In this document: positions 1 through 64,000 of the stretch, one piece after another
Numbering within the stretch: the first letter of the stretch is position 1
How the letters are laid out: the number at the start of each line of letters is the position of its first letter
Virus record (IMG/VR): IMGVR_UViG_3300032323_003295
Coordinates: 28,490-92,489 of that record
Source of the DNA: a virus
Lineage: Duplodnaviria > Heunggongvirae > Uroviricota > Caudoviricetes
Reading direction: 5' to 3' (one strand)
Length of the DNA stretch: 64,000 nt
The notes under the pieces: generated by a model
The model's database searches: none
Seen by the model: only the letters and a program-made list of their open reading frames with translations
What the model was told of the DNA's origin: nothing
Position numbers and translations under genes: made by a program

Positions 1-1
1 A

Positions 2-502
2 AATTTTTATACTTTAGCTACTACAGATGATATTGGTGCAACTGGACCTACTGGTCCTCAAGGTCCCATAGGTCCTACAGGAAGTCAAGGCCCAACTGGT
101 TCACAAGGTATTCAGGGTGCAACTGGTCCTAATGGAATTCCTCCTACTATAGGAAGTTGGAACTTATCTACAGGTGCAAATACTGTTAGTTTTACAGTTG
201 ATGCTGGTCAATCATATGTTATGTGGGTAAATGGAAATATTCCAAATGGTATTGTTAATTGGAATGCAACAGTAACACTATCAAACTCAAATGTTCCTGT
301 AATAGGTACACAATATGGTTGGTATTATCTTGCAGGAAATGCTTTGGTTTTAACATCAATACCAAGTCAGATAGTTGGAACTCCAGGAACTATTATTACC
401 TCATCTCCCGCAATTTCAAACTCAAACACATTTACATTTGGTATAACCAATAATAGTGGCTCATCTCAAATAGTATATTATGGATATGTTAAAATAAGTT
501 AA
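2..502 (+). CDS. Collagen-like repeat fibre protein, C-terminal part (5' end lies outside the window)
   Basis: The frame is open from nt 2 and runs through the listed 221..502 ORF. It encodes Gly-X-Y triplets ([33 protein letters not shown]) followed by a globular C-terminus that resembles the C-terminal region of the 568..2385 protein. Confidence 0.6.
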
Positions 503-567
503 TAAATATTTTGGATTGTTTGACTTGTAATTTTTTATATATACTTTAATAAAAATATTTATAGAAA

Positions 568-2385
568 ATGAGTTATAGTAGTGATAGTTTCTTAAAACCA
601 ATTGGTTCAGATAAAAACATTAAATTTTATGATAATACTGGTAATTTAACTTATACTATTAAACCAACATTTATAACTGATGTTATAGATGAAGTTAATT
701 TACTTAGAGTTATCTTAAAAAGTAGTAAAGAAGTTAAATTAGACTTTATCAATACAAATGAACCTATTTTAGCTAAATCTATATTACTTGAACAAATATC
801 AACATTATTACAAACAAATGATTATGTTGATAATTCACAACCTGTAGTAGGCTATACAACAGCTCCTTATAGTTATGATACTTTTTTAAGACCTATAACT
901 GACAATGATAGAAATATAAAAATATTAGGAGTTGATTTATTAGTAAAATATACTATTGATCCATTTACTATTAATAATACTAATGTATCTGGTAATTTAA
1001 TAAGAATAAATCTAAAAAGTAACAGAATAATAACTTTAGAATTTTCTACTTCAAATGAGACTAAATTGGCAATTATTAGATTGAGAGAACAAATAGATAT
1101 TTTAAATCAAAAAGTTCCTTTGTTAATTGATAAAAATGTACAAAATTATATAATAAATTATGTAGAATCTAGATTTACCAATATTATAACTGATATTATA
1201 CCATCTCAAGATAGTATATACAACTTAGGTTCAAGTGCTTCACAATGGAAAAGTTTACATGTTTCAGGACAAACAATTTATATTGGTGGTCTTCCTCTAT
1301 CAACTGATGGTGAATCATTAGTTGTAAATAGTATAAATCTAGGAACAACTGCCTCTCCTTTAATTTTATCCAGTAATCAAGATACTTTATTAATAAATAA
1401 TAGTGTTTTTATTGGTGCAACTGGTCCACAAGGTCCTACTGGTGTATCTGGTCCACAAGGTGCTACTGGTGTAGCTGGTCCACAAGGTCCTACTGGTGCT
1501 GATGGTCCACAAGGTCCTACTGGTGCTGATGGTCCACAAGGTCCTACTGGTGTAGCTGGTCCACAAGGTCCTACTGGTGTAGCTGGTTCACAAGGTGCTA
1601 CTGGTGCTGATGGTCCACAAGGTCCTACTGGTGTTGATGGTCCACAAGGTGCAACTGGTGTAGCTGGTCCACAAGGTGCAACTGGTGCTGATGGTGATAG
1701 ATACTCAACTACTTCATCAGATACTTTTACTATACCAGAAATTGGATTTGAGAGAGATTTTTTAGTTGGTACATCATTAGCATATACACCATCACAAACT
1801 ATAATAGTATCACCTAATGATAATCCAACTGACCATTTTCATGGTATTATTAATAGCTACTTTCCATTAACCGGAACAATGAGTGTTACATGTACAGAGG
1901 ATAATGGATTATCAGGTCAAACATACTCTAATTGGCAAATTAACTTATCTGGGGCAGTTGGTGTACCTGGTGATATTGGTCCAACTGGAAGTCAAGGTAT
2001 ACAAGGACCTACTGGAAGTCAAGGTATACAAGGACCTACTGGTCCAACTGGATCACAATACTACTCTTTCAGTAACATAACTTCAAGTGTTATTTCAGGA
2101 ACTTACACAGTGACAAATAATGATTTTTTAAAGACATTAGTTTATACTGGTACTGCTAGTATAAACCTACTACTAGCATCATCTTTAACATTTGTAGAAG
2201 GAACATCAATTACATTATTACAAAAGTCATCAGGACAAATAAATGTGGTTGGCTCAGGTGTAGTTATTAGTACAACAAGTGATGTTGTTGCTACTACCTA
2301 TGGTGCTAATTCATTAGCAGATATATTAGTTTACTCTGCATCTAGTCCAGAGGTTATAGTAAGTGGAAAATTAAAATTTGCATAA
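568..2385 (+). CDS. Collagen-like triple-helix repeat protein, putative tail fibre
   Basis: 605-aa ORF with two Gly-X-Y blocks: [16 protein letters not shown]... for about 32 triplets (nt ~1414-1700) and [25 protein letters not shown] (nt ~1963-2052). Collagen-like tail fibres are common in phages. Its stop overlaps the next start (TAATG). Confidence 0.8.
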
Positions 2386-3749
2386 TGAGAAATATTACTC
2401 CATCTACATTAGGATTTGGAATCACAACAACTTGGAATGGTACTTCATGGAACAATGGTACTCCAAATGTAAATATGATAGCAAGAATAGCTGGTACGTA
2501 TACAACAGCTACTCATGGTAGTATAAGTTGTTTAGATTTATTTTTAGATAGTGGAACAACAACAGTATCTTCTAATACTTATATTAGAGTAAATAGAAAC
2601 ATAACACAAGCTGCCTCTGGGGTAACTTTTAACATATCTAGTAATGGAGCATTAGCTTTATATGATCCTAATGTTGATACAACAAGTGTTAAAGTTACTA
2701 TATCAAGAACTTTACCTTTTAATGTAGCTAGATTAGATTATAGAGCATTGGGTGATCCAATAGGTGGTAAAACTGCTCAATCACTTTCAACAGGAACATT
2801 AGCCAATAGATTTTTTACATATAATCCTGTTTCAAATGGTCATGTTACTAATTACTTTTTCAATGCCACCACTATAGGTGTTGATGTTGCATCAAGTAGA
2901 TTTATACCTGGAACTGGAATTTTAATCAGAACACCAAATACATTCTCACTAACACCTGCACCTTGGACTATAACTACAAATAATGTTAGTGTTACTGGAA
3001 AACTTAATGCAGGTGTTATAAGAGTACCATTTCAAAAGTCAAATTTGCCTAATACTAGTACCTTTATACTTATATCAAATCCTTATTCAGCTCCAATAGA
3101 TATGAATAAATTTATGAACACTAATTCTTTTTTAACTGGAGTAATATTTGAATGGTTAAGAACAAATGCAGCTACTGGTGGGAGTTATTTTATATCAAAT
3201 AAATATTCACCAAATACAAATACAACATCAACATCAACACTTGGAGTTATTGGAGTATTTCAGGGCTTTATAGTCGAATTACCTAATACAACTACAGAAA
3301 ATTCTATAGTTTTTACACCAGATATGATGGTGGTAAGTGAACAATTTAATTTAACTGACTCATTTATAATAAATTTAAGAAATCCTGGTATTGATTTACC
3401 TGATGGAAGATTTTGTTATACTGAATTAAGAAATCCTGTTAATTTTAAAACCAACACAAATACTTTAAGTTCTAGTAGTCCACTTCTTAATAGAGTTGGA
3501 ACAAGTTCATATACATTATATGGTGATACAACTCAAAGAACATCTATTGATATTGATGTTTTTTCTACAACAACTTCTACAAATATATCACTATTATCTA
3601 CATTTGGTAGATTTACCAATGCTTCAACAACAATAACTTTACAAGATTTAACTTTAAGTACAACACAAAACTTGAAAATTAGTTCATATACATTCTCAAC
3701 AATTGCAGGTGTTACTTATAGTGGAAGATTCAAAATAAATATAAGCTAA
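2385..3749 (+). CDS. Ser/Thr-rich structural protein, putative fibre/adhesin component
   Basis: 454-aa ORF translationally coupled to the collagen-like gene. Low-complexity S/T/N-rich sequence typical of fibre proteins. No catalytic motif recognised. Confidence 0.55.
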   Translation: MRNITPSTLGFGITTTWNGTSWNNGTPNVNMIARIAGTYTTATHGSISCLDLFLDSGTTTVSSNTYIRVNRNITQAASGVTFNISSNGALALYDPNVDTTSVKVTISRTLPFNVARLDYRALGDPIGGKTAQSLSTGTLANRFFTYNPVSNGHVTNYFFNATTIGVDVASSRFIPGTGILIRTPNTFSLTPAPWTITTNNVSVTGKLNAGVIRVPFQKSNLPNTSTFILISNPYSAPIDMNKFMNTNSFLTGVIFEWLRTNAATGGSYFISNKYSPNTNTTSTSTLGVIGVFQGFIVELPNTTTENSIVFTPDMMVVSEQFNLTDSFIINLRNPGIDLPDGRFCYTELRNPVNFKTNTNTLSSSSPLLNRVGTSSYTLYGDTTQRTSIDIDVFSTTTSTNISLLSTFGRFTNASTTITLQDLTLSTTQNLKISSYTFSTIAGVTYSGRFKINIS

Positions 3750-3901
3750 TGAAAGAAAATCAATTTTTAGAAATTCAAGGATTAAATGATGATGAATTTA
3801 ATTCAATAATTAATAATCCACAAGATCTTAGTATTTTTATTACTACTTCTAATATGGAAGTATTAACTCAAGAACAATTAGATTTAATAAATAATATTTG
3901 A
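3749..3901 (+). CDS. Small hypothetical protein (50 aa), below the ORF-track threshold
   Basis: Its ATG overlaps the stop of the upstream gene (TAATG at 3747-3751) and the frame is open for 50 codons. This is the same coupling pattern as at 2385. Confidence 0.3.
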   Translation: MKENQFLEIQGLNDDEFNSIINNPQDLSIFITTSNMEVLTQEQLDLINNI

Positions 3902-3956
3902 AATACATTTACACAACCAAAGTAAAAAAGTAATCATATAATTTAATATATATATT

Positions 3957-4916
3957 ATGATAAAGAAATATTTAGAATTCATTAAAGAAAATAAAGAAGA
4001 CTTCAACTCTATAGGAGAATGGGTAGAATCTTTATATTCAGATGAATATATTAAAAATATAGTTAATAGATTCTTAGGTGAAATAACACCTGATATTAAA
4101 TTATCAAATGCTATTAACCTATTAGATAAAAGAGAACAAGCTGATATAAAGAAACAAATTGAAGATTATCAACAAAATGGTTTACAAGAGCATCCAGAAG
4201 TAAAAGTATCTGCTTCTACAGAAGTTGAAGACCTTTTAGAATCTGAAATCACAATGGCAGGTAAAGGTATATTCAATTCTTTTTTGAAAGCATTAACTGC
4301 TTTAGGACAGAAGAATGGACAACCAACATTAGATAAGTCACCTGATGAGTTTTTGTTGTTCTATCACTATCCAAAATTGATTTCTGATGATGTTAAGATA
4401 GTATTTAGTAGATTCAAATCTTTATCTAAATATGTAGAGATGATTGACTATGCAAAAAATGAAGTTGATTTATACTTTGGTATTAAATGTGATGGTAAGT
4501 TTGAGTATGGTATTTCTTATGAAGAGTCTTTACCTATTGGTCAATTCAAATTATCACAATCTGTTATTAAATGGATTGTTCAATTAGATTTAAAATCTGC
4601 TGCTTCTTTGAAAAAAGAATTAGTTAATTTATCATATCAAGATATTCTTTTATTAGGTAAAATTAAAACTGATATGAAAGATTTTACACCAGGTTATCAC
4701 GAACAAAGGTCAAAACCAACATTAGTTGATAAAGTTTTATCATTTGGTTATTATGGTATTGGTAAATGGGATAATGGTAAATTAGATGAAGGAGAATTAT
4801 TTAATATAAAGGGTAACTTTAGTAACTGGATATTAAGTAAAAAATGGTCTGATAAAGTTTTAATAAGTGTTAAAGCTCAATCATTCTGGTTAAATATACA
4901 TATAAAATTGAAATAA
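3957..4916 (+). CDS. Hypothetical protein with CTS-like N-terminus (MIKKYLEFIKENKEDF)
   Basis: 319-aa ORF. Its N-terminal motif is shared with 29135..29974(-) and others (see findings). Confidence 0.6.
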   Translation: MIKKYLEFIKENKEDFNSIGEWVESLYSDEYIKNIVNRFLGEITPDIKLSNAINLLDKREQADIKKQIEDYQQNGLQEHPEVKVSASTEVEDLLESEITMAGKGIFNSFLKALTALGQKNGQPTLDKSPDEFLLFYHYPKLISDDVKIVFSRFKSLSKYVEMIDYAKNEVDLYFGIKCDGKFEYGISYEESLPIGQFKLSQSVIKWIVQLDLKSAASLKKELVNLSYQDILLLGKIKTDMKDFTPGYHEQRSKPTLVDKVLSFGYYGIGKWDNGKLDEGELFNIKGNFSNWILSKKWSDKVLISVKAQSFWLNIHIKLK

Positions 4917-5389
4917 TGAGAAAGTTTACAGAAAGTTTATCAAATGATATATTTGAAGATGAAGATAAATTAAAGTTTTTATTAACTGAGTTTGGTGATT
5001 ATAATCTTACTTATACAATAAATTATCATTTACAAAGATGTTGGAATTTAGAAGATGAGAGTGGAGATTTATATGCTGTTAGAACATCTGATAAAAGTTT
5101 TGATGATTTATATCAAGAACATGAAGATAGAACTGCAGCAGGTAATATCAAAGATATAAAAGGTTATTATAAAGCTTATATAATAAGATTTAAAGAAACA
5201 TATGCTATATTAACTGCTGACCAACAAAGAACTGGAAGAGCATATGGAATACCTACTTCTAAGACTTATGGGTTTATGGAGGTTGCACAAGATGTTCAAC
5301 ATAAAGTAGAACAATTAGGACACACATTTGCACTTGCTATGAGAGATAGTGAGTTTGATATAATGATATTAGAAGGAAAACATAAATAA
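4916..5389 (+). CDS. Hypothetical protein
   Basis: 157-aa ORF whose start overlaps the upstream stop (ATGA). Confidence 0.5.
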   Translation: MRKFTESLSNDIFEDEDKLKFLLTEFGDYNLTYTINYHLQRCWNLEDESGDLYAVRTSDKSFDDLYQEHEDRTAAGNIKDIKGYYKAYIIRFKETYAILTADQQRTGRAYGIPTSKTYGFMEVAQDVQHKVEQLGHTFALAMRDSEFDIMILEGKHK

Positions 5390-5399
5390 AAATAAAACT

Positions 5400-5786
5400 A
5401 TGAAATACATAAAAACATTTGAAGACATCACTGATGATGAAAACTTTAATCCAGTATTAGGATTTGATGACAAAGATGATACTGAACAAGAAAAATCTAC
5501 ATTTGATTTAGATTTAGCAATCACAAGAGTAAAAGAAGAATTTTCTGATGATGAAGTTGCAACCAGATATGATGATGAGATGATGAACTGGATAGATTCT
5601 GACTGGGAAGAAGATGGTAATTATGATTCTGAATATGATTGGTATATTGACCACAATAATGGAGAAGCACAAGATGTTGTTATTGAAGAAATGATTAAGT
5701 GGTATAAAAGTACTTATGATAAAGATATGAGTGATGATGACTACTCTGATTTATTTGATGAGATAAAGTCAGAATATGGTTTATAA
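5400..5786 (+). CDS. Highly acidic small protein (candidate DNA-mimic / anti-restriction) with MKYIKTFEDI N-terminus
   Basis: 128 aa, very D/E-rich throughout (e.g. DDEMMNWIDSDWEEDGNYDSEYDWYIDHNNGEAQD). A rho-independent terminator follows at 5798-5826. Confidence 0.6.
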   Translation: MKYIKTFEDITDDENFNPVLGFDDKDDTEQEKSTFDLDLAITRVKEEFSDDEVATRYDDEMMNWIDSDWEEDGNYDSEYDWYIDHNNGEAQDVVIEEMIKWYKSTYDKDMSDDDYSDLFDEIKSEYGL

Positions 5787-5828
5787 ACAATTAAAAAGTT
5801 TTCTATATAAATAGAAAACTTTTTTTAT

Positions 5829-6275
5829 ATGAAAAAACCAAACAAAGAAGAAATATTAAATAAATGGGATTCAGTACTTAGTGGTATGGGAATGTCAGAA
5901 GATAAAAAAGAGTGGATGTCACAATATGCTGAACTACATGCCACTAATGAAATAGTTACTGCACCAGATGAGATAATAACTTCACAACCAGATTATGGTA
6001 GTTTACTACCAATTGCAATGAAAATTGCAGCACAAACAATAGCACTTGATTTAGTACCAGTTCAACCAATGAGTAGTAATTCTGTTGATGAAATGAAAAA
6101 AATCAAACAGGAAGTTAAAGCAGAAAATCGTGAAAGAAAAATTGATTCTATTGTTGAAGGTAAAGAGTTCAATGAAATGAAGGTTGAAGAACATCCTGAT
6201 TTTAATGGTGGACCTGTTGGTAAACTATTCTATATGGATATGGTATATGGTTCAACAAATTCAACTATAATATAA
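5829..6275 (+). CDS. Hypothetical protein
   Basis: 148-aa ORF directly after the terminator. Confidence 0.5.
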   Translation: MKKPNKEEILNKWDSVLSGMGMSEDKKEWMSQYAELHATNEIVTAPDEIITSQPDYGSLLPIAMKIAAQTIALDLVPVQPMSSNSVDEMKKIKQEVKAENRERKIDSIVEGKEFNEMKVEEHPDFNGGPVGKLFYMDMVYGSTNSTII

Positions 6276-6427
6276 TGTCAGTTTATAAATCACCTGGTGT
6301 TTATACAACTCATGTTGATAAAACATACATCAAAATACCTAAGAATAATTTACGTAAAATAAAAATAAGAAGAATGTTAGGCTTACCACCTAAGAATGAA
6401 CCTATATTTATTAGTTTCCATATATGA
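6275..6427 (+). CDS. Small ORF (50 aa) with tail-sheath-like N-terminal motif MSVYKSPGVYT
   Basis: TAATG coupling to the upstream gene and ATGA coupling to the downstream gene. YxSPGVY is the conserved N-terminal motif of contractile tail sheath proteins, but this ORF is only 50 aa. Confidence 0.3.
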   Translation: MSVYKSPGVYTTHVDKTYIKIPKNNLRKIKIRRMLGLPPKNEPIFISFHI

Positions 6428-6828
6428 AAAAGACTAGTATATTATTATTTTTATTAATAACAGCTTTTGTTTATTCACAAAAAAAAGTTGAATATTATAA
6501 CCATGGTTATGATGGAATGGAAAGTGTAAGTAATGTCAGAGGTTCTGATTCAATGGTAGTTTATTCTAATTATAAGTCAAGACCTCTTATAAGAAGAGAA
6601 GTTTGTGATAGTGTTTTGAGAAATTATAGAAAATTAAAGAATGGTTCTTACATAGTAAATATAAAAACCGCCAAAGTGATTGGTAGATTAGAGATAGTTA
6701 GAAAACACAATTTAGTATCAATTAAATATTTTTATGAAAGAGTTGAATATTCCAATGGTTTAATAGAAGTATATAAAAGTCCTGTGATAAAACCTAAAAA
6801 GAAAAGTAAAAAGAGAGTCATGAGGTAG
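6424..6828 (+). CDS. Secreted or lipoprotein-like protein with N-terminal signal peptide
   Basis: MKKTSILLFLLITAFVYSQ is a Bacteroidetes-type signal peptide. C-terminal basic tail KPKKKSKKRVMR. Confidence 0.55.
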   Translation: MKKTSILLFLLITAFVYSQKKVEYYNHGYDGMESVSNVRGSDSMVVYSNYKSRPLIRREVCDSVLRNYRKLKNGSYIVNIKTAKVIGRLEIVRKHNLVSIKYFYERVEYSNGLIEVYKSPVIKPKKKSKKRVMR

Positions 6829-6841
6829 TAATATATACCTT

Positions 6842-7174
6842 ATGATAAATATCTATTTAGTATGTGCAGAGATTAATGGTGAGAGATTACATAAGATAGG
6901 ATATACAAAAAGAAGTATAGAAGAAAGAATTAAAGAGTTTAGAACTGGTAATGCATCAGACTTCTACATTATAGATTCTTTTAGGTCAAAATGGGGTACA
7001 AAGATAGAAGCAAGTTTACATAGAGTATTTAAGTCTAAGAAAGTAAGAGGTGAATGGTTTAATTTAACCGATGAAGATTTATTATCATTTCAAGAAAAAT
7101 GTCAAACATTACATGATAATTTTGAACTAATAACAAACAACAATACATACTACTTAGATAAAGGTAGTTTTTAA
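6842..7174 (+). CDS. T5orf172/MUG113-like (GIY-YIG-related) domain protein
   Basis: IYLVCAEINGERLHKIGYTKRSIEERIKEF...GEWF matches the T5orf172 domain pattern (GYT...R...EWF). Confidence 0.5.
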   Translation: MINIYLVCAEINGERLHKIGYTKRSIEERIKEFRTGNASDFYIIDSFRSKWGTKIEASLHRVFKSKKVRGEWFNLTDEDLLSFQEKCQTLHDNFELITNNNTYYLDKGSF

Positions 7175-7190
7175 AAAATAAAATATAAAA

Positions 7191-7460
7191 ATGGATTTAA
7201 AAGAACACTCAATTAGACAATATATGTCTAATATAGATTTCAAAAATGATGATTGGAAAATATCAAAGATATTAGAAGATATGCGTAAATTCTTAGGTGA
7301 AGAACCATCAATTGATGTTGTCTATAAAAAAGATGTTATGATTAATGAAGTAACTGGTATGGCAAAAGAATTTGTTGATGTTGACAAAATTCAAATTGTA
7401 TTTACTGGAACTGATAATAAATTTCATAAATTAGAATTTGTTGTTGGAGAAAAAATATAA
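7191..7460 (+). CDS. Hypothetical protein
   Basis: 89-aa ORF in a co-oriented chain of small genes. Confidence 0.4.
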   Translation: MDLKEHSIRQYMSNIDFKNDDWKISKILEDMRKFLGEEPSIDVVYKKDVMINEVTGMAKEFVDVDKIQIVFTGTDNKFHKLEFVVGEKI

Positions 7461-7692
7461 TTATAAAATGAAGTTAGAAGATTACTATTTAGATCTTGAT
7501 AAAGTATCAACTCTAAAAACAGAAGATGAAAGACAAAATATACATAACTATTACAGAGATATGATGTATGCAGTTTCAGAAAAAAGACATGACCAAGCAG
7601 AATGTATTAAAAATACTTTATTTAAAGCAGGTTACTTGAAAAATGTAACACAAGAAGAAAGACAAGAAAAAATTGAAACTATTTTAGGATAA
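7438..7692 (+). CDS. Hypothetical protein
   Basis: 84-aa ORF that overlaps the previous gene by 23 nt. Confidence 0.4.
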   Translation: MLLEKKYNYKMKLEDYYLDLDKVSTLKTEDERQNIHNYYRDMMYAVSEKRHDQAECIKNTLFKAGYLKNVTQEERQEKIETILG

Positions 7693-7985
7693 TGAAATTT
7701 GATATAATTGAATACTTAGGTAAAATTGAAGATGGTGCATTAGTAATTCTAACTTTAAATTATGAAGATGAATACTATGAAGCTACTTTTTATTATAAAA
7801 ATCAATTTGTAACTTTAACAGTAGATGAGAAACTGGAAGAAATTCTAGGATGTGACATTGAAAAGTGGAAAGGTTATAATAAATTGGTTTTAGAAATAGT
7901 AGAAAGGTTAGTACCTTACAATGAAATTATAAATACTTTAGATGAAATAGATTTAGATTATTACTTTGGTGAAGCAGAAGAATAA
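7692..7985 (+). CDS. Hypothetical acidic protein
   Basis: 97-aa ORF coupled by ATGA. A terminator hairpin follows at 7986-8012. Confidence 0.45.
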   Translation: MKFDIIEYLGKIEDGALVILTLNYEDEYYEATFYYKNQFVTLTVDEKLEEILGCDIEKWKGYNKLVLEIVERLVPYNEIINTLDEIDLDYYFGEAEE

Positions 7986-8012
7986 AAGTCAACTTAGGTT
8001 GACTTTTTTTAT
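7986..8012 (+). terminator. Rho-independent terminator
   Basis: AAGTCAAC-TTAG-GTTGACTT stem followed by a T7 run. Confidence 0.6.
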
Positions 8013-8038
8013 ATAAAAAGAAAAAGTCAAACTAATAA

Positions 8039-9736
8039 ATGTTAATAAGTGAAATAGGAATTAGAGGTTATAAATCTTTTGGAAACAATGAACAAGTATT
8101 AAAATTAAATACAGAAAAAGGAGAATTAGTTCTTCTTGTAGGAAACAATGGTAATGGTAAATCTTCATTACTTGAATCCTTTGAATACTCACTTTATGGA
8201 AAAGTAAAGTCAGGTAAAGCAAAAAAATGGCATAAATTATCTTCCTTGCCAAACAGAATTAATGGTGAATTACTAAATAGAATAAAATTTGTTGCAAATG
8301 GAACAGATGTTGAAATACAAAGAGGTATAGGACCAAGTGTTCTAAACCTGATTGAAAATGGAATACCTAATGAAAGAGCAGGTAAAGCTAACATTGATGA
8401 TAAAATTGAAAAGTATATTGGATTAGATATTGAAACATTCAAATCATTTATATCTATGTCTATCAATGACTTTAAAAACTTTATATCATTAACTAATGAA
8501 GAAAAACAATTATTATTAGATAAGTTATTTAACTTAGAAGTAATCAATATATTAAATGGTATTCTTAAAGATATAAACAAAAACAATAAGATAAGATTAG
8601 CTTCTTTAGATTCAGAGATAAGAACCTTAGAAGATTCTATTGATTCTATTAAAAGGTCTATTGAGAAAGCAATTGAGAAAGAGAAAGAGAATTTACAACA
8701 AGAAATTGACACTCTTACTGATGAAATGAACTCTAAAAAAGATGAGTACAAACTTCTTAAAGAAAAAGTTGATAAGATTAAAGAAAAAGAAACAATTCTT
8801 TCTGATGAGTTGGATATTGAGAAAAGACAATTAAGTTCTACTCAAAATGATATTAGAAATGTACAAAGAGAAATTGACCTTTATGATTCAGGAAAATGTC
8901 CAACTTGTTCAACAGATTTCTTATCAGAACATTTTGTTACATTAAGAAATTCTTTAGTTGAGAAAAAGAATTCTCATGAAGGTATATTAGTTGAGATACA
9001 AAACAATATAGCTTCTATAAGAGCAAAACAGACTAAATTAAAAGAGATTGCAGATGGAACAACCAAATCATTCAATGATTTAAGTTACTTGCTTAAAAAC
9101 TATAAAACACAGATTGATAATTTGAGTAGAAAGAAAGGTTCTCAAGTAAATGAGTCAGTAAATACACAAGAGTTTCAAAATACTATAGATGACTTAGAAG
9201 AGAAAAAATCATTAAGTCATGATGGTGCTACAGTTTGTAAAGAAAAAGAATTATTTTATAAAGAACTTAATAGAGTTTTAAGTGAAGATGGTGCAAAGAA
9301 ATCAATTATTGCAGGTATTATCAAACCTATTAATCACTTTATAGCTGAGAACATTAAGAAAATGGGTTTACCATTTGAGGTTAAATTAGATGAGACATTT
9401 AGTTCAGAGATTAAAAATCTTGGATCTGTTGTAGAACATGATTCATTAAGTACAGGAGAGTCCAAGAAGGTAAACATTGCCATCTTAATTGCTTACTTAA
9501 AATTAATTAGAACTAAAAAACATATCAATATTTTGTTCTTAGATGAAGTATTTTCATCAATTGACATAGAAGGTATAGATTCTATATTATTGCTTCTTAA
9601 ATCATTTGCAAATGACTATAACATCAATATATTTGTTGTTCACCATGCTATTTTGAACCAAGAGATGTTTGATAGAATAATTAAAATAAACAAAGAAGTT
9701 TTTTCTTATATAGAAGAAGTAGAATATGAACATTAA
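8039..9736 (+). CDS. Rad50/SbcC-like recombination ATPase (T4 gp46-like)
   Basis: Walker A LLVGNNGNGKSSLL, a long central coiled coil with a CPTC zinc-hook motif, Walker B LFLDEVFSSID and H-loop VVHH. At 565 aa it is the same size class as T4 gp46. Confidence 0.8.
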   Translation: MLISEIGIRGYKSFGNNEQVLKLNTEKGELVLLVGNNGNGKSSLLESFEYSLYGKVKSGKAKKWHKLSSLPNRINGELLNRIKFVANGTDVEIQRGIGPSVLNLIENGIPNERAGKANIDDKIEKYIGLDIETFKSFISMSINDFKNFISLTNEEKQLLLDKLFNLEVINILNGILKDINKNNKIRLASLDSEIRTLEDSIDSIKRSIEKAIEKEKENLQQEIDTLTDEMNSKKDEYKLLKEKVDKIKEKETILSDELDIEKRQLSSTQNDIRNVQREIDLYDSGKCPTCSTDFLSEHFVTLRNSLVEKKNSHEGILVEIQNNIASIRAKQTKLKEIADGTTKSFNDLSYLLKNYKTQIDNLSRKKGSQVNESVNTQEFQNTIDDLEEKKSLSHDGATVCKEKELFYKELNRVLSEDGAKKSIIAGIIKPINHFIAENIKKMGLPFEVKLDETFSSEIKNLGSVVEHDSLSTGESKKVNIAILIAYLKLIRTKKHINILFLDEVFSSIDIEGIDSILLLLKSFANDYNINIFVVHHAILNQEMFDRIIKINKEVFSYIEEVEYEH

Positions 9737-9747
9737 ATAAAAGTATA

Positions 9748-9984
9748 ATGAAGTTAAACTTACCACTAAATATTATATATGATAGAACATTAAATAATTG
9801 TCCTGAATGTGGTTCAGATAATACATCTCTTGTATTTCTTATACCTGTTGGTACAACAAGTAAACCTATAAAGAAGTCAGAAGAGAAGTGTAAGGATTGT
9901 GGATTTACATCTGAATATAGATTTGAATTATTAAATAAGATAAATAGAAGATCAGAGAAAATAGATAAAATTTTAGATAAATAA
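9748..9984 (+). CDS. Zinc-ribbon small protein
   Basis: CPECGS...CKDCGF is a CxxC...CxxC pair. 78 aa. Confidence 0.5.
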   Translation: MKLNLPLNIIYDRTLNNCPECGSDNTSLVFLIPVGTTSKPIKKSEEKCKDCGFTSEYRFELLNKINRRSEKIDKILDK

Positions 9985-9992
9985 ATATAAAT

Positions 9993-10199
9993 ATGGGATT
10001 TAACAAGCGTTACTTAAACAAAGAAAAGATTATAAATGTATATAATCAGGGATTACCAAAATTAATTCAATTCATTGAGAATACAGATTGTTTAATATTT
10101 GAAGATGAATTTTCAGAAGAGATTTCAGATATGGTATTAAACTATGATTTTCCAATACTTGAAGAAAAAATAAATGAATTAATAGATGAATCTAAATAA
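9993..10199 (+). CDS. Hypothetical small acidic protein
   Basis: 68-aa ORF that overlaps the next gene start. Confidence 0.4.
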   Translation: MGFNKRYLNKEKIINVYNQGLPKLIQFIENTDCLIFEDEFSEEISDMVLNYDFPILEEKINELIDESK

Positions 10200-10911
10200 A
10201 AACTATTATGCTTTACTTGGAGTTATAAATACCTCTACTGAAAAAGAGATAAAGAAAGCTTATTATAAACTTTCTTTCATTCACCATCCAGATAAGAATG
10301 GAGATCCAATTGTATTTGGTGATTTAACAGAAGCATATGATATTCTTTGTGGTGAGCAAAGAGAATCATATGATATGAGAAGTAGATTTGGTAATAACTA
10401 CAATGAGTATTATGAGTTATTAGAAACTGATTTTAATTTCAATTTTGATGACACTAAGGATAAATTAGAGAAGTTCAAAAAGAATGATGTATTTAATATT
10501 TACATTAAAGTAGATGATACTTTTGATGGAAAGATTGAATATGAAAGATGGGTAATGTGTAAGACTTGTGATGGTTCTGGAAAAGACTTATCATCTAAAA
10601 TTATTATTAAAGATAATGATGGTAAGGTATTACATATCTTTGATGCAGATGATGGTTGTGATTTCTGTGAGGGTAGTGGTAAAGACTATACTGGTAATAA
10701 ATGTTCATTTTGTCAGGGTCAGGGAAAAGTAGGTTTAACTCCTTGTAAGACTTGTAAAGGAGATAAACGTATTTTGGGTAAACAAAAGTTAAAGAACATT
10801 AAGCTAACTGGTGATGAAACTAAGTTAGAAGCAATGGGTCATTACTCAAAAGATGAAGCTGGTAAAATTGGATATTTGTTACTTTTTAAGGCGTTGGAAC
10901 CCTCTGAATAA
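10186..10911 (+). CDS. J-domain protein with DnaJ-type Cys-rich zinc finger (truncated DnaJ architecture)
   Basis: N-terminal J domain YYALLGVINTSTEKEIKKAYYKLSFIHHPDKN with the HPD motif. Four CxxCxGxG repeats (CKTCDGSG, CDFCEGSG, CSFCQGQG, CKTCKGDK). The DnaJ C-terminal substrate-binding domains are absent. Confidence 0.8.
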   Translation: MNLNKNYYALLGVINTSTEKEIKKAYYKLSFIHHPDKNGDPIVFGDLTEAYDILCGEQRESYDMRSRFGNNYNEYYELLETDFNFNFDDTKDKLEKFKKNDVFNIYIKVDDTFDGKIEYERWVMCKTCDGSGKDLSSKIIIKDNDGKVLHIFDADDGCDFCEGSGKDYTGNKCSFCQGQGKVGLTPCKTCKGDKRILGKQKLKNIKLTGDETKLEAMGHYSKDEAGKIGYLLLFKALEPSE

Positions 10912-11551
10912 AAAGTGTAACTATATAAGGTTGCATATTATTGTGTGCAACTGTTGATCCACCAGTTGTGTTAATAGTTGCTGAAGATCCTGCCCCTCCT
11001 GTTATTTTACTATCTGGATAATTACCAGCAGGCGGACCATTCCAAGTATACCATGGGATTTGAGTAACTCCAGGAGGTGGTGTTCCAATTTTTAAATTAT
11101 AACCTTCTGAAAAGTGTGAGTGTGGAGGCATTTCAGTAACTAATAAAGTATGCTTTTTAGTACCTGGAAATCCAGAACTTAAACCTGGTTGAGTAAGATT
11201 AATAAAGTCTGCATCACTTGGATCATAACCTACAGAAACATTACCTCCTTTATCCACAGTTCCATTTAGACCATTGCATATGGCCCAACCATATCTTTCA
11301 CCTGGTGTACCATCTGGTTTTGTTGCCCTACCAAGACCTGGATTTGGCCCAGTCATATTAAAATTTTCAGTTATATAAGTTTGTGCAACTGCAAGTTCTT
11401 TAATATCACCTATTTGTGCACCATATACTGCATCAACTAATAGCAATTCAATTTCTTTATGCTCTGCTGCAGTAATAGATCCATTAGTTTGTAGATAACT
11501 ATTTATTTTATCTACTATCTGTTGTCTTGGTGGTGATGTGGTTAATGACAT
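10886..11551 (-). CDS. Phage tail collar domain protein (tail fibre component)
   Basis: Collar-domain signature ...GERYGWAICNGLNGT...GGNVSVGYDPSD...LVTEMPPHSHF (the terminal P-H-x-H). Gly-rich C-terminus. It is the last gene of the minus-strand fibre operon. Confidence 0.7.
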   Translation of the reverse strand: MSLTTSPPRQQIVDKINSYLQTNGSITAAEHKEIELLLVDAVYGAQIGDIKELAVAQTYITENFNMTGPNPGLGRATKPDGTPGERYGWAICNGLNGTVDKGGNVSVGYDPSDADFINLTQPGLSSGFPGTKKHTLLVTEMPPHSHFSEGYNLKIGTPPPGVTQIPWYTWNGPPAGNYPDSKITGGAGSSATINTTGGSTVAHNNMQPYIVTLFIQRVPTP

Positions 11552-11583
11552 ATTAATTTAATTTATTTTTATATATTATTTTT

Positions 11584-14500
11584 TTATTGTGAATAATCTC
11601 CTGAATAATCTCCTGAATAATCAGGTGGTAATGCAATTGTTGAAAAAGTAAAAAATTGTCCTACTGTTTTTATAACTGGTCCATTAACAATATTACCATT
11701 AACCACTGTAAATGCTTGGGTATCTGCAAATGCCAGAACATAATATGTAGTATTTGGTGTTAATCCTGTTTGATTTGACAACAATACTGGTGGTGTTGTA
11801 GATGATGTAAAAATAGGAGTAATACCTGAGAGATTTGTTAATATATTTGAATCTGAACTCAAATAAAGTCCACTAGAAACATATTGTACATTACCTTGCA
11901 CAGAAACATTACCACTTATAGTTACAGATGATGTTGTTATATTTGTTGGTGGATTAGTTGTTACTACTACTGATGAAGAAGCACTAACTACAACATTAGG
12001 TATACAAATAATAGTATTATCCATTATTGAACTATCAAGACTATCTACACCAATTGTAACATTATCAACAAATATAAAATCAGAGTTTAGATAATCAATA
12101 TTAGGTGCAACACCTTCATAAGGAATTTGTATACCTTTATAAATATTTTCTTCTTCAAAATATTTAAAGAAAGGAATCATATCAGTTTCATATAACTTAA
12201 TATTATCTAATACCAACATAGATTGACTTCCACCCATATTACCATTTCCTTGAATACTCATCATTAAATCAGTCTTATTATAAAAATATTCATATTTCTT
12301 TTTAATAGTATTTGAACCAAATCCAGTATATCTTTCTGCTGATGTTTTTTCAACAGAGTCAAATCTAAATGAATTTTGAACTGATAAGTGATTAATATTT
12401 TGTGTTATTGGTAAATAAGACATTCTTCTATAAACAGGACTAGACTCACCATCTCCAGTAGGTAGTGATCCAATTTCAAAATTAAGATTATTAAAATGTA
12501 AAATTGGTAAGTCAACACTTGGTGTTATTTCAATTCCAACATCTTCTATATATTTCTTATATTTAATAATCAATTCCCATCTATCTAGTATTGGGTAAGT
12601 TGGATTTTCATTTTGAATATAAATAGTCCAATTACCTGATGCATTATTAGTTACTAATTCCTCAATGTTTGTTGAATTAGAAACACCAAATCCTAATGTA
12701 CCTATACCAGTTTGTTTTTCCATAGAGAAAGTTCCAGTATATGGTTGATTACCTGATGAGAGTGGAGTGGTTGATAAAATATCAAATACAGTATTTATTA
12801 ATTGTGTTTCTGTACTTGATAAATTGTCATTTTTCTTTAAACAAATAATTTTATTATCTGGTGATTTCAAATTAATTATAATATTACTTAAATTAGAACC
12901 TTGACAATTTAATGAAATTTTAACAGCAATGCTAATAATGTCTTCTGCTAATAATTCTAGTCCAAAAATACATTCACTTGTTGTTATTGTTTGTGTAACA
13001 ATGTTATTTGGTACTTGTTGATATGATAAGAAGGCTCCACCTACTATTAAATTAGAACCACTTAAAGTCATAGTTCTTACCAAAGAAGTTGATGGGTTAA
13101 GAGTACCATCAGTATAAGTACTTGCTAATGTACCACCATTATTTCTAATTGAAATAACTTTTCCACAAGGGTTATTATTATAACTGGTGAATTCACCACC
13201 TATATATGAGAAACTATAATTAGAACTAAATTCTATATCATATGCAAATGAATTTAGTCCTGTACCAGTATTAAATCCTGTATCAACTGAACCATTAGAA
13301 CTCAACCTTACTATATTTTTACAAGTTCTAAGTGATGAATCTCTATAAGATGTAAAGTTACCAACTACATAAATTCTACTTTGATCATCTACTGCAATTT
13401 TATTAATAAAATTATTTGATGAATTAGGTAGAAATGACTGAAATGTTGGTGTAATAAATCCCTTATTATTAGTTGAAGTAGTATTACTTATAGTAAATGA
13501 AGTATCAACACTAAGTTTATTGGATACTATTTTTAATTTTACTATTCCATTTGTATAATAAATAGCACCACTTGTAATCTTAAATCTGGTTATTTTACCA
13601 CCAACTATAATATTTTCATTATTATCAACTGCTACAGTAGATGGAATATCACTAGTTAACTGAAATGCAAAGTCTGTTGGTGCATCATTATAAATACTTT
13701 TTTCTGAAAAATTACCATTAAAATCAAATAAAATAATTTTGTTTACATATTTTATACCTGTTGTAGAAAAAAACCGAGTAAAATTACCAATTACTACTGA
13801 AAACCACTCTATAGTATTTAAAGTTGATCCAATTTTTCTAAATGCAATATCTGTAATAAATCCATTGAATTGGTATTCTATTGGATCATTATCTGCATCT
13901 TTGTTAAACTTTATTACTCTACCTAATACATTACCTGTACTAGTAGTTACTGGATTAATATAATTTATAATAATAAATATATTATTATCTAATGTAGTAC
14001 CAATGGCAGTTTTTACAACTACTGCTTTGATAAATTCAATATTACTATCAAAAGGTATTGTAGTAGGAAAACCATTATCAAGAGTAAAATTTGTATTTAT
14101 TCTACAAACCATATCTACTGGTAATCCATTATATTCAGTAAAATTACCTGCTACTATAATCTTACCATCTGATTGTCTATCAACAGACCAAACTTCACCA
14201 TTAAATCCATCAAGAAAGTTATTTTCTGGAATCATTGAACTTAGTGAACCAACATCAAATGTAAAGATATTACTTGCAGTAAGTGTACCACTATCAGCTG
14301 AAATATTTGATTGTGTTGCAGGATTTAAAAAAGGACCACTAAGTTCAGTTTCTGAATCATATAACCTTTGATTAGTTTGTGTAAATTTAGAATTGGCAAT
14401 ACTATAAGTAACAACATCAAACTCTACTACACTATATCTTGTTTTTGCTACATTAATTTTATCATTATTTAATATTGCACCTGAGTTGGTTGCAGTTAAA

Positions 14501-16935
14501 TATAATTCATTTCCAGTAACACCTGAATCTATATAATCTTGTATTGTAGTAGAAATAATTGAAGCACTATCTGCTGATATAACTGCCTCAGATCTATTAA
14601 ATGCTAAGTCTGATGACTTTTTAGTTGAAAAAGTCCAACCAGCATTATAAAAATTAGATATATTATCTAGTTTTGGATTAAATGGTTCATTAAAAGCAGA
14701 ACCATCACCAATAAAATCAGTAAATAATTTATATTTAGTTCCTAACTTATATAATCCATAATTTAAGTCAAAAGAATTTCTAAAACGTGATGCACTTGAA
14801 AGTACATCATATGTAGGATAACCATATAAATTATTTCTATTTACAGATTTACCAGTCAGTGGTTCATATGACCTAAAATCTCTACCTAATGTAACTGATC
14901 TTGTAACATCATAATTAGTATCAATCCAAGAATTAAAACTAAATATACTTGATGAAATTGGACTTTCATTAGATTTTAATAATGATCTATTAGTATCATA
15001 AAACTTAAAGTTTTGTATAACACTTGATGCAGCATATCTTGTAACTTTACCAGTTTCTGGAAATAATAATATCTGATTTTGTTTTTTATCAACAACAACA
15101 TTATTTCCATTAACTGCCAAAACTTTTACAATACCATTATATTCTGGATTATATAATATAGGAACTGGTGGTGCTCCATTAATTGACACTGCATTTGTAT
15201 CTTTATCAATTATTATATAATCACCAGGAAGTAAATTGTGTCCAGAAGTTCTTGGTGGTGTTGCAGTACCAAATACTAAAGTAATATTACTAATTTGACA
15301 ATTTTCAGTAGCTTGTATATTAGTAAAATAATAATCAGGATAAGTAGAATTAAAATGTCCTCCATTAAAAAATCCATCAATCCAATGAGTATCAAACATT
15401 TCTGTAATTTTAGGATAACCTTTAAATAAACCATTATTCCAAACTCCTGAGAAATAACCATTAAAGAATGCTCCTGATAACCAAACATTTCTAGTTATCT
15501 TAATTTTGTGATTAGATGAATCTTTTTCAATTCTTCTGTATGGAAATGTAGTATTTAAACTAACTTCAATCCAAGTTTTATTTATGTCTATATCACTTAT
15601 AGTGTAATAATCTCTTAATAATTTTCTATTTTCATTTATATCAATTGCTACAATATTACCAATTGATACTTTATCACCAACCTTGAATAAGCCACAAGAA
15701 TGTGTTGAACCACTAATTTTTATTCTCCAAGATACATCATAAGAATAAAGAACTGCAGAGTAAACATCATCAAAATCTCCTACTACAGTGTCATCTCTCC
15801 AACCATTATTCCAAACTCCATTTTCCCAAATACCTGCTTTAAAATAACCATTTCCTATTTTTGACGCCAAACTAAATGTTACACCATTTGAAACAGATTG
15901 AAAATTATATACAGAATCTAATATATCAACATCAATATTGGTAGGTGTAGAAGATGCAGCAGGTAATACTTGTAGATTGTTTAATGGATTATATCCACCA
16001 ACTAAACTTACAATTGATATACTTGCAACATATGTTGTAGTTCTTGGTAAAGATGACATACTTGGTCTAAAAACCAAATATCTTTTAGTTCCATTAATAT
16101 TTGTAGCTGCCAAATTTATTTGACTAAAAGTAGCAATTGTATTAATTGAACTAGTTAAACCAGATAAACCACTTACTTCAAAATTAATTGGATTACCCCA
16201 AGAGGCTCTACCCAATTTTAAGTCATTTTTATTTACTAAAAATGCTTCAATTATATCATTTGAATTACCACCAGTAAAATTAAAAGTAAAATCTAAATTG
16301 AAATAATCATAATCAATTAAAGTTGCTATATAGTTATTGTTAAGTGAAACTTCTTCTAATCCTGATCCAAAAGTTGAATAAAGTGGACCTATGACACTTG
16401 ATGTTGATGAAAAATACCAGTTATAAGAACCATTGTTAGAAATAGAGTTAACTTCATAACACCATCCATTTGGTTGACTTTCATCATTTACTGGAACATT
16501 TAAGTATCTAAACTCTCTATATCCATTTATTAAAAAGTCTATCTCTCTAATTGATGATGCCTTTATATAACTTGATGTAAATGCATCTAATGCACCATAT
16601 CTAATAATATTAACAGAACTTTCAGATGAAAGTGTATTTGCATAAGTATAAAATTGTACTTCACTATTTTCCAAAATTGATAATACTTTTACAGAACCTG
16701 CATTAAAAGGATTACTTAATTGTATATCTACTATAGATGCTGATCCACCTTTAATAGTAGTTAAAAATTGATAATTCTTCTTTTGATTATATAAACTAGG
16801 ATTTGTAAATTCACTATTTATATAGAATAGAGTATCACCTAGATTAAGTTGTTTTCTAGTTATACCATTATTTAATATATATTCCCAACTTTGTTGTGAG
16901 TTTCTATCATAAAATGTTGATGGTGAGTTTTGCAT
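11584..16935 (-). CDS. Giant multidomain fibre/adhesin protein (1,783 aa): delta-60-type beta-propeller repeats, P-domain-like module, NGxF repeats, C-terminal (SGDY)n
   Basis: Repeats GKIIVAGNFTEYNGLPVDMVCRINTNFTLDNGF, YVVGNFTSY...IVRLSSNGSVDTGF and YIGGEFTSYNNNPCGKVISIRNNGG fit the delta-60 / DUF5122 pattern GxFTxYNG...RLNxDGSxDxxF. LSNIIINLKSPDNKIICL is proprotein-convertase P-domain-like. WENGVWNNGWRDD and FFNGYFSGVWNNGLFKG are paralogous to repeats in 19056..24338. The C-terminus is DYSGDYSGDYSQ, encoded by a 12-nt tandem repeat at 11592-11627. Confidence 0.8.
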   Translation of the reverse strand: MQNSPSTFYDRNSQQSWEYILNNGITRKQLNLGDTLFYINSEFTNPSLYNQKKNYQFLTTIKGGSASIVDIQLSNPFNAGSVKVLSILENSEVQFYTYANTLSSESSVNIIRYGALDAFTSSYIKASSIREIDFLINGYREFRYLNVPVNDESQPNGWCYEVNSISNNGSYNWYFSSTSSVIGPLYSTFGSGLEEVSLNNNYIATLIDYDYFNLDFTFNFTGGNSNDIIEAFLVNKNDLKLGRASWGNPINFEVSGLSGLTSSINTIATFSQINLAATNINGTKRYLVFRPSMSSLPRTTTYVASISIVSLVGGYNPLNNLQVLPAASSTPTNIDVDILDSVYNFQSVSNGVTFSLASKIGNGYFKAGIWENGVWNNGWRDDTVVGDFDDVYSAVLYSYDVSWRIKISGSTHSCGLFKVGDKVSIGNIVAIDINENRKLLRDYYTISDIDINKTWIEVSLNTTFPYRRIEKDSSNHKIKITRNVWLSGAFFNGYFSGVWNNGLFKGYPKITEMFDTHWIDGFFNGGHFNSTYPDYYFTNIQATENCQISNITLVFGTATPPRTSGHNLLPGDYIIIDKDTNAVSINGAPPVPILYNPEYNGIVKVLAVNGNNVVVDKKQNQILLFPETGKVTRYAASSVIQNFKFYDTNRSLLKSNESPISSSIFSFNSWIDTNYDVTRSVTLGRDFRSYEPLTGKSVNRNNLYGYPTYDVLSSASRFRNSFDLNYGLYKLGTKYKLFTDFIGDGSAFNEPFNPKLDNISNFYNAGWTFSTKKSSDLAFNRSEAVISADSASIISTTIQDYIDSGVTGNELYLTATNSGAILNNDKINVAKTRYSVVEFDVVTYSIANSKFTQTNQRLYDSETELSGPFLNPATQSNISADSGTLTASNIFTFDVGSLSSMIPENNFLDGFNGEVWSVDRQSDGKIIVAGNFTEYNGLPVDMVCRINTNFTLDNGFPTTIPFDSNIEFIKAVVVKTAIGTTLDNNIFIIINYINPVTTSTGNVLGRVIKFNKDADNDPIEYQFNGFITDIAFRKIGSTLNTIEWFSVVIGNFTRFFSTTGIKYVNKIILFDFNGNFSEKSIYNDAPTDFAFQLTSDIPSTVAVDNNENIIVGGKITRFKITSGAIYYTNGIVKLKIVSNKLSVDTSFTISNTTSTNNKGFITPTFQSFLPNSSNNFINKIAVDDQSRIYVVGNFTSYRDSSLRTCKNIVRLSSNGSVDTGFNTGTGLNSFAYDIEFSSNYSFSYIGGEFTSYNNNPCGKVISIRNNGGTLASTYTDGTLNPSTSLVRTMTLSGSNLIVGGAFLSYQQVPNNIVTQTITTSECIFGLELLAEDIISIAVKISLNCQGSNLSNIIINLKSPDNKIICLKKNDNLSSTETQLINTVFDILSTTPLSSGNQPYTGTFSMEKQTGIGTLGFGVSNSTNIEELVTNNASGNWTIYIQNENPTYPILDRWELIIKYKKYIEDVGIEITPSVDLPILHFNNLNFEIGSLPTGDGESSPVYRRMSYLPITQNINHLSVQNSFRFDSVEKTSAERYTGFGSNTIKKKYEYFYNKTDLMMSIQGNGNMGGSQSMLVLDNIKLYETDMIPFFKYFEEENIYKGIQIPYEGVAPNIDYLNSDFIFVDNVTIGVDSLDSSIMDNTIICIPNVVVSASSSVVVTTNPPTNITTSSVTISGNVSVQGNVQYVSSGLYLSSDSNILTNLSGITPIFTSSTTPPVLLSNQTGLTPNTTYYVLAFADTQAFTVVNGNIVNGPVIKTVGQFFTFSTIALPPDYSGDYSGDYSQ

Positions 16936-17017
16936 AAACTATATATTAATTTAAGTTTATCACTTTGATTATTTTTTATACTTCAAAAACAAAATAATTA
17001 CCAATTATCCATTAATT

Positions 17018-18382
17018 TTAGTCTAAAAAACCATCATTCTCATTAATTTCTGCTATACAATAATCTACAGAATATCCATCCTCAGTTTTGTTATGTACTA
17101 AAATATTATTTGCATAGTATGTGTGGTTACCCATTATTCCCAAATTATATGTAATAACTTTTTTGGTTATTAGTTCAGTTATTTTATCAACTATAGCTTC
17201 TTCATTATCTATAGTAAGTAAAACATCACTCTCTTCTATTTTTTCTACATCAAAATTATATAATTTTTTAGTTATTTCAGGATTAAATGATGACCAACCT
17301 TTGTTAACAACCCAATATGGATGACAAGTAGTAGATTTTATTGATATACCACTTGATAATTCATATTCAACAATATCACTTCTCATTGGACTGACAACTT
17401 TAACTACTTCACCAGGTTCTTGTAATTTAGTTTCTTCATTATAAGTTATTATAATATCACCAATTTTAACATCTTCAATATTTTTAGTTGTATAATCAAA
17501 CATTGTTATTTTAGTTCCTTTTACAAAACAACAAGTATCAATATTAATTGGATCATCTAACTGACATACTGCGGTATAATCTTGAATAGATGATACACTA
17601 CCATTATTTTGTATTTGAATAATATAGTAAAAATCATTATCACTAATTAAATAATATCTATTACTACCAATAAATAAATCTGATAAAGTACCATTCTCAT
17701 TTAAAGAAGTGTATATTATAGTACCAATTACTAATTCATTATTAAAATATATTGTATTAAGTAAGTCTGCTACACATATTGGACCATTTGTTATATTTGA
17801 ATCATAACCTTGACTTGATATATTAAATGTTTTAACATTAAAAGAAGAACATTGTACATGTGACTCAATCTTACCAGATGTGTCTATTTTACATCTATAA
17901 CTTATGTTATTCAATAATATTCTCCAAAATCTACCTTGTCCATTGAATGTAGTATTATCAAAATTTTTAACAAAAGTTAAATTATTTATTATTGTAGTAG
18001 TTGCTACACCATTATTATCTTTAAGTAATATAGAATTTATAACAGGAAATCCACATACTAAATCGTCATTAATTTGTGAATCTCTGGTTGAAATTAATAT
18101 AGTTGCAGTATCAACAGATACTGCAATTGTTTTATATGCACTAAATTGACCTACACTATCTATTATTCTTATTCTAAATGTATGATCACGTACCTGAGTT
18201 ATAGTATGACTATAACTACCACCTCCACTTGTTGGTGTATTTCCTGGAGAATTAGGATTATGATTAACTAAAATAGGTTGAGACCAAGGTGATGTAGTAG
18301 ATGTTCTCCATTGGATTTGATAACCTGATATACCAATATCATCAGTTGCTCCATTCCAAGTTAAGTTTATTATATTTGACAT
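17018..18382 (-). CDS. FN3-domain + Hint (intein-like autoprocessing) domain protein
   Basis: N-terminus LTWNGATDDIGISGYQIQWRTSTTSPW is FN3-like. Residues 285-431 run from CFVKGTKIT (Cys1 block A) through TTCHPYW (TxxH block B) to NILVHN (terminal HN). The +1 residue is Lys, so this is a Hint/BIL domain rather than a canonical intein. Confidence 0.7.
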   Translation of the reverse strand: MSNIINLTWNGATDDIGISGYQIQWRTSTTSPWSQPILVNHNPNSPGNTPTSGGGSYSHTITQVRDHTFRIRIIDSVGQFSAYKTIAVSVDTATILISTRDSQINDDLVCGFPVINSILLKDNNGVATTTIINNLTFVKNFDNTTFNGQGRFWRILLNNISYRCKIDTSGKIESHVQCSSFNVKTFNISSQGYDSNITNGPICVADLLNTIYFNNELVIGTIIYTSLNENGTLSDLFIGSNRYYLISDNDFYYIIQIQNNGSVSSIQDYTAVCQLDDPINIDTCCFVKGTKITMFDYTTKNIEDVKIGDIIITYNEETKLQEPGEVVKVVSPMRSDIVEYELSSGISIKSTTCHPYWVVNKGWSSFNPEITKKLYNFDVEKIEESDVLLTIDNEEAIVDKITELITKKVITYNLGIMGNHTYYANNILVHNKTEDGYSVDYCIAEINENDGFLD

Positions 18383-18476
18383 ATTTTATTATATTTTTTT
18401 AGGTTTATTATATTTGACATATTTTATTATATTTATTTTTATTCTAACAGGTTATTTAAAACTATAAAGTTTAAAT

Positions 18477-19025
18477 TTACACTGGTATAAAACTATATTC
18501 AGCTGTACTCACATCAAGAGTAACTTTATAATTTCCTGCCACTACTGGAATTTGAAGGCTCACATCATCCACTGCAGTTCCTGTTGGAAAAGATGTTTCT
18601 CCATAAATTCCACCATCTACATCAAATTGAGCATTACCATTAACAAAAGCTCCTGTTATTGTATATGTATATAAATCATTTCTTACCATAGTATAACCAC
18701 CTTGAACAGGAATAGCACTTCCAATAATTTTTATATTATAATCAGGATCTGCTACAATAGCATCTCCTGGTTCAGATAGAATATCAATATCAAGAAAATT
18801 GCTACAAGGTGCCAATTCACTAACTCTTATTTTAATTATACCATCAAAGGAAGTAGTAAAGGTAAAACCACTTAATAATTGCCACCTTTCCACACTTGCC
18901 ACTAATGGGGTTTCGTTTTGAGTTCCATCAATACTCATATGAGTTTCACCTTGTAAATACCCAGGCCAAGTTATCTTAAATGGTCCAGAGCCAACAAGAT
19001 TATCTATTTTTACTATTACTTCCAT
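18477..19025 (-). CDS. Hypothetical structural protein
   Basis: 182-aa ORF inside the co-oriented fibre operon. Confidence 0.5.
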   Translation of the reverse strand: MEVIVKIDNLVGSGPFKITWPGYLQGETHMSIDGTQNETPLVASVERWQLLSGFTFTTSFDGIIKIRVSELAPCSNFLDIDILSEPGDAIVADPDYNIKIIGSAIPVQGGYTMVRNDLYTYTITGAFVNGNAQFDVDGGIYGETSFPTGTAVDDVSLQIPVVAGNYKVTLDVSTAEYSFIPV

Positions 19026-19055
19026 ATTTTTATTTTTATTTTTATTGGAGATGAT

Positions 19056-22000
19056 TTATTGGCGTTCTACTGTTATTACTATTTTATGTGAAGCCGGTAC
19101 ATATCCTAAATTATATTGTTGTTCACCACTACCAGGATTTAAAGAATAAACTTGACTAGAGTAATAATTTGCATCATTAGGATTATACTTAAAACCTATA
19201 CCAAAATTTACTGGTGCTTGACTTACACCTGTAGCGGTTGTATTTTGTATGCTGATAGTTAGGAATCCTCTACCATGAAGACCAGTTCTATTGTCATATA
19301 TGGGTCCGGTTGGAAGTCCTGAAGTTCTAATACCAGATACTCTCACATAAGCAGTGAAATTAGTATTACCAACAGATACAGTATTTATTATTTCAATTAC
19401 ACCTCTTAAATAGTCATAATTACTATAAGCACCATATTCTCCGGAAATAGTGTCAATTATAGATATAAGTCCACAAGTACTTGGTGTAATTGGTGTAATT
19501 GGTGTAATTGGAGTTGTAGGTATTGTACCAACTTCTCCAAATGAACTAGTTGAACCCCAAGCAGGTGGAGTATCATTAGTAGTAGCAAGAAATATAATAC
19601 GTGTTGGATCAGTATTAGATTGTGTATAATCACTTAATGATTCATTATGAAATATATTCCAAACATGTAAAGATGATGTTCCACTAATAGACATACCATT
19701 GTTTAGAACTTGTAATGCATAATTATCAATAACTGAACCATTTTTAGTTAAGTTAAAATATGAACCATTCCAGTTACCATTTCTCCATAAACCATCTTCC
19801 CATAATACATTATATGCATTCATATAATTAACAATACCATTTTTCCAATTCATACCTACTGCAGTTCCTGAAACAAATGTTCCATTTTCCCAAGTAGAAA
19901 TATTAAACTCACCACCATCAAATATACCATTCTTCCAATAACAAGTATCACTAAAATTAAATGTATTAACATTTCTTGTTACATAAGGATTAAATGAACT
20001 TGATAAAAATCTACCACTTTCAAATGTACCATCCAACCAAACTGAGTTAATCATCTCACCACTTGGATGTGAAAATATACCTTTTTCCCAAAGCATATTT
20101 TTTAAGATAGCTTTATTGACAACTTTAGTAGTATCACTTGACCTTTTAATATCAGTATATAATTTTCTATCTGTAATATACTTATCTTTAATATCAGTTA
20201 CATAACCATCTCTCCATAAACCATAATATCTTCTTGTAGTTGAACCAGTTGGTGGAAAATTATATGACTTTACAAATTTATCAGGATTAGATTGTGATAA
20301 TATTGAAGGTGTTCCACCAATTGCAAGATGACCACTTCCTAAAAATTCTCCAAATGAGAATATACCATTATTCCAAACTCTTCCTTTAAACTGACCTCCA
20401 TTAAACTCACCATCAAACCAATTTGAGTTAGTTATAGTGTTTGCATTACCAAACTCACCTCCATTAAATATACCATATTCCCAAGAATAGTCTTCTTTAG
20501 GTTGTAAACTATTGTCAGGTAAATTTGATCCATAGTAAGATAAGAATTTACCACCATTAAATATACCATTTTTCCATTTTGCTTTATTTCTAAACTCACC
20601 ACCATTAAATATACCATAACTCCAAGTAGCAGTATTAAGTACACCTTGTGTATCATTTGTAGCAAAAACACCTGAATTAAATATACCATTGTTCCAAGTA
20701 ATAACAGAATTTGAAATACCATTATACTTCTGAGAAACAATTTTGGAATTTTCCACAACTGCATAATTTATAGTCCCATTATAGAACCAGGTATCATCTA
20801 TAGGAATTGATGTATCACCTATAAGACCATTATTAAATACACCATTATAAAATTTAGAATAGTAAAATTTACCACCATTAAATACTCCATTTTCCCAATC
20901 ACTTTTATAAAACTCACCATTTAAAAATGTACCATTTTGCCATGAAAATCTTGCATTAAATTCAGTACCACTTTTATAATATCTGGTTTTTACATTTTGA
21001 TTATAATCAAAAATAAGACTATTATCAAAGCTTCTGGAGTTATAAAATAGACCATCACTAAATATACCATCTACCCAAATTGATTCTTTTACCAATCCAT
21101 TTTTAAAGTTTCCACCATTCCAAATAGAATCATAAATTATACCATTATCCCATATATCATTACCACCTACAAAAAATGAGTTCATATAAGTTGCCTTTGA
21201 TAAAATATTAGAATTATCTGAAAATATAGTATCTACAAAAATTAAATTTTTTATTTTTTTAATATTATTAAAATCTTTATCACTAACATCAAAAGATTCA
21301 TCTCTCAATAATGAGTTTGTAATATATGCTCTTTTAAATATACCTGTTATAATTCTAGATCTATTAAACTTAGTTCTATGTAAATAACCATATTTATTTT
21401 GTGCTCTCATAGTTAGAAATAATCCATCTTCTAATAAATTAGGAAATGTATCTCCAGGTTTCAAAATTGATTCTAATTTAATAGTTTGATTAGTTCCTGT
21501 AATTGTACGATTTACAATTTTATATGCATCAGGTAATCTTGTTAGTGAACCGGTAACACCTGTTACTCTTATTGTTGCATTAGAGTTACCACTATTTATT
21601 GTAACAATATCATTTATCTGATAACCTAATCCTTGGAATGATTGTGTAGAACTAATTAATACACCACCATTTAATATACTTTTAATTTTTATTTTTTTTA
21701 TATTAGGACCTTCATTATTAGCACCACCAGTAGAAACTAAAGAGATATTTAATTCATCATTTATATTATAACCAAAACCAGGATTTAAAATTGTTGCAGA
21801 TGTTATAAAATAAGGACTAGTATTACTTACTGTTATTTCTACTTCTAATCCTGTTCCAGATCCTCCAGTAGTTTGTCTTGTAGTATAACCACCACCTGCA
21901 CTACTTGCATAATAATAGTTATTATTATTACCATCAGGGATAAGTTCTATCTCAAAAGCTGCTCCAATAGTAGATGCATTAACATTTATTGTTAATCCTG

Positions 22001-24338
22001 TTCCTGAACCTCCACTTGTACTAAATGTACCATTAGTATAACCTGATCCTGGATTATTAATTACAAAACTTGTAACTTTTCCTCTTGTATCATAATCAAC
22101 TGCATTTAAGAATACAACACTACCAGTTCCTAAATAATCATAATCTACTTCACTTGCAATACCTTCACTTGATATTTTATTAGAAAATGAAATACTATTA
22201 GTACCAGTTAAACTATAAAAACCACCACCATTTAATATATCTTTAGTGATATTATTATCATTACTATAATTTATATGATTTCCACTATTCCAATTTGAGT
22301 TCTCAAATATACCACTTTCAAAATCTGAGTTTACAATATAAGCTTCTGAGAAATCTAATATACCAGTTCCTAAAAATGTATTATTAAATACTCCTGAGTT
22401 TGATGTTATATAATCTGTATTAGTTTGGTATGTGTTATCTTCAAATTTTTGTTTTATAAATATATCAACTGAGTAATAATCTTTACCCTTAATATCTTCT
22501 AATTTATTTCCTATATTATCAACTGAATATCTATACTCATTTTCTTTTGGTGTAGAAACAAATGCATTATACTCAACTCCTAATTTTGTAAATCCATAAC
22601 TAACACCTAAGTTATAATCTATATACTCTTTATAAGGACCTATTTTAAATTTAGTATCAAAGAAATTTAATAATTCACCAGAATTATTATTTATTTTAAT
22701 TCCTTTAATATAAAAACTATCTTTTAATTTGAACTTCTCATAACTTCTTTTATTAATATAAAACTTATAAACTTTATGAGTTACATTTGAGTTATTAGTA
22801 ATAGTATATGTAAATTCATCATAATCAAGTACTTTAATTATATTATCACTAATATAGTTTGAATTTAAAAATAATGAAGATTTATAATGTGAGTTTACTG
22901 ATTTAACTTTATTAAACCTTGAGTTTTCAGCCCTTGAGTTTCTAATCTCTGTATTCTCAATATTTGCATTTATAAATTTACAATTATCAAAGAGAGCTTT
23001 ATTTACAGTAAGTCCACTTGTAGTAAAATTTTCAACAATATTACTTCCCTTTAAATATTCCTCAACAATATTATAAGAACTTGCACTTGTACCTAATTTT
23101 GAGTTAGTAACATTACCATTATTTATAACTGCATTTTGAATATCTGAATTAATAACAAAGTTATAACCATAACCATTATTATCTGGGTTATTAACTTTTT
23201 GATAAGGTAAACCATTAGGAGCAGAAGAAGTTGCAAAAGAGTAGTCAAACTCTGCAAAGTAACTACTTTGTTGACTATAGAAAGAATTCATTATACCAGT
23301 CTGCCATATTGTATTTAATAAAGTTCCTGAATTCCAAGTTGCAGTAGGACTATTCCATATTATTCTTTCATCATTAGTTCCATAAAGTCCTCCATTCCAC
23401 TGACCATCAAATTGTCCTCTTCTAAAGTTAGACTTTGTAATTATTGGTGGATTATTATTCTCATGTTTAACATTGACTTGCCAAGATAATAATATAGGAT
23501 CCCAAGTATAAACAGAATCTTCTTTAAATTCAGCAATAATACTATTTGAATATGAATAAGTAAAACTACCATTTAATATAAGTATTTTGTTATTTGAATT
23601 AGTTGCTGCAATAGAATAAGAACCTAACATAAAATTGCTACTAATATTAATCCAATTTGATGAATCATTTTTAATAAAAAATCCTGGTGAACCTGTCAAA
23701 CCTGATGTTTCTCCCCAATCTGTTACAGGTGCAAATCCATCCAATTTATCAGTAAATATAATATTATTTTGATTTTTATTAAATTTGAAATCTAAAATAC
23801 CATCTCTTGTAGTTATCTGTCTATTAACATGAATAAAATCATTTTGATCTTTAATATAATATACCTTAATAAAGTCATCAAAAACTTCTTGATTTTCTGA
23901 TGTTTCATTTGCAGGTAACCAACCAACAAATTCTATATCCAATACAATTCTACATTCATCTACAAAAAGAACTTTATAACCATCTCTACCTTTCTTATAT
24001 TTATCTTGTTGAATTAATAAATTACTATCATAAGCACCATTAATAATAAATACTTTATCATTGACTTTTAATCCTGAATTTACTTCTGTGTAAAATAAAG
24101 TATAGTTAACACCAGCTATTTTATATGGTTCAACCCAATTCAATAATCTTGGACTACTTGGGTTACCATATCTAAAGTTTACAATAGTTTCATCTATTGG
24201 TGTAGGTAATGTTTTTAGAAAGTCATAACCCACTAAATTAATACCTGAACCTATTTCAGCCAATTCTTCTGTTGTTATAAGATAAGGTTTGGTAATTATT
24301 TTTTTTTGTATTATATTTGTTGATGAAAATGTATTCAT
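19056..24338 (-). CDS. Giant fibre/adhesin protein (1,760 aa) with tandem WxNGxFxxGxF decapeptide repeats, beta-helix-like region, (TPI)3 linker and C-terminal globular domain
   Basis: More than 25 copies of a ~10-residue unit (WNGGNFKNGLV, WENGVFNGGKFYYSKFYNGVFNNGL, SYGIFNGGEFRNKAKWKNGIFNGGKF, SWEYGIFNGGEFGN...WFDGEFNGGQFKGRVWNNGIFSFGEF, YWKNGIFDGGEFNISTWENGTFVSG). GGSGTGL repeats. The PITPITPITP linker is encoded by a 9-nt x3 repeat at 19483-19509. Distinct C-terminal domain. Confidence 0.8.
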   Translation of the reverse strand: MNTFSSTNIIQKKIITKPYLITTEELAEIGSGINLVGYDFLKTLPTPIDETIVNFRYGNPSSPRLLNWVEPYKIAGVNYTLFYTEVNSGLKVNDKVFIINGAYDSNLLIQQDKYKKGRDGYKVLFVDECRIVLDIEFVGWLPANETSENQEVFDDFIKVYYIKDQNDFIHVNRQITTRDGILDFKFNKNQNNIIFTDKLDGFAPVTDWGETSGLTGSPGFFIKNDSSNWINISSNFMLGSYSIAATNSNNKILILNGSFTYSYSNSIIAEFKEDSVYTWDPILLSWQVNVKHENNNPPIITKSNFRRGQFDGQWNGGLYGTNDERIIWNSPTATWNSGTLLNTIWQTGIMNSFYSQQSSYFAEFDYSFATSSAPNGLPYQKVNNPDNNGYGYNFVINSDIQNAVINNGNVTNSKLGTSASSYNIVEEYLKGSNIVENFTTSGLTVNKALFDNCKFINANIENTEIRNSRAENSRFNKVKSVNSHYKSSLFLNSNYISDNIIKVLDYDEFTYTITNNSNVTHKVYKFYINKRSYEKFKLKDSFYIKGIKINNNSGELLNFFDTKFKIGPYKEYIDYNLGVSYGFTKLGVEYNAFVSTPKENEYRYSVDNIGNKLEDIKGKDYYSVDIFIKQKFEDNTYQTNTDYITSNSGVFNNTFLGTGILDFSEAYIVNSDFESGIFENSNWNSGNHINYSNDNNITKDILNGGGFYSLTGTNSISFSNKISSEGIASEVDYDYLGTGSVVFLNAVDYDTRGKVTSFVINNPGSGYTNGTFSTSGGSGTGLTINVNASTIGAAFEIELIPDGNNNNYYYASSAGGGYTTRQTTGGSGTGLEVEITVSNTSPYFITSATILNPGFGYNINDELNISLVSTGGANNEGPNIKKIKIKSILNGGVLISSTQSFQGLGYQINDIVTINSGNSNATIRVTGVTGSLTRLPDAYKIVNRTITGTNQTIKLESILKPGDTFPNLLEDGLFLTMRAQNKYGYLHRTKFNRSRIITGIFKRAYITNSLLRDESFDVSDKDFNNIKKIKNLIFVDTIFSDNSNILSKATYMNSFFVGGNDIWDNGIIYDSIWNGGNFKNGLVKESIWVDGIFSDGLFYNSRSFDNSLIFDYNQNVKTRYYKSGTEFNARFSWQNGTFLNGEFYKSDWENGVFNGGKFYYSKFYNGVFNNGLIGDTSIPIDDTWFYNGTINYAVVENSKIVSQKYNGISNSVITWNNGIFNSGVFATNDTQGVLNTATWSYGIFNGGEFRNKAKWKNGIFNGGKFLSYYGSNLPDNSLQPKEDYSWEYGIFNGGEFGNANTITNSNWFDGEFNGGQFKGRVWNNGIFSFGEFLGSGHLAIGGTPSILSQSNPDKFVKSYNFPPTGSTTRRYYGLWRDGYVTDIKDKYITDRKLYTDIKRSSDTTKVVNKAILKNMLWEKGIFSHPSGEMINSVWLDGTFESGRFLSSSFNPYVTRNVNTFNFSDTCYWKNGIFDGGEFNISTWENGTFVSGTAVGMNWKNGIVNYMNAYNVLWEDGLWRNGNWNGSYFNLTKNGSVIDNYALQVLNNGMSISGTSSLHVWNIFHNESLSDYTQSNTDPTRIIFLATTNDTPPAWGSTSSFGEVGTIPTTPITPITPITPSTCGLISIIDTISGEYGAYSNYDYLRGVIEIINTVSVGNTNFTAYVRVSGIRTSGLPTGPIYDNRTGLHGRGFLTISIQNTTATGVSQAPVNFGIGFKYNPNDANYYSSQVYSLNPGSGEQQYNLGYVPASHKIVITVERQ

Positions 24339-24417
24339 TTAACTATTATTAACTTTTTAGTATATATAAAAAAATTAATAGTCTAAACTATTTTTAATTA
24401 TCTTTATACAATATAAT

Positions 24418-25131
24418 ATGACAGACAGAAAAAAAATATTAGTATTCTCAGGAGCTGGAGTTTCTAAAGAAAGTGGTGTGGAAACTTTTCGTGATTCAGA
24501 TGGTTTGTGGAACAACTTTAAAATTGAAGATGTTGCTACACCTAATGGATGGAGAAGAGATAAAGAACTTGTATTAAACTTCTATAATGAAAGAAGAAAA
24601 CAACTTAAAACAGTTCAACCAAATAAAGCTCATGAATTACTTGCCAAACTTGAAGATTATTTTGATGTAACCATTGCAACACAAAATGTTGATGATTTAC
24701 ATGAAAGAGCTGGTTCTACAAATGTTATTCACTTACATGGTGAGTTAACAAAAGTTAGATCAACTCTTGATTCTAAATTAGTTTATGATTGGACAGAAGA
24801 TTTAAACCTTGGTGATAAATGTGAAAAAGGTTCTCAAATGAGACCTCACATTATTTGGTTTGGTGAAGGCCTTAATGAAGATAATGTTAATAATGCAGTA
24901 ACTGCTGCAAAAGAATGTGACATTTGTATTGTTATTGGAACTTCTATGCAAGTTTCACCTGCTAATGAAATTCCTTTTCTTACAAAATACAATACTTTAA
25001 TTTACTATGTGGATCCAGGAGACAAAGATTTTTATGTTCCTGAGTTCAGAGAATTAGAATTTAAACATATCCAAGAACCAGCAACAACTGGAATGGAAAA
25101 ATTATACAATGAACTAACTAAACAATTATAA
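24418..25131 (+). CDS. Sir2-family NAD-dependent protein deacylase (sirtuin/CobB-like)
   Basis: Sirtuin motifs GAGVSKESGVETFR, TQNVDDLHERAG, HIIWFGE and IVIGTSMQVSPA. 237 aa. The usual 4-Cys zinc module appears degenerate. Confidence 0.85.
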   Translation: MTDRKKILVFSGAGVSKESGVETFRDSDGLWNNFKIEDVATPNGWRRDKELVLNFYNERRKQLKTVQPNKAHELLAKLEDYFDVTIATQNVDDLHERAGSTNVIHLHGELTKVRSTLDSKLVYDWTEDLNLGDKCEKGSQMRPHIIWFGEGLNEDNVNNAVTAAKECDICIVIGTSMQVSPANEIPFLTKYNTLIYYVDPGDKDFYVPEFRELEFKHIQEPATTGMEKLYNELTKQL

Positions 25132-25134
25132 ACT

Positions 25135-25389
25135 ATGAATGAAAAATGGAATAACTGGTTTGATAAAGATTATTACAAAACAGACAAGTACTCTGACTAT
25201 AATAAATTATTGAAGGAAATTGGCTCTTCTTATGAAATTGATGATTTACTAGGTGGTTATATGAAAAATAACGATTGGAATACTTATAAGCCTAAAAAAG
25301 ATGAAACTCCACAAGAAAGAGAAGCAAGACTATTAAGAGAAAAGGCACAAGAAAGAGAAGCTAAAATTGATTTAATTTTAAAGAAGTAA
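25135..25389 (+). CDS. Hypothetical protein
   Basis: 84-aa ORF placed 4 nt after the Sir2 stop. Charged C-terminus. Confidence 0.45.
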   Translation: MNEKWNNWFDKDYYKTDKYSDYNKLLKEIGSSYEIDDLLGGYMKNNDWNTYKPKKDETPQEREARLLREKAQEREAKIDLILKK

Positions 25390-25390
25390 T

Positions 25391-25522
25391 ATGAAGGTAG
25401 ATTTTGATTTTGTAATTAAGAATTTTAATAAACATCTTAATATTGCAGCAAAGGCAAATAAAAGAAAAACTAAAATTATAAAGTTACTATCTAGTATAGA
25501 TATTAAACAATCTGTATCTTAA
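25391..25522 (+). CDS. Small ORF (43 aa), below the ORF-track threshold
   Basis: TAATATG overlap with the upstream stop. Open frame MKVDFDFVIKNFNKHLNIAAKANKRKTKIIKLLSSIDIKQSVS. Fills an otherwise 160-nt gap. Confidence 0.25.
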   Translation: MKVDFDFVIKNFNKHLNIAAKANKRKTKIIKLLSSIDIKQSVS

Positions 25523-25551
25523 TATATACTTTTATAAAAATAATAAATATT

Positions 25552-26121
25552 ATGAATTTACAAGAATTATTAAACAAATGGAACATCAAGTGTGATGTTA
25601 ATACAGTTTTATCAATGTGGAATGAATCACATCGTTCTTATCATACATTAAATCACTTAAATGATTTAATTGATCAGATAAATGAAAATAAAATTTCTTT
25701 TAATGAGAAAGAATATGAGAAGTTATTAATCACTGCTCTTTTTCATGATTGTGTTTATGATCCAATGAAACAAGATAATGAAGAAAAATCAGCTCAATTC
25801 TTTTTAGAATGTTGTCAAGATAAATCTAACAGAGATATTCAAGACATAAATCAAATGATTTTAGATACTAAAACTCATGAACCAAGTAACAGACTTTCAA
25901 GTAACTTTATTCAGTTTGATATGAATGTTATTACTAATGGAAATTATGAACAATTACTTGATTGGGAAAATGGTATATACAATGAATATAAAGCTTATGG
26001 AAATGATGCTTATAAAGATGGTAGAGTTAAATTCTTAGAATCTTTATTAGATAAACATCCTTACATTTATAATTCAGATAATCTTTCTGACTTAATAGAA
26101 TATGTAAAAACTAATTACTAA
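25552..26121 (+). CDS. HD-domain metal-dependent phosphohydrolase
   Basis: H...H then LITALFHDCVYDP (the HD motif). 189 aa. A terminator follows. Confidence 0.7.
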   Translation: MNLQELLNKWNIKCDVNTVLSMWNESHRSYHTLNHLNDLIDQINENKISFNEKEYEKLLITALFHDCVYDPMKQDNEEKSAQFFLECCQDKSNRDIQDINQMILDTKTHEPSNRLSSNFIQFDMNVITNGNYEQLLDWENGIYNEYKAYGNDAYKDGRVKFLESLLDKHPYIYNSDNLSDLIEYVKTNY

Positions 26122-26124
26122 AAA

Positions 26125-26152
26125 GAAAACCACTCAAATGAGTGGTTTTTTA
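26125..26152. terminator. Bidirectional rho-independent terminator between convergent genes
   Basis: ACCACTCA-AAT-GAGTGGT stem followed by TTTTT. Confidence 0.6.
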
Positions 26153-26947
26153 TTAAAATCTATTAAACTTTGTAATGACACTTTCTACAACTGCAGGTTC
26201 TTGTGTTGCTTCTTCTGGTTTTGCAACACCTGAATGATGTTTAGAAATAATATCTACAATATCTTTTCTTTTGTTACATTCATCAATAAATGTTTTATAA
26301 GTAGTAACTAACTCTTGATTCCAAATAATACCTGATAAAGAATCAGCTAGTGCTTTTTCAGTTTCTGGGTTTACTTCACCATCAAGTACTTCAACACTAT
26401 CCATTGATATATCATTATTTTTAACCCAAGATCCTTTTTCTATATCAAAAAGTAATGCATTTGAAAATTTTAAAGTTGGATTTTCAGCTGCTAAATCAAA
26501 TTTATAATCAAATTTAATTACTGCACTTGACCAAATACGACCATGTTCCCCCAATTCTGTTTTTCCTTCAGCCGCAATTTCTTTGTCCAACATTGGAATT
26601 ATATTCACAACTTTTTTATCATTAAATGTTTCATCAGTTAGTAATAATTTACCACCTTCAACTTTTAATTTTCCTTCATTTGGTTTATAATTTACCAAAT
26701 ATGAAATTGGATGACTTTTTGCTTCATCAGTAAGATCACTTCCACCCATAAATCTGAATGTATAAGCAAATCCTTGCTCAGCAATATTTTGTTTTTTTAA
26801 CATTTCTCCAATAAGTTTACCCTTATCAGATTTACCTTTAACAGCAGCTTCTAATCTATCTAAGAAACTCTCATTGAATTTTTTAATGTATCTCATTACA
26901 AATAATAATTTTCTTTTATATATTAAAAATAAAAACTTATTTTTCAA
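26153..26947 (-). CDS. Hypothetical protein; probable true start at Met17 (nt 26899) giving N-terminus MRYIKKFNESF (CTS-like)
   Basis: 264-aa ORF. The internal Met17 N-terminus matches the MKYIK-F-ES family motif. Confidence 0.55.
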   Translation of the reverse strand: MKNKFLFLIYKRKLLFVMRYIKKFNESFLDRLEAAVKGKSDKGKLIGEMLKKQNIAEQGFAYTFRFMGGSDLTDEAKSHPISYLVNYKPNEGKLKVEGGKLLLTDETFNDKKVVNIIPMLDKEIAAEGKTELGEHGRIWSSAVIKFDYKFDLAAENPTLKFSNALLFDIEKGSWVKNNDISMDSVEVLDGEVNPETEKALADSLSGIIWNQELVTTYKTFIDECNKRKDIVDIISKHHSGVAKPEEATQEPAVVESVITKFNRF

Positions 26948-26963
26948 TTTTTCATATAATAAT

Positions 26964-27263
26964 ATGGAACATACTAAATCATCATTTTATTTTACATCTA
27001 AAAATGATAACTGGCAAGTAGATTATACTTACTATACAACAACTCATTATAAAACCACTTTTACACAATTAAAATCAACTGTTTATTTGAATAATGAATT
27101 ATATTGGGATTTTGATGGAATACCAAACACCAGAACAGACAATCCAACTAAAAGTCAAGCTAAAGAAATTATAAGTGCTGCCAGAAAATTATATAAAGAA
27201 AACTATAAATTACGTGATGATAGAGATAAAAAACTTTCTAAGTTAGGTATTAATAATTCATAA
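26964..27263 (+). CDS. Hypothetical protein (ORF 26874..27263 trimmed to internal Met MEHTKSSF)
   Basis: The listed ORF overlaps the 5' end of the minus-strand gene. Trimming to Met31 removes the overlap and leaves a 99-aa protein that fills a 300-nt gap. Confidence 0.4.
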   Translation: MEHTKSSFYFTSKNDNWQVDYTYYTTTHYKTTFTQLKSTVYLNNELYWDFDGIPNTRTDNPTKSQAKEIISAARKLYKENYKLRDDRDKKLSKLGINNS

Positions 27264-27975
27264 TTATCCACTCTGTTCCCATTATAGTCTTTTTAAATTC
27301 AAATCTACAATTAGGATATAATTCTCTCAATCCATCAAAGTCATAATAACTTAGTAAAAACTTACCCTGAATATTATTTAATATTTCTGCCAATTCTAAA
27401 TGTGAATTAGTTCCAAACTCATGATTTATATAATACTTCTCTTTACCTTTATATGGTGGATCAACATAGAAAAAAGTTTCAGAAGAATCATACTTATCAA
27501 TAATATCTTTATAGTCAGTACTATAAATACTTGTAATTCTATCTATCTTTGGTTTATAAGCTCTATATTTCATCTTAAATATTTCAAACTCTTTATCACT
27601 TCTCCAACTATCCTGACCAATTTGATAAGGGTTAGAACAAGTCAAAACTACCAACCATTGTAATGCCAATAAAACATCATCTTTTGTAGTAATAATTCCT
27701 TTCAATGAAAATCTATAAAAGTCTTCATCTACTTTAGTTGACTTAACTAAGTCAATAAAATCTTTATTACTCTGTAATTGAGTGAATAGATTATAGTTTA
27801 GATTATTAATATCATTATAGATAAAGTCAACATGAGCATATTTGTCATAGTCTAAAGAAAAGAAAACACCCATCATGCCACCAAATGGTTCTACATAAGT
27901 AGATATATCTGTTGGTATATTGGGTGTTATAAATTGTGAAAACTTTGTTTTTTCACCAATATATGGAATTAACAT
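27250..27975 (-). CDS. DNA N6-adenine methyltransferase (Dam-like)
   Basis: Motif I VEPFGGMMGV (FxGxG) at the N-terminal side and motif IV FFYVDPPYKGKEKYY (DPPY) at the C-terminal side. Confidence 0.8.
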   Translation of the reverse strand: MLIPYIGEKTKFSQFITPNIPTDISTYVEPFGGMMGVFFSLDYDKYAHVDFIYNDINNLNYNLFTQLQSNKDFIDLVKSTKVDEDFYRFSLKGIITTKDDVLLALQWLVVLTCSNPYQIGQDSWRSDKEFEIFKMKYRAYKPKIDRITSIYSTDYKDIIDKYDSSETFFYVDPPYKGKEKYYINHEFGTNSHLELAEILNNIQGKFLLSYYDFDGLRELYPNCRFEFKKTIMGTEWIIMNY

Positions 27976-27978
27976 ATA

Positions 27979-29088
27979 TTATTTTTTGAATTCTTTTTTG
28001 TCAGATGATATATAAAATTTATCAAAGTCATAATACTTATCATAAACTTCTCTAACTTTTTTAAGTGTTACCTCATCTAAGATGTCATACACAGACCAAC
28101 CTTTTGGATTAATGTATTGATTAACAGAACCATATCTATTAATATCATCTTTTTGTTTTCTAACCATATAGTATTCTTTAACAAGATTAAATCTTTCTTT
28201 AGTTAAATACTTATCAGGATTAGTGATTACTGTCTTAACTGCTTCAACAACTTCATTAAAGTTTTTGTTTGATGTTAATGTTGAGATATTGTTTATACCT
28301 TTATCATTAACTCTTGACTGATAACAATGAACATAATAAACTAATCCTTTTTTCTCTCTAACTTCTTGGTATAAAGGAGATTTTAATCCTAAAGATAACA
28401 TTGCATTAATAAAGTGAACATAAGCAAAGTCTTCTTCAATTACTGGAGATAAAATTGCAATAGATGTTTTGTCTTTAAAGTCATTGTTTAATTCCATTGG
28501 AGTATCATGATTTCCAAAACTAACATCACTTACAATAACTCTTTCTTGAAACTCAATACCTTTATCTTTGAAGTCTTTATGTTTAGAAACATTGATAATT
28601 TTTGTTGGTTTAGCATATTGTAATTCAAAGAAGTTAAGACAATCCATAAATTTAAGTTTCTCTAAATCTTGTCTTGAACCAATTGGTGAATAATCATTAA
28701 ATAATTTTCTTGAAAGGTTTAACATATGAGATTGAGTTTGATCATTAAATGAATCCATATACTCTTCTAATACAATTTTTCTTTCATTCTCAAATTGTTC
28801 TTTAGTAATATTAAAAGTTGTTAATAAATCTACAAATTTTTTTTTCCATTTATTAACTTTTTCATCAAGTCCTGTTAAATAGAAAACAATTTCATTGGAA
28901 GAAGTATAGGCATTCCAATCAATACCATCTTTGTCAAAATCTTCTTGTAAGTGATCAAATGATTTGCATAAAAGGTGTTCCATAAGATGTGAGAGCCCAT
29001 ACCATCCTGGTTTTTCTAAGTTTGTTGAACCCTCATATACTACATAAAATCCACTTAAATCTGTGGGACTTTTTAAATTTATTATCAT
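27979..29088 (-). CDS. M16-family (pitrilysin/insulinase-like) zinc peptidase
   Basis: Inverted zincin motif GLSHLMEHLLCK (HxxEH) near the N-terminus. 369 aa. Confidence 0.7.
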   Translation of the reverse strand: MIINLKSPTDLSGFYVVYEGSTNLEKPGWYGLSHLMEHLLCKSFDHLQEDFDKDGIDWNAYTSSNEIVFYLTGLDEKVNKWKKKFVDLLTTFNITKEQFENERKIVLEEYMDSFNDQTQSHMLNLSRKLFNDYSPIGSRQDLEKLKFMDCLNFFELQYAKPTKIINVSKHKDFKDKGIEFQERVIVSDVSFGNHDTPMELNNDFKDKTSIAILSPVIEEDFAYVHFINAMLSLGLKSPLYQEVREKKGLVYYVHCYQSRVNDKGINNISTLTSNKNFNEVVEAVKTVITNPDKYLTKERFNLVKEYYMVRKQKDDINRYGSVNQYINPKGWSVYDILDEVTLKKVREVYDKYYDFDKFYISSDKKEFKK

Positions 29089-29134
29089 ATTAAAATTTGT
29101 TTTAGTAATTTATATAACTAAATAGTTATAAAGT

Positions 29135-29974
29135 TTAACTAGCATTCAAAAAGTATTCTTTATCAGATTCACAATGAATAAGAAATTCATTATCAGTTAT
29201 GTCATACTCAATAAAAGGATATATTTTCAAAAATTGAATTAATTTTTTATTAACATCTTCAATGGTATGTGGATAATCTAAATAATCTGCTAATTTTTTA
29301 GTAAATATAACTATTCTATCTTCTTCTATAATAACAAAATCTTCCATCTTACAACTGAAAAAATCATGCCAATTATTAATTAGTTCTATACAAAATCCTT
29401 TACTTGCATACTCTTCAAATTCTTTTTGAGTTATACCTAATTGCTCCATCATAAGTTGACCATATTTAGTTTTATGATAACCATATGAGTATCTAATAAT
29501 TGCTTCTTCTGGATAATCTTCAATACCACTCCATCCTGGACCACCTAATAGAACTTTTTTATAATCTAATCCTAATCTCTTAACAGTAAAATATAAATAT
29601 GTATCAATATCACCATTTATTTCTTCAAGTGAACTTTGATGAAGTTCAACAAATATATCTTTATCATCTGAGTCTTTTGCCCATTTACCTACAATTTTAT
29701 CAGCTTCTTTTGAGAATATTTCTTTTATTACATCAAATGTAAATCCTTTAGCATCCATTTCTTTTTGATGTTCTTTATAGTCTTCTTCTGGATCTTGGTT
29801 TTCTCTCTTACATAATGTTGAAAAATTAGGGCCACTACCAAGAACATCAAAAATTGCTTCTTTCCAATCATCTCTCAGTTGTGTAATTTCATCTCTTGTA
29901 TAAGATTTTTTAGCTGATTGGTCAAAATAATCTTCTATACTCTCATTTACAAATTGTCTATATCTTTTTATCAT
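29135..29974 (-). CDS. Hypothetical protein with CTS-like N-terminus (MIKRYRQFVNESIEDYF)
   Basis: 279-aa ORF. Its first 16 residues closely match those of 3957..4916. Confidence 0.6.
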   Translation of the reverse strand: MIKRYRQFVNESIEDYFDQSAKKSYTRDEITQLRDDWKEAIFDVLGSGPNFSTLCKRENQDPEEDYKEHQKEMDAKGFTFDVIKEIFSKEADKIVGKWAKDSDDKDIFVELHQSSLEEINGDIDTYLYFTVKRLGLDYKKVLLGGPGWSGIEDYPEEAIIRYSYGYHKTKYGQLMMEQLGITQKEFEEYASKGFCIELINNWHDFFSCKMEDFVIIEEDRIVIFTKKLADYLDYPHTIEDVNKKLIQFLKIYPFIEYDITDNEFLIHCESDKEYFLNAS

Positions 29975-29989
29975 AACATATATATTAAT

Positions 29990-30997
29990 TTAGAAACTTC
30001 TATTTTTTAAATAGTTAATAAAATTAAAAGAATCATCTATTTTTAATTCAATCATATCATTAGTTATTTCTATATCTATAAAATCTTCCAATCCTTTTTC
30101 TTTTTGAAAATAATGTTCTGCAGGATCCTTTCCAATTTTACTTACTACAACTTTAGTATTTATTTTATAATCCTCAAAGAAATCTCTAAGAGTCGCTGAT
30201 ACTCTTAAACCAACATTATCATTATCAGAAACAATTACTATACTTGATGGTTTCTTCTCAAGTATTCTATATAATTGTATTGCACTCCACATTGCACTGG
30301 AACAACTTACAGACTTTCTACCAAGCTTTCTAAGTGCCATCATATCAAATATACCCTCAGTTATCCAAATCTCTTCTCCTTCATTTATATTGTCTAATCC
30401 CCAAACTGGAATATCAGGACAAGCTAATGAGTACTTTAGTGTTTTAGTTCTTGGTGGATCAAACTTTTCTGTTAGATTATCTTTACCTATATTTAATTTT
30501 CTTATAGCACAATTAACAAGTTTATCATTTTCAAAAAGAGGAATGATAATACCACCATTTTCAATACCATCATCTAAGAATTGTTTTAATACAGGATGTG
30601 ATGTTGCACCAATCATTTTAAGATGTTCTAAGTCAATAATAGAAGACAGACCTAATAACTTATATTCTAAAATAGTTTGTTCACCTATACCTCTACTAAT
30701 AAGATATTCAAATTCATCTTGACTAAAGTTTCCAATATTTTTTATTATCAAACTGGTTAGATTTTCTAAATCTTTTGGTGTAACAATCACATCATCAGCT
30801 GTTGAATTTAATTCTTTAATATTTACTTCAACCATTCTATTGTCAGATGAAAAATTCTCCTTAACTTTGTCTAAGATTTTTTCAATTCTAATTATTTTAA
30901 GTGGATTAATGTCTGTAGGTAGAAAGTTTTTGACTACTCCATTAACTGATCGATTATTGTAAAGTATGAATCCTAATTCTTCAATAGTATATTTCAT
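29990..30997 (-). CDS. Toprim-domain protein (DnaG-like primase C-terminal region; probable primase component)
   Basis: Toprim acidic motifs IWITEGIFDMMAL (E) and IVIVSDNDNVG (DxD). No N-terminal zinc-binding domain. Confidence 0.6.
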   Translation of the reverse strand: MKYTIEELGFILYNNRSVNGVVKNFLPTDINPLKIIRIEKILDKVKENFSSDNRMVEVNIKELNSTADDVIVTPKDLENLTSLIIKNIGNFSQDEFEYLISRGIGEQTILEYKLLGLSSIIDLEHLKMIGATSHPVLKQFLDDGIENGGIIIPLFENDKLVNCAIRKLNIGKDNLTEKFDPPRTKTLKYSLACPDIPVWGLDNINEGEEIWITEGIFDMMALRKLGRKSVSCSSAMWSAIQLYRILEKKPSSIVIVSDNDNVGLRVSATLRDFFEDYKINTKVVVSKIGKDPAEHYFQKEKGLEDFIDIEITNDMIELKIDDSFNFINYLKNRSF

Positions 30998-31065
30998 AAA
31001 TAATTATATAAAAAAATTTTGTGATGATTAATAAAATGTATATATTTGTACTCTAAATTATAAAA

Positions 31066-31680
31066 ATGATAAAAGTAGGACTTTCTGGCAATAGATACTC
31101 TGGTAAAACTAGAGTGGCTAATTTATTTAAACAAATAGGTATTCCTGTATTTGATGCAGATACTGTACTACGTTTTATATTAAACTACAATTGGGAATTA
31201 TTAGGTGAGATTAAAGAAGAATTAGGAAGTGAAATCTTCCAAGGTGACTACTTAAATTTCAGAGAAATTAAAAACCCAGAAGTGTTCAACAACATACTAA
31301 AAATGGTTGGACCTGATATTTTCAGAGCTTATGAAAGGTTCAACAAAAAACAAACTTCAATATACACTATTTTCCATTCATCTATCTTGTTTGAAACAGG
31401 TTGGGATAAAAATATGGATAGAAGTATCAGTATATTTGCTTCTCATACAGATAGAATTAGCAGATGTAAACAACTTACTAAAATGGGTTTATTACAAATC
31501 AATGATTTATCAAAGACTGAAATGGATCAACTTGAAAAAAATAGACTATCTGACTATACAATCCATAATTATAATGATGAAACATCAGCTTTTGGTGATA
31601 CTTTTAATCAAGTATGTAAAGTTGACCAAAAGATTATTGACACCTATTTATTTAATGAAGCCACTAAAAGAGTAATTTAA
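31066..31680 (+). CDS. coaE: Dephospho-CoA kinase-like P-loop kinase
   Basis: MIKVGLSGNRYSGKTRVANLFKQIGIPVFDADTV parallels CoaE GLTGGIGSGKST...VIDAD. 204 aa. Confidence 0.65.
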   Translation: MIKVGLSGNRYSGKTRVANLFKQIGIPVFDADTVLRFILNYNWELLGEIKEELGSEIFQGDYLNFREIKNPEVFNNILKMVGPDIFRAYERFNKKQTSIYTIFHSSILFETGWDKNMDRSISIFASHTDRISRCKQLTKMGLLQINDLSKTEMDQLEKNRLSDYTIHNYNDETSAFGDTFNQVCKVDQKIIDTYLFNEATKRVI

Positions 31681-31681
31681 T

Positions 31682-32098
31682 ATGAAGAAAATTAGACTGA
31701 AATGTGTTGAAAAAACACCAAGTAAATTAGCATTTGTTAAGTTATTAAAAGAGGTAACAGGTTATGGTTTAAAAGAATCTAAAGATATTGCAGATACTTT
31801 TGATTATGATATTAATAAAGTTGTTGAGTTTGAAATATTAAGAGATAAAAGTATTGACCAGTTTAGAAAAGACTTGAGAGAAATTGGTGGTCAATATTTA
31901 GTAAATGGTGGTGTTGAGTTTGATAGAGAATACAAATTACTAACATTAGGATTAGGTGAACAAGAAGATTATGTTGACTTTATTTCACAGAACTTAAATT
32001 ATTTTACTAATCAACAAGAAGCTATTAAACTTATACTTACTAAACTAAGTAAAGAAGATTTAATAGAAATAACAAATAAATTAGATTATACTTTATAA
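31682..32098 (+). CDS. Ribosomal protein L7/L12 C-terminal-domain-like protein
   Basis: KLAFVKLLKEVTGYGLKESKDIADT...VVEFEILRDKSIDQFRKDLREIGG parallels L7/L12 CTD [24 protein letters not shown]...SKEEAEALKKALEEAGA. No N-terminal dimerisation/L10-binding region. Extra ~60-aa C-terminal extension. Confidence 0.55.
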   Translation: MKKIRLKCVEKTPSKLAFVKLLKEVTGYGLKESKDIADTFDYDINKVVEFEILRDKSIDQFRKDLREIGGQYLVNGGVEFDREYKLLTLGLGEQEDYVDFISQNLNYFTNQQEAIKLILTKLSKEDLIEITNKLDYTL

Positions 32099-32099
32099 A

Positions 32100-32498
32100 A
32101 TGGCAAATGCACACATTCACTCTAAATCATCTGCTAGAAGATTTGGAGGACAATTAGAAGATTATTTAGAAATTCATATTAAAATGGATTGTTCAAAGGC
32201 ATATATCTCTGATAATCGCCACAGAACTTTGACTCACAATTCTTTTTGGATTCATGAAGTAATGATACCTATTTTTGGTTATACCATTACTAACTCTGAT
32301 GGTAAAGAAGTATCAGTAAAAGATATTTGTGAAATACATATTTTAGAAGATTTTGGAATGAGGTTTATTCCAACTGCACAAGATTATCTTGAACATATGG
32401 AATTTCAAGATTGGATGCAAAATGGTATTAAAGATTGTCCATCATCATTCAAGAAATTAAAAGAAAAAGGTAATATTAAAAAAACAATGTTAGACTAA
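32100..32498 (+). CDS. Hypothetical protein
   Basis: 132-aa ORF coupled to its neighbours (TAAAATG and ATG overlaps). Confidence 0.5.
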   Translation: MANAHIHSKSSARRFGGQLEDYLEIHIKMDCSKAYISDNRHRTLTHNSFWIHEVMIPIFGYTITNSDGKEVSVKDICEIHILEDFGMRFIPTAQDYLEHMEFQDWMQNGIKDCPSSFKKLKEKGNIKKTMLD

Positions 32499-33223
32499 TG
32501 GTAATGGTAGTAATTTGTAAAAAAGCAACTATAAAATTGGTAAAGGGTTTACCATATCAAGTAGTTGCATTAGAGAATAGTAAAAGAGATAGATTTGGTA
32601 GAGTTTGTATTAAAGATATGGGTTGGTATACAGTCAATAACTTTGAAACTACTGATGGTAAACCTTTGCCTAAAATTGACATAGCCAGAAAAGTGGAGAC
32701 TATTGAAGAAAGATTAGAGTTTTCACAATTATCAAAAGGAGATATTCTTATCTGTAAAAGTGATAGTTATAAATCTTTAATTAAAGGTAGTATGTATAAG
32801 ATAAGTGAATTATCAAGTGTTAGTAAACAAATGAAAAATTGGAGTGGTGGTACTTATACACATATTGATAATTATGTTAGATTTGAAGGAGTATCAAGAA
32901 AACTAATGTTTAGTTCTTGGAGATTTAAGAAACTACCTACTGACCAAGCAAGAGAAATGACACTTGAACAAATTCTTAATGATGCACCTGATAAAGTTAC
33001 AAGAACTGATTTTAAAAATCTAAGGAAGATTGAACACATTGAAAACAAAAATGAAGAATTAATGTTAGTTCTGGCAAAATCTATATTGGATGGAAATAGA
33101 CATAAGTTAAGTATTGTTGAATGGGCGGTACAACAATTAGGTAGAAAGATGGATTTACAAAGAAGTGATTATAGTCATTTAATGAATATGAAACTTAAAG
33201 ATATTTTAAAACTAATTGATTAA
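32498..33223 (+). CDS. Hypothetical protein
   Basis: 241-aa ORF. It ends in a (TAA)6 microsatellite at 33222-33242. Confidence 0.5.
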   Translation: MVMVVICKKATIKLVKGLPYQVVALENSKRDRFGRVCIKDMGWYTVNNFETTDGKPLPKIDIARKVETIEERLEFSQLSKGDILICKSDSYKSLIKGSMYKISELSSVSKQMKNWSGGTYTHIDNYVRFEGVSRKLMFSSWRFKKLPTDQAREMTLEQILNDAPDKVTRTDFKNLRKIEHIENKNEELMLVLAKSILDGNRHKLSIVEWAVQQLGRKMDLQRSDYSHLMNMKLKDILKLID

Positions 33224-33322
33224 TAATAATAATAATAATAGAATACAAGACCAATTTCAAAAAGTGATTTGTTGACACTAATTTCAACAAAAAATAAAAA
33301 CAAAAATAAAAACAATTAAATT

Positions 33323-35221
33323 ATGGTAACACAAATTTTGGCCTATTGGCCTTGGATGCTCTTAGTAGTATCAGTACTTATGTACAAATTCATTTTTAGA
33401 GTATTTTTTGGACTAGTTATTGTTCCTGAGAACAAAGTTGGTCTAGTAACAAAAAAGTTTGTACTTTTTGGTGCAAATAAAGAACTAAGTGGAGATAGAA
33501 TTATTGCAGTAAATGGAGAAGCAGGTTTACAAGCAAAAATGTTAGAGACCGGTTTACACTGGTGGATGTGGCCTTGGCAATACTCTGTTGATATGCAAGG
33601 ATTTATAGTTATTCCAGAAGGACACATTGGTTTGATTTCAGCTAAAGATGGTAAAGTTCCACAAACAGGACGTATCTTAGGTCGTAGAGTTGAGTGTGAA
33701 GATTATCAAGATGCAGAAGCATTTATTAAAAATGGTGGTCAGAAAGGTCGTCAAGCAGCTTATATTACAAATGGTAGTTATAAAATCAATACATTCTTAT
33801 TTGAAATATCAACTACAAAACAAGTAAGTGTACAAGAGAATATGGTTGGTATTGTTACAACATTAGATGGTGAACCACTTAGTAAAGACCAAATTGCTGG
33901 TGATAAAGTAGAAGGTCATAACAACTTCCAAGACTTTGATGCTTTCTTATCAGAAGGTGGAAATAGAGGTTTACAAACACAAGTTATTCAAGCAGGTTCT
34001 TATAACCTTAATCCTTGGGCTGTTCAAGTTGAAGAAGTACAAATGACAGAAATTCCAATTGGTCACTGTGGTGTTGTTATTTCTTATGTTGGTGCTGATG
34101 GTGTTGATGTAACTGGTGCTGGATTTAAACATGGTAACTTAGTATCTAAAGGACAAAAAGGTGTTTGGGCAGAGCCACTTGGACCTGGTAAGTATGCAAT
34201 TAATGTATATACTAATACAATTGAGATTGTTCCAACAACTAACTTAGTTCTTAACTGGGCAAATGCAAGAACTGAATCTCATAATTTAGATAAAGGATTG
34301 AGTACAATTACAGTACGTTCTAAAGATGGTTTCCCATTTAACTTAGATGTATCTCAAATTATTCACATTCCAATGGCAGAAGCACCAAAAGTAATTGCAC
34401 GTTTTGGATCTACACAGGCACTTGTATCTCAAGTATTAGAACCTACAATTGGTAACTACTTCCGTAACTCTGCACAAAATTCAGATGTTATTGCATTCTT
34501 ATCTACTCGTCAATCAAGACAAGATGCTGCCAAAGAAGCTATTTCATCTGTACTTGAAGAGTATAATGTACACGCTGTAGATACACTAATTGGAGACATT
34601 ACTCCACCAGAATCATTGATGAAAACATTAACAGATCGTAAGATTGCAGAAGAGCAAAAAACAACTTATGAGACACAAAAAATGGCTCAGATTCAAAGAC
34701 AAACTCTTGAAAAAGAAACTGCAATTGCAGATATGCAAAGTGAAGTTGTTAAGGCAAATCAAGGTGTGGAAATCTCTGAAAGACTTGCTGATGCAGAAGT
34801 TAAGAAAGCAACAGGTGCTGCTAGTTCAGTGAAGATTGCTGCAGAAGCTAATGCTGAAGCAACTAAATTAAATGCAGAAGCTGAAGCAACAAGAAAAACT
34901 CTTATTGGAGAAGCTGATGCAAATGCCATCTTGGCAGTAGGTACTTCTACAGCAGAAGCTTACAAATTGGCAGTTAATGCAATGGGTAAAGATAACTTTA
35001 CTACATTCAAAGTAACAGAAGAGATTGGTAAAGGTAAAGTGAAAATTATGCCTGACTTATTAATCAATGGTAGTGGACAAGGTGGTAATGGTTCATTAGA
35101 TGGATTACTTGGAATGCAAATCATGGAAATGATGGGTAAAGGTATGAAACCTGCAAATAACAACAATATTGTTGACATTCCAGCAGTTGATGAAACTACT
35201 GACAAGAAAGGTAAAAAATAA
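33323..35221 (+). CDS. Flotillin-like SPFH/Band-7 membrane protein (YqiK/FloT-like)
   Basis: N-terminal TM helix WPWMLLVVSVLMYKFIFRVFFGLVIV, an SPFH core, and a C-terminal coiled coil with the Glu-Ala-rich flotillin repeat AEANAEATKLNAEAEATRKTLIGEADANAILAVG. 632 aa. Confidence 0.8.
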   Translation: MVTQILAYWPWMLLVVSVLMYKFIFRVFFGLVIVPENKVGLVTKKFVLFGANKELSGDRIIAVNGEAGLQAKMLETGLHWWMWPWQYSVDMQGFIVIPEGHIGLISAKDGKVPQTGRILGRRVECEDYQDAEAFIKNGGQKGRQAAYITNGSYKINTFLFEISTTKQVSVQENMVGIVTTLDGEPLSKDQIAGDKVEGHNNFQDFDAFLSEGGNRGLQTQVIQAGSYNLNPWAVQVEEVQMTEIPIGHCGVVISYVGADGVDVTGAGFKHGNLVSKGQKGVWAEPLGPGKYAINVYTNTIEIVPTTNLVLNWANARTESHNLDKGLSTITVRSKDGFPFNLDVSQIIHIPMAEAPKVIARFGSTQALVSQVLEPTIGNYFRNSAQNSDVIAFLSTRQSRQDAAKEAISSVLEEYNVHAVDTLIGDITPPESLMKTLTDRKIAEEQKTTYETQKMAQIQRQTLEKETAIADMQSEVVKANQGVEISERLADAEVKKATGAASSVKIAAEANAEATKLNAEAEATRKTLIGEADANAILAVGTSTAEAYKLAVNAMGKDNFTTFKVTEEIGKGKVKIMPDLLINGSGQGGNGSLDGLLGMQIMEMMGKGMKPANNNNIVDIPAVDETTDKKGKK

Positions 35222-35226
35222 TAAAA

Positions 35227-35265
35227 CCTTTCTTAAAAATAAACCTCTATTTTAATTAATAGAGG
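35227..35265 (+). terminator. Rho-independent terminator
   Basis: AACCTCTATT-TTAATT-AATAGAGGTT followed by a T7 run. Confidence 0.7.
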
Positions 35266-35299
35266 TTTTTTTATGTCTAATATTTTTATATATAGTTTT

Positions 35300-35719
35300 A
35301 TGATAATTAAAAAATTTGAAAATTTTAGACCTATTGGTTTGAGAAATGGTAAAACTGAATTAGGTAATCTACAAAAAGAAGTTGAAATTAGAATTGATCT
35401 TGAAAAAATAAGACATGCATCAATTCAACAATATAGACATGGTTTTAATAGACTAAGTGGTAAAATTGAAGACTATGAGATTATAGATTTAGTTGAGAGA
35501 GCAATTGAAGAAATAACAATTGCACTAATGCAGGATAGATATGATATTAAAGATGAAAATGGTAAACCAAATAGATTCATCATCAGAGATAAAGAAACAA
35601 AATTAAATGTAGTTTGTGAACTAAGACCTGGTGAAAATGAGTTTACATTAACAGTTATAACAGTAATGAGAGTAGAACATTTCAGAACTGCAATAGGACA
35701 ATGGGTAGTAGAAGTATAA
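35300..35719 (+). CDS. Hypothetical protein with CTS-like N-terminus (MIIKKFENF); ORF 35273 trimmed to Met10
   Basis: The first ATG of the listed ORF lies inside the terminator T-run. Met10 gives MIIKKFENFRPIG, which matches the shared N-terminal family. A bidirectional terminator follows. Confidence 0.5.
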   Translation: MIIKKFENFRPIGLRNGKTELGNLQKEVEIRIDLEKIRHASIQQYRHGFNRLSGKIEDYEIIDLVERAIEEITIALMQDRYDIKDENGKPNRFIIRDKETKLNVVCELRPGENEFTLTVITVMRVEHFRTAIGQWVVEV

Positions 35720-35721
35720 AA

Positions 35722-35752
35722 AAAACCTCATATTTTCATATGAGGTTTTTTA
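35722..35752. terminator. Bidirectional rho-independent terminator between convergent genes
   Basis: CCTCATAT-TTTC-ATATGAGG flanked by A-run and T-run. Confidence 0.7.
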
Positions 35753-35765
35753 TTTGAATTAGATA

Positions 35766-36857
35766 TTATCCAATAGTAAGAAAGATTTTTCTTGATGAGC
35801 GGTCAACACTCAAAACTTTCACTCTAATATCTTGTCCAGATGTGAACTTCTTACCAAGTTTCTCCATTTCTGATGTGTGGATTAATCCAACTGTTTCATC
35901 ATCTAAGATAACTAAAGTACCAAATTGTTTAACATCTTTTACTCTACCTTCAATCAGTTGACCATTTTTGATAGTGTCCCATAAAGTTTCTCTCAAAACT
36001 TGAGTAAGGATAATCTTATCTTTGATAATCTCTTTGATATAGAATTCAATTTCTTGTCCTGGTTTGATTTCAGAAATTCTGTTTTGCCACTCTTCTGTTA
36101 CATTAGCTTTGTGGATCATACCTGTTAGACATTCATTAAACTCAACAAAGATACCAAATGGTGTAGTTCCAGTAACTCTACCACCATATAAGGTGTTGAA
36201 CTCAAGATTACTGATTTCATCAGGAATCAAGCTTTGTAGATACTTTCTACGACTTACTATGTAAGTTCCTTCATGTTCAGAGAATGACTCAACCATTACT
36301 TGGAAAGTATCTCCAATAATAGAACTTGGGTCATAAAGTTTGTTGATACCTGCTAAGGTATTAGGCATAAACGCAGGAAGAGTAACTCCTCCATTTGTTA
36401 ACTCTACATCGTAACCTGCAGGGTTTAATGCTCTAATATAAGCAGTTACTGATTCTCCTTCCTCTAAAGACTTCATATTTTCATGAGCTCTAGATTCATA
36501 TAAAGAAGCAATACTTCCTTTGATGAAGTAAGTACTTTGTACTACCTCAGTGATTAACAAATCAACTTGTTCTCCAATTTCAATGGAGTTAAGATATTTT
36601 GCTTCACCTGGTTTGTTCTCAATACGAACATCATCTTTGTAACCAACAACACTGAACACATACTGATTAGACATCATACCCAAATAAGTAGATCTTACTA
36701 CTGAACCAGCAGATGGAGTTTCTATTTGAATAGAGTCATAAAGTGAATCAAGGTATTTATCTTGTAACTTTTGTCCTTTTTTATATGTATCTTCTGCATA
36801 TAAAAGGTCAAAGTCTGGATTACCTAATTCTGGATTTAAAATTTCATTTTGTGTCAT
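35766..36857 (-). CDS. Ribosomal protein S1-like protein with multiple S1 RNA-binding domains
   Basis: 363 aa with about four S1-like OB-fold repeats, e.g. GQLIEGRVKDVKQFGTLVILDDETVGLIHTSEMEKLGKKFTSGQDIRVKVLSVDRSSRKIFLT. Confidence 0.75.
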   Translation of the reverse strand: MTQNEILNPELGNPDFDLLYAEDTYKKGQKLQDKYLDSLYDSIQIETPSAGSVVRSTYLGMMSNQYVFSVVGYKDDVRIENKPGEAKYLNSIEIGEQVDLLITEVVQSTYFIKGSIASLYESRAHENMKSLEEGESVTAYIRALNPAGYDVELTNGGVTLPAFMPNTLAGINKLYDPSSIIGDTFQVMVESFSEHEGTYIVSRRKYLQSLIPDEISNLEFNTLYGGRVTGTTPFGIFVEFNECLTGMIHKANVTEEWQNRISEIKPGQEIEFYIKEIIKDKIILTQVLRETLWDTIKNGQLIEGRVKDVKQFGTLVILDDETVGLIHTSEMEKLGKKFTSGQDIRVKVLSVDRSSRKIFLTIG

Positions 36858-36909
36858 ATTTATTTAATTTAAGTGTTTAAGTTTTATTAGTAAAATTGAA
36901 AAAGTTTAG

Positions 36910-37257
36910 TTATCTCAATCTTTTTATTTTATTTTTTGTCATATAATCTCTAAGTTTTGCAGCTTCTTCAAATTTTTCATTCTTAATAAGCTCATCCATT
37001 TTAATATTAGCTTCCTTAGTTATTTCTTCTACAGACTTTTTGGATTTTTTAATATCCAATATAGAATTGTAGAACTCATTCATTTCTGTTATATCAGTAA
37101 AATATTTATTGTTTTCTAATTTATCAGTCTTTGATATTTTATTATAAAAATCTTTTGTTAGTGCAGAGTTATCCATTAGATACTTGGCAAGATGATAAGG
37201 TCTATTTTTAAATAGTTTTAGAAAATTTACAAGATTGTTTTGAAACTCTTCATTCAT
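36910..37257 (-). CDS. Small protein with C-terminal UVR motif
   Basis: DELIKNEKFEEAAKLRDYM matches the UvrB/UvrC-type UVR motif. Confidence 0.45.
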   Translation of the reverse strand: MNEEFQNNLVNFLKLFKNRPYHLAKYLMDNSALTKDFYNKISKTDKLENNKYFTDITEMNEFYNSILDIKKSKKSVEEITKEANIKMDELIKNEKFEEAAKLRDYMTKNKIKRLR

Positions 37258-37287
37258 AACTTTTTTATGAAATTACATTGATTAAGT

Positions 37288-37977
37288 TTATATTTTCTCA
37301 AATATAATGTTAAAATAATAATCAAATCTATAAGTTGAACTTGGTTTTTCTTGGTTAAAAGTAACTTTAATTGAAGACTCATCAAACTCAGTTTCAGTTT
37401 GTAACTTAGTTAAAAGATTAGAAGTATTTATAGAATTTTTATTCCATGTATTATTATATCTAAGAGTATTTTGATTTCTCAAATCAACATAGTTTATATA
37501 CAATTGAATAGTTTTATATCTATATCTATTAAGAATATTATAATTTATGTAACTCTTAATTGCAGTATCTGTATTTGCATAAATGTTCATGTCATTTTTA
37601 ATCCCCTCAAAAGTTCTAAACTTTTTAAGTGTTGCAAATAAGTAATCAGTTATTATAGTCTTTAAATCTATTGTCAATATCCATCTTGTATTATTATCCA
37701 ATTGAGATTTTGGTTGAGATGGATCTAAAACTAAAGTATGATTACTTTTTTTATTATCACTAGATGAGTAAACAATAGATGCAAATGATGATTCAATTGA
37801 AAGGTCCAATTGCTCACCATTCTGATTTTGATAGTATATTATATCTAAAGTATCTATAACTATACTATCTTCTATTTCTAACATCTTTGCACCAAAAAAT
37901 GTACTTTCTTCAAGCATGTTTAATGTTCCATATACTGCTTTAGTTTGATACTCTGGTGATATATAACTTCTTCTCAT
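37288..37977 (-). CDS. Hypothetical structural protein
   Basis: 229-aa ORF immediately downstream of, and co-oriented with, the two large structural genes. Confidence 0.5.
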   Translation of the reverse strand: MRRSYISPEYQTKAVYGTLNMLEESTFFGAKMLEIEDSIVIDTLDIIYYQNQNGEQLDLSIESSFASIVYSSSDNKKSNHTLVLDPSQPKSQLDNNTRWILTIDLKTIITDYLFATLKKFRTFEGIKNDMNIYANTDTAIKSYINYNILNRYRYKTIQLYINYVDLRNQNTLRYNNTWNKNSINTSNLLTKLQTETEFDESSIKVTFNQEKPSSTYRFDYYFNIIFEKI

Positions 37978-37985
37978 TTCTTCTT

Positions 37986-40900
37986 TTAATTTGATGGTCC
38001 AATATTTGTTGGTATTGTAATAGGTATTATTATATTATTTTTATTTACAATATTTTCATCTATTGTATATTTCTCTAAATAATCTTTATTTGCTTTAGTT
38101 AATGTAGATGTTTCTAAATAATACTTTAAATCCCAAGTTGATGAGAAAATGAAGAAATCATAAATAGAATAACCAAATTCATCTAACATTGGATAAACTG
38201 ATTTCTCATCTGCATTATCTTTTAATTTTAAAATGCTTCCTTTTCTATTTATTTTTCTAACTTTTCTTTCTTTGACAATACCAAAGTTTGTTAATGTAGT
38301 ATCAAATAAATAGTTACCAGTTTTTTTATACTCATAATCTCTTTTAAATAATTCTATATCATAAAATAAAGGCATGTAATATCCACTAAATCTATAGATA
38401 GTATCACTTAGTATATTTTTTGAACCATGATAGTTTTCTGTAACCTTAGGTGCAAATTGATTCTCAATTATATTAACACCAACTGGATTACCATTATAAT
38501 AATTCAACTGATTAATATTTAGTATTTTACCATTTTCTAACTTTCTGAAAGGATTTAATGGATTAGGTAAGTTAATAGGTCTTTTTAACAAAGATTGTAT
38601 TTTAACATCTAAACTATCAGGTCCTTCACACTTAATTATATAAGGTAAATTAACAATATTATTAGTATAACTATATTTATTAATTGTATTATCTTCATCA
38701 ATAACTACATAAGATACATAATCAGTAAATCCATACTTATTAGTTATATCATTTATTGATGCCATAAAATTAGTAGCAGTTAATTTTTTATATAATTCAT
38801 TATAAAGGTCATCTCTATTAGTTGATGAAACATTAGTATATGTATTATCTGATATATTTATATTAACTAATATATTTTTCCACTTTTTATTGATATAGAT
38901 TATAATACCATTATCAAGTGTTGAAGTACTTGCAGTACCATTAGTTGCCATATAATATTTATCATTTAGTAAAATAATTGGATTTCCATTTTTATTATCT
39001 TCTGTATAGCTTCTGTTATATCTAAAATCTGTATCTGGTATTAAACTATATCTTCTTTCCCAACCATTATAAATACCTGGTTCTAAACCTGGTAATATTA
39101 CCAAAGAATTATTATATAATATTTCATTATGAACAACATAAGAACCAGCAGTATATGTTTTAATAGGATTCCAAATTTCAACTAATTTCCATTTGAAATA
39201 ACTTGGTACAAAAAAAGATGTAGATTTGCTCCATTTAAGTTCATTAATAATTGTATTATTGACATTATTATCTATTAATGATATATAATAATTACCACTA
39301 CTTTTAACAATATCAGATTTAGAATATGTTACAGTTGAATTAAAGTCATTAATAGTGGATATATCAACCCATTGACTTTGATTAGGATGGAAAATATTAT
39401 TATCTGTATTAGATATAAAAACTTTATTATTATACATTACAATACTTCCTGTTGCATATTGATTAGAAGGTTTCCAAAAATCTATAGTATAAGGTATCAA
39501 GTTACCTATACCAATTACAGATGAATTATAATATTGTGTACTTGTTTGTGTAGGTAGAGTATTTTCTACATAATATTCACCTGAATTATACACAAAACTA
39601 CCATTTGTATTTAAACTTCCAGGTGACCAAAATATCTCTTTATTAGTAAGAATATTACTATAAATATCCCAACCTTGGTTAGTAGGATTTGATAAAACAT
39701 CAACAGGAATAGCATTTAAAATAATTTTAGTGGTAGGTCCACAAGGTCCTAAAGGTAGACCACTTCTATTTTGATATAAAATATCATCAAATATAACAAT
39801 AGAGTTAATAGCATATATTTTATCCATTTTCCATTCATCAATTATAGTCCATTCTAAAGTACTTGCAGATTGTGTCAATGATGCTGGTATAGTATTGGTA
39901 AGAGAAAAATCATTATCAGATAATAAAACAGACATTTTATAATCCACAAAATCATTATTTGTTGATATGTTAATTTTATCAATTTGATTATTAGAGTTTA
40001 AGTTAACTCCTTCTACTTTATAAATTTCAAATCTAATTCCTCTAAATAAACTATGATTAGGAACTGAGTCATCTCCAACATTAAAGTAAGAATATTTTAT
40101 AGTATTCTTTTTAATATCACCATTTAAAAATTGTGTTTGCTTACTAAAAAAGTAACTAAAATAATCATAAGAGTAAGTTCCTTGATTTAAGTACTTATCT
40201 AACTCAAACTTAAATGTGTTATCAATAGTATTATCACTATTAAAATTCTCAACATGTAAACTATGATGTAAATATGATGATGTTGCAGAATTTATAGTAT
40301 AGAAATAATCTAAATTTCTTTCAATTCTTCTAGGATGTATATCAGAAACATTTACAGTTCTATTATAATCTTCAAATATCAAAGAGTTATTTAGTAAGTA
40401 AGGCATATCATTTCCTGATATTGAGTTTTGAAATCCAAATCTACAATAAACTGGATTCTTTCTCCATATTTCTGATAAGTTACCAGTTGTATCATCTACC
40501 TTAAAAGTTTCATAATTTGCAGTGTACTCAGATGATACAGGAATTTTAACCACTTCATTCTTATAAACAAAGTCATCTAAATCTCTTGGATCAGTTTTAC
40601 TTGTCAAATCTTCAAAATACATTTTAGTTTCATCTGTATTTGTAAGGTCTGTTAACTTTTCATATTCATATTTAGAATATTCAGTATCAATCAATCTATC
40701 ATCAAAATCTTTAATATCAGTAAGTTTTGCCTTATAGATATTAAATATTGTAGGTGGATTATTAAAATCAACTATAGTATTAATTGTTTTTTCAACATTA
40801 TTTACCTTATAAGTGTAACTATTCTCATTAAATTGAAATGAATAATCACTATTAACACTAATTGAATTAGTACCACTTTGAATTAAACTATGATAAAGAC

Positions 40901-42278
40901 CATCAATATTAATTAACCAAATATCAGCAGTATTAAAATTATCAATAGTAATTGGCATATCACTCATATCTTTCAATATATTATCTCTAATCTCACCAAA
41001 ATTTTGATTAAAACTTGAATAGGTCATTCCACCAAAATCTAAATCAGATATTATTCTATACTTAGTTACAATTACTTCACCATAATTTTCAACTGCTGAT
41101 TTTGTATTAGTAGTTAAATCTTTAGTATTGATTATTTTAACACTAGATGCTTGTTTTTTAGATGAACTAAATCCTAAGTCTCTTTGCATTCTATCTTCTG
41201 ATGTATTACCTTTAGTGTTTTTAACTTTAATTAATTGATTTGTAATAGTTTCTGTATATTGTTCTACTTTATAATATTTACCTTTATATTCTACATAAAA
41301 AGGTTTCTTATCTGTCCAAACTTCTTCAAATGGATAACCACTTGGTGATGATAATATATTTCTATCATCACCTGATAAAACAACAATATCACTTTTTAAA
41401 GGAACTGGTATATAAGATGACATTGTTGTTACCAACTCTAAATCATCTAAATAAAATCCATAGTATCTATTTATAGACCAGCTTCTTTTTTGTTCTGGTG
41501 TAGATGGTGTATCATCAAATAAAAAAGACAAGTTTAGTATATTAGGAAAAACAACCTTATTATTTTTATAAGAATCAAATACAAACTTTTCAAATTCAAA
41601 TATTTCTTTTTCTTCATCTAAAATATCATCAATGAATAATGATTTAGAAGTATATCCACCATTTTGATAATCAATACCATTCCATCTACAAAACTCAAGA
41701 TTTCTAAAATCTATTTCTAATGGTGCATCAGGAAAATATTTGTTATCAACAAAGTTTGTATATAACCATTCACCAAATAAACTTTCTTTAGTTAAATCAA
41801 ATAGTTTAATTGTTTTGAATTTACTAATAATATCAGATTTAAAATTTGCAGTTGTTAGTGTTCCAATACCAGGACCATCTACTCTAAATACAATAAAGTT
41901 TTTAGGAAGTCCTGTCTTAGTAATATAAAGTGGTGCAAAGTATTCATACTCTTCTGAATAATTCTTATTATCAATTATATTTCTTGCACCATAGTTATAT
42001 AGTTCATCATATTGATAAGCAAAATCATTTGACATTGTTTCTGCATCATTCTCATATTTTATACTATATGCAGTCTCTGCTGGTAAATCTTTATAAAAAT
42101 AAGGTATTAACTCATCATAATAATTACTCTTATTAAATGAGACCTTTTTGAATTTGTCAAAAGACAAATTCATATTTGATTCAATACTATCTAAACTTAG
42201 CTTATAGTTAGTATCAATCATTATTTTTATATTAGTTGTTAAACCAACATTGGTTCTTAATATGGCAAATGATTTCAT
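37986..42278 (-). CDS. Large virion structural protein (1,430 aa; baseplate/fibre candidate)
   Basis: Long uninterrupted ORF, N/Y/S-rich with no catalytic motifs. It is tightly packed with the 1,066-aa gene upstream (7-nt gap). Confidence 0.7.
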   Translation of the reverse strand: MKSFAILRTNVGLTTNIKIMIDTNYKLSLDSIESNMNLSFDKFKKVSFNKSNYYDELIPYFYKDLPAETAYSIKYENDAETMSNDFAYQYDELYNYGARNIIDNKNYSEEYEYFAPLYITKTGLPKNFIVFRVDGPGIGTLTTANFKSDIISKFKTIKLFDLTKESLFGEWLYTNFVDNKYFPDAPLEIDFRNLEFCRWNGIDYQNGGYTSKSLFIDDILDEEKEIFEFEKFVFDSYKNNKVVFPNILNLSFLFDDTPSTPEQKRSWSINRYYGFYLDDLELVTTMSSYIPVPLKSDIVVLSGDDRNILSSPSGYPFEEVWTDKKPFYVEYKGKYYKVEQYTETITNQLIKVKNTKGNTSEDRMQRDLGFSSSKKQASSVKIINTKDLTTNTKSAVENYGEVIVTKYRIISDLDFGGMTYSSFNQNFGEIRDNILKDMSDMPITIDNFNTADIWLINIDGLYHSLIQSGTNSISVNSDYSFQFNENSYTYKVNNVEKTINTIVDFNNPPTIFNIYKAKLTDIKDFDDRLIDTEYSKYEYEKLTDLTNTDETKMYFEDLTSKTDPRDLDDFVYKNEVVKIPVSSEYTANYETFKVDDTTGNLSEIWRKNPVYCRFGFQNSISGNDMPYLLNNSLIFEDYNRTVNVSDIHPRRIERNLDYFYTINSATSSYLHHSLHVENFNSDNTIDNTFKFELDKYLNQGTYSYDYFSYFFSKQTQFLNGDIKKNTIKYSYFNVGDDSVPNHSLFRGIRFEIYKVEGVNLNSNNQIDKINISTNNDFVDYKMSVLLSDNDFSLTNTIPASLTQSASTLEWTIIDEWKMDKIYAINSIVIFDDILYQNRSGLPLGPCGPTTKIILNAIPVDVLSNPTNQGWDIYSNILTNKEIFWSPGSLNTNGSFVYNSGEYYVENTLPTQTSTQYYNSSVIGIGNLIPYTIDFWKPSNQYATGSIVMYNNKVFISNTDNNIFHPNQSQWVDISTINDFNSTVTYSKSDIVKSSGNYYISLIDNNVNNTIINELKWSKSTSFFVPSYFKWKLVEIWNPIKTYTAGSYVVHNEILYNNSLVILPGLEPGIYNGWERRYSLIPDTDFRYNRSYTEDNKNGNPIILLNDKYYMATNGTASTSTLDNGIIIYINKKWKNILVNINISDNTYTNVSSTNRDDLYNELYKKLTATNFMASINDITNKYGFTDYVSYVVIDEDNTINKYSYTNNIVNLPYIIKCEGPDSLDVKIQSLLKRPINLPNPLNPFRKLENGKILNINQLNYYNGNPVGVNIIENQFAPKVTENYHGSKNILSDTIYRFSGYYMPLFYDIELFKRDYEYKKTGNYLFDTTLTNFGIVKERKVRKINRKGSILKLKDNADEKSVYPMLDEFGYSIYDFFIFSSTWDLKYYLETSTLTKANKDYLEKYTIDENIVNKNNIIIPITIPTNIGPSN

Positions 42279-42284
42279 GACTTA

Positions 42285-45200
42285 TTATTTTTTACTTGTT
42301 GTTGAGAAGTCATCAATGTAAGCAGGTCCACCACCTATATTATTGAACTTTCTAACTGCAACTTTATTTCTGTTTAAATTAAATTTAAGAGTAAATGTGA
42401 ATGGTCTATTTTCAGATTCATTCTCTACAAAAAACTTTAATTTCTTAACATGTTTAACTGTCTGAGTTGAATTATTCAAATCAATATATTGATAGTTTAA
42501 TCCATTTTGACTACTATCTAATGAGTTCATTTTAAAATAAATATTCAATGGAACTATTATAGAATTTCTGTCACCTGCAGCAACTGTACGAATCTTGTCA
42601 CTATTTACTTCTTGAATACTTTCAAGGTCTTTAACAACTGGATGAATTGTAGTCAAGAATTTAGTTGTTGATGCAACTGATACTGTAGTATCATTCCACT
42701 TTGTAGGATCTAATAATGATTTATTATTACCAATAAATGCCAATATTGTTGATTCATTATAACCAAGATTATATTCATTAGATGAAAGTACATTAGTTAC
42801 TGAGTTTGAATTATCTGTATTAAATGCATTACCAACATTTTCAGATAGTTTAGAAACTGTTGTTTGTGTAATAGAATCATAGTTAACCATCCAAATAAAT
42901 TGATTATCAAGTTGTGTTCTTGTTTGACCACTTACATCAACTGTTTTTAATTCATCTTGATTATTTACCCAGAAAGTTTGAGGTGCAGTTGAATTATAAA
43001 CATTACCTGTACCATCAATATAATTTCTATTTGATAATAAACCTAATACTGATTCAGTTGCTTTATTTCTAAACTTAACAACAAAGTCCTTAATTATATA
43101 AATATTATTTTGGTAAACTCTACCTGTAGGAGCACCTGTTGCAGTATATGAATCTAAGTAATCTTCACACTCAACATTGAATGTTGTTTCTGATCCATTT
43201 GATACAACAAACTCTTGGTTATTTCTAAGAATAATAATTTCAAGTTCACCTTTAGCTCTTTTGATTTTTTCTTCTAATGCAGTAATTCTATCTGTTAACT
43301 TTTGAATATAAGTATATAAATCTAATGAAACACCATTTTCATCTTGAAAACCAGAAAGAACTTTTTTAGCTTCATGATGATAAGTAACATTATTAACTGT
43401 TACTGTATCTGATAAGTGTTCATCTAAACCTTTAGCAGATAACTCAGCATTCATACTTATTTTTAAATCTTCCTTAGTAGCTTCTCTTAATATAAATTCA
43501 TTTTCATTAAGAACTGTATTTAAGTCATCTGGAAAGTCCACTGTCACTATATCAGACCAATCTGATTCTACTGCAGCTTCTGGCCAACCTACCTCTGAAA
43601 TTGATTTAATTCTAAACTCAATTCTTTCATTTGGTAAAATAGGTAAGTCAAATTGATTTATATTAGGAGTATCTGCAGATGTAACATCTTCAATTTGCCA
43701 AGTATATTCACCAGTTGTACTATTATAAACTCTTTTTCTTGCATCTGTTTTATATTCAGACCAGTTAGAAAAAGCTGCCTTACTCTGAGAATCTGTTATT
43801 GAATAAGTCTCAACTGGAGATTCTTTACCATCTTTACTTACTTTTCTGTATTGAACTCTAAATTGTACAATTTCTTGTGGTCTAGTTCCAGTTGTAATAA
43901 CTGCTTGAGGAATATTCCAGAAACCTCTTACATTAAATTGAGGATCAACTTTAGTTTTAGGATCTTTTGAAAGGTCAATAATCTCTTGAGTTACTGATGC
44001 AAGTAATTTACTTTTACTGTCTTTTTTAGATATTAATCCTTCAATCTCTAAATCTGCTTGTTTCTTTGCAGAGTCTGATTTATACTTAGTAAATTTTGAA
44101 GTTTTATTTCTTGATAAAATTGCTTCTTGTACTTGTTGTATCTCTGATTTTAAAGATAACTGATAATTATGTTTTTGTTTAACTAAATTAGAATCTGGTG
44201 AATCAGTAAGGTGTTTATTAATTTGAACAACCTTGAAGTTATCAACACTCAAAGTTGGCGCAACAGGAGTACCACCTAATGCATTAGGAGTTTTCTTAGC
44301 AACTAAATCTTGTAAAACAACACCATAATCATAAACATAATCAATATAGAATTGTTCCATTGACAAACCATTTGCAGTAGATGTAGAATCTAATCTTAAA
44401 TCATTTGTATAATAACCAGTACCTAAACTCCATTTCTTGGCAACTAAGTGATTATCAGTATTAATTGGTTTAATGAAAAGAACATTTCTCTCATTGTAAC
44501 CAATACTTACTCTACATCTTTTAGCATAAATAACATCAGAATAAACTTTTAATGTTCCAACACCAACTGGGATTGGCTCAATTCCTTCTAATCTTTCAAC
44601 TCTAACTCTTGGATTACTCTCAACCGTAGAAACTTCAATTATTCTATATTTAGTGGATGATTGAGCAGTATTTATAATTAACTCATCTCCAACTGCCAAT
44701 TGTCTAGTCTGTCCTGCATCAACTACTAAATACTCAAGAGTATCTAATACATACCAAAGTTTTTTATTTAATCTATCTTCTTGTATTCTCAATACACTAA
44801 ATTGACCATCATATAATAAATTATTTGGTTCTAAATCAAAAATCTGTTCATCAAATTTAGGATTAGTAGCATTTAAAACACCTGTAGTAGTTTTATGCCA
44901 ATTTTCAAATTCTGAAATGATGATATTTGCATTTCCTCTAAATAATTGATTATATGAATTTAATGCTGATTGACCATTAGTAGTTAATGAACCATCTGCA
45001 TTTTTCTCAAAATCAACAATATATCTTCTAACTAAACATTTTCTTACATTATCTTCAATTTTGTTAGATAGGTCTAACTCTACTGAAATCATTGGATCCA
45101 TTAATGAATCAAAGAACCAGTTTGGACTTGATTTAAAAGTTGATATAAAACCAATACTACTAATAGGTGTAGGGTCTCTATTCAAATCTACAGTAACTAA

Positions 45201-45485
45201 CTTCTTATACTTATTTTGTGTAGTTGTTTGTATTAAAGAACCAGCACCATCAATACCATACAATGAATTTATATTATTATTCAATCTATCAATCTCACCT
45301 TTTAAAGATGTAAAAGATGGCATTGTGAAGTTTCTTAATACTCCATTTGCATCAAATATTTGAAGATTTACTGATGACTCAGTTGTTGTTGTTAATGAAC
45401 TAATTTTAGATAGTATTTCAACAATATTTTTATTATAAGATATTATTTGGTCTGCTACCTTTGGAAATGAACTTTGAATTGCCAT
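42285..45485 (-). CDS. Large virion structural protein (1,066 aa)
   Basis: Long ORF that is first in this minus-strand structural block. Internal coiled-coil segment around aa 700-760. No enzymatic motifs. Confidence 0.7.
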   Translation of the reverse strand: MAIQSSFPKVADQIISYNKNIVEILSKISSLTTTTESSVNLQIFDANGVLRNFTMPSFTSLKGEIDRLNNNINSLYGIDGAGSLIQTTTQNKYKKLVTVDLNRDPTPISSIGFISTFKSSPNWFFDSLMDPMISVELDLSNKIEDNVRKCLVRRYIVDFEKNADGSLTTNGQSALNSYNQLFRGNANIIISEFENWHKTTTGVLNATNPKFDEQIFDLEPNNLLYDGQFSVLRIQEDRLNKKLWYVLDTLEYLVVDAGQTRQLAVGDELIINTAQSSTKYRIIEVSTVESNPRVRVERLEGIEPIPVGVGTLKVYSDVIYAKRCRVSIGYNERNVLFIKPINTDNHLVAKKWSLGTGYYTNDLRLDSTSTANGLSMEQFYIDYVYDYGVVLQDLVAKKTPNALGGTPVAPTLSVDNFKVVQINKHLTDSPDSNLVKQKHNYQLSLKSEIQQVQEAILSRNKTSKFTKYKSDSAKKQADLEIEGLISKKDSKSKLLASVTQEIIDLSKDPKTKVDPQFNVRGFWNIPQAVITTGTRPQEIVQFRVQYRKVSKDGKESPVETYSITDSQSKAAFSNWSEYKTDARKRVYNSTTGEYTWQIEDVTSADTPNINQFDLPILPNERIEFRIKSISEVGWPEAAVESDWSDIVTVDFPDDLNTVLNENEFILREATKEDLKISMNAELSAKGLDEHLSDTVTVNNVTYHHEAKKVLSGFQDENGVSLDLYTYIQKLTDRITALEEKIKRAKGELEIIILRNNQEFVVSNGSETTFNVECEDYLDSYTATGAPTGRVYQNNIYIIKDFVVKFRNKATESVLGLLSNRNYIDGTGNVYNSTAPQTFWVNNQDELKTVDVSGQTRTQLDNQFIWMVNYDSITQTTVSKLSENVGNAFNTDNSNSVTNVLSSNEYNLGYNESTILAFIGNNKSLLDPTKWNDTTVSVASTTKFLTTIHPVVKDLESIQEVNSDKIRTVAAGDRNSIIVPLNIYFKMNSLDSSQNGLNYQYIDLNNSTQTVKHVKKLKFFVENESENRPFTFTLKFNLNRNKVAVRKFNNIGGGPAYIDDFSTTSKK

Positions 45486-45519
45486 TATTCTAAAATGATT
45501 TTTTAGTATATATTAAATT

Positions 45520-45795
45520 TTGTTTATTTCTTTAAGTTTTATTTTGTATATTTGTGTCATGAAAATATATAATGTAACATTTAATGATGGTGGTTGGCAT
45601 AGTGGTCCACTACCAAGTTTTCAGATAGTGGCTGAAAACAAACAAGAAGCAATTGAAAAAGTTTTAGAGAAAAATCCACGTTATAAAACTGGATGGGATA
45701 AATGGGCAAGTGAATTCAAAATAGAAGGATATGTCATAGAAGTCTATGATGAAAAAACATATAATAGAAATAAAAATTTGGATAAATTGGTTTAA
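45520..45795 (+). CDS. Hypothetical small protein (the start may be Met14 at 45559)
   Basis: 91-aa ORF. The hydrophobic first 13 residues overlap a promoter-like AT-rich region. Confidence 0.4.
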   Translation: MFISLSFILYICVMKIYNVTFNDGGWHSGPLPSFQIVAENKQEAIEKVLEKNPRYKTGWDKWASEFKIEGYVIEVYDEKTYNRNKNLDKLV

Positions 45796-45824
45796 TACCT
45801 TATCTTTGTAAAAAAATATAATAT

Positions 45825-47669
45825 ATGATAGATAGAATAGTAGCAAAATTAGAAGAAGCAAATACAGCTTATAGAACTGGTAACTCAATCATGTCTGATA
45901 AAGACTATGATGAAATGGTTGACTTACTTTTTTCATATGACCCTGAGAATGAATTTTTCTCTAAAGTAGGTTTAGAAGTTATTGATGAAACAAGAAAGTC
46001 TAAACTGCCTATTGACATGGCTTCTATGAATAAAATTAAAACTATGGAAGAAATTCATAGTTGGTTAAGATTAAAAGGTATCAATCTTAATACTGAAATT
46101 GTTGCAACTCCTAAGTTTGATGGTCTTTCATTATGTCAAGATGAAATCAATACTGGTACTTTTACAAGAGGTGATGGTATCTATGGTCAAAAATCAGATG
46201 AACACTACAAATTAATCCAAAATCATTTATGTGATAATGGTAGCTTTGCTTATACTTATGGTGAAGTTATTATGCCTAAGAAAACTTTCTTAGAAAAATA
46301 CTCTTTAGATGCAGGAACAGGTGAGTTTGCAAACCCAAGAAACTTAGTTGCTGGATTACTTAACTCAAAAGAAGTAACAGAACCTCTAAGAGATTGTCAA
46401 TATATTAAATATGGTGCAATTTCAAATCCAGGAATTACATTCACTACAAAATCAGAAATACTTGATGTGTTAAATGCTCACCAAAGAGTTGGTGTTAACT
46501 ATCATGTATGTAAAGCAAATGAACTTACAGAAGAACTACTTATTAGTTTATTCCACAATTGGTCTACTGACTATGAAATTGATGGTATAATTCTTGAAGT
46601 AAATAATCTTGACTTACAAGAAAGTTTAGGAAGAGAAACATCTTCTAACAATCCTTGTTATGCAAGAGCATTCAAACATGATTCATTTGAACAAAGAGCT
46701 GAAACTACAATCTTGGCAATTGAAGATAATATCTCAAAACAAGGTTTAGTTAAACCGGTTGCTATCATTGAACCTATTAAATTAGATGGTGTAACTGTTT
46801 CAAGATGTACACTTAATAACTACAAATTTGTTAAAGATAATAGATTAGGAGTTGGTGCAAGAGTTGTAATAAAAAGAAGTGGTATGGTTATCCCTAAGAT
46901 TGTTGAAGTTTTAGAATCTGTTGAGTTTGTTATGCCTACTATTGATGGTGTTGAACTTGGATGGAATGAAGCTGGTATTGAAGTAATCACTTTAACTGAA
47001 ACTGATGAACAAAAAATAAAACAAATAGTTGCTTTCTTTGAAATTTTAGAAGCAGACAATGTTGGTGAAGGTGTTATTACTCAATTATGGGATGCTGGTT
47101 TTCAAACAATTGAATCAGTATTAAAAGCAACTAAAGCTGATTTAGAATCTATTGATAGATTTGGTAAAAGAAAAGCAGCTATTGTTTTTGACTCAATCAG
47201 AAAAGCCACTACAAATGTTGAGTTATCTAAACTACAACATGCTACAGGTTTCTTCAAAGGACTTGGTAGTAAAAAATTAGCTCTTTTAGAGTTTGATGAA
47301 AAGCCTACATTAGAACAAGTTATGTCAATTGAAGGATTTGCTGAAATTTCTGCAAAATCTTATTTGGATAGCTATGATAAATTCTTTACATTTGTTAAAG
47401 GTCTTCCAGTAACAATTGCAGAGAAAGTAGAAGCAGTACAAGTTGGTGATGATTTAGTGGGTACTTCATTTGTATTCACTGGAGTAAGAAGAGCAGACTT
47501 AGAAGAAGTTATCACATCAAGAGGTGGTAAAATTGGTTCATCTGTATCAAAAACTACTACTCACCTTGTAATGAAAGCTAAAGGATCAGGATCAAGTAAA
47601 GAAACAAAAGCAATCAGTTTAGGAGTAACAATTCTTACTATTGCTGAATTAGAAGATATGTTGAAATAA
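45825..47669 (+). CDS. ligA: NAD+-dependent DNA ligase
   Basis: N-terminal Ia domain, adenylation motif VATPKFDGLSL (KxDG), OB, zinc-finger, HhH and C-terminal BRCT-like region. At 614 aa the size is typical for LigA. Confidence 0.9.
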   Translation: MIDRIVAKLEEANTAYRTGNSIMSDKDYDEMVDLLFSYDPENEFFSKVGLEVIDETRKSKLPIDMASMNKIKTMEEIHSWLRLKGINLNTEIVATPKFDGLSLCQDEINTGTFTRGDGIYGQKSDEHYKLIQNHLCDNGSFAYTYGEVIMPKKTFLEKYSLDAGTGEFANPRNLVAGLLNSKEVTEPLRDCQYIKYGAISNPGITFTTKSEILDVLNAHQRVGVNYHVCKANELTEELLISLFHNWSTDYEIDGIILEVNNLDLQESLGRETSSNNPCYARAFKHDSFEQRAETTILAIEDNISKQGLVKPVAIIEPIKLDGVTVSRCTLNNYKFVKDNRLGVGARVVIKRSGMVIPKIVEVLESVEFVMPTIDGVELGWNEAGIEVITLTETDEQKIKQIVAFFEILEADNVGEGVITQLWDAGFQTIESVLKATKADLESIDRFGKRKAAIVFDSIRKATTNVELSKLQHATGFFKGLGSKKLALLEFDEKPTLEQVMSIEGFAEISAKSYLDSYDKFFTFVKGLPVTIAEKVEAVQVGDDLVGTSFVFTGVRRADLEEVITSRGGKIGSSVSKTTTHLVMKAKGSGSSKETKAISLGVTILTIAELEDMLK

Positions 47670-47980
47670 TGGATAAACAGAAAAGTGCATTTTATAATGG
47701 TATAACATTTGTTGATATTGAAGGACAAATTAATTTACCTATAGATTATGAAACAGACAGAATACCTAACAAAGGTGATGTTATGTGTTTTAATAGTATT
47801 ATTGGTAATAAATCAACTTATCATCATTGTGTAGTCTTATATGTATATGATAAAAGAACTATTTTATCTGGACCAATTGAAGATGGTGAAATATTTTCAA
47901 CATCAATATATGTAGTTACTAGAAAGATAGAACCTGAATTAGGAGAAAAAACATGGAAGTCAATTTTAGAAAATATTTAG
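47669..47980 (+). CDS. Hypothetical protein
   Basis: 103-aa ORF with its start overlapping the ligA stop (ATAATGG). Confidence 0.45.
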   Translation: MDKQKSAFYNGITFVDIEGQINLPIDYETDRIPNKGDVMCFNSIIGNKSTYHHCVVLYVYDKRTILSGPIEDGEIFSTSIYVVTRKIEPELGEKTWKSILENI

Positions 47981-47981
47981 T

Positions 47982-48284
47982 ATGAATGAAGAGTTAGAAT
48001 TACATTTAGATAATATGATTCAAAATATGAAAGAAATGACTGATATTCTTAAAAGATATAATGATAATCATAGAGGTGAAGATTTTGGTACAGTCAGATT
48101 TTATAAAGGTGTTGAAGATGGTATCTTAGATAACATGATTAATGCAGATGAAAAACAGTTTAATACTATAATGACTGCTTATAAGTTCAGATATTATAGA
48201 GAGTTTAATACTGATAAAGAATTACTCAGAAGTGAGATAACAAAAAGAATTAGAGAAAAAAAGTTAAATAAATTAATAGGATAA
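47982..48284 (+). CDS. Hypothetical protein
   Basis: 100-aa ORF. Confidence 0.45.
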   Translation: MNEELELHLDNMIQNMKEMTDILKRYNDNHRGEDFGTVRFYKGVEDGILDNMINADEKQFNTIMTAYKFRYYREFNTDKELLRSEITKRIREKKLNKLIG

Positions 48285-48288
48285 AGTT

Positions 48289-48702
48289 ATGTGGACATTT
48301 ATAATTGGATTTTTAATAGGTGGATTAGTATTTGGTGTTTTAGGGTTTTTAGTTGGAAATTCAAAAGAACAAAAAGAAACAAAATCCAAAGAATCTAAGA
48401 AAGAAGAACCAAAATACATTAGACGTGGTATTTGGTCTAATGGATATAGTAGTGGTTCTGGTGAAAATAAGAAAGAATTTGAAGTACAATTTGAATTAGG
48501 TGAAATAGAATCCACTTCTACTAAATCAAAAGTTGTTGTTATATCATTAGTTTCAAGTCGATCTGAATATAATGATGCTTCTACTAGAAAAAGCCTTTCA
48601 GAAATGGTTGATAATACTTGGATGTTATCAACAGACATTGAGTGGATTGATGATACATCAAAAATGAGAAATGATAAAATTGACCAAATATTAAATGGAT
48701 AA
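48289..48702 (+). CDS. Membrane protein (one N-terminal TM helix)
   Basis: MWTFIIGFLIGGLVFGVLGFLVGNS forms a TM segment and is followed by a charged region. Confidence 0.5.
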   Translation: MWTFIIGFLIGGLVFGVLGFLVGNSKEQKETKSKESKKEEPKYIRRGIWSNGYSSGSGENKKEFEVQFELGEIESTSTKSKVVVISLVSSRSEYNDASTRKSLSEMVDNTWMLSTDIEWIDDTSKMRNDKIDQILNG

Positions 48703-48723
48703 ATATGGATAAATTATTAGAAG

Positions 48724-49335
48724 ATGATGTATAAACTAAAAGATGGTGATATAGTTAAAATATTACCAATATTAAAAAAGAATGGTTTCTCACCAGTAGA
48801 AGAACTAAGAGGGTTTTATATTGGTGGTAAAGTAATATATGATACACCACAGAACCATTTAAGAATTGCCTTAAAGAATAAGTCTTATAAAGAAGGATCA
48901 TATCAAGATCCATCAAGTTTACAAAGAGCAAAGGTTGTACTTTGTATTTATCATGAAGGTGAGATAAAATTTACATTAGTTGGTAAAACAATCAAAGACA
49001 AGTTAATAAATGGTTATAAATTTGATCCAAGAAATAACTATCAATTGAAGGTAAATATTGAAATGATAAGTAGTCATGTAGGCCCATTACAATCATTTGA
49101 TAATTGTGAAGTTATTCAACAAGATTGGGATAAACCCAATATTGATATTGATAGTCAGGAAGCATGGTTTGAATGGTTAAGAACAAAACAACCATTTTAT
49201 ATTGAAGATTTTGTTGAGAAACAAAATGTTTTTAATAATATTGACATTCTTAAAAAAGAAGGACTTAGTGATTATATTTATGAAATAATTGCAGAGAATA
49301 GAGAGAAAAAAATAAATCAAGTATTGACAGTATAA
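48724..49335 (+). CDS. Hypothetical protein
   Basis: 203-aa ORF. Confidence 0.5.
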   Translation: MMYKLKDGDIVKILPILKKNGFSPVEELRGFYIGGKVIYDTPQNHLRIALKNKSYKEGSYQDPSSLQRAKVVLCIYHEGEIKFTLVGKTIKDKLINGYKFDPRNNYQLKVNIEMISSHVGPLQSFDNCEVIQQDWDKPNIDIDSQEAWFEWLRTKQPFYIEDFVEKQNVFNNIDILKKEGLSDYIYEIIAENREKKINQVLTV

Positions 49336-49486
49336 AAAGTATAAAAAAACATAGAGAACTAATCAAACTTTATATATACTTTGTAATATAATTTGTTACA
49401 ATATAAAGCAATTAAAAACAATCAAAAACAATCAAAAACAATCAAAAGCAATTGACAGCAAGTCAACAAAAAATCAAAAGCAATCT

Positions 49487-50092
49487 ATGGTATCAACAGC
49501 CCCAATGAGTTTGTTCAGTGAACAAGAGAAAATTTTTAAAGAAAGAACAGGTAAAGACTTTTCAACACTTTACCAAAAGTATTACCCAAAATTAATATAC
49601 TTCATATCCAAGATATGTAAGGATGTGCAAAAAGCAGAGGATATTTCTACAGACTCCTTTATAGTTGCACTAGAAAAAATAGACAAGTATGATAAAGACA
49701 AAGCTCAATTCTCAACTTGGTTATTCACAATAGCAAGAAATCTTGCATTACAAGACTTAAAAATAGAAAACAGAAGTATCTCATTAGACATTGAGTTTGA
49801 TGATGAAGGAACTACTTTAAAAGACTTTATACAAGAAACTGAGAGTAATGAAGCAGTTTATGATGTGTATAGTAAAAAAGCAGATGTTTTGAAAAAACAT
49901 ATCTCTGAATTGAAAGAACCTTATAAGACAGTAATTGAAATGAGAGAGATAGACAGAATGGCCTATAAAGATATAGCTGACCTATTAGGTAAGAACTTAT
50001 CTACTATAAAGTCACAAATTAGAAATGGTCGCCATATTCTAATGGAACAATCTAAGAAAGAGTTTTTAGAGATAGATGAAATGTATTTATAG
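49487..50092 (+). CDS. Sigma-70-family RNA polymerase sigma factor (ECF/group-4-like)
   Basis: Region 2 FSTWLFTIARNLALQDLK and region 4 HTH EMREIDRMAYKDIADLLGKNLSTIKSQIRNGRHIL. 201 aa. Confidence 0.75.
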   Translation: MVSTAPMSLFSEQEKIFKERTGKDFSTLYQKYYPKLIYFISKICKDVQKAEDISTDSFIVALEKIDKYDKDKAQFSTWLFTIARNLALQDLKIENRSISLDIEFDDEGTTLKDFIQETESNEAVYDVYSKKADVLKKHISELKEPYKTVIEMREIDRMAYKDIADLLGKNLSTIKSQIRNGRHILMEQSKKEFLEIDEMYL

Positions 50093-50110
50093 ATATTAAA
50101 AAGAAAAATA

Positions 50111-51364
50111 ATGAATGTAGAACAATTAGCTAAAAGAGCTATTGATAAAATTAAAACCACTTGGGGTCTTCCTCAAAGTGGTTTTATTGCTGGTGGATCT
50201 ATTGCAAACCTAATCTGGGAAGAAGTATCAGGTAACAAAGCAGTTATAAATGACATTGATGTATTTTTATTTGATGGTATTTTAGAGAAGTTAGTACAAG
50301 ATAAATCTCAAACTCTTTATGAACATTCTACCAAAGAAGACATTTGGTATGAAGATTATAATGGGATTGCTTTTATGACTAAAGAAAAAGATTTTTATTG
50401 TATAACTGAATCTACTAAAGATGGTATGTTCAACTATGTAAAATATCAATCTAATTCTCCAGAACCAAGAGTAGTAATTGATTCTTTTGATATTAATTGT
50501 ACTGCAGTTGGATATTCTATTGACAATGATGAGTTTTATTGGACTGATGAATTTGAAAAATTCTTAGAGACAGGTATATTAAGAATTACTAATGTTAAGA
50601 CACCTTCTCATACAGCATTGAGAATAATCAAAAAAGCAGATGAATTAAATGCAACTCTTACTGAATTTGAATTAAACATATTACAATATGCTTTAAGTGA
50701 TAATGTTTACTTGAGTCCATATAAAGTTAGATTTCAAGAAAGATACTTAGAGGTATTTGTTAAATATATTGATAGATTGAGTGAATTCTTTTATATACAT
50801 AAGGATGTTGAATGTATTGAATGGCTTAGAGTTTCACAAAATAAAGATGTTAAACTTTGGAAGTTAGTATCAAGTAACCAAAGAGTATTTGATGATAAAA
50901 ACCTATCAGGGTTAAAATCAGATAATTATTTATTCTACATCAGAAATATCTATAGTAATAAAAATCAAAATCTAAAACTAATTTGGGAACATTTACATTA
51001 CTTTTATGATACACCAGGTTATGTTGACAAAGAAGTAGCAGAAGAAGATATTAAACTTCTTTCAAGATTTGTTTACAATGCACCTAATGCAATATCTAAT
51101 TTGAAAGGTCTAAAGTTATCAGAACAGATTAATCTTGTCAAGAAACTTCTTGAAGTGTATAAGGATGATCCTATCATAGCAATATCTGTATTAGAAAAGA
51201 ATAAATTAGATAAAGATATTGATATAGATGAACAAACTAAATTACTACTTGAGTTATCAGTTAGAAAGGAAATTGTTAATGATACAAGAGGTAAAGTAAA
51301 TAAAATACTTATTGAAGATGAAACTGATGATAAAGAAGTTATAGATAAACTTTTCACAATATAA
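50111..51364 (+). CDS. Pol-beta-superfamily nucleotidyltransferase; tRNA nucleotidyltransferase (CCA-adding)/poly(A)-polymerase-like
   Basis: Head motif GFIAGGSIANLI...NDIDVF parallels GGAVRDLLLG...DIDI. Downstream DSFDINCTAVGYSIDNDEFY and GILRITNVKTPSHTALRIIKKADEL parallel the RRDFTINA.../LRxVGDP...EDxLRxLRA blocks of class-II CCA enzymes. 417 aa. Confidence 0.5.
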   Translation: MNVEQLAKRAIDKIKTTWGLPQSGFIAGGSIANLIWEEVSGNKAVINDIDVFLFDGILEKLVQDKSQTLYEHSTKEDIWYEDYNGIAFMTKEKDFYCITESTKDGMFNYVKYQSNSPEPRVVIDSFDINCTAVGYSIDNDEFYWTDEFEKFLETGILRITNVKTPSHTALRIIKKADELNATLTEFELNILQYALSDNVYLSPYKVRFQERYLEVFVKYIDRLSEFFYIHKDVECIEWLRVSQNKDVKLWKLVSSNQRVFDDKNLSGLKSDNYLFYIRNIYSNKNQNLKLIWEHLHYFYDTPGYVDKEVAEEDIKLLSRFVYNAPNAISNLKGLKLSEQINLVKKLLEVYKDDPIIAISVLEKNKLDKDIDIDEQTKLLLELSVRKEIVNDTRGKVNKILIEDETDDKEVIDKLFTI

Positions 51365-51393
51365 ATAATATAAACAAAAACAAATAATAAATT

Positions 51394-51717
51394 ATGACAA
51401 CAAATGCAATAGAATTAACACCATCAACTTATGAAGATTTTGTAAAAAATGAATATGTATTAGTAGATGTTTGGGCCCCTTGGTGTGGCCCCTGTAAACA
51501 AATTTCACCAATTATAGATCAAATCTCTTTAGAGTTTATGGATCAATTACATGTTGGTAAATTAAATGCTGATGAAAATAGAGACATTCTTGTTGAATTA
51601 GGAGTTAGAAATATTCCTACATTAATCCTTTTCAAAAATGGAGAGATTGTTGAAAGAAGTACAGGAATGACTAGTAAAGAAAAATTAGCTGAATTGATTA
51701 ATACTCACTTAAACTAA
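51394..51717 (+). CDS. Thioredoxin
   Basis: WAPWCGPCK active site inside a thioredoxin-sized ORF of 107 aa. Confidence 0.85.
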   Translation: MTTNAIELTPSTYEDFVKNEYVLVDVWAPWCGPCKQISPIIDQISLEFMDQLHVGKLNADENRDILVELGVRNIPTLILFKNGEIVERSTGMTSKEKLAELINTHLN

Positions 51718-51721
51718 TTTA

Positions 51722-52228
51722 ATGGAACCAACAGAATATTTATTTGAATTAATTAATCAATCAAATATTTCACTATTAGGTTACACTTTCAAAGAAGAAA
51801 GAATTAAAGATGAAATTATTTCTAAAGTTTCTCATATTGAGATACCAGAAATAAATTCATCTTTTTCTATGCTTTCTTATATTAGAGATTCTAAAATTGA
51901 TTCAGTATTAAATAATAAAACTGAAACACCAAGTCACTTTTTATTAGACATAAATAACTTTATGGTAGGTAGAGGTGAATTGAGTAGAGCCAATGTGATA
52001 AAAAATGCTCTTCAAAGAATAGCAAATGAATTAATAGATACTAATTTTAAACTATTAATCACTTGTCCAATATATACTACTGCAGGTAATGATGAATACA
52101 ATTTCAGTGGTGGTAATACAGGATTATATATGGCCGATTTTGTAGGTATAATTAGAGAAGATAGAGTAAGAATAATGAAAAACCGTGAAGGTGGATCTCA
52201 AATAGATATAAAATATGATAGCAAATAA
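51722..52228 (+). CDS. Hypothetical protein
   Basis: 168-aa ORF that overlaps the smpB start by 14 nt. Confidence 0.5.
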   Translation: MEPTEYLFELINQSNISLLGYTFKEERIKDEIISKVSHIEIPEINSSFSMLSYIRDSKIDSVLNNKTETPSHFLLDINNFMVGRGELSRANVIKNALQRIANELIDTNFKLLITCPIYTTAGNDEYNFSGGNTGLYMADFVGIIREDRVRIMKNREGGSQIDIKYDSK

Positions 52229-52649
52229 TAGAAAGGCTTATTATGAATTTCACATTCACGAAGAGTTTGAAGCAGGGGTTGTATTGGTTGGAAGTGAAGT
52301 AAAATCAATTAGAATGGGTAATGTTACTTTAGCAGATTCTTTTATTTACTTAAAAGATGGTGAAGTATGGCTCAAGAATATGAATGTGGCTAGATATAAA
52401 TCATCACATCCATTAACAAAACATGAAGAGAACAGAGATAAGAAGTTACTTTTAAGTAGAAAAGAAATCAATAGAATTGAAAGAAAACTACAAGACAAAG
52501 GAACAACTGCAATACCATTAAGTATATTTCTAAAAAGAAACAGAATTAAAATTAAAATTGGTGTGGCAACTGGTAAAAAATTATGGAATAAAAGAGAAGA
52601 TATTAAAAAGAAAGATATAGAAAGAGAAATGAAAAGAGGTATGGTTTAA
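52215..52649 (+). CDS. smpB: SsrA-binding protein SmpB
   Basis: KAYYEFHIHEEFEAGVVLVGSEVKSIRMGNVTLADSFIYLKDGEVWL...KLLLSRKEINRIERKL matches SmpB along its full length, including the conserved basic C-terminal tail. Confidence 0.9.
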   Translation: MIANNRKAYYEFHIHEEFEAGVVLVGSEVKSIRMGNVTLADSFIYLKDGEVWLKNMNVARYKSSHPLTKHEENRDKKLLLSRKEINRIERKLQDKGTTAIPLSIFLKRNRIKIKIGVATGKKLWNKREDIKKKDIEREMKRGMV

Positions 52650-52679
52650 TTTTATATATAGTAAAAATTAATATGTAAT

Positions 52680-53552
52680 ATGACACCATCTAAAATAAAA
52701 TTGATTGATTATTTGAAATCAAATTATAATAAAAAATCTAAAGATGAAATAATTAAAGATACAAATCTTTCTTGGAACTATATACAAAAAATTGCTTGTT
52801 TAAATAAAATCAAAAAAGGTTCTAATGAATCAAAAAACAACTCAAAGTATTCAAAAATAATTGATTACAATGATAATATAACTTGTTATTGGATAGGTTT
52901 TATACTTGCAGATGGTCATATATACAAAGAATCCAACATTCAGATAAACTTATCAATAAAAGATAAAGAATATATTTTAAAAATTGAAGAACATATAGGA
53001 AAAGTATGTAAATATGAGTATAAAGATGATATAAGACTTGTAATATCAGATAGAAAAAGTGTGAGTAAATTATCTAATGACTTTAATTGGTTGTCTAATA
53101 AAACCAAGAATCCAGTAAAAATACCTGATAACATAACCAATGACCAACTATTTAGCATGATGATTGGATTTATAGATGGTGATGGATGTATAAATAAAAA
53201 GGGTTTGTTATATCTTAAATGTGATTCTTCATGGGGATATTTTTTAGAAGAAGTATATTATATACTAACATCATCAAAAAAGAATTTTTATATATCACCT
53301 GATGGATGCTCAAATATATGTATAACTAAAAATAAAGAAGTACTTAAAATCAAGAATAGAGCATTGTCTCTAAATTTACCTATAATGAATAGAAAATGGG
53401 ATAGAGTAGTTGATAGAACATTAAAATGTGATAAATATAACATTATACAAAATCTACTTATTGAGGGACATGATATTAAAAAGATAAAAGAAAATACTGG
53501 GTTTAGTCAGTCACTTATTTATAAAGTTAAAAAAGATTTAAAATGGAAGTAG
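52680..53552 (+). CDS. LAGLIDADG-family homing endonuclease (two-motif monomeric type)
   Basis: Two LAGLIDADG motifs: WIGFILADGHIYKE and MIGFIDGDGCINKKG. 290 aa, free-standing between smpB and the next gene. Confidence 0.75.
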   Translation: MTPSKIKLIDYLKSNYNKKSKDEIIKDTNLSWNYIQKIACLNKIKKGSNESKNNSKYSKIIDYNDNITCYWIGFILADGHIYKESNIQINLSIKDKEYILKIEEHIGKVCKYEYKDDIRLVISDRKSVSKLSNDFNWLSNKTKNPVKIPDNITNDQLFSMMIGFIDGDGCINKKGLLYLKCDSSWGYFLEEVYYILTSSKKNFYISPDGCSNICITKNKEVLKIKNRALSLNLPIMNRKWDRVVDRTLKCDKYNIIQNLLIEGHDIKKIKENTGFSQSLIYKVKKDLKWK

Positions 53553-53696
53553 AGTTAAAAACAAAATCATTAAATGAAATATTAAATAAATGTAATTCAT
53601 TAGGGTGGGATATTAAAAAGACAAAATTAGTAAGTAAAATTTTTGAAGATTTATCTGAACCTGATAGTTATTATGTAAAATTATATTTGAAAAATA

Positions 53697-54047
53697 ATGA
53701 AAAATAACATAGAAGACTTCTTTGAAAAACTCCATAGTTCAGGTAGTGAGGAAGAAGTAATAAAAAACTTAAAAAGGATTATCAAAGGTTTCAATGTATC
53801 TACATACAAAGAAAGACTTATGAGTAATCCTTATTTTAGTTTATTGATAAATGAAATCAAAGGTGATATTTTATTTGAGATTGGTTTAATTAAAGATAAT
53901 ATAGAATTAGAAATAAGAGGTATAGATGATGCTTTAGGTAAACCAATTAGTGTTAGTGACTTTAATAGATTAAAAGATTTGAAAAGAGAATGTATGGGTT
54001 TACTTTATGAAATAAATGATCGAATCAATGATTTGATTTTACTTTAA
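53697..54047 (+). CDS. Hypothetical protein (N-terminus MKNNIEDFFEKL)
   Basis: 116-aa ORF. Its N-terminus weakly resembles the shared family motif. Confidence 0.45.
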   Translation: MKNNIEDFFEKLHSSGSEEEVIKNLKRIIKGFNVSTYKERLMSNPYFSLLINEIKGDILFEIGLIKDNIELEIRGIDDALGKPISVSDFNRLKDLKRECMGLLYEINDRINDLILL

Positions 54048-55655
54048 TAAACTATTAACAAACTTCTCAATTATATTTAGTTTTATCATTGATTCCTCAA
54101 ATTCATCATCAGCACCATCACAATATGAAACATATCTAGACATATTACTACTACTTGAATCAAATGAATTTATAACATCATTATATGGTGTTGCTAATTT
54201 ATTTCTACGATCTGATATGAAATCTTGTATAACACTTAACTTATATTTAACCATTATTATATCATGTATATTCTCAATATCAACAGACTCAATATAGTTA
54301 TTTATTTTCTCACCTAAATTTAACAATCTTTTTATTATAGTAATAAGATTTTCATCATTTGATTTTAGAATAACATCTAAGTTATTTCTGTAAATATTAC
54401 TATAACTTGTAGTATTTCCTCTACTATTTTTAAATACACTTAAAACATTACTGAAATAATACTCTTTATCATCTTCATTTACTAAATTATATAATTGATT
54501 AATAAGATTATTCAATGAACTCATATTATTATCTAAATAAAGATTAAATATAACAAACTTATTACACATTATATTATTAACAAATTTATTCAATTTAGAA
54601 AAGTCTTCTGTATCTTTATGTAATCCATACTTAGCAACTAATTTAGTAGTATAATTATTAATATTTATTTGCTTTATATCATAATCAGACATAAGAGCAG
54701 TAGCACCTTGTCTAGCACTAGTTCTATCTCTTCTTATAGTATTTATATTTGGAATTGAAAGTAGTTTATCCATATAGACAATAATAGCAAAGTCTGCTTT
54801 TTCTATAGCAGTTTCAATTATACCTTGATTATCTAATGTCCAATCCATAATATTACCTCTACTATCTAATGGTTTATTAAAATCTGCTAAATTGGCTTTA
54901 TGTTTAGGTTTATCAATTTTAATTTCTTGTCTTAATTGTCTATTATTTTTAGTATAAAGATGTAATCTAAAATGATCACCATCTGTATGAATAATACCAT
55001 TATTTTCATCATCACGTCCTAATCTCCAAGTATATTGATAATTTTGTGCAAAATCTGGTCTATCTCCATAAACAGATGTTCCATCTGATTTATAATCATT
55101 ATAAACATAAATTGCATTAGAATTATAAGTATCAATAAATACTTTACCAATTACTACTCTATTTGAATCACTATTATCACCAAGTACAACTAAGACATCA
55201 TCACCTGTTTTTAAACTTTTATAATCTAATACTGATGATAATTTACCTTTATTTATTCCTAAACTATTTTTAATATAATAAAATTGATCCTGATTAAAAT
55301 TTTTATTTTTATAAGAATAATCATTTTCTATCTTAACATATGGTGTAGTTAAATTACCTGTACAAGTTTTACCCAAAAATCCTTGTTCTACAGAGAACCA
55401 ATATTTTATACAATAAATATCCCAGTTATTATTAACTGGTTCATTATTCTTAACTTTAATTGCTTTTGATGTTCTAAGATATTCTAAATCATCTTCTTTT
55501 ATTCTTGAGATAGGAATATTATATATACCCATTAATCTTTTAATATCATCAGAGAAAGATGTAGCACTTTTTTGCCCTATTTTCTTAGTTAAGAATTTAA
55601 GTGTATTAGTAATCACTTGTGATTCAAAGGCTTCATATAATTTAATGTATTTCAT
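54039..55655 (-). CDS. Hypothetical protein with CTS-like N-terminus (MKYIKLYEAFES)
   Basis: 538-aa ORF with a family-type N-terminus. Convergent with the gene at 53697. Confidence 0.6.
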   Translation of the reverse strand: MKYIKLYEAFESQVITNTLKFLTKKIGQKSATSFSDDIKRLMGIYNIPISRIKEDDLEYLRTSKAIKVKNNEPVNNNWDIYCIKYWFSVEQGFLGKTCTGNLTTPYVKIENDYSYKNKNFNQDQFYYIKNSLGINKGKLSSVLDYKSLKTGDDVLVVLGDNSDSNRVVIGKVFIDTYNSNAIYVYNDYKSDGTSVYGDRPDFAQNYQYTWRLGRDDENNGIIHTDGDHFRLHLYTKNNRQLRQEIKIDKPKHKANLADFNKPLDSRGNIMDWTLDNQGIIETAIEKADFAIIVYMDKLLSIPNINTIRRDRTSARQGATALMSDYDIKQININNYTTKLVAKYGLHKDTEDFSKLNKFVNNIMCNKFVIFNLYLDNNMSSLNNLINQLYNLVNEDDKEYYFSNVLSVFKNSRGNTTSYSNIYRNNLDVILKSNDENLITIIKRLLNLGEKINNYIESVDIENIHDIIMVKYKLSVIQDFISDRRNKLATPYNDVINSFDSSSSNMSRYVSYCDGADDEFEESMIKLNIIEKFVNSLLK

Positions 55656-56185
55656 TACTTATATATTAAAATAAATTTTTCAAATTAAAACTTTTGTTAT
55701 ATATTTGTATAATAATAATGAGTTATTAAGGTTGACAGTTATAAATAATGAACAAAAGTCACATAACTTTAATAATGTTTATGGTAAGTAAGTAGCTAAC
55801 AAATAAGTTAACACCTTTGATAAAATTAGTGAACTACCTTGTACTTAAATATATGATAAAATGTAAAGGTGTAGTATTGAAATTGTGATGGTAATAAATA
55901 CTCAAAATCTAAACAGATGATAGTAGGTTATAAATAAGAAAATAACTTACTGAAACTAAATCCAACACTATGAAGAAATTAAATGCGTAGAATGGTAACA
56001 CTACGAAACCAAGGACACAAATCCATTAAAAGGTAATCCCAAGTGATTAGATCATAAAAGTTAAGGTTAGGCTCTCGGATTCCGGCCATACTTAACAGGC
56101 GTTCCACCCTCTTCATATTTTTTTAAAATAAATTAGGTTGAATAAAATAATTGTTCTACATTTGCAGAACTAAAAATTAGAAATT

Positions 56186-56590
56186 ATGAGTTTAAAAGAA
56201 AAAATTAGCAAAGACTACATGACTGCTTTCAAAGAAAGAAATGCAGTAGCAAAAAATTTACTTTCTGTAGTAAAAGGAGAAATCCAAACTATTGAAAAAA
56301 ATACAGGAGTTGATTGTCTTTCTGATGCAGAAGTAATCAAAATCCTTAACAAAACAGCAAAGTCTTTAAATGAGGTTATTGCAACAAGTGGTGATGAAGA
56401 GTCTAAATTACAATTAACTATTGTAGAAGCTTTACTTCCAACTGCATTAACAAGAGAGGATATTGTTGCTAAAGTAAATGAACTTGTAGCATCTGGTGTA
56501 ACAAATGTAGGTGGTATTATGAAAGAGTTTGCAACTTTACAAGTTGACAGAAAAGTAGTATCAGAAGTAATCAAAGAAGTATTAGTTTAA
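56186..56590 (+). CDS. GatB/YqeY-domain protein
   Basis: MSLKEKISKDYMTAFKERNAVAKNLLSVVKGEIQ...ILNKTAKSLNEVIATSGDEE...EALLP parallels the YqeY family (MSLKERL.EDMK.AMKAKDK.RLSTIRML...). 134 aa. Confidence 0.7.
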   Translation: MSLKEKISKDYMTAFKERNAVAKNLLSVVKGEIQTIEKNTGVDCLSDAEVIKILNKTAKSLNEVIATSGDEESKLQLTIVEALLPTALTREDIVAKVNELVASGVTNVGGIMKEFATLQVDRKVVSEVIKEVLV

Positions 56591-56847
56591 TCTGAATTAA
56601 AAGTCTTAAAGTCTTTTACTTTAGTTGGCATACCACCAGTATCAATACCTTTAGTCCATTCATCATTGAATACCCATTTTTTATCTTTGGGAGCATTCTT
56701 TTTTGATTTGTACTTCTTACGCATTGCAAAGATGTATTTAAGTTGTTGAAAGGATTTTGCTGGCATAAGGTATATATAAAAAATTAAAAACAAAAATGGG
56801 AGCATTTTTATTAGGAATATTTGTTGGGTACATCCTTTGGGGTACAA
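56587..56847 (-). CDS. Possible small protein (86 aa), uncertain
   Basis: Open frame with a protein-like C-terminus (DEWTKGIDTGGMPTKVKDFK). It is convergent with the GatB/YqeY gene and overlaps it by 4 nt. The alternative is a noncoding region. Confidence 0.3.
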   Translation of the reverse strand: MYPKGCTQQIFLIKMLPFLFLIFYIYLMPAKSFQQLKYIFAMRKKYKSKKNAPKDKKWVFNDEWTKGIDTGGMPTKVKDFKTFNSD

Positions 56848-57013
56848 AGAAATAGATAAGCATTAAAGAGACAGTGACATGAGTAATCAAGTGAGGCACA
56901 CATAAAACAGTACCAATGAAAATGTTGAGGTGTTAGACCACCATATGTTTATCTTTTTTAAAAATAAATTTGGTAGAATAAAAAATTAGTATTACTTTTG
57001 TATCAAATAAAAA

Positions 57014-57181
57014 CAAAATAATTATGGAATTTACAAGAACTATAAATATTAATATAGGTGATGTGGTTGAATGCTTAACTTCTGATGGTTGGGAATGTGG
57101 TATAATTACAAAATTTACTGAAAATAAAATTATTGTATTTATGGATTTTATTGGTAAAGAATGTGAATTTAACATTGATGA
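57014..57181 (+). CDS. Small ORF (55 aa) downstream of the conserved promoter-like motif B
   Basis: MEFTRTININIGDVVECLTSDGWECGIITKF... This is preferred over the antisense 56933..57205 ORF because the AAAATAAAT-N6-GAATAAAA motif and the TACTTTTG element lie upstream in + orientation. Confidence 0.3.
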
Positions 57182-57465
57182 TATAAGATAAAAATAACAA
57201 ATCAAGAAAAATTAAAAATAAATTAGAAAAAAATTAGGTAGATAAGTAAACTTTTATTACTTTTGTACTATAAAAATAACAAAAAAACAAAAAGAGAGAA
57301 TAAAACTTTAATATATATAATAATGAGAACAAATTTCAAACATACAAGCTTTAGTAAGTCGTTCAAGTGGTTTAGCCACAAGTTCGGATGTATGAGTATG
57401 TCGTTCTCAGATGTAACTTTAATTAGTTAGTTATATTGATAAGAGAATAATAAAACATAAACAGA

Positions 57466-57497
57466 AACCCGAACTTTACAAAAAGTTTGGGTTTTTT
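57466..57497 (+). terminator. Rho-independent terminator
   Basis: AAACCCGAACTTT-ACAAAA-AGTTTGGGTTT (with one G.U pair) followed by a T-run. Confidence 0.6.
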
Positions 57498-57507
57498 CAT
57501 TTTATAA

Positions 57508-57580
57508 TCCCCCTAAACATTGTTGGTGGATGTACCAGACTTTTAATCTGGGAAGGTGGTTTCGATTACCACAGGGGGAA
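57508..57580 (+). tRNA. tRNA-Lys (anticodon TTT)
   Basis: Manual fold: acceptor TCCCCCT/AGGGGGA, D stem ACAT/ATGT, anticodon stem CCAGA/TCTGG with loop CTTTTAA, T arm GTGGT-TTCGATT-ACCAC. 73 nt. Confidence 0.7.
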
Positions 57581-57586
57581 CAAAAT

Positions 57587-57659
57587 ACAGGTCAGCATAA
57601 TGGTATGCACCAGGTCTCCAAAACCTTGGATGGAAAGAGTTCGACTCTCTTGGCTTGTG
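57587..57659 (+). tRNA. tRNA-like, Trp(CCA)-like, degenerate (possible pseudo-tRNA)
   Basis: Canonical T arm AAGAG-TTCGACT-CTCTT and D arm GCAT-AATGGT-ATGC, with anticodon loop CTCCAAA. The acceptor stem needs two G.U pairs and the anticodon stem has a mismatch. It shares GGTCTCCAAAACC with the Trp tRNA at 57825. Confidence 0.35.
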
Positions 57660-57669
57660 CAAATATAAT

Positions 57670-57742
57670 GGACCTTTCGTATAGCTGGTGCGTACGTTGG
57701 ACTGAAAATCCAAAGGACAGGGCTCGATTCCCTGAGGGTCCA
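57670..57742 (+). tRNA. tRNA-Phe (anticodon GAA)
   Basis: Acceptor GGACCTT/AGGGTCC, anticodon stem TTGGA/TCCAA with loop CTGAAAA, T arm CAGGG-CTCGATT-CCCTG. 73 nt. Confidence 0.7.
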
Positions 57743-57744
57743 CT

Positions 57745-57817
57745 TTGATGGTAGCTTAATTGGTTAAAGCACTTGGTTGTGAGCCAAGGGATTGCGGGTT
57801 CAAGTCCCGTCTGTCAA
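57745..57817 (+). tRNA. tRNA-His (anticodon GTG)
   Basis: D arm GCTT-AATTGGTTA-AAGC, anticodon stem CTTGG/CCAAG with loop TTGTGAG, T arm GCGGG-TTCAAGT-CCCGT, acceptor with two G.U pairs. Confidence 0.65.
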
Positions 57818-57824
57818 CCCAAAA

Positions 57825-57898
57825 TACGTCATTGGTGAAATGGTATCATCCTGGTCTCCAAAACCAGTGTTACAGGTTCGAGTCCTGTATGGCGTGCT
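57825..57898 (+). tRNA. tRNA-Trp (anticodon CCA)
   Basis: Acceptor ACGTCAT/ATGGCGT, anticodon stem CTGGT/ACCAG with loop CTCCAAA, T arm ACAGG-TTCGAGT-CCTGT. Confidence 0.75.
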
Positions 57899-57905
57899 GA
57901 TATGG

Positions 57906-57979
57906 TGATTGTCGTCTAAAGGTTAGGATGCCTCCCTGTGAAGGAGGAGATGCGGTCTCGGGATCCGTCTTTCACCCAA
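57906..57979 (+). tRNA. tRNA-like element, His(GTG)-like anticodon arm, non-canonical (probable pseudo-tRNA)
   Basis: Perfect anticodon arm CCTCC-CTGTGAA-GGAGG and a D-arm-like CGTC...GATG. The acceptor pairs at only 5 of 7 positions and the T arm is non-canonical (4-bp stem, 9-nt loop). Confidence 0.3.
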
Positions 57980-57988
57980 ATAATTCTC

Positions 57989-58062
57989 TCCCGTAGCTTA
58001 AATGGAGAAAGCCGCATACTTTTAATATGCAGACTACTGGATCGTACCCAGTCGGGGGAACT
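57989..58062 (+). tRNA. tRNA-Lys-like (second TTT anticodon), unusual T loop
   Basis: Acceptor TCTCCCG/CGGGGGA, D arm GCTT...AAGC, anticodon stem GCATA/TATGC with loop CTTTTAA, T stem ACTGG/CCAGT with atypical loop ATCGTAC. Confidence 0.5.
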
Positions 58063-58135
58063 AATTTACAAGCACTCAACTTTTTAAGGAGAGGGAGTTC
58101 AATTATTTATATATAAAAGAAAAGATAATTGAATT

Positions 58136-58936
58136 ATGAAGGAGTGTAAGTATTGTGGATTTACAACAGAAAATGGATTAAAACTTGGTGGACATATTAC
58201 AAATTGTAAATTAAATCCAAATTATAAAATTAGATGTAGTAAATTAAGTGAAATTGGTAAAAATAGAAAATTATCAGATGAAACTAGAAAAAAAATATCA
58301 AATAGTAGAAAAGAATATTTAAAAAATAATCCTGATAAAGTTCCTTACCTATTAAATCATAGTAGAAATGAATCATATCCTGAGAAATATTTTACTGAGG
58401 TTTTTTTAGATAAAAATATTAATATAACAAAATCCTACAGAATTGGATTGTATGAATTAGACTTTTGTATTTTAGATAAGAAAATAGATATAGAGGTTGA
58501 TGGTAGTCAACACTATTTAGATAATAAAATTATTGAAAGTGATAAAAGAAGAAATAAATATTTAGAAGACTTAGGTTGGGATATAATTAGAATAAAATGG
58601 AGTGAGTATCAATTATTGAACAAGGATTCTAAAAAGTATTTTATTGATAGTTTAATACTTTATATAAATGGATTAGTAGAAAACAAACCAACATTTGAAC
58701 TATTAGATAATAAAAAGTATTGTGAATGTGGTATAGAAATATATAAACGTTCTAAAATGTGTTCTAAATGTGATTCATTTAAACAAAGAAAGGTTGAAAG
58801 ACCTTCATTATACCAACTATTAAAAGATATAAAAGAAACAAACTATGTCTCAACTGGTAAAAAATATGGTGTTAGTGATAACACTATAAGAAAATGGATA
58901 AAGAAATATAATGCGGATTTAGCTGAGACGGTTTAG
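58136..58936 (+). CDS. Homing-endonuclease-like protein: Zn finger + NUMOD3 + DUF559 (PD-(D/E)xK, Vsr-like) nuclease + Zn ribbon + C-terminal HTH
   Basis: N-terminal CKYCGF...GGHITNC. NUMOD3-type GKNRKLSDETRKKISNSRKEY. DUF559 core YRIGLYELDFCILDKKIDIEVDGSQHY...DKRRNKYLEDLGWDIIRIKWSE. CECG...CSKC ribbon. HTH TNYVSTGKKYGVSDNTIRKWIKKY. It sits inside the tRNA array and its last ~24 nt overlap the next tRNA. Confidence 0.7.
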   Translation: MKECKYCGFTTENGLKLGGHITNCKLNPNYKIRCSKLSEIGKNRKLSDETRKKISNSRKEYLKNNPDKVPYLLNHSRNESYPEKYFTEVFLDKNINITKSYRIGLYELDFCILDKKIDIEVDGSQHYLDNKIIESDKRRNKYLEDLGWDIIRIKWSEYQLLNKDSKKYFIDSLILYINGLVENKPTFELLDNKKYCECGIEIYKRSKMCSKCDSFKQRKVERPSLYQLLKDIKETNYVSTGKKYGVSDNTIRKWIKKYNADLAETV

Positions 58937-58984
58937 CGTATGGTTGAAGCCCATAAGAGGTCGGTTCGATTCCGTCAGTCCGCA
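58913..58984 (+). tRNA. tRNA, anticodon GAA (Phe-like; second copy)
   Basis: Acceptor GCGGATT/AGTCCGC, anticodon stem TATGG/CCATA with loop TTGAAGC, T arm GTCGG-TTCGATT-CCGTC (one mismatch). The 5' end overlaps the upstream CDS. Confidence 0.5.
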
Positions 58985-58993
58985 CAAAAAATT

Positions 58994-59085
58994 AGTCTGA
59001 TAATGTAGTGGTAACATTATGTAGTCGATCCAGATTTTTCTGGGGTATCTTCCGCTCATCACAGGTTCGATTCCTGTTCAGACTA
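58994..59085 (+). tRNA. tRNA-like element of aberrant length (92 nt), anticodon undetermined
   Basis: Perfect 7-bp acceptor AGTCTGA/TCAGACT, D arm ATGT-AGTGGTA-ACAT and canonical T arm ACAGG-TTCGATT-CCTGT. About 25 extra nt lie between the D arm and the T arm, including hairpin TCCAGA-TTTT-TCTGGG. No standard 7-nt anticodon loop could be placed. Confidence 0.4.
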
Positions 59086-59289
59086 CTAAAAGTTGTTTTG
59101 TAACAAACAAAACACTACTAAAAATAAATAAAACAAAGAATAAAATTTTAATATATAAGTTATGAAAACAATTATAAGTACTCACATAGTGAGAGTGCAA
59201 AGCACTACATCGTCAAGTTCATCAAGTCGCTCAAGTAAATTGAGGGAGGATCTTGTGTATTCATAATTTTTTTAAGTAAAAGTTATATG

Positions 59290-59322
59290 AAACCCACAAA
59301 CCTCAAAGTTTGTGGGTTTTTT
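59290..59322 (+). terminator. Rho-independent terminator
   Basis: AACCCACAAAC-CTCAAA-GTTTGTGGGTT followed by a T7 run. Confidence 0.7.
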
Positions 59323-59326
59323 TATT

Positions 59327-59399
59327 GGTTCCATCGTTCAATTGGATAGGATAGGTCGCTACGAACGATCAGATATAGGTTCGAATCCTATTGGAATCA
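59327..59399 (+). tRNA. tRNA-Arg (anticodon ACG)
   Basis: Acceptor GGTTCCA/TGGAATC, anticodon stem GGTCG/CGATC with loop CTACGAA, T arm ATAGG-TTCGAAT-CCTAT. Confidence 0.7.
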
Positions 59400-59406
59400 C
59401 AAATAT

Positions 59407-59494
59407 GGAGAGTAACTGGCTGGATGAAGGCCTAGTTTTGAAAACTAGTAACTCGGAGAAATCTGGGTTGTGGGTTCGAGTCCCACACTCTCTT
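59407..59494 (+). tRNA. tRNA-Ser (anticodon TGA), long variable arm
   Basis: Acceptor GGAGAGT/ACTCTCT, anticodon stem CTAGT/ACTAG with loop TTTGAAA, variable-arm hairpin, T arm GTGGG-TTCGAGT-CCCAC. 88 nt. Confidence 0.65.
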
Positions 59495-59499
59495 CAAAA

Positions 59500-59587
59500 G
59501 GAAGGATAAACCAAGTTGGTCTATGGGTCGCAGTCTTGAAAACTGTTGGGGGTAACACCCGTGTGAGTTCAAGTCTCACTTCTTCCG
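59500..59587 (+). tRNA. tRNA-Ser (anticodon TGA, second copy), long variable arm
   Basis: Acceptor GGAAGGA/TTCTTCC (Ser-like), anticodon loop CTTGAAA, variable hairpin GGGGTAACACCC, T arm GTGAG-TTCAAGT-CTCAC. 88 nt. Confidence 0.6.
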
Positions 59588-59592
59588 CAATT

Positions 59593-59678
59593 AGTGAATA
59601 AACCATGATGGTGATTGGGTCTGCCTGGAAAGCAGTACATACGTTTAGATGTATAGAGTTCGATTCTCTTTTTCACTG
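59593..59678 (+). tRNA. tRNA-Ser (anticodon GGA), long variable arm
   Basis: D stem ACC/GGT, anticodon stem CTGC/GCAG with loop CTGGAAA, variable hairpin TACAT-ACGTTTAG-ATGTA, T loop TTCGATT. 86 nt. Confidence 0.6.
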
Positions 59679-59686
59679 CTAAATAT

Positions 59687-59772
59687 GGAGAGTAAACCTT
59701 GATGGTGATAGGGTCCGCCTGCTAAGCGAGACGTCCGGGAAACTGGATAGGATTCAATTTCCTTGCTCTCTT
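59687..59772 (+). tRNA. tRNA-Ser (anticodon GCT), long variable arm
   Basis: Acceptor GGAGAGT as in the 59407 tRNA, D stem ACC/GGT, anticodon stem CGC/GCG with loop CTGCTAA, variable hairpin TCCGG-GAAA-CTGGA, T loop TTCAATT. 86 nt. Confidence 0.6.
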
Positions 59773-59803
59773 CAACTTATATAAGTTCTTTAATATAAAT
59801 TAG

Positions 59804-60616
59804 ATGATAGATAAAGCAATATATTCACTTTGGACAAAACCAATGGATAACTTTCTACTTGGGTTTAATAGTGAGGAAATATTTATAAAATGTTTATCAA
59901 TTTCATTAGAAATGAGTAAGAAGTATTTTACTCATGTTGAATTGGTAACAGATATTAAAGGTAAAGAACTTTTGATTGATAAGTATAAATTACCATTTAC
60001 ATCAGTATCTATTGAATTAGAAGAAGCTCTTAAAAATATTGATTCTAAACATTGGGCTATTGGTAAAATATATGCCTGTAAGATACAGAAAGAACCATTT
60101 ATTCATATTGATAATGATGTAATTTGGTCAAAAAAACCTCATATTGACTTATTAAGTGCAGATGCTTGTTTTCAACAAAGTGAGGTTATGAAAGATGTAG
60201 GATTAGGTCATATACGTCCTTATATTAATCTTGTAAATAATTTTAGATTAGATTCAAAATATATAAATTGGGATTTTAAAGAATCTTATAATTGTGGTAT
60301 AATTGGATTTAATAGATTAGATATATTAGATATTTGGTGGAATGAAGCATTAAAATACATTGAATATATTGACAATTACAATATGGAATATGAGATAACA
60401 TCTTTAATTTTTGAGCAATTTTATATTACTAATTTATGTAATTATTTTAATTACAATGTTAAGTTGATTACTGATTTCTCATCAATAAATAATATTGAGG
60501 ATGCAGCAGGTATATTAGGATATACACATTTTGTATCTGATAGTAAAAAGACTAAAGAGAATGAATTAGTGATTGAGACCGTATATGATCATGTAATGAA
60601 TAAAAGAATAACTTAA
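59804..60616 (+). CDS. Hypothetical protein
   Basis: 270-aa ORF directly downstream of the tRNA array. Confidence 0.5.
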   Translation: MIDKAIYSLWTKPMDNFLLGFNSEEIFIKCLSISLEMSKKYFTHVELVTDIKGKELLIDKYKLPFTSVSIELEEALKNIDSKHWAIGKIYACKIQKEPFIHIDNDVIWSKKPHIDLLSADACFQQSEVMKDVGLGHIRPYINLVNNFRLDSKYINWDFKESYNCGIIGFNRLDILDIWWNEALKYIEYIDNYNMEYEITSLIFEQFYITNLCNYFNYNVKLITDFSSINNIEDAAGILGYTHFVSDSKKTKENELVIETVYDHVMNKRIT

Positions 60617-60646
60617 ATTCAACTAATCACCTGGTATGTCTATTGT

Positions 60647-61678
60647 TTAATACGAAATACTTGCAAAATTATTACCAACAATTACTAATTTGTTATCTCC
60701 ATAAGTAATTGCTTGACCTCTAGATGTTATACCACTTCGACCAGTCCACACATCAGCACTAGATGATGTTGTAATTCTTTGAACACCAACACCTGGATTA
60801 GTAAGTGCTTCTATACCAACAAATACTGCACTTATATCACAATAAACAAGTGATGATAATCTATTTGGTCCTATATTATCAACTGATGAAAAGGTGGTAG
60901 CTATAGATGTACTTTTTTGTTTATCTGTTGAAGTTAATGAACCTAATACATAAAGTCCTGCAACAGGACCACTAGATGCCCAACTAATAGCTCTAAAATT
61001 GCCTGATGTTGAAAGAGAAGTATTATTCCAATTTATACCATCTATTGAATAATAAACTTGATTTCCACTAAAGTTTGCATATATGAAATATCCATTATAA
61101 AAATGTATCTGACGAAAATTACTAGTAAATGGTAATACTGCAGAATTTAATACCCATGTAATTCCATCTGATGATACTAAAACATCAGTACTACTTCCAA
61201 ATTCATTTAGTACTACATAAATACCATTACCATAAGCTATATTTGAAGGTATAGTACTAGGATGTGTTTGTAATGTCCATGTAATACCATCAGGACTAGT
61301 CATAATTTGACTTGTACTAAACTCATTTGGGTTTGGGCGGTATCCTACTGCCACAAATAATCCACCACCATAAATGACACGAGAAAATCTTTTTCCAGAT
61401 GGGGTTGTTTGTAATGTCCAAGTTAAACCATTGGGACTGGTCATGACTGATTGAGTGTTTCCATTGATGACATCAATTGCAACAAAGGTACCATTTCCAT
61501 ATGCAACAGAATCCCAATTTCCAGAAGGAACACTCAGTGCGGATTCCCATGAAAATCCTGGTAGATATGGTTTTGTATTAACACTTTTTAAAGAAGCATT
61601 TATAGTAGGCTCTAAGCCGTTAAGTTTTTTAATTGTTGTTTTTGTAACTCCTATAATTTTCCCTGTAAAATTAGCCAT
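60647..61678 (-). CDS. BNR/Asp-box repeat (beta-propeller) protein, probable fibre-associated
   Basis: Repeated SxDGxTW motifs (TSPNGLTWTLQT, TSPDGITWTLQT, SSDGITWVLNS, SIDGINWNNTS) alternating with IAYGNGxFVAV-type strands. Confidence 0.6.
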   Translation of the reverse strand: MANFTGKIIGVTKTTIKKLNGLEPTINASLKSVNTKPYLPGFSWESALSVPSGNWDSVAYGNGTFVAIDVINGNTQSVMTSPNGLTWTLQTTPSGKRFSRVIYGGGLFVAVGYRPNPNEFSTSQIMTSPDGITWTLQTHPSTIPSNIAYGNGIYVVLNEFGSSTDVLVSSDGITWVLNSAVLPFTSNFRQIHFYNGYFIYANFSGNQVYYSIDGINWNNTSLSTSGNFRAISWASSGPVAGLYVLGSLTSTDKQKSTSIATTFSSVDNIGPNRLSSLVYCDISAVFVGIEALTNPGVGVQRITTSSSADVWTGRSGITSRGQAITYGDNKLVIVGNNFASISY

Positions 61679-61692
61679 AATTTATTAATTTT

Positions 61693-64000
61693 TTAAGATA
61701 ATTCAACCCATGTACTATCAGGTGAGAAATAAAGAGTTCCACCTGAACCACTATCTGGTAATAAACAATATCCTATGATTCTTACAAATTCAGTTGTAGC
61801 AGAAGGTGCAGTTTCACTAAACTCACCAGATGTTGTGCTTAAAAATTGTATACCACCTATTGTCATTGAATTATAATATGTTGTAGAAGCTTTGTATATA
61901 CCTCTAAGCAGCATTCCATCACTTGCATCAGAACCTAGTGCAATTGCTAAAACTCCAGTAGCAGAAGAATTACTAGCATCTACAAGAGTCCAACCTGATC
62001 CACTTAAATAATGTATTGCATTTGGAGTAACTGTACCAGATTGTCCATACCAAATTATATTACCAGGTGAAATTTTTTCAACTTCTCCAGTAACATCATT
62101 TCTTGTTAGGATTGAATAAGATCCACCACTTGTAGTAGGTACTGTTGGTAATTGAACTTTACCTTTAAGGTATGTTTTGATTATACTATCATTACCTAAA
62201 GTAACTGTATTAGAACCATTACCATACGTATCATAACCAATTACTATTTGATTTGTTTGATTACTATCTTGTGCTCTTGCTAAATAACCTATATAAACTG
62301 AATTATCTGATATATGATTAAAAGCAGTAGAGGTTAAATTACCTGCTTCATGACCAAATGAGACATTATTACTACCAATTGTGTTATACCATAAAGATTT
62401 AAAACCTACTGCAGTATTGTTTTGTGCTGTTTGTAATGATGTAATTCCCACAGTAAATCCTGTTCCTGGGCCTATTTCACTTGCAGTAGATGTCATAATA
62501 GTTGAAGAAGTTGCAAATGTTCTACCTGATGTCTCTAAAGTAACTGAACTAATTGTACCTCCTGTACCAACAACTATTGTTGCAATTGGATAGTAGTCTA
62601 TTGAATTATTTGGAGCAACTCCACTCACTCCTGGTCCACTTGAATATTTTAATTGTACTCCTGAGTATGTTCCTGGTGTATATCCATTACCACCTGAAAA
62701 AGTTCCTAATACAGAGATACCGGTAGTGCTTCTGTGACCTGCTTCAAGACCAAGGGCTGTATGACAATTACCAGATGTGTTATAATATATTGCGGCATCA
62801 CCAATTGCTGTGTTCCATACTCCTGTTCTATTATTGAATAATGAATTTCTACCAAGACCTGTATTTTGATAACCTGTAGTATTATTTGGTAAAGCCTGCC
62901 AACCAATTCCAATATTATCAGCTCCTGTTGTATTGAAGTACATTGAATATTTACCAACTGCAGTATTATAATTTCCTGTTGTATTTGTTTGTAATGAACC
63001 TTGACCAACTGCAGTATTATCAGCTCCTGTTGTATTTGAATCCATAGTACCAGCCCCAACTGCAGTATTATTTGAACCTATTGTATTGCTTAATGCAACA
63101 GAACCAATTGCAGTATTATTTGAACCTGTTAATAATGATCCTATACCTACTTCAAATCCACCTCCTGTTCCACCTAAAAATGAATTACTTATAGTCATTT
63201 TTGTAGTGGAATCTATAAATCCTGAACCTTCACTACCTACTAGTACTGTTACTGATATAACTTCTCCAGAACCATTAACTACAATGTCTGCCTTAGGATA
63301 TGAGAGTGCTTCACTTCCAGTTGCATAAATTAATTGACGACCTAAATATGTACCTGGTACATAACCACTACCAGGTGTTATTACTCCAAATGTATTAATT
63401 ACAGTTGTACTATTCAAGAGTGAGTTATTACCAACTGCAGTATTAGATGTACCAATAGTATTAAAAGATAATGAGTTATAACCAACTGCAGTATTACTAT
63501 TACTTCTATTATATCTTAAAGAATTTGCACCAATTCCAATATTGAATTGACCAATTCTATTCTGATTTAAAGATTGATGCCCTATTGCAACATTAAATGA
63601 ACCTGTTGTGTTTACTGATAAAGCACTTGCACCAAATGCAGTATTTCTACTACCTGTAGTGTTTGTACCTAATGTCATAAGACCAAATGCAGTATTAGTA
63701 GAAATATTACCTCTACCTCTGTTATAAACATAACCATCTTCATCAACTATTAAAGAAACAGTTCCACCAGATGATGAGACTAAAAATCTACTATTTATTA
63801 TACTTCCTGTACCAACACTTAAAACTCCAGTTCTTACACTTGAATATGTTCCTATAGAAACATTACCTGATACTGTAGCACCACTTGTTGTAGTAATAAA
63901 CTTAAACTCTGTTTCAGATTCATCCCATATAAATGCTTGAGTATCTGAACTTCCTCTATTAATAAATAAACCAGCATCATATGTAGGTACTCCTGATTGA
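61693..64000 (-). CDS. Tail fibre protein with phage tail-fibre repeats; N-terminal end lies outside the window
   Basis: Repeats NTAFGASAL..NTTGSFNVAIGHQSL...NTAVGYNSL..NTAVGNNSL match the phage tail-fibre repeat NxAxGxxAL..N..G. The frame stays open from the listed Met (63678) to nt 64000 without a stop and with fibre-like sequence, so the CDS is partial. Confidence 0.7.
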   Translation of the reverse strand, partial: QSGVPTYDAGLFINRGSSDTQAFIWDESETEFKFITTTSGATVSGNVSIGTYSSVRTGVLSVGTGSIINSRFLVSSSGGTVSLIVDEDGYVYNRGRGNISTNTAFGLMTLGTNTTGSRNTAFGASALSVNTTGSFNVAIGHQSLNQNRIGQFNIGIGANSLRYNRSNSNTAVGYNSLSFNTIGTSNTAVGNNSLLNSTTVINTFGVITPGSGYVPGTYLGRQLIYATGSEALSYPKADIVVNGSGEVISVTVLVGSEGSGFIDSTTKMTISNSFLGGTGGGFEVGIGSLLTGSNNTAIGSVALSNTIGSNNTAVGAGTMDSNTTGADNTAVGQGSLQTNTTGNYNTAVGKYSMYFNTTGADNIGIGWQALPNNTTGYQNTGLGRNSLFNNRTGVWNTAIGDAAIYYNTSGNCHTALGLEAGHRSTTGISVLGTFSGGNGYTPGTYSGVQLKYSSGPGVSGVAPNNSIDYYPIATIVVGTGGTISSVTLETSGRTFATSSTIMTSTASEIGPGTGFTVGITSLQTAQNNTAVGFKSLWYNTIGSNNVSFGHEAGNLTSTAFNHISDNSVYIGYLARAQDSNQTNQIVIGYDTYGNGSNTVTLGNDSIIKTYLKGKVQLPTVPTTSGGSYSILTRNDVTGEVEKISPGNIIWYGQSGTVTPNAIHYLSGSGWTLVDASNSSATGVLAIALGSDASDGMLLRGIYKASTTYYNSMTIGGIQFLSTTSGEFSETAPSATTEFVRIIGYCLLPDSGSGGTLYFSPDSTWVELS

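Follow-up and report, generated by a model that had tools for sequence, protein, structure and literature searches.

A short N-terminal peptide tag resembling the T4 capsid targeting sequence on unrelated proteins of a Mahaphage/Lak-type megaphage

Six genes in a 64,000-nucleotide stretch of viral DNA (hereafter the window) begin with a short peptide tag that is strongly enriched, is under protein-level selection and is carried by otherwise unrelated proteins. The source of the window is a Mahaphage/Lak-like megaphage that is related to T4 and has a very AT-rich genome (27% G+C); its host is probably a member of the Bacteroidota. The best-supported reading, to which we assign a probability of roughly 0.55, is that the tag does in megaphages what the capsid targeting sequence does in T4; it is preferred because of the ranks of the T4 internal proteins in a profile search, the gp21-type context at the tag's end, an S77 protease candidate in a relative, and a shared promoter type without the host-type box. 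If it is correct, the tag would dock the newly made protein on the scaffolding core during prohead assembly, a gp21-type (S77) prohead protease would then cut after the tag's glutamate, and the trimmed protein would stay inside the head alongside the DNA, to enter the host at infection.

The window was scanned with a tag HMM trained only on LR745206.1, a related 635-kb phage. The scanned sets were 520 ATG-started ORFs of at least 25 amino acids in six frames, a gene set of 63, and 206 internal-Met peptides as controls. For LR745206.1 itself 892 ORF N-termini and 2877 internal-Met controls were scored, tags were called at 10 bits or more, and 670 untagged genes were used for comparison. For the comparison with T4, an HMM of 114 megaphage tags was run against 271 T4 N-termini. 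The tagged genes of the window and two further ORFs referred to below are:

3957..4916, + strand, tagged gene, 319 aa; 15.3 bits; tag MIKKYLEFIKE, nt 3957-3989
5400..5786, + strand, tagged gene, 128 aa; 18.2 bits; tag MKYIKTFE, nt 5400-5423
26153..26896, - strand, tagged gene, 247 aa, start ATG 26896; 18.1 bits; tag MRYIKKFNE, nt 26870-26896, then Ser
29135..29974, - strand, tagged gene, 279 aa, acidic; 11.3 bits; tag MIKRYRQFVNE, nt 29942-29974, then Ser
35300..35719, + strand, tagged gene, 139 aa, start ATG 35300; 12.9 bits; short tag MIIKKFE, nt 35300-35320, then Asn
54039..55655, - strand, tagged gene, 538 aa; 20.3 bits; tag MKYIKLYEAFE, nt 55623-55655, then Ser
5829..6275, + strand, untagged context gene, a small paralogue of the MCP propeptide plus N-arm; last gene of the 3957 cluster
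53697..54047, + strand, weak seventh ORF, not a member; MKNNIEDFFEK, 2.6 bits

The six tagged ORFs took ranks 1-6 both among the 63 genes and among the 520 ORFs, with a clean score gap (11.3-20.3 bits, against 6.9 bits for the first untagged ORF and 6.3 bits for the best of the 206 internal-Met controls). A sequence-only reading of this DNA had described seven ORFs with these N-terminal peptides and a motif shared among them. Its description was accurate except for one position (counted from the TTG start of the 26153 ORF, the Met is residue 18 and not 17), and the shared motif holds for six of the seven; 53697 was ruled out by its low score and by its untagged orthologue in LR745206.1 (333403-333774, start MSIKEEFNFLFEK). 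The six proteins showed no significant similarity to one another outside the tag, no family was matched in searches of Pfam and PHROG, and the AF2 model of the 54039..55655 protein gave no match against the PDB using Foldseek.

The 3957 protein is encoded by a core gene of the clade; its tag, with a putative cut after Glu11, is separated by the variable linker NKED from a conserved body that starts with FNSIGEW. The protein of 5400..5786 is very acidic, as had been claimed (pI 4.05, Asp+Glu 34%), and the parallel drawn with T4 IPI is only an analogy; its gene has no promoter of its own and belongs to a cluster headed by 3957, and its orthologue in LR745206 (291084-291374) retains the tag as MKYLRKYNES at only 33% identity. 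Homologues of the 26153..26896 and 29135..29974 genes (the product of the latter having a pI of 4.69) were sought in LR745206 and none were found; the syntenic slot of 29135..29974 is occupied there by an unrelated gene (311927-312400) with a weaker tag, MIYLRLFES (8.4 bits). The capsid-propeptide paralogue at 5829..6275, which closes the 3957 cluster and which we count as context for capsid targeting, matches the first 118 residues of the gp23-type MCP of LR745206 (BLASTP E=1e-17) and residues 1-63 of T4 gp23 (E=4e-4), and is conserved in LR745206.

Across LR745206.1 the tag was found on 135 of 892 ORFs compared with 5 of 2877 internal-Met controls, an enrichment of about 90-fold, so the enrichment check that the sequence-only reading had proposed came out positive in a whole related genome. 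Without their tags these 135 proteins formed 128 BLASTP clusters, which together with the lack of similarity in the window upholds the claim that the carriers are otherwise unrelated. A random 50-kb piece of LR756502.1 contained 7 tagged ORFs among 59. Relatives with the 3957 protein at 40-44% identity have kept its tag and carry 2-5 tagged ORFs per 20 kb. Mean acidity is higher among the tagged proteins than among the others. The tagged share of all ORFs in relatives, 12-15%, lies far beyond the documented use of capsid targeting and counts against it, as do a CCA-adding enzyme, NUDIX hydrolases, a methyltransferase and a Toprim protein in the tagged set, all of which are expected to be cytoplasmic.

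The tag is an amphipathic peptide of 7-12 residues with the core [IL]-K-x-[YF]-x-x-[FY]-x(0-2)-E and occurs in two interchangeable flavors, M-K-[YH]-[LI]-K-x-[FY]-x-E and M-x(0-2)-[IL]-K-[KR]-[YF]-x-x-F-[IVL]-x-E; in the six window genes it comprises residues 1 to 7-12, the extreme N-terminus. Synonymous codon use in the tag equals that of the genome (AAA for 72% of Lys versus 74%; Leu written using five codons), and selection therefore acts on the tag as protein. Substitutions stay within residue classes (F/Y, L/I, K/R). Of the 527 twelve-residue windows in the family of the 54039 protein (24 divergent homologues with identities of 25-60%), residues 1-12 formed the most conserved (conservation 0.87 versus 0.47 elsewhere), and in the 3957 family a near-invariant tag is followed by a hypervariable linker. 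The tag is unpacked in both AF2 models, with pLDDT below 50 at residues 1-8 in that of 54039.

The resemblance to the leader of T4 IPI, IPII and IPIII, noted before from the letters alone, was recovered in the T4 search. According to the T4 record, IpII and IpIII start with MKTYQEFIAE and IpI with MKTFKEF; using the megaphage-tag HMM, IpI, IpIII and IpII ranked 2, 5 and 6 of 271 T4 N-termini (chance of three given T4 items all falling in the top six: about 6e-6) and 1-3 among the first 104 T4 ORFs. Since their bit scores are low (6.5-9.6), with the unannotated ORF gp61.1 and MobB scoring alongside, the likeness rests on rank. Reviews describe the T4 sequence as about 10 residues that target proteins, including foreign ones, to the core and are removed by gp21. 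Both leaders are N-terminal peptides of this length on otherwise unrelated, fast-evolving proteins, have the core K-x-[YF]-x-[EQ]-F-[IV]-x-E in common, and end in hydrophobic-x-Glu, the gp21 cleavage context (IpI: MKTFKEF...ITE). In both systems one genomic slot can hold non-homologous tagged genes, and head genes of the gp20, gp23 and gp17 type occur with an S77 protease (here seen in LR745206.1). The systems differ in that T4 has a handful of such proteins as opposed to 6 in 64 kb here and about 135 in the 635-kb relative, and in that the megaphages are dominated by a second flavor, MK[YH][LI]Kx[FY], rather than the T4 wording. The megaphage set also has a highly conserved core protein (3957) beside variable ones, and its cargo is on average acidic whereas the T4 internal proteins are lysine-rich and contact DNA, which counts against the parallel. 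For the T4 sequence, packaging of foreign proteins has been demonstrated; for the megaphage tag, packaging is predicted.

At the level of sequence the tag ends in a gp21-type site. A look for a cleavage consensus, as suggested earlier, was taken in LR745206.1: hydrophobic-x-Glu ends 120 of 135 tags (89%), with the Glu mostly at residues 8-12 and followed in order of frequency by S, N, E, A and G; it is present in 217 of 670 untagged N-termini (32%) with no positional peak. From the T4 record the sites LTE|A, LRE|S, LIE|T and IAE|A were read off, using the propeptide lengths that a review gives: 9 (gp21), 10 (gp24) and 65 (gp23) residues. Glu is the residue after which all gp21-family proteases cut. 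A search for a prohead protease, likewise suggested earlier, yielded a gp21-type (S77) candidate in the clade, LR745206.1 198546-200669; this gene and the head module lie in the relative, outside the 64-kb window. A capsid gene of the Gp23 family (Pfam 1.8e-26) lies just downstream of this candidate. The candidate's match to Peptidase_S77 is weak (E=0.003, below the Pfam curated cut-off), its homologues carry precomputed PF03420, and it aligns with T4 gp21 (BLASTP E=2e-4) across NRNxRxY, a GExxHP motif and a VSSR motif, the last two of which contain the His and Ser that act in gp21 catalysis. The candidate begins with MKPVLIIE|N, much like the site at which T4 gp21 cleaves itself, MNEPQLLIE|T. 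LR745206.1 has a portal, terminase, sheath and tube of T4-like type, and a published analysis placed a Lak megaphage in a T4-like jumbo group with S77 proteases. The clade thus has a gp21-type (S77) protease and a gp23-type capsid protein matching the tag.

The phiKZ-like giant phages (phiKZ, 201phi2-1, SPN3US) provide a further point of comparison, having about 50 different head proteins and a gp21-family protease that trims after Glu; the SPN3US paralogues gp53 and gp54 possess an identical 15-residue N-terminus that was likened by its authors to T4 targeting sequences. The many head proteins and the trimming after Glu resemble what is proposed here for the megaphages. In contrast to the tag of 7-12 residues on more than 100 unrelated proteins, their head and ejection proteins carry propeptides that are mostly 80-160 or more residues long and common only to paralogue families, with the site A/S/G-x-E.

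A promoter-like motif is associated with the tagged genes. It occurs 18 times in the window (5.5 expected; 0 of 100 shuffles reached 18), and all six tagged genes have it directly upstream or belong to a cluster headed by it:

3943..3952, + strand, promoter-like motif TTAATATATA, late-type, 4 nt before the ATG of 3957
26917..26926, - strand, promoter-like motif TTAATATATA, 20 nt before ATG 26896
29979..29988, - strand, promoter-like motif TTAATATATA, 4 nt before ATG 29974
35285..35294, + strand, promoter-like motif TTTATATATA, 5 nt before ATG 35300
55660..55669, - strand, promoter-like motif TTAATATATA, 4 nt before ATG 55655

At 4 of the 6 tagged genes the motif lies 4-5 nt 5' of the start codon and fixes that start. 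The internal-Met starts assigned earlier at 26896 and 35300 are supported since in each case a motif falls between the upstream start codon and the Met: that at 26917-26926 is downstream of TTG 26947, and that at 35285-35294 is inside the longer ORF from 35273, of which ATG 35300 is Met10. A distance of 4 nt implies a leaderless or near-leaderless mRNA for 3957. In LR745206.1, 64 of 135 tagged genes had T[AT]ATATATA no further than 40 nt upstream, compared with 82 of 670 untagged genes (OR 6.5, p=1.6e-18), and genes for MCP, protease, portal, terminase and sheath are also preceded by it or by a one-base variant; the box of the host type, TAnnTTTG, precedes 2 of 135 tagged versus 76 of 670 untagged genes. 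The tagged genes thus appear to share a promoter type with head and tail genes, and we infer that they are co-expressed with the head genes with late timing. The megaphage motif, a single AT-rich -10-type element before head, tail and tagged genes, is comparable to the T4 late promoter (TATAAATA, read by the gp55 sigma factor), and LR745206.1 encodes a gp55-like protein (BLASTP E=2e-4). The wording of the motif differs, and in the megaphages its frequent position 4-5 nt from the ATG implies leaderless mRNAs; the factor reading it is a matter of inference. The sequence-only reading made a sound observation and overlooked both how widespread the tag is (on more than 100 proteins in a genome) and its association with a promoter; its capsid-targeting idea agrees with the sequence for every prediction examined, the membership of the seventh ORF being the part that fell.

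The alternative that has to be weighed most carefully, although we consider it unlikely, is that the tag does act at the protein level, as an address or docking peptide, with a destination other than the prohead, its T4 likeness being due to convergence of short amphipathic helices. Candidates include a chaperone, a protease adaptor or degron, the assembly of the tail or baseplate, and an intracellular structure built by the phage. The N-terminal recognition motifs of ClpX are also Met-basic-hydrophobic in form, and enrichment, protein-level selection and unrelated carriers would fit any common binding partner; the modest T4 bit scores point the same way, as do two features unusual for capsid cargo, the size of the tagged set (135 of 892 ORFs) and the cytoplasm-type enzymes in it. 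However, such a destination leaves unexplained the profile's choice of three T4 internal proteins, the positioned hydrophobic-x-Glu with a small residue after it as in gp21 sites, the hypervariable linker past the Glu, the co-regulation with head genes and the adjoining capsid-propeptide paralogue.

An origin at the nucleotide level would be quite improbable; the first 25-35 nt would then belong to a late promoter or serve as an element for translating leaderless mRNAs that lack a Shine-Dalgarno sequence, and the peptide would be a by-product of codons made only of A and U (Lys, Asn, Ile, Tyr, Leu, Phe). Codons 2-12 are indeed lower in G+C in tagged than in untagged genes (19% versus 26%), the motif lies 4-5 nt from the ATG in 36 of the 135 tagged genes, and A and U suffice to encode the leading residues of the tag (Lys, Tyr, Leu/Ile, Phe). 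The idea is largely refuted by synonymous sites that are as free in the tag as in the rest of the genome. Position 7 is Phe or Tyr in 82 of 90 cases and hardly ever Leu, Ile or Val, though these are one base change away, and the conserved Glu, Ser, His and Arg require G or C. About three quarters of the tagged genes, e.g. 5400 within its cluster, have no abutting promoter, and the leaderless arrangement also occurs where the peptide is absent, at 24 untagged genes. Chance resemblance at a G+C content of 27%, or paralogues with a common N-terminal domain, would be a negligible prospect: such a composition makes Lys, Tyr, Ile, Phe and Asn frequent throughout the genome, but chance is refuted by the 90-fold enrichment over controls of the same composition and by the score gap in the window, and paralogy by the 128 clusters and the mutually unrelated window proteins. 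A paralogous family of that kind, which would show similarity past the first ~20 residues, was rejected both for the window proteins and for the tagged set of LR745206.1.

Returning to capsid targeting, the presence of more than 100 unrelated tagged proteins in the 635-kb relative suggests that a large protein cargo may be injected. Tentatively, and at somewhat less than even odds, this clade may load more than 100 different, mostly unknown proteins, 10-15% of its genes, into the capsid via a T4-type tag. If so, the cargo would include putative anti-defence enzymes (a 2H-phosphodiesterase/exonuclease fusion, NUDIX hydrolases and very acidic proteins), the DNA would reach the host together with a set of proteins already made and carried in the virion, and this proteome would be readable directly from the genome sequences of uncultured phages.

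By inspection, the tag was rejected as a Sec, lipoprotein or double-glycine leader, having no hydrophobic core of at least 7 residues and no Gly-Gly, with charged and hydrophobic residues alternating. Genuine Bacteroidota-type signal peptides do occur in these genomes and differ from the tag, e.g. MKKTSILLFLLITAFVYSQ at 6424.

Among GenBank phages, the only DNA relatives of the window (G+C content 24-32%) were the uncultured phages LR745206.1 (635 kb) and LR756502.1 (642 kb), and the window was syntenic gene by gene with positions 290-336 kb of LR745206.1. A tblastn search of GenBank phages with the protein encoded at 3957 gave matches only in these two uncultured huge phages and in no cultured relative.

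The sequence-only reading had claimed that seven window ORFs begin with a shared peptide resembling the T4 capsid targeting sequence, and all seven ORFs and N-terminal peptides were indeed present. For a test of these ORFs without circularity LR745206.1 was taken whole and 892 ORFs were called. The 114 of them that fit two loose patterns each contributed their N-terminal 18 residues to an HMM. The tag comes in two flavours, M-K-[YH]-[LI]-K-x-[FY]-x-E and M-x(0-2)-[IL]-K-[KR]-[YF]-x-x-F-[IVL]-x-E (an HMM of flavour B only aligned poorly and was not used). Six window genes were recovered as carriers of the tag:

3957..4916, plus strand, tagged gene heading a cluster
5400..5786, plus strand, tagged gene within the cluster headed by 3957
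26153..26896, minus strand, tagged gene with internal-Met start
29135..29974, minus strand, tagged gene
35300..35719, plus strand, tagged gene with internal-Met start
54039..55655, minus strand, tagged gene

These took ranks 1-6 (11.3-20.3 bits) when every ATG-started ORF of 25 aa or more was scored (n = 520); the next ORF had 6.9 bits, and the best internal-Met control reached 6.3 bits (n = 206). The internal-Met starts at 26896 and 35300 were likewise upheld, since in both a promoter-like motif falls between the upstream start codon and the Met. The weaker seventh candidate (53697, MKNNIEDFFEK) was rejected as a member because it scored 2.6 bits and its LR745206.1 orthologue has no tag. Scans of the seven candidate proteins against Pfam and PHROG found no family. 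ORF 4916-5389 (plus strand), positioned between two tagged genes and without a homologue in LR745206, begins with MRKFTESL, which looks like a truncated tag, but scored 3.5 bits and was left out.

Enrichment, a check suggested by the sequence-only reading, was found in LR745206.1, where 135 of the 892 ORF N-termini scored at least 10 bits with the HMM vs 5 of 2877 internal-Met 22-mers, and where a simple regular expression matched 82/892 N-termini, 23/3439 internal Met and 34/9026 other ATG sites. Tagged genes were distributed along the entire genome. A random 50-kb piece of LR756502.1 had 7 tagged ORFs out of 59, and on contigs whose 3957 homologue was only 40-44% identical this homologue was still tagged, with 2-5 tagged ORFs per 20 kb. 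No report of such a tag was found in the searchable literature. Wherever it directs proteins, a sorting tag carried by roughly one in eight ORFs is a striking trait in the organisation of a viral genome.

Three other origins of the tag, namely compositional chance, paralogy and a signal at the nucleotide level, can be regarded as excluded or nearly so. Chance is ruled out by the comparison of N-termini with internal-Met controls (135/892 vs 5/2877). Paralogy is ruled out by clustering of the LR745206.1 tagged proteins after removal of their first 20 residues, which left 128 BLASTP clusters (121 singletons) among 135 proteins; the six window proteins, presented by the sequence-only reading as otherwise unrelated, showed no significant similarity to each other. 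A nucleotide-level signal is largely ruled out by synonymous codon use, which inside the tag equals that of the genome (Lys AAA 72% vs 74%), with Leu spelled by five codons. The residue class is kept at variable positions (Leu, Ile or Val at position 4, Lys or Arg at position 5, Phe or Tyr at position 7 in 82/90), and the constraint acts on amino acids and not on nucleotides.

Judging from the aligned homologues, selection on the tag is stronger than on the proteins behind it. For the 54039 family (24 homologues, 25-60% identity to the window protein), of 527 segments of twelve residues none was as conserved as the one formed by the first 12 (0.87 vs 0.47 for the rest). In the 3957 family the sequence IK[KR]Y[LI][ED]FI[KS]E was nearly unchanged among the 120 homologues listed and was followed by a linker of 2-6 residues, variable in sequence and length, and then by a conserved body. 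One 3957 homologue bears the other flavour of the tag (MKYLKLYENF), which implies that the two flavours are interchangeable. AlphaFold models were confident apart from the N-termini, where pLDDT stayed below 50 over residues 1-14 (3957 protein) and 1-8 (54039 protein). A protein-level N-terminal tag common to more than 100 unrelated, putatively late proteins is established.

The timing of expression was addressed through upstream motifs. In LR745206 the sequence T[AT]ATATATA occurred within 40 nt upstream of 64/135 tagged vs 82/670 untagged genes (OR 6.5, p = 1.6e-18), and it or a one-base variant also preceded the capsid, protease, portal, terminase, sheath and gp15-like genes. The 10-mer TTWATATATA was present in 18 copies in the window vs 5.5 expected, including:

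534-543, 3943-3952, 25519-25528, 35285-35294, 49369-49378, 52651-52660, plus strand, TT[AT]ATATATA
57308-57317, 58106-58115, 59148-59157, plus strand, TT[AT]ATATATA
16940-16949, 24361-24370, 26917-26926, 29979-29988, minus strand, TT[AT]ATATATA
45507-45516, 55660-55669, 56771-56780, minus strand, TT[AT]ATATATA

Its gap to the ATG was 4-5 nt for 3957, 29974 (minus), 55655 (minus) and 35300, and 20 nt for 26896 (minus). This motif is probably a late promoter akin to T4 TATAAATA. A candidate for the protein reading it is a 121-aa product of LR745206 (189151-189516; locus L004:39151-39513), which aligns with residues 9-119 of the T4 late sigma factor gp55 (E = 2e-4) but is far shorter than gp55. 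The window copies lie nearly always right upstream of a correctly oriented ORF, among them the tail-fibre gene and the genes for proteins of 1783, 1760 and 1066 aa, and the ATG follows them at one of two distances (4-5 nt or about 18-27 nt), the shorter of which implies leaderless mRNAs.

A Bacteroidota-type box, TAnnTTTG, was found upstream of 2/135 tagged vs 76/670 untagged genes, and also of the ligase gene. Its positions in the window, where it heads the ligase and other non-structural genes and no Shine-Dalgarno sequence accompanies it, were:

~45535-45560 and 45800-45822, TAnnTTTG -7 box, upstream of ORF 45559 and of the ligase gene 45825
upstream of 31066 and of 56186, TAnnTTTG -7 box

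The box together with the lack of Shine-Dalgarno sequences suggests that the host belongs to the Bacteroidota and that its RNA polymerase reads a second class of promoter.

For comparison with T4 the genome was assembled whole from its record, and its 271 N-terminal 14-mers were scored with the megaphage HMM. The forced start at model position 1 was dropped and the search limited to the first 14 residues, since the T4 leaders align from model position 3 and were lost with anchoring. According to the record IpII and IpIII begin with MKTYQEFIAE, and IpI with MKTFKEFTSTTTPVSTITE. IpI, IpIII and IpII occupied ranks 2, 5 and 6, which bears out the proposed resemblance; three given T4 proteins would all rank sixth or better by chance with a probability of about 6e-6, and as the bit scores were low the support rests on these ranks. 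Rank 1 was taken by:

T4 gene 61.1 (AF158101; locus L020:18966-19130), minus strand, hypothetical protein of 54 residues beside the primase gene

It begins with MKTFKEFIKE, outranks the known internal proteins and may bear a targeting sequence that has so far been overlooked. Reviews describe that this sequence of about 10 residues takes internal proteins and fused foreign proteins into the scaffolding core and is removed by gp21, by a mode of action not yet understood, and a 2023 T4 review terms the targeting mechanism mysterious.

The context expected for such removal was also seen. Hydrophobic-x-Glu was present in 120/135 tags, ending mostly at residues 8-12 and followed by Ser (40), Asn (14), Glu (13), Ala (11) or Gly (7), vs 217/670 untagged N-termini with no favoured position or next residue. 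With the propeptide lengths given in a review (gp21 9 residues, gp24 10, gp23 65) the T4 record yields the sites LLIE|T, LLRE|S and FLTE|A, respectively, and the site of IpII and IpIII is FIAE|A; the proteases of the gp21 family all cleave after Glu in published accounts. A search for a gp21-like protease, recommended by the sequence-only reading, yielded a candidate of 707 residues in LR745206.1, whose gene immediately precedes that of the Gp23-family capsid protein. Its Peptidase_S77 match was weak (E = 0.003, under the Pfam cut-off), many of its homologues bear the PF03420 label, and it aligned with T4 gp21 (E = 2e-4) via NRNxRxY, GExxHP and VSSR. In gp21 the latter two motifs presumably contain the catalytic His and Ser. 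Its start, MKPVLIIE|N, resembles the self-cleavage site of T4 gp21 (MNEPQLLIE|T). To locate this protein and the sigma-like protein it took their position, BLASTP of sequence pairs and Pfam labels computed beforehand; phmmer of T4 gp21, gp22, gp67, gp68 and gp55 against LR745206, and of the candidate protease against PDB, gave no match. LR745206.1 also carries T4-type portal, terminase, sheath, tube and major capsid genes, and a published comparison placed Lak megaphage in a T4-like jumbo group using S77 prohead proteases.

A further link to the capsid lies in the last gene of the 3957 cluster, conserved also in LR745206:

5829-6275, plus strand, capsid-propeptide paralogue of 148 aa

The protein matches the first ~118 residues (propeptide and N-arm) of the LR745206 gp23-type major capsid protein (E = 1e-17). 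It might act as a decoy or in assembly, or provide another route into the prohead.

The best explanation of the tag is a capsid-targeting leader of the T4 kind that is removed by a protease (probability about 0.55), and it agrees with every test run. That the tag serves a different docking function is less likely, and is favoured by a scale of tagging without precedent and by the putative cargo, which is acidic (the 5400 protein extremely so) and in part cytoplasmic-looking. The majority of tagged proteins had no database match, and in LR745206.1 the minority with recognisable domains comprised two NUDIX hydrolases, a NIF-type phosphatase, a CCA-adding enzyme, an NFACT-R protein, an M15 peptidase, a methyltransferase, a small Toprim protein, a MazE-like protein and a 2H phosphoesterase (weak Acb1 match) fused to a DEDD exonuclease. 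At one syntenic position the window and LR745206.1 have genes that are unrelated to each other (that of LR745206.1 is more weakly tagged, 8.4 bits), a situation resembling the polymorphic locus for internal proteins in T-even phages. If the tag marks capsid cargo, it would list from sequence alone the proteins that a megaphage brings into its host, a virion-borne arsenal far beyond that of any studied phage, and it would offer more than 100 natural variants for learning the requirements of the T4 targeting sequence and possibly a packaging handle for engineered Bacteroidota phages. Most huge-phage genes have no known function, and the phages themselves are uncultured.

Recognised window proteins included tail-fibre, tailspike and gp10-like baseplate proteins, an SbcC-like ATPase, an NAD-dependent ligase and a primase-like protein. 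Further features were:

42285-45485, 37986-42278, 19056-24338 and 11584-16935, all minus strand, four very large proteins (1066-1783 aa)
52680-53552, plus strand, ORF of 290 aa
57508-59588, array of 11 tRNA genes, some present twice

The four large proteins, which match no known family or else one whose function is not known, probably belong to the baseplate or tail. That of 1066 aa (phrog_29329) is the best-conserved window gene (73% amino-acid identity to LR745206), located within the sole stretch detectable at the DNA level. The 290-aa ORF, which has no counterpart at the LR745206 syntenic position and a faint precomputed LAGLIDADG_3 match on a near-identical contig, may be an inserted homing endonuclease. 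The tRNA array (two each of Lys-TTT, Trp-CCA, Phe-GAA and Ser-TGA, plus His, Leu-CAG and Arg-ACG) is split by an 801-nt ORF (58136-58936), with late-type promoter motifs at 57308, 58106 and 59148.

What the first reader, a model, noticed from the sequence alone, without database searches (positions are those of the whole stretch)
19838..21338. Novel tandem decapeptide repeat (WxNGxFxxGxF) array in a 1,760-aa fibre protein
More than 25 consecutive repeats of about 10-11 residues with the consensus W-x-N-G-[IVT]-F-x-[GN]-G-x-F fill the central third of the 19056..24338 protein, e.g. SWEYGIFNGGEFGN...WFDGEFNGGQFKGRVWNNGIFSFGEF. I do not recognise this as a named repeat family; it is unlike pentapeptide, YD, MORN or cell-wall-binding repeats. 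The same repeat type occurs in shorter runs in the neighbouring 1,783-aa protein (WENGVWNNGWRDD, FFNGYFSGVWNNGLFKG). It is probably a beta-solenoid shaft. The N-terminal half additionally has beta-helix-like and GGSGTGL repeats.
Basis: seen in the sequence. Interest (0 to 1): 0.6.

Follow-up and report, generated by a model that had tools for sequence, protein, structure and literature searches.

The report
Trp/Phe pentad-repeat beta-helix fibre shaft
The repeat is real: about 500 residues of five-residue units, grouped in threes with Trp, Phe and Phe at their centres. They are predicted to coil into a rigid beta-helix shaft in a giant fibre-like protein shared by the largest known phages. It is an unusual variant of the pentapeptide-repeat theme, not a wholly new kind of repeat.

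Summary
The ORF is on the minus strand (19056..24338, 1,760 aa). The motif W-x-[ND]-G-x-F-x-G-G-x-F is real. The full 11-mer occurs 15 times (0.05 expected) and there are 38 aromatic pentads in aa 1040-1545. The W, G and F columns are invariant in 49 aligned homologues with 49-79% identity to it over this region.

The description needs correcting. The basic period is 5, and the super-period is 15 (W-F-F pentads). Units are separated by loops of variable length and one 82-aa insert. The array covers aa 1063-1530.

Pfam Pentapeptide_4 scores below threshold on this protein. It just passes in distant relatives that have perfect 15-aa tandem repeats.

The family is small: 359 clusters among 1.84 billion representatives. 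It lies on phage contigs of up to 641 kb, including the 634-735 kb Mahaphage genomes, and always in the same locus.

All homology to this protein stops at about aa 1560-1640. Beyond that point orthologues carry different C-terminal domains (Peptidase_S74, fn3, PKD, Fib_succ_major).

Best reading: this is the shaft of a modular receptor-binding fibre. It is a new variant of a known kind and of moderate interest.

The parts
19056..24338 (-). ORF A, 1,760 aa: the giant fibre-like protein that holds the repeat
   Evidence: ORF list and translation. More than 443 homologues, mostly 1,500-1,900 aa, on contigs of up to 641 kb.
19749..21152 (-). Main Trp/Phe pentad-repeat array, aa 1063-1530. Units are three pentads, 'WxNGx FxGGx Fxxxx', followed by a variable loop.
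   Evidence: Motif counts against shuffles. Layout and spacing. Invariant W/G/F columns.
19659..21263 (-). Predicted single-chain beta-solenoid block, aa 1026-1560 (modelled as aa 1026-1575)
20091..20336 (-). 82-aa insert (aa 1335-1416) that interrupts the array: one helix plus a low-confidence loop
   Evidence: Layout. DSSP helix at model residues 326-335, and pLDDT below 50 at model residues 366-374.
23298..23432 (-). Short N-terminal run of the same repeat, aa 303-347 (FRRGQFDGQWNGGLYG...WNSGT...WQTGI)
   Evidence: Nearly invariant W, G and F columns here in alignment A3.
22806..23009 (-). Canonical-looking pentapeptide segment, aa 444-511 (ALFDNCKFINANIENTEIRNSRAENSRF...)
22269..22361 (-). 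Short run of the same repeat, aa 660-690 (DFESGIFENSNWNSGNH)
   Evidence: Conserved columns in A3.
21459..22121 (-). Four repeats of about 45-50 aa carrying GxGY, two of them followed by GGSGTGL (aa 740-960). These are small beta domains inserted between helix segments.
   Evidence: GxGY at aa 764, 815, 854 and 903. All-beta, with pLDDT about 85-92 in AF2. No Pfam hit.
19482..19520 (-). PTTPITPITPITP linker (aa 1607-1619) between the shaft and the tip
   Evidence: A 9-nt x 3.9 tandem repeat at 19477-19511.
19059..19472 (-). C-terminal tip domain (aa 1623-1760), nearly unique to this phage
   Evidence: The last 171 aa find only 2 other proteins among 5.8 billion. Homology of all listed relatives ends at aa 1560-1640. 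Orthologues carry other domains here.
11584..16935 (-). ORF B, 1,783 aa: partner protein, always next to A and fused to A in distant relatives. It has DUF5122/delta-60 propeller repeats and a P-domain.
   Evidence: Fusion architectures. Conserved synteny in more than 20 loci.
15301..15483 (-). Run of the same W/F repeat in protein B, aa 485-545 (WLSGAFFNGYFSGVWNNGLFKG...WIDGFFNGGHF)
15772..15840 (-). Second short run in protein B, aa 366-388 (FKAGIWENGVWNNGWRDD)
10886..11551 (-). 221-aa tail-fibre-like protein, last gene of the same-strand cluster
   Evidence: PHROG tail fiber and tail protein families: phrog_8469 at 1.2e-9, phrog_5795 at 3.5e-8, phrog_9116 at 5.1e-8. T4 Gp10_C scores 24.5 bits, below its cut-off of 27.

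Best explanation
The region is the distal shaft of a giant modular virion fibre or spike (a receptor-binding protein) of a Mahaphage-clade huge phage that probably infects Bacteroidota.

Shown:
- The sequence is built from pentads G/S - I/T/V - W/F - polar - N/G/D, organised as a 15-residue W-F-F super-repeat.
- AlphaFold2 folds it with high confidence into a single-chain beta-solenoid.
- In that model each pentad gives one short strand centred on the aromatic residue, and the Gly and Asn-Gly positions lie mostly outside the strands.

Inferred:
- Three pentads make one right-handed, three-sided coil.
- The Trp and the two Phe form three internal aromatic ladders.
- All loops and inserts leave from the same corner, after pentad 3.
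- With the shorter helix segments at aa 303-347, 444-511 and 660-690, the repeat forms a long rigid rod interrupted by small inserted domains.
- The rod holds an exchangeable C-terminal tip (here a nearly unique domain of about 140 aa behind a PITPITPITP linker) away from the particle so that it can bind the host surface.
- Protein B, encoded next to A and fused to A in distant relatives, belongs to the same fibre.
For: Repeat anatomy and conservation.

Fibre role: homology of all relatives stops at aa 1560-1640, and the last 171 aa find only 2 other proteins among 5.8 billion. Orthologues end in Peptidase_S74 (the intramolecular chaperone of phage fibres and spikes), Fib_succ_major, PKD or fn3 domains. 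The last gene of the cluster matches PHROG tail-fibre and tail families.

Lineage: tblastn finds the module only in the 634, 636, 642 and 735 kb uncultured phage genomes. These are assigned to the Mahaphage clade with predicted Bacteroidetes hosts in PMC7162821. The order SIR2 - A - B - DnaJ - SMC-like is conserved in more than 20 IMG/VR contigs of 45-483 kb. A and B are fused in many representatives of 2,000-3,500 aa.
Against: - No virion proteomics or imaging exists for this uncultured lineage.
- The flanking genes (SIR2, DnaJ, SMC-like, methyltransferase) are not structural.
- PHROGs has no family for protein A, and the N-terminal 300 aa matched no known baseplate or anchor domain.
- A four-sided coil with Trp rotating from face to face is not excluded by the sequence alone.
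- Foldseek finds no significant solved relative (best E 0.6).
- AF2 modelled a monomer, so the oligomeric state is unknown.
Confidence: 0.6

Rival explanations
1. It is an ordinary pentapeptide-repeat protein domain: a four-sided Rfr-type beta-helix with 20 residues per coil. The Trp every third pentad would then spiral around the core. It would be simply a divergent member of Pfam Pentapeptide_4.
For: There is strict five-residue periodicity, with a hydrophobic centre and a small residue at i-2. In all, 17 of 24 orthologous segments hit Pentapeptide_4 weakly, best E 3.5e-4. Distant relatives reach 39.3 and 39.1 bits against a cut-off of 38, and LD_SV2 reaches 40.1 bits against 29. The same protein has a canonical-looking pentapeptide segment at aa 444-511.
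Confidence: 0.2
2. The beta-helix is the catalytic body of a tailspike-type depolymerase (polysaccharide lyase or hydrolase), not a passive shaft.
Against: Sequence identity to those enzymes is 5-12%, and the matches reflect only the generic fold. Adhesins with no enzymatic activity score higher. There is no Pfam hit to Beta_helix, pectate-lyase, glycoside-hydrolase or lyase families even at E up to 1. Coils of 15 residues are much narrower than the coils of enzymatic tailspikes, which I recall as 22 residues or more (my own knowledge).
Confidence: 0.12
3. The repeat forms an intertwined trimeric triple beta-helix, as in T4 gp5 or gp12, with each chain contributing one face per turn. In that case the monomeric AF2 solenoid is an artefact.
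For: Phage fibres and spikes are usually trimers, and three pentads per unit would map neatly onto three faces (my own knowledge). One orthologue carries Peptidase_S74, a domain of trimeric fibres.
Against: The monomer model is confident on its own, with pLDDT above 90 over most repeats and pTM 0.83. Loops of 6-38 aa and an 82-aa insert between units are hard to fit into an intertwined helix. The best matches are single-chain helices.
Confidence: 0.08
4. Protein A is not a virion component. It could be a secreted or cell-surface adhesin-like protein, or an intracellular pentapeptide-type DNA mimic, used during infection.
For: The flanking genes are non-structural. The best structural matches include bacterial adhesins. 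Pentapeptide proteins such as Qnr and MfpA act as DNA mimics (my own knowledge).
Against: The repeat region is charge-neutral, with 45 acidic and 42 basic residues in 506. By my recollection the DNA mimics are acidic. The protein has a conserved body with an exchangeable C-terminal tip, and one orthologue has an S74 chaperone domain. A tail-fibre-like gene lies in the same cluster.
Confidence: 0.08

Closest known systems
Pentapeptide repeat proteins (Pfam PF13599 Pentapeptide_4, PF00805; for example MfpA, Qnr, Rfr proteins, SV2 luminal domain)
   Same: Tandem five-residue units with a hydrophobic centre residue pointing inward and a small residue at i-2. One short strand per pentad. Weak hmmscan matches. 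Distant relatives with perfect repeats pass the Pfam cut-offs.
   Different: The centre is Trp or Phe in a fixed W-F-F order with a 15-residue period. Gly or Ser is at i-2 rather than Ala. Asn/Asp is at i+2 rather than i-1. The window protein scores below threshold. The model resembles three-sided rather than four-sided helices. hhalign to the protein's own pentapeptide-like segment gives 5%. The repeat is embedded in a 1,760-aa fibre-like protein and is charge-neutral.
AIDA-type autotransporter passenger beta-helices (TibA 4q1q, Antigen 43 7kob/7koh)
   Different: Identity is 10-12% and there is no Pfam relationship. By my recollection those helices have coils of about 19 residues, against 15 here. 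They have no aromatic pentad motif. Biologically they are secreted bacterial adhesins, whereas this is a phage protein.
Phage receptor-binding proteins and tailspikes with beta-helix bodies (Andhra gp15 8egr, K64-1 S2-4 9k4a, CBA120 TSPs, HK620, LKA1 gp49)
   Different: The coils here are much narrower and are built from pentads. There is no detectable sequence relationship. Enzymatic activity and trimer formation are not shown. PHROGs has no family for this protein.
Short-coil antifreeze beta-helices (spruce budworm CfAFP 1m8n, Marinomonas MpAFP 3p4g)
   Different: CfAFP is left-handed and superposes only at rmsd 10.7 A, and that match was against the N-terminal model. Their cores are stabilised by disulfides or Ca2+ rather than aromatic ladders (my own knowledge). 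There is no sequence similarity.
Triangular relatives of pentapeptide proteins (Knotted Solenoid fold, PMC13123833)
   Same: They show that solenoids aligning in sequence with pentapeptide proteins can adopt three-sided coils.
   Different: Those are small knotted dimeric bacterial proteins reported in Brevundimonas. Nothing here suggests a knot, and no sequence link was tested.

Membership tests
Pentapeptide repeat family (Pfam PF13599/PF00805) | Tandem 5-residue periodicity with a hydrophobic centre residue (i) and a small residue at i-2 | tested here: met
   Aromatic autocorrelation peaks at lags 5 and 10. Over 38 pentads, i is W in 19 and F in 18, and i-2 is G in 16 and S in 8.
Pentapeptide repeat family (Pfam PF13599/PF00805) | Consensus A[D/N][L/F]XX, with Asp or Asn at i-1 | tested here: not met
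   Position i-1 is I, T, V or L in 24 of 38 pentads. The Asn/Gly/Asp sits at i+2 in 29 of 38.
Pentapeptide repeat family (Pfam PF13599/PF00805) | Score at or above the Pfam gathering threshold | tested here: not met
   The repeat region of the window protein scores 12.6 bits, E 0.14. The best score in the whole protein is 24.4 bits at aa 448-494. The cut-off is 38. Distant relatives P0251 and P0256 reach 39.3 and 39.1 bits, and P0241 scores 40.1 on LD_SV2 against a cut-off of 29.
Pentapeptide repeat family (Pfam PF13599/PF00805) | Right-handed quadrilateral (Rfr) beta-helix with four pentads (20 residues) per coil | tested here: inconclusive
Pentapeptide repeat family (Pfam PF13599/PF00805) | Profile-level homology to a recognised pentapeptide segment | tested here: not met
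   hhalign of the W-repeat profile (A2) against the protein's own pentapeptide-like segment (A4) gives 5.4% probability. The A2 profile finds no PDB sequence at E up to 10.
Right-handed parallel beta-helix, autotransporter or pectate-lyase-like | Single-chain right-handed three-sided beta-solenoid | tested here: met
Right-handed parallel beta-helix, autotransporter or pectate-lyase-like | Sequence membership in Pfam Beta_helix, AIDA, Pertactin or pectate lyase families | tested here: not met
   No such family appears at E up to 1 for the whole protein, or at E up to 10 for 24 repeat segments.
Phage tail fibre / tailspike receptor-binding proteins | Conserved proximal body with an exchangeable C-terminal receptor-binding tip | tested here: met
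   Homology of the listed relatives ends at aa 1560-1640. The last 171 aa find 2 other proteins among 5.8 billion. Orthologues end in Fib_succ_major, PKD, fn3 or Peptidase_S74.
Phage tail fibre / tailspike receptor-binding proteins | C-terminal intramolecular chaperone (Peptidase_S74) | tested here: not met
   Absent from the window protein. Present in orthologue P0090 at aa 1624-1674, 25.1 bits against a cut-off of 22.
Phage tail fibre / tailspike receptor-binding proteins | Encoded in or next to tail or baseplate genes | tested here: inconclusive
   The 221-aa last gene of the cluster hits PHROG tail fiber and tail families and T4 Gp10_C below threshold. The conserved flanks are SIR2, DnaJ and an SMC-like protein.
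Phage tail fibre / tailspike receptor-binding proteins | Present in the virion, trimeric, and binds the host surface | not testable with these tools
   The lineage is uncultured. No proteomics or structure was found in the literature searched.

The most novel reading that the evidence does not exclude
The W-F-F 15-residue repeat may define a beta-solenoid class that has not been described: a right-handed helix in which three pentapeptide-type units, rather than four, make one very tight coil around a core of stacked Trp/Phe ladders. It would have evolved as the rod of the 1,500-3,500-aa fibres of the largest known phages and a few related phages of Bacteroidota.
Probability: 0.4. Interest if true: 0.55.

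Novelty: new variant of a known kind. Interest (0 to 1): 0.4.

Why it matters
The protein belongs to a conserved two-gene (sometimes one-gene) locus shared by the largest phage genomes known, and almost nothing is known about how those particles recognise hosts. The conserved rod with a swappable tip marks this as a candidate host-range determinant for Mahaphage-clade phages. The conserved rod also offers a sequence marker for the lineage.

For protein structure, a three-pentad coil with aromatic ladders would extend the pentapeptide-repeat theme to a tighter geometry. It could also serve as a compact, regular scaffold for solenoid design. Neither point overturns current understanding, so the interest is moderate.

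Tried and rejected
- Translating the plus strand gave only stops. The gene is on the minus strand.
- PHROGs and NCBIfam have no family for protein A.
- PDB sequence searches with the protein and with two profiles gave only weak SV2 pentapeptide hits for aa 415-496, and nothing for the W repeat.
- Foldseek against the PDB gave no significant match.
- The afdb50 library was unavailable. Cellular look-alikes in the AlphaFold database could therefore not be sought.
- hhalign between the W-repeat profile and the N-terminal pentapeptide-like segment found no relationship.
- The literature searches and term look-ups in four papers found no description of this repeat or protein.
- A DNA-level tandem repeat was sought and not found.
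- The idea of a DNA mimic was set aside because the region is charge-neutral and embedded in a fibre-like protein.
- The model coordinates are not exposed to the scripting tool. Residues per turn and handedness could therefore not be measured directly.

Full report
**Observation**

The window is AT-rich, with 24-32% G+C. The ORF named in the finding exists at 19056..24338 but is read on the minus strand. The finding's coordinates correspond to aa 1001-1500.

The motif is far above chance:
- W-x-[NDY]-G occurs 17 times between aa 1063 and 1518, against 0.75 expected in shuffles.
- The full 11-mer occurs 15 times against 0.05 expected.
- There are 38 [WFY]xxGx pentads in aa 1040-1545.

Laying the sequence out from each Trp shows the real unit: three pentads, 'WxNGx FxGGx Fxxxx', followed by a loop of variable length. 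Trp autocorrelation peaks only at lag 15, aromatic autocorrelation peaks at lags 5 and 10, and the commonest W-W spacing is 15.

The array runs from aa 1063 to 1530 and is split by an 82-aa insert at aa 1335-1416. Shorter runs occur at aa 303-347 and 660-690 of the same protein, and at aa 366-388 and 485-545 of the neighbouring 1,783-aa protein B. There is no DNA-level tandem array, so the repeat is old and is maintained at the protein level.

**Conservation and distribution**

More than 443 homologues exist, most of 1,500-1,900 aa, on contigs of up to 641 kb. All 120 listed homologues keep the motif count, and the W, G and F positions are invariant alignment columns.

A profile of aa 1133-1336 was searched against 1.84 billion cluster representatives. 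It finds only 359 clusters at E <= 1e-3 and 121 at E <= 1e-30, so the family is small.

In GenBank phages, tblastn finds the module only in the uncultured phage genomes of 634,780, 636,363, 642,428 and 735,411 bp. These are the largest genomes reported in PMC7162821, which assigns them to the Mahaphage clade with predicted Bacteroidetes hosts.

IMG/VR holds 23 loci on contigs of 34-483 kb. In more than 20 of them the order is the same: a 189-aa gene, SIR2, A, B, DnaJ, SMC-like.

In many representatives of 2,000-3,500 aa, the A architecture is fused to segments of B. A and B are therefore parts of one functional unit.

Shorter, more distant relatives of 560-870 aa lie on phage-like contigs with gp32, DNA polymerase B, RtcB and Bacteroidota-type Por_Secre_tail and SprB genes.

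**Structure**

AlphaFold2 on aa 1026-1575 with a 49-sequence alignment gives pLDDT 85.2 and pTM 0.83. Mapping DSSP onto the 38 pentads gives this pattern:
- The aromatic centre is in a strand in 37 pentads.
- Position i-1 is in a strand in 34.
- Position i-2 (Gly or Ser) is outside strands in 30.
- Position i+2 (Asn, Gly or Asp) is outside strands in 29.

So there is one short strand per pentad, with the Gly and Asn-Gly positions mostly between strands.

- Many tailspikes.

**Relation to known families**

Pfam gives nothing at threshold for the repeat. The only hit on the protein is Pentapeptide_4 at 24.4 bits (cut-off 38), at aa 448-494.

When the repeat region was scanned in 24 orthologues, 17 gave weak Pentapeptide_4 hits (best E 3.5e-4) and 8 gave LD_SV2 hits. 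The window's own segment scores 12.6 bits.

Distant relatives with perfect 15-aa tandem repeats, such as 'sWsGG tFNNG tFENS', reach 39.3 and 39.1 bits on Pentapeptide_4 and 40.1 bits on LD_SV2.

The pentad consensus is G/S - I/T/V - W/F - polar - N/G/D. It shares the hydrophobic centre and the small i-2 residue of A[D/N][L/F]XX, but it places Asn/Asp at i+2.

hhalign between the W-repeat profile and the protein's own pentapeptide-like segment gives only 5% probability. The profile finds no PDB sequence.

My verdict is that the repeat is pentapeptide-like in construction and marginally linked to the family through intermediates. It is not a demonstrable member, and it probably differs in coil geometry. 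Triangular solenoids that align with pentapeptide proteins have been described (PMC13123833), so the idea has a precedent.

**Function**

Several observations point to a receptor-binding fibre or spike:
- Homology of every relative, including those 86% identical, ends at aa 1560-1640.
- The last 171 aa find only two other proteins among 5.8 billion.
- Orthologues carry Fib_succ_major, PKD, fn3 or Peptidase_S74 domains at that position.
- A Pro/Thr linker precedes the tip.
- The last gene of the same-strand cluster matches PHROG tail-fibre families and, below threshold, T4 Gp10_C.

The repeat region is charge-neutral, which argues against a Qnr-type DNA mimic.

Against a firm assignment: the conserved flanks are non-structural genes, PHROGs has no family for A, and there are no virion data.

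I put the beta-solenoid reading at about 0.85 and the complete fibre-shaft statement at about 0.6.

**Novelty and score**

No paper found in the searched library describes the repeat or the protein. It is best classed as a new variant of a known kind: pentapeptide-type solenoid repeats in a phage fibre. Interest is moderate at 0.4. It could rise if the three-pentad coil is confirmed experimentally.

Noticed in passing
window 57508-59588 (+): An array of 11 tRNA genes: Lys x2, Trp x2, Phe x2, His, Leu, Arg and Ser x2. The Trp and Phe tRNAs are duplicated in a phage whose giant fibre protein is enriched in Trp (4.2% in the repeat against 1.0% elsewhere). This may be coincidence.
   Followed up: no
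window 17018-18382 (-) and 18477-19025 (-): A 454-aa protein with a Hint/AXH-like domain (AXH 51.8 bits; weak Hint, PT-HINT and intein hits) and a 182-aa ORF of unknown function sit between A and B. The Hint gene is found only in the closest relatives (L006-L009). Neither gene was found between A and B in the 634-kb genome or in most IMG/VR loci. This suggests a recent insertion into the A-B locus.
   Followed up: partly
window 11584-16935 (-), protein B aa 851-1546: Compared with the 987-aa B homologue of the 634-kb phage, protein B carries an extra block of about 700 aa. The block has DUF5122/delta-60 beta-propeller repeats and a proprotein-convertase P-domain. In many distant relatives, A and parts of B are one polypeptide of 2,000-3,500 aa.
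   Followed up: partly
window 21459-22121 (-), protein A aa 740-960: Four repeats of about 45-50 aa carry GxGY, two of them followed by GGSGTGL. They are predicted all-beta with pLDDT about 85-92 and have no Pfam match. They look like small domains inserted between helix segments.
   Followed up: partly
window 24418-25131 (+): A SIR2-family protein (154.5 bits) is transcribed divergently from A. It is conserved at this position in most related huge-phage loci.
   Followed up: no
window 568-2385 (+), 61693-63678 (-), 37986-42278 (-), 42285-45485 (-): Other fibre-like or large genes are scattered through the window. They are a collagen-repeat protein with many PHROG tail-fibre hits, a 661-aa protein matching PHROG tail spike (6e-34), a 1,430-aa protein with a CBM_5_12 motif, and a 1,066-aa protein in phrog_29329. 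None contains the W/F repeat.
   Followed up: no
window 8039-9736, 10186-10911, 27250-30997, 33323-36857, 45825-47669: Typical huge-phage accessory genes are present: an SMC/SbcC-like ATPase, DnaJ, a Dam-type methyltransferase, an M16 peptidase, a Toprim primase-like protein, an SPFH/Band 7 protein, an S1-domain protein and an NAD-dependent DNA ligase.
   Followed up: no
LR756501.1/LR756503.1 (735 kb), about 617.4-618.4 kb: The 735-kb genome holds four separate places that match the repeat region at about 27% identity. The repeat module may therefore be present in several paralogues there.
   Followed up: no

What the first reader, a model, noticed from the sequence alone, without database searches (positions are those of the whole stretch)
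52215..52649. SmpB gene with no identifiable tmRNA (ssrA) in the window
SmpB functions only together with tmRNA. I searched the noncoding regions for a tRNA-like domain plus a tag reading frame ending ...AA-stop and found none. The regions searched were 55656-56185, 56591-57013, 57182-57507 and 59086-59326. The phage could rely on host tmRNA, carry ssrA elsewhere, or carry a divergent or permuted tmRNA that is not recognisable by eye. A phage SmpB that hijacks or blocks host trans-translation would be functionally interesting.
Basis: partly seen in the sequence, partly recalled or inferred. Interest (0 to 1): 0.55.

Follow-up and report, generated by a model that had tools for sequence, protein, structure and literature searches.

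The report
Orphan megaphage SmpB beside unknown RNA
A giant bacteriophage carries an intact ribosome-rescue protein (SmpB) but neither it nor its closest sequenced relatives carry the RNA partner (tmRNA) that SmpB normally needs; a previously undescribed, highly folded ~340-base RNA gene always sits just downstream of smpB instead.

Summary
ORF 52215-52649(+) is a full-length canonical SmpB that passes the curated equivalog cut-offs, keeps the functional tail motifs and is under purifying selection. ARAGORN and all 4227 Rfam models find no tmRNA in the window. The window is about 10% of a megaphage genome and is collinear with LR745206.1. That complete 634,780-bp relative has about 60 tRNAs and no tmRNA by either method. 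92% of a second relative (LR756502.1) also has none, by ARAGORN only.

It has at least 12 covarying helices, three of them pseudoknots, and matches no Rfam family. It is single-copy and lies downstream of smpB in every locus with enough upstream sequence among the 40 that carry it. In one subclade it starts within roughly 30-70 nt of the smpB stop codon.

It fails every defining test for tmRNA: no acceptor stem or T-arm, no G3:U70, no conserved tag frame.

Best reading: the phage SmpB works on host tmRNA to keep ribosomes free during infection. The unexcluded novel reading is that the new RNA is an SmpB-associated, tRNA-mimicking partner. Phage SmpB itself is already known.

The parts
52215..52649 (+). 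smpB: full-length SsrA-binding protein, 144 aa
   Evidence: ORF. Pfam PF01668 E 1e-52. NCBIfam equivalogs above cut-off. Matches to solved SmpB structures. Central loop, GKK, aromatic residue, [DN]KR and basic tail all conserved. dN/dS 0.03-0.23.
55778..56117 (+). Unclassified conserved structured RNA of about 340 nt. It has a 5' domain with two pseudoknots and a 3' domain (55969-56117) closed by a long-range helix. The 3' domain contains a D-arm-like hairpin (55985-56005, loop AAUGGUAACA) and an invariant GUUCC (56102-56106).
   Evidence: 69% DNA identity to the syntenic site of LR745206.1, E 9e-47, where the flanking protein is only 31% identical. 98.3-98.5% identical in close relatives against 90-94% for flanking genes. 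Covariation: 91.2% of cells paired against 34-45% when partners are slid; 33 pairs changed on both sides; 0 of 500 shuffles reach the observed score. All 9 pairs of the closing helix covary. RNAalifold recovers five of the helices on its own. Covariance model: 169.7 bits at 55955-56123. nhmmer: 55768-56122, E 1.5e-74. No Rfam match. Helix coordinates.
55749..55776 (+). Sigma-70-like promoter match (TGAACA, 16 nt, AATAAT) just upstream of the conserved 5' end of the RNA
   Evidence: Consensus scan, 9 of 12 matches. Weak evidence only: the region gave 9 matches against 5.4 expected from shuffles.
51722..52228 (+). 168-aa ORF of unknown function whose stop overlaps the smpB start by 14 nt. It is conserved upstream of smpB across the clade.
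   Evidence: No Pfam, PHROG or PADLOC match. Faint similarity to TrxR-type ferredoxin-NADP reductase, E 0.01.
51394..51717 (+). Thioredoxin gene, the conserved first gene of the Trx / 168-aa ORF / smpB block
   Evidence: Pfam PF00085 E 2.9e-27. Synteny.
52680..53552 (+). LAGLIDADG-type homing endonuclease ORF inserted directly after smpB. It is absent from both complete relatives.
   Evidence: Pfam PF14528 E 4.6e-6. No counterpart in LR745206.1 or LR756502.1.
53697..55655 (.). Two ORFs of unknown function: 116 aa on + (53697-54047) and 538 aa on - (54039-55655). They separate smpB from the RNA in this subclade and are missing where the RNA directly abuts smpB.
   Evidence: No family match.
56186..56590 (+). 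YqeY / GatB-C-terminal-like protein gene, immediately downstream of the RNA in most homologous loci
   Evidence: PF09424. phrog_1460 'tRNA amidotransferase', E 1.9e-20. Lies 155-236 nt after the RNA motif in most loci.
57508..59677 (+). tRNA gene array: 11 ARAGORN calls plus 2 found only by Rfam. It is interrupted by a DUF559 endonuclease-like ORF (58136-58936). It contains no tmRNA.

Best explanation
The window is about one tenth of a megaphage genome of roughly 600 kb or more, from the 'Mahaphage' group that includes the Lak phages (group name from my memory of Al-Shayeb et al. 2020). It encodes a fully canonical SmpB inside a translation-support island: thioredoxin, a 168-aa ORF, smpB, [new RNA], yqeY, then tRNA arrays.

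The lineage has no canonical tmRNA gene of its own. The most likely mechanism is that phage SmpB loads onto the host's alanyl-tmRNA and drives ordinary trans-translation. [quoted passage not shown] EF-Tu delivers the complex to ribosomes stalled on truncated mRNA. The aromatic residue and the [DN]KR motif engage the decoding centre, and the basic tail occupies the empty mRNA channel.

Supplying the protein half would keep rescue going during a long infection, when host gene expression is shut off, host mRNA is degraded, or host defence nucleases cut mRNA and tRNA. That would free ribosomes for phage translation.

Shown: the identity, integrity and selection of smpB; the absence of any detectable canonical tmRNA in the window, in one complete relative genome and in 92% of a second; and the existence and linkage of a new structured RNA.

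Inferred: use of host tmRNA and the benefit to the phage. The role of the new RNA is left open. It may act in tRNA or translation biology independently of SmpB.
For: - SmpB is canonical and complete.
- The central loop and the tail motifs are kept across the clade and in Lak and other megaphages. These are GKK, an aromatic W/Y/F/H at the E. coli His136 position, [DN]KR and a basic helix; their roles are described in PMC4151336.
- Purifying selection: dN/dS 0.03-0.23.
- The family is large and conserved: 1115 homologs at E<1e-10, the top 120 all at least 64% identical, several on contigs of 400-641 kb.
- No tmRNA in the window or in its right flank.
- The window is collinear with LR745206.1. 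That complete genome has about 60 tRNAs and no tmRNA by ARAGORN or by Rfam over all of it.
- LR756502.1, 91.9% covered: 46 tRNAs, no tmRNA.
- No tmRNA within 10 kb of smpB in Lak-A1, Lak-B5, LR756504.1 or LR756501.1. Those phages also lack the new RNA near smpB, so SmpB is kept in megaphages without it.
- The detector works: positive control.
Against: - The rest of this phage's own genome was not available. At least 117 kb more exists on the matching scaffold.
- The relatives' SmpBs are only 65-66% identical, so gene content could differ.
- 8% of LR756502.1 was unscanned, and that genome was not run through Rfam.
- Other megaphages do carry a standard tmRNA (PMC9723777; PMC8172020).
- The host is unknown, so compatibility of phage SmpB with host tmRNA is untested.
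- A conserved, pseudoknot-rich RNA of tmRNA-like size sits where ssrA most often sits, downstream of smpB on the same strand (PMC4131195). The host-tmRNA model does not explain this coincidence.
Confidence: 0.55

Rival explanations
1. The ~340-nt RNA (55778-56117) is the dedicated partner of phage SmpB. It would be either a radically derived replacement for tmRNA, or a tRNA-elbow mimic bound by SmpB and perhaps also by the YqeY protein encoded on its other side. The complex would act on ribosomes or tRNA metabolism by a route other than canonical tagging.
For: - smpB lies upstream on the same strand in every locus with at least 2.8 kb of upstream sequence, among the 40 loci that carry the RNA.
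- In the subclade L022/L026/L042, L033, L043, L055 the RNA starts within roughly 30-70 nt of the smpB stop. (L054, listed with this subclade, is truncated upstream.)
- In L022 the smpB-RNA pairing persists although yqeY is absent.
- ssrA is the most frequent neighbour of smpB in bacteria (PMC4131195).
- The RNA has tmRNA-like size and several pseudoknots.
- Its 3' domain has a closing helix, a hairpin shaped like a tRNA D-arm (4-6 bp stem, loop AAUGGUAACA with an invariant GG) and an invariant GUUCC.
- The lineage lacks a canonical tmRNA.
- Both flanking proteins belong to families that bind the D-loop/elbow side of tRNA-like RNA. For SmpB see the literature. For the GatB YqeY domain this is from my own knowledge and was not checked here.
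Against: - It fails all defining tmRNA features. There is no 5'/3' acceptor stem, T-arm, G3:U70 or encoded CCA (sequence inspection).
- No tmRNA, tRNA or other Rfam model matches even at E<=10.
- There is no conserved tag reading frame: frames shift between homologs.
- The SmpB tail keeps the motifs tied to EF-Tu activation and A-site accommodation of alanyl-tmRNA, which argues for a canonical partner.
- Lak and the 636- and 735-kb phages keep SmpB without this RNA near it.
- All loci come from one syntenic lineage, so the linkage amounts to few independent events.
- The RNA also adjoins yqeY and tRNA arrays.
Confidence: 0.17
2. This phage does carry a canonical ssrA, but outside the 64-kb window, in the roughly 90% of its genome not seen here.
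For: - The window is only part of a scaffold of at least 182 kb, from a lineage with genomes of 600 kb and more.
- Some megaphages have a tmRNA detectable with standard tools.
- Al-Shayeb et al. state that huge phages encode tmRNAs and SmpB.
Against: - The two closest deposited genomes, collinear with the window around smpB, have none. One was scanned whole by ARAGORN and Rfam, the other over 92% by ARAGORN.
- None occurs in any of the 40 homologous loci or in the right flank.
Confidence: 0.1
3. Phage SmpB is an antagonist. It would bind host tmRNA or stalled ribosomes unproductively, blocking host trans-translation or a tmRNA-dependent host response.
For: The absence of a phage tmRNA means host tmRNA is the only canonical ligand. 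A TLD-only tmRNA in mycobacteriophage DS6A has been proposed to titrate SmpB (PMC4131195), so interference with this pathway by phages has precedent.
Against: A dominant-negative protein would be expected to lose tail function. Here GKK, the aromatic residue, [DN]KR and the basic helix are all conserved under purifying selection. Mutation of these very residues is what abolishes activity while leaving tmRNA binding intact (PMC4151336).
Confidence: 0.06

Closest known systems
Bacterial SmpB-tmRNA trans-translation system
   Same: The protein is an SmpB by every sequence test: equivalog HMMs, matches to solved structures, the central loop and the C-terminal tail motifs. The gene order, smpB followed by a structured RNA gene of about 340 nt on the same strand, mirrors the common smpB-ssrA arrangement.
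   Different: No canonical tmRNA gene accompanies it in the window or in related genomes. The RNA in the ssrA-like position has no tRNA-like domain and no tag frame.
SmpB and tmRNA genes reported in huge phages (Al-Shayeb et al. 2020, PMC7162821), and megaphages with a tmRNA (Mar_Mega_1, PMC9723777; SRX3024509_bin_4, PMC8172020)
   Same: Same kind of genome. The closest SmpBs are in LR745206.1 and LR756502.1 from the 2020 study. SmpB sits among tRNA arrays and other translation genes.
   Different: The paper lists tmRNAs and SmpB together as a rescue system. In this SmpB clade the RNA half is missing. This was checked over one complete and one 92%-covered genome.
Phage-encoded tmRNAs without SmpB (Bacillus phage G, mycobacteriophages Bxz1 and others; DS6A with the tRNA-like domain only), PMC4131195
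   Same: A phage carries only one half of the two-part rescue system and must use the host's other half.
   Different: This is the converse case: the protein is encoded and the RNA is not.
Large ornate phage-associated RNAs found near tRNA genes (GOLLD, ROOL)
   Same: The new RNA is large, pseudoknotted, phage-borne and close to tRNA arrays. The relative LR745206.1 also carries a true GOLLD RNA between tRNAs.
   Different: It matches neither the GOLLD nor the ROOL model, nor any other Rfam model. It is smaller (about 315-395 nt). It is linked to smpB and yqeY, not embedded among tRNAs.
tRNA-mimicking non-coding RNAs (YrlA-type bacterial Y RNAs; viral tRNA-like structures)
   Same: The 3' domain has a closing helix, a D-arm-like hairpin with an invariant GG and a GUUCC element that could form an elbow-like contact. 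The resemblance to these families is recalled from my own knowledge.
   Different: The YrlA model (RF02553) does not match the element; its only weak hits overlap tRNA genes. There is no T-arm stem. The GG/GUUCC contact is invariant and so has no covariation support (helix 10).

Membership tests
SmpB (SsrA-binding protein) | Match to the curated family models above their trusted cut-offs, over the full length | tested here: met
   PF01668: 178.3 bits against a cut-off of 27, model positions 1-141 of 143. NF003843: 181.6 against 130. TIGR00086: 168.6 against 119.1.
SmpB (SsrA-binding protein) | C-terminal tail with GKK, an aromatic residue at the E. coli His136 position, DKR, and a basic helix; central loop present | tested here: met
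   The window tail reads TGKKLWNKREDIKKKDIEREMKRGMV, and the central loop is retained. Both are conserved across the clade. The motif definitions come from PMC4151336. The alignment to solved SmpBs covers the tail.
SmpB (SsrA-binding protein) | Binds tmRNA and supports trans-translation | not testable with these tools
   Needs biochemistry or genetics.
tmRNA (ssrA), asked of the window as a whole | A gene recognised by ARAGORN or by the Rfam tmRNA models (standard and permuted) | tested here: not met
   Positive control.
tmRNA (ssrA), asked of the new RNA at 55778-56117 | tRNA-like domain: the 5' and 3' ends pair into an acceptor stem with G3:U70, next to a T-arm | tested here: not met
   No ARAGORN tRNA or tmRNA call at 90% threshold in 18 homologs. 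Calls appear only at 70% or below, where there are 828 calls in the 635-kb relative. The closing helix is A-U rich, joins an internal segment to the 3' end, and has no conserved G:U at position 3. No tmRNA or tRNA covariance-model match at E<=10.
tmRNA (ssrA), asked of the new RNA at 55778-56117 | mRNA-like domain: a conserved tag reading frame ending in a stop codon | tested here: not met
   No frame or peptide is conserved in the 5' domain. The micro-ORFs in the 3' domain shift frame or end at different points between homologs. Their invariance is at nucleotide level, with compensatory stem changes.
tmRNA (ssrA), asked of the new RNA at 55778-56117 | About 300-400 nt, several pseudoknots, gene commonly adjacent to smpB | tested here: met
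   Length about 315-395 nt. Three pseudoknot helices have covariation support (helices 3, 7 and 13). It lies downstream of smpB in all informative loci.
GOLLD / ROOL / any other Rfam 15 family, asked of the new RNA | Match to the family covariance model | tested here: not met
   No match overlapping the element at E<=10 in the window or in six homologous loci searched with permissive filters.
Huge-phage ('Mahaphage'/Lak-related) genome | Gene-order and protein similarity to curated complete megaphage genomes | tested here: met
   Window 3957-56590 is collinear with LR745206.1 290153-336500, with proteins 30-81% identical. An identical SmpB lies on a 182-kb scaffold. Homologs lie on contigs of up to 641 kb.

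The most novel reading that the evidence does not exclude
The conserved ~340-nt pseudoknotted RNA downstream of smpB is a new class of SmpB-associated RNA. It would be either a tmRNA replacement that rescues or re-programs ribosomes without a canonical tRNA-like domain and tag, or a tRNA-elbow mimic bound by SmpB (and possibly YqeY). In that case this megaphage clade would run a non-canonical, phage-specific version of the SmpB system.
Probability: 0.15. Interest if true: 0.9.

Novelty: new variant of a known kind. Interest (0 to 1): 0.6.

Why it matters
SmpB has no established function apart from tmRNA. In the 2014 survey of PMC4131195 the only genomes found with one partner and not the other were a few highly derived bacteria.

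A widespread megaphage clade keeps a fully functional-looking smpB under purifying selection while encoding dozens of tRNAs and no tmRNA. That makes a concrete, testable case that phages supply only the protein half of trans-translation and use host tmRNA. It bears on how giant phages keep translation running against host shut-off and RNA-cleaving defences.

Separately, the linked RNA is a new, well-supported structured RNA class. It has at least 12 covarying helices, is absent from Rfam 15, and its core motif is absent from 185,579 bacterial and archaeal species genomes. Its position offers a direct hypothesis for its partner proteins, SmpB and YqeY. If it does bind SmpB, it would be the first SmpB ligand other than tmRNA.

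Tried and rejected
1. Canonical or permuted tmRNA in the window. Rejected. Relaxed ARAGORN gives only artefacts built from the tRNA array or coding sequence.

2. tmRNA elsewhere in relatives. None in the whole of LR745206.1. None in 92% of LR756502.1. None within 10 kb of smpB in Lak-A1, Lak-B5, LR756504.1 or LR756501.1.

3. The weak RF00023 hit at L029 2071-2160 (15.5 bits). It is an odd 90-nt tRNA-like gene with a normal T-arm and G:U at 4:69. It has no counterpart in the window.

4. The new RNA as a protein-coding micro-gene. Rejected: indels are not multiples of three, frames shift between homologs, and stems show compensatory changes.

5. The new RNA as a yqeY leader or riboswitch. Unlikely: in L038 a tRNA lies between the RNA and yqeY, and in L022/L026/L042 yqeY is absent.

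6. The T-rich 3' end as an intrinsic terminator. Rejected: it is the 3' strand of a covarying closing helix.

7. The new RNA as RNase P, GOLLD, ROOL, YrlA, T-box or a group I intron. No Rfam match. Partial by-eye resemblances to RNase P conserved regions are in the wrong order.

8. Single-sequence folding energy was uninformative: z about 0 on both strands, in AT-rich sequence.

9. An smpB-adjacent RNA in Lak phages. Rejected: the gap is a 301-aa ORF once TAG is read as sense, and it is missing from Lak-A1.

10. The GC-rich contig L021 carrying the 26-nt motif. It shows no other similarity and no covariance-model hit. The motif lies just upstream of what looks by eye like an rtcB gene. Probably unrelated.

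11. Function of the neighbour ORFs (168, 116 and 538 aa). No informative match in Pfam, PHROGs, PADLOC or the PDB.

12. Left flank of the window. Not retrievable.
Full report
**1. The observation**

The ORF at 52215-52649 (+) exists exactly as described: ATG start, 144 aa. It is SmpB beyond reasonable doubt.
- Pfam PF01668: E 1.1e-52, covering model positions 1-141 of 143.
- NCBIfam equivalog models are passed with margin: NF003843 scores 181.6 bits against a cut-off of 130, and TIGR00086 scores 168.6 against 119.1.
- Solved SmpB structures match at up to E 7.5e-35, and the alignment runs into the C-terminal tail.

The window contains no tmRNA.
- ARAGORN finds 11 tRNAs at 57508-59588 and no tmRNA.
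- Rfam 15 (4227 families, including the standard and permuted tmRNA models) gives no tmRNA-family match at gathering scores or at E<=10 with permissive filters.
- Lowering ARAGORN's threshold to 90% and 80% yields only 'permuted tmRNA' artefacts assembled from neighbouring tRNAs or lying in coding sequence.
- The same program finds an E. coli ssrA (sequence from my memory) spliced into window DNA.

**2. What the window is**

- An identical SmpB is encoded on a 182,453-bp metagenome scaffold (ENA ERZ28594331). That scaffold is 99.9% identical to the window over the 20 kb retrieved.
- The window ends about 1.2 kb from one end of that scaffold. That remaining flank has no tmRNA. At least 117 kb lie beyond the other end of the window and could not be fetched.
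- The closest SmpBs among deposited phage records are in LR745206.1 (634,780 bp, 66% identity) and LR756502.1 (642,428 bp, 65%). More distant ones are in all Lak phages (42-43%), LR756504.1 (636 kb, 41%) and LR756501.1 (735 kb, 38%).
- LR745206.1 and LR756502.1 are curated complete genomes from Al-Shayeb et al. 2020.
- Window 3957-56590 is collinear, gene by gene, with LR745206.1 290153-336500.
- A search of 5.8 billion proteins returns 1115 homologs at E<1e-10. The best 120 are all at least 64% identical and 141-150 aa long. Several sit on contigs of 400-641 kb.
- smpB is therefore a conserved gene of a megaphage lineage, and the window is about one tenth of such a genome.
- Against close relatives its dN/dS is 0.03-0.23.

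**3. Is the tmRNA simply elsewhere?**

I fetched all of LR745206.1.
- ARAGORN finds about 60 tRNAs and no tmRNA.
- Rfam at gathering thresholds over the entire genome finds tRNAs, a GOLLD RNA and a DUF805b motif, and no tmRNA.

For LR756502.1 I could fetch 590,414 bp, which is 91.9%. It has 46 tRNAs, no tmRNA at default or 90% thresholds, and no standard-topology call at 80%. That genome was scanned by ARAGORN only.

None of the 40 homologous loci collected later has a tmRNA. There is also none within 10 kb of smpB in Lak-A1, Lak-B5, LR756504.1 or LR756501.1.

By contrast, other megaphages are reported to have a tmRNA found with the same standard tools (PMC9723777; PMC8172020). The 2020 paper names tmRNAs and SmpB together as a huge-phage rescue system.

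For this SmpB clade, 'ssrA is elsewhere in the genome' is now the less likely reading. It cannot be excluded for this particular phage.

**4.

I compared the window's intergenic regions with LR745206.1. The 530-nt gap at 55656-56185 stood out.
- About 370 nt are 69% identical at DNA level to the syntenic site (E 9e-47), although the adjacent 538-aa protein is only 31% identical.
- In close relatives the gap is 98.3-98.5% identical, against 90-94% for the flanking genes.
- An invariant 26-nt motif retrieved 11 viral and 29 metagenomic loci. These form 20 clusters at under 95% identity, and the clusters are 57-83% identical to the window copy, leaving aside the GC-rich outlier L021 at 42%.

The alignment shows many compensatory changes. 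I derived a structure of 16 helices, with window coordinates.

The 5' domain contains:
- helix H1 (55783-88 with 55834-38);
- helix H2;
- a pseudoknot, ACACCUUU (55811-18) with AAAGGUGU (55865-72);
- hairpin H3;
- a second pseudoknot (55885-91 with 55962-68).

The 3' domain is closed by a long-range helix (55969-76 with 56110-17). Within it are:
- a hairpin GCGUAG-AAUGGUAACA-CUACG (55985-56005) that looks like a tRNA D-arm;
- three further hairpins or helices;
- a third pseudoknot, AAUCC with GGAUU;
- an invariant GUUCC.

On the plain MAFFT alignment:
- 91.2% of cells pair, against 34-45% when partners are slid by 1-3 columns;
- 33 of 74 pairs change on both sides, against 8-16 for the slid controls;
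- no shuffle out of 500 reaches the observed covariation score.

After realignment to a covariance model, all nine pairs of the closing helix covary. RNAalifold on the unfitted alignment independently recovers five of the helices. G:U pairs that would be A:C on the other strand place the RNA on the + strand.

Caveats: the structure was derived from these same sequences, and they are phylogenetically related. The slid-partner control is therefore the fairest comparison.

Other properties:
- The RNA is single-copy in the window (nhmmer 55768-56122, E 1.5e-74; covariance model 169.7 bits), in LR745206.1 and in LR756502.1.
- It matches no Rfam family, even in a permissive search of six small homologous loci.
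- Its core motif is absent from 185,579 bacterial and archaeal species genomes.
- I found no description of it in the literature searched.

**5. Linkage to smpB**

Every one of the 40 loci with at least 2.8 kb of upstream sequence has smpB upstream on the same strand.
- In the window's subclade, two ORFs of unknown function (116 aa, and 538 aa on the opposite strand) lie between smpB and the RNA. In the window itself there is also a LAGLIDADG endonuclease gene that the relatives lack.
- In a more divergent subclade (L022/26/42, L033, L043, L055; SmpB 51-54% identical) the RNA begins within roughly 30-70 nt of the smpB stop. L054 (49% identical) was also assigned to this subclade, but it is truncated upstream.
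- In L022/26/42 yqeY is not downstream, so the smpB-RNA pairing outlasts the RNA-yqeY pairing.
- In L038 a tRNA follows the RNA directly.

Downstream of smpB is the commonest position of ssrA in bacteria (PMC4131195).

**6. Is the RNA a tmRNA?**

Against the defining features, no.
- There is no acceptor stem joining the 5' and 3' ends. The closing helix joins an internal segment to the 3' end and is A-U rich.
- There is no conserved G:U at position 3 and no T-arm.
- ARAGORN makes no tRNA or tmRNA call in 18 homologs at 90% threshold. It makes three scattered tRNA calls and two permuted-tmRNA calls at 80%. The recurrent 'permuted' calls over the 3' domain appear only at 70% or below, a setting that gives 828 calls in the 635-kb relative.
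- There is no conserved tag frame.
- No tmRNA or tRNA covariance model matches.

What it shares with tmRNA is size, richness in pseudoknots, position and strand. The D-arm-like hairpin and the GUUCC element are invariant, so their possible elbow-like contact has no covariation support (helix 10).

The more distant megaphage SmpBs are not accompanied by this RNA.
- In LR756504.1 and LR756501.1 another ORF follows smpB directly.
- In Lak-B5 the apparent gap is a 301-aa ORF once TAG is read as sense, and it is missing from Lak-A1.
- Neither the sequence profile nor the covariance model finds the RNA near smpB in these phages.

**7. What the protein says about mechanism**

The phage SmpBs keep the following features:
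- the central loop;
- the EVKS(I/L)R core;
- the GKK motif;
- an aromatic residue (W in the window; Y, F or H in relatives) at the position of E. coli His136;
- [DN]KR;
- a basic C-terminal helix.

According to PMC4151336:
- the aromatic residue stacks on G530 and triggers EF-Tu GTPase activation;
- DKR and the basic tail residues are needed for accommodation and peptidyl transfer;
- mutating them abolishes activity without affecting tmRNA binding.

Retention of exactly these residues under purifying selection argues for productive, canonical trans-translation, and so for an alanyl-tmRNA partner. It argues against a dominant-negative role. With no phage tmRNA detectable, the host's tmRNA is the obvious candidate.

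This last step is an inference. So is the proposed benefit: keeping rescue capacity, and hence free ribosomes, when host gene expression stops or RNA is being cleaved. That benefit fits the neighbouring tRNA arrays and yqeY.

**8. Verdict**

- Phage SmpB itself is known from 2020.
- New here: (a) within this SmpB clade the RNA partner is missing at whole-genome scale in the closest relatives; (b) an undescribed, strongly supported structured RNA sits in the ssrA-like position.
- Probabilities: about 0.55 for 'canonical SmpB using host tmRNA'; about 0.17 for 'the new RNA is an SmpB partner'; about 0.10 for 'canonical ssrA elsewhere in this genome'; about 0.06 for 'antagonist'. The remainder is unassigned.
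- Interest 0.6. Novelty: a new variant of a known kind.

Noticed in passing
L012 18675-19080 (+), about LR745206.1 420875-421280: A bona fide GOLLD RNA (RF02032, 287 bits, E 1e-80) lies between tRNA-Met and tRNA-Pro in the closest complete relative. The window has none.
   Followed up: partly
window 52680-53552: A LAGLIDADG-type homing endonuclease ORF is inserted directly after smpB. It is absent from LR745206.1 and LR756502.1, so it is a recent mobile insertion.
   Followed up: partly
window 58136-58936: A DUF559 / MTES_1575 endonuclease-like ORF sits inside the tRNA array, splitting it into two blocks. It has no counterpart in LR745206.1.
   Followed up: no
window 57212-57507; LR745206.1 about 342269, 344980, 364944, 387592, 406579 and 419996: The sequence of about 130-300 nt before the first tRNA of the window resembles sequences that precede each tRNA array in the relative. 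This looks like a repeated array leader or promoter. It ends in a hairpin plus T-run at about 57468-57500 (by eye).
   Followed up: no
window 57508-59677: ARAGORN and Rfam disagree on several tRNAs. Rfam only: 57905-57976 and 59594-59677. ARAGORN only: 57587-57660, 57987-58061 and 58994-59086. Some have odd geometry, with the anticodon at position 31-32, and one scores best as tRNA-Sec (37 bits, below the cut-off). The tRNA genes inspected lack an encoded CCA.
   Followed up: no
L029 2071-2160 (+): A 90-nt tRNA-like gene with a canonical T-arm (ACGGG-TTCGAAT-CCCGT) and an 8-bp acceptor-like stem with G:U at 4:69. It scores better against the tmRNA model (15.5 bits, ends only) than against the tRNA model. 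ARAGORN does not call it. It has no counterpart in the window.
   Followed up: partly
L021 8394-8418 (+): A GC-rich viral contig carries the same 26-nt motif (GAGAATGGTAACACTTACTAACCAAGG) just upstream of an ORF that looks by eye like rtcB (RNA ligase). It shares no other similarity with the RNA and gives no covariance-model hit.
   Followed up: partly
window 52215-52649: The PHROGs family that matches this SmpB (phrog_6791, E 2e-48) is listed as 'unknown function', so phage annotation pipelines based on PHROGs would miss it.
   Followed up: no
window 51722-52228: A 168-aa ORF overlaps the smpB start by 14 nt and is conserved next to thioredoxin and smpB across the clade. Its only hint is a faint match (E 0.01) to TrxR-type ferredoxin-NADP reductases.
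   Followed up: partly
window 568-2385; 11584-16935; 19056-24338; 37986-42278: There is a collagen-repeat protein (605 aa, PF01391) and three very large ORFs (1783, 1760 and 1430 aa) on the minus strand. These may be structural or host-interaction proteins. The whole window reads well under the standard code, unlike Lak phages.
   Followed up: no
L004 17639-17673 (-), LR745206.1: A DUF805b RNA motif (RF02914, 38.2 bits, just above its gathering score) occurs in the relative genome.
   Followed up: no
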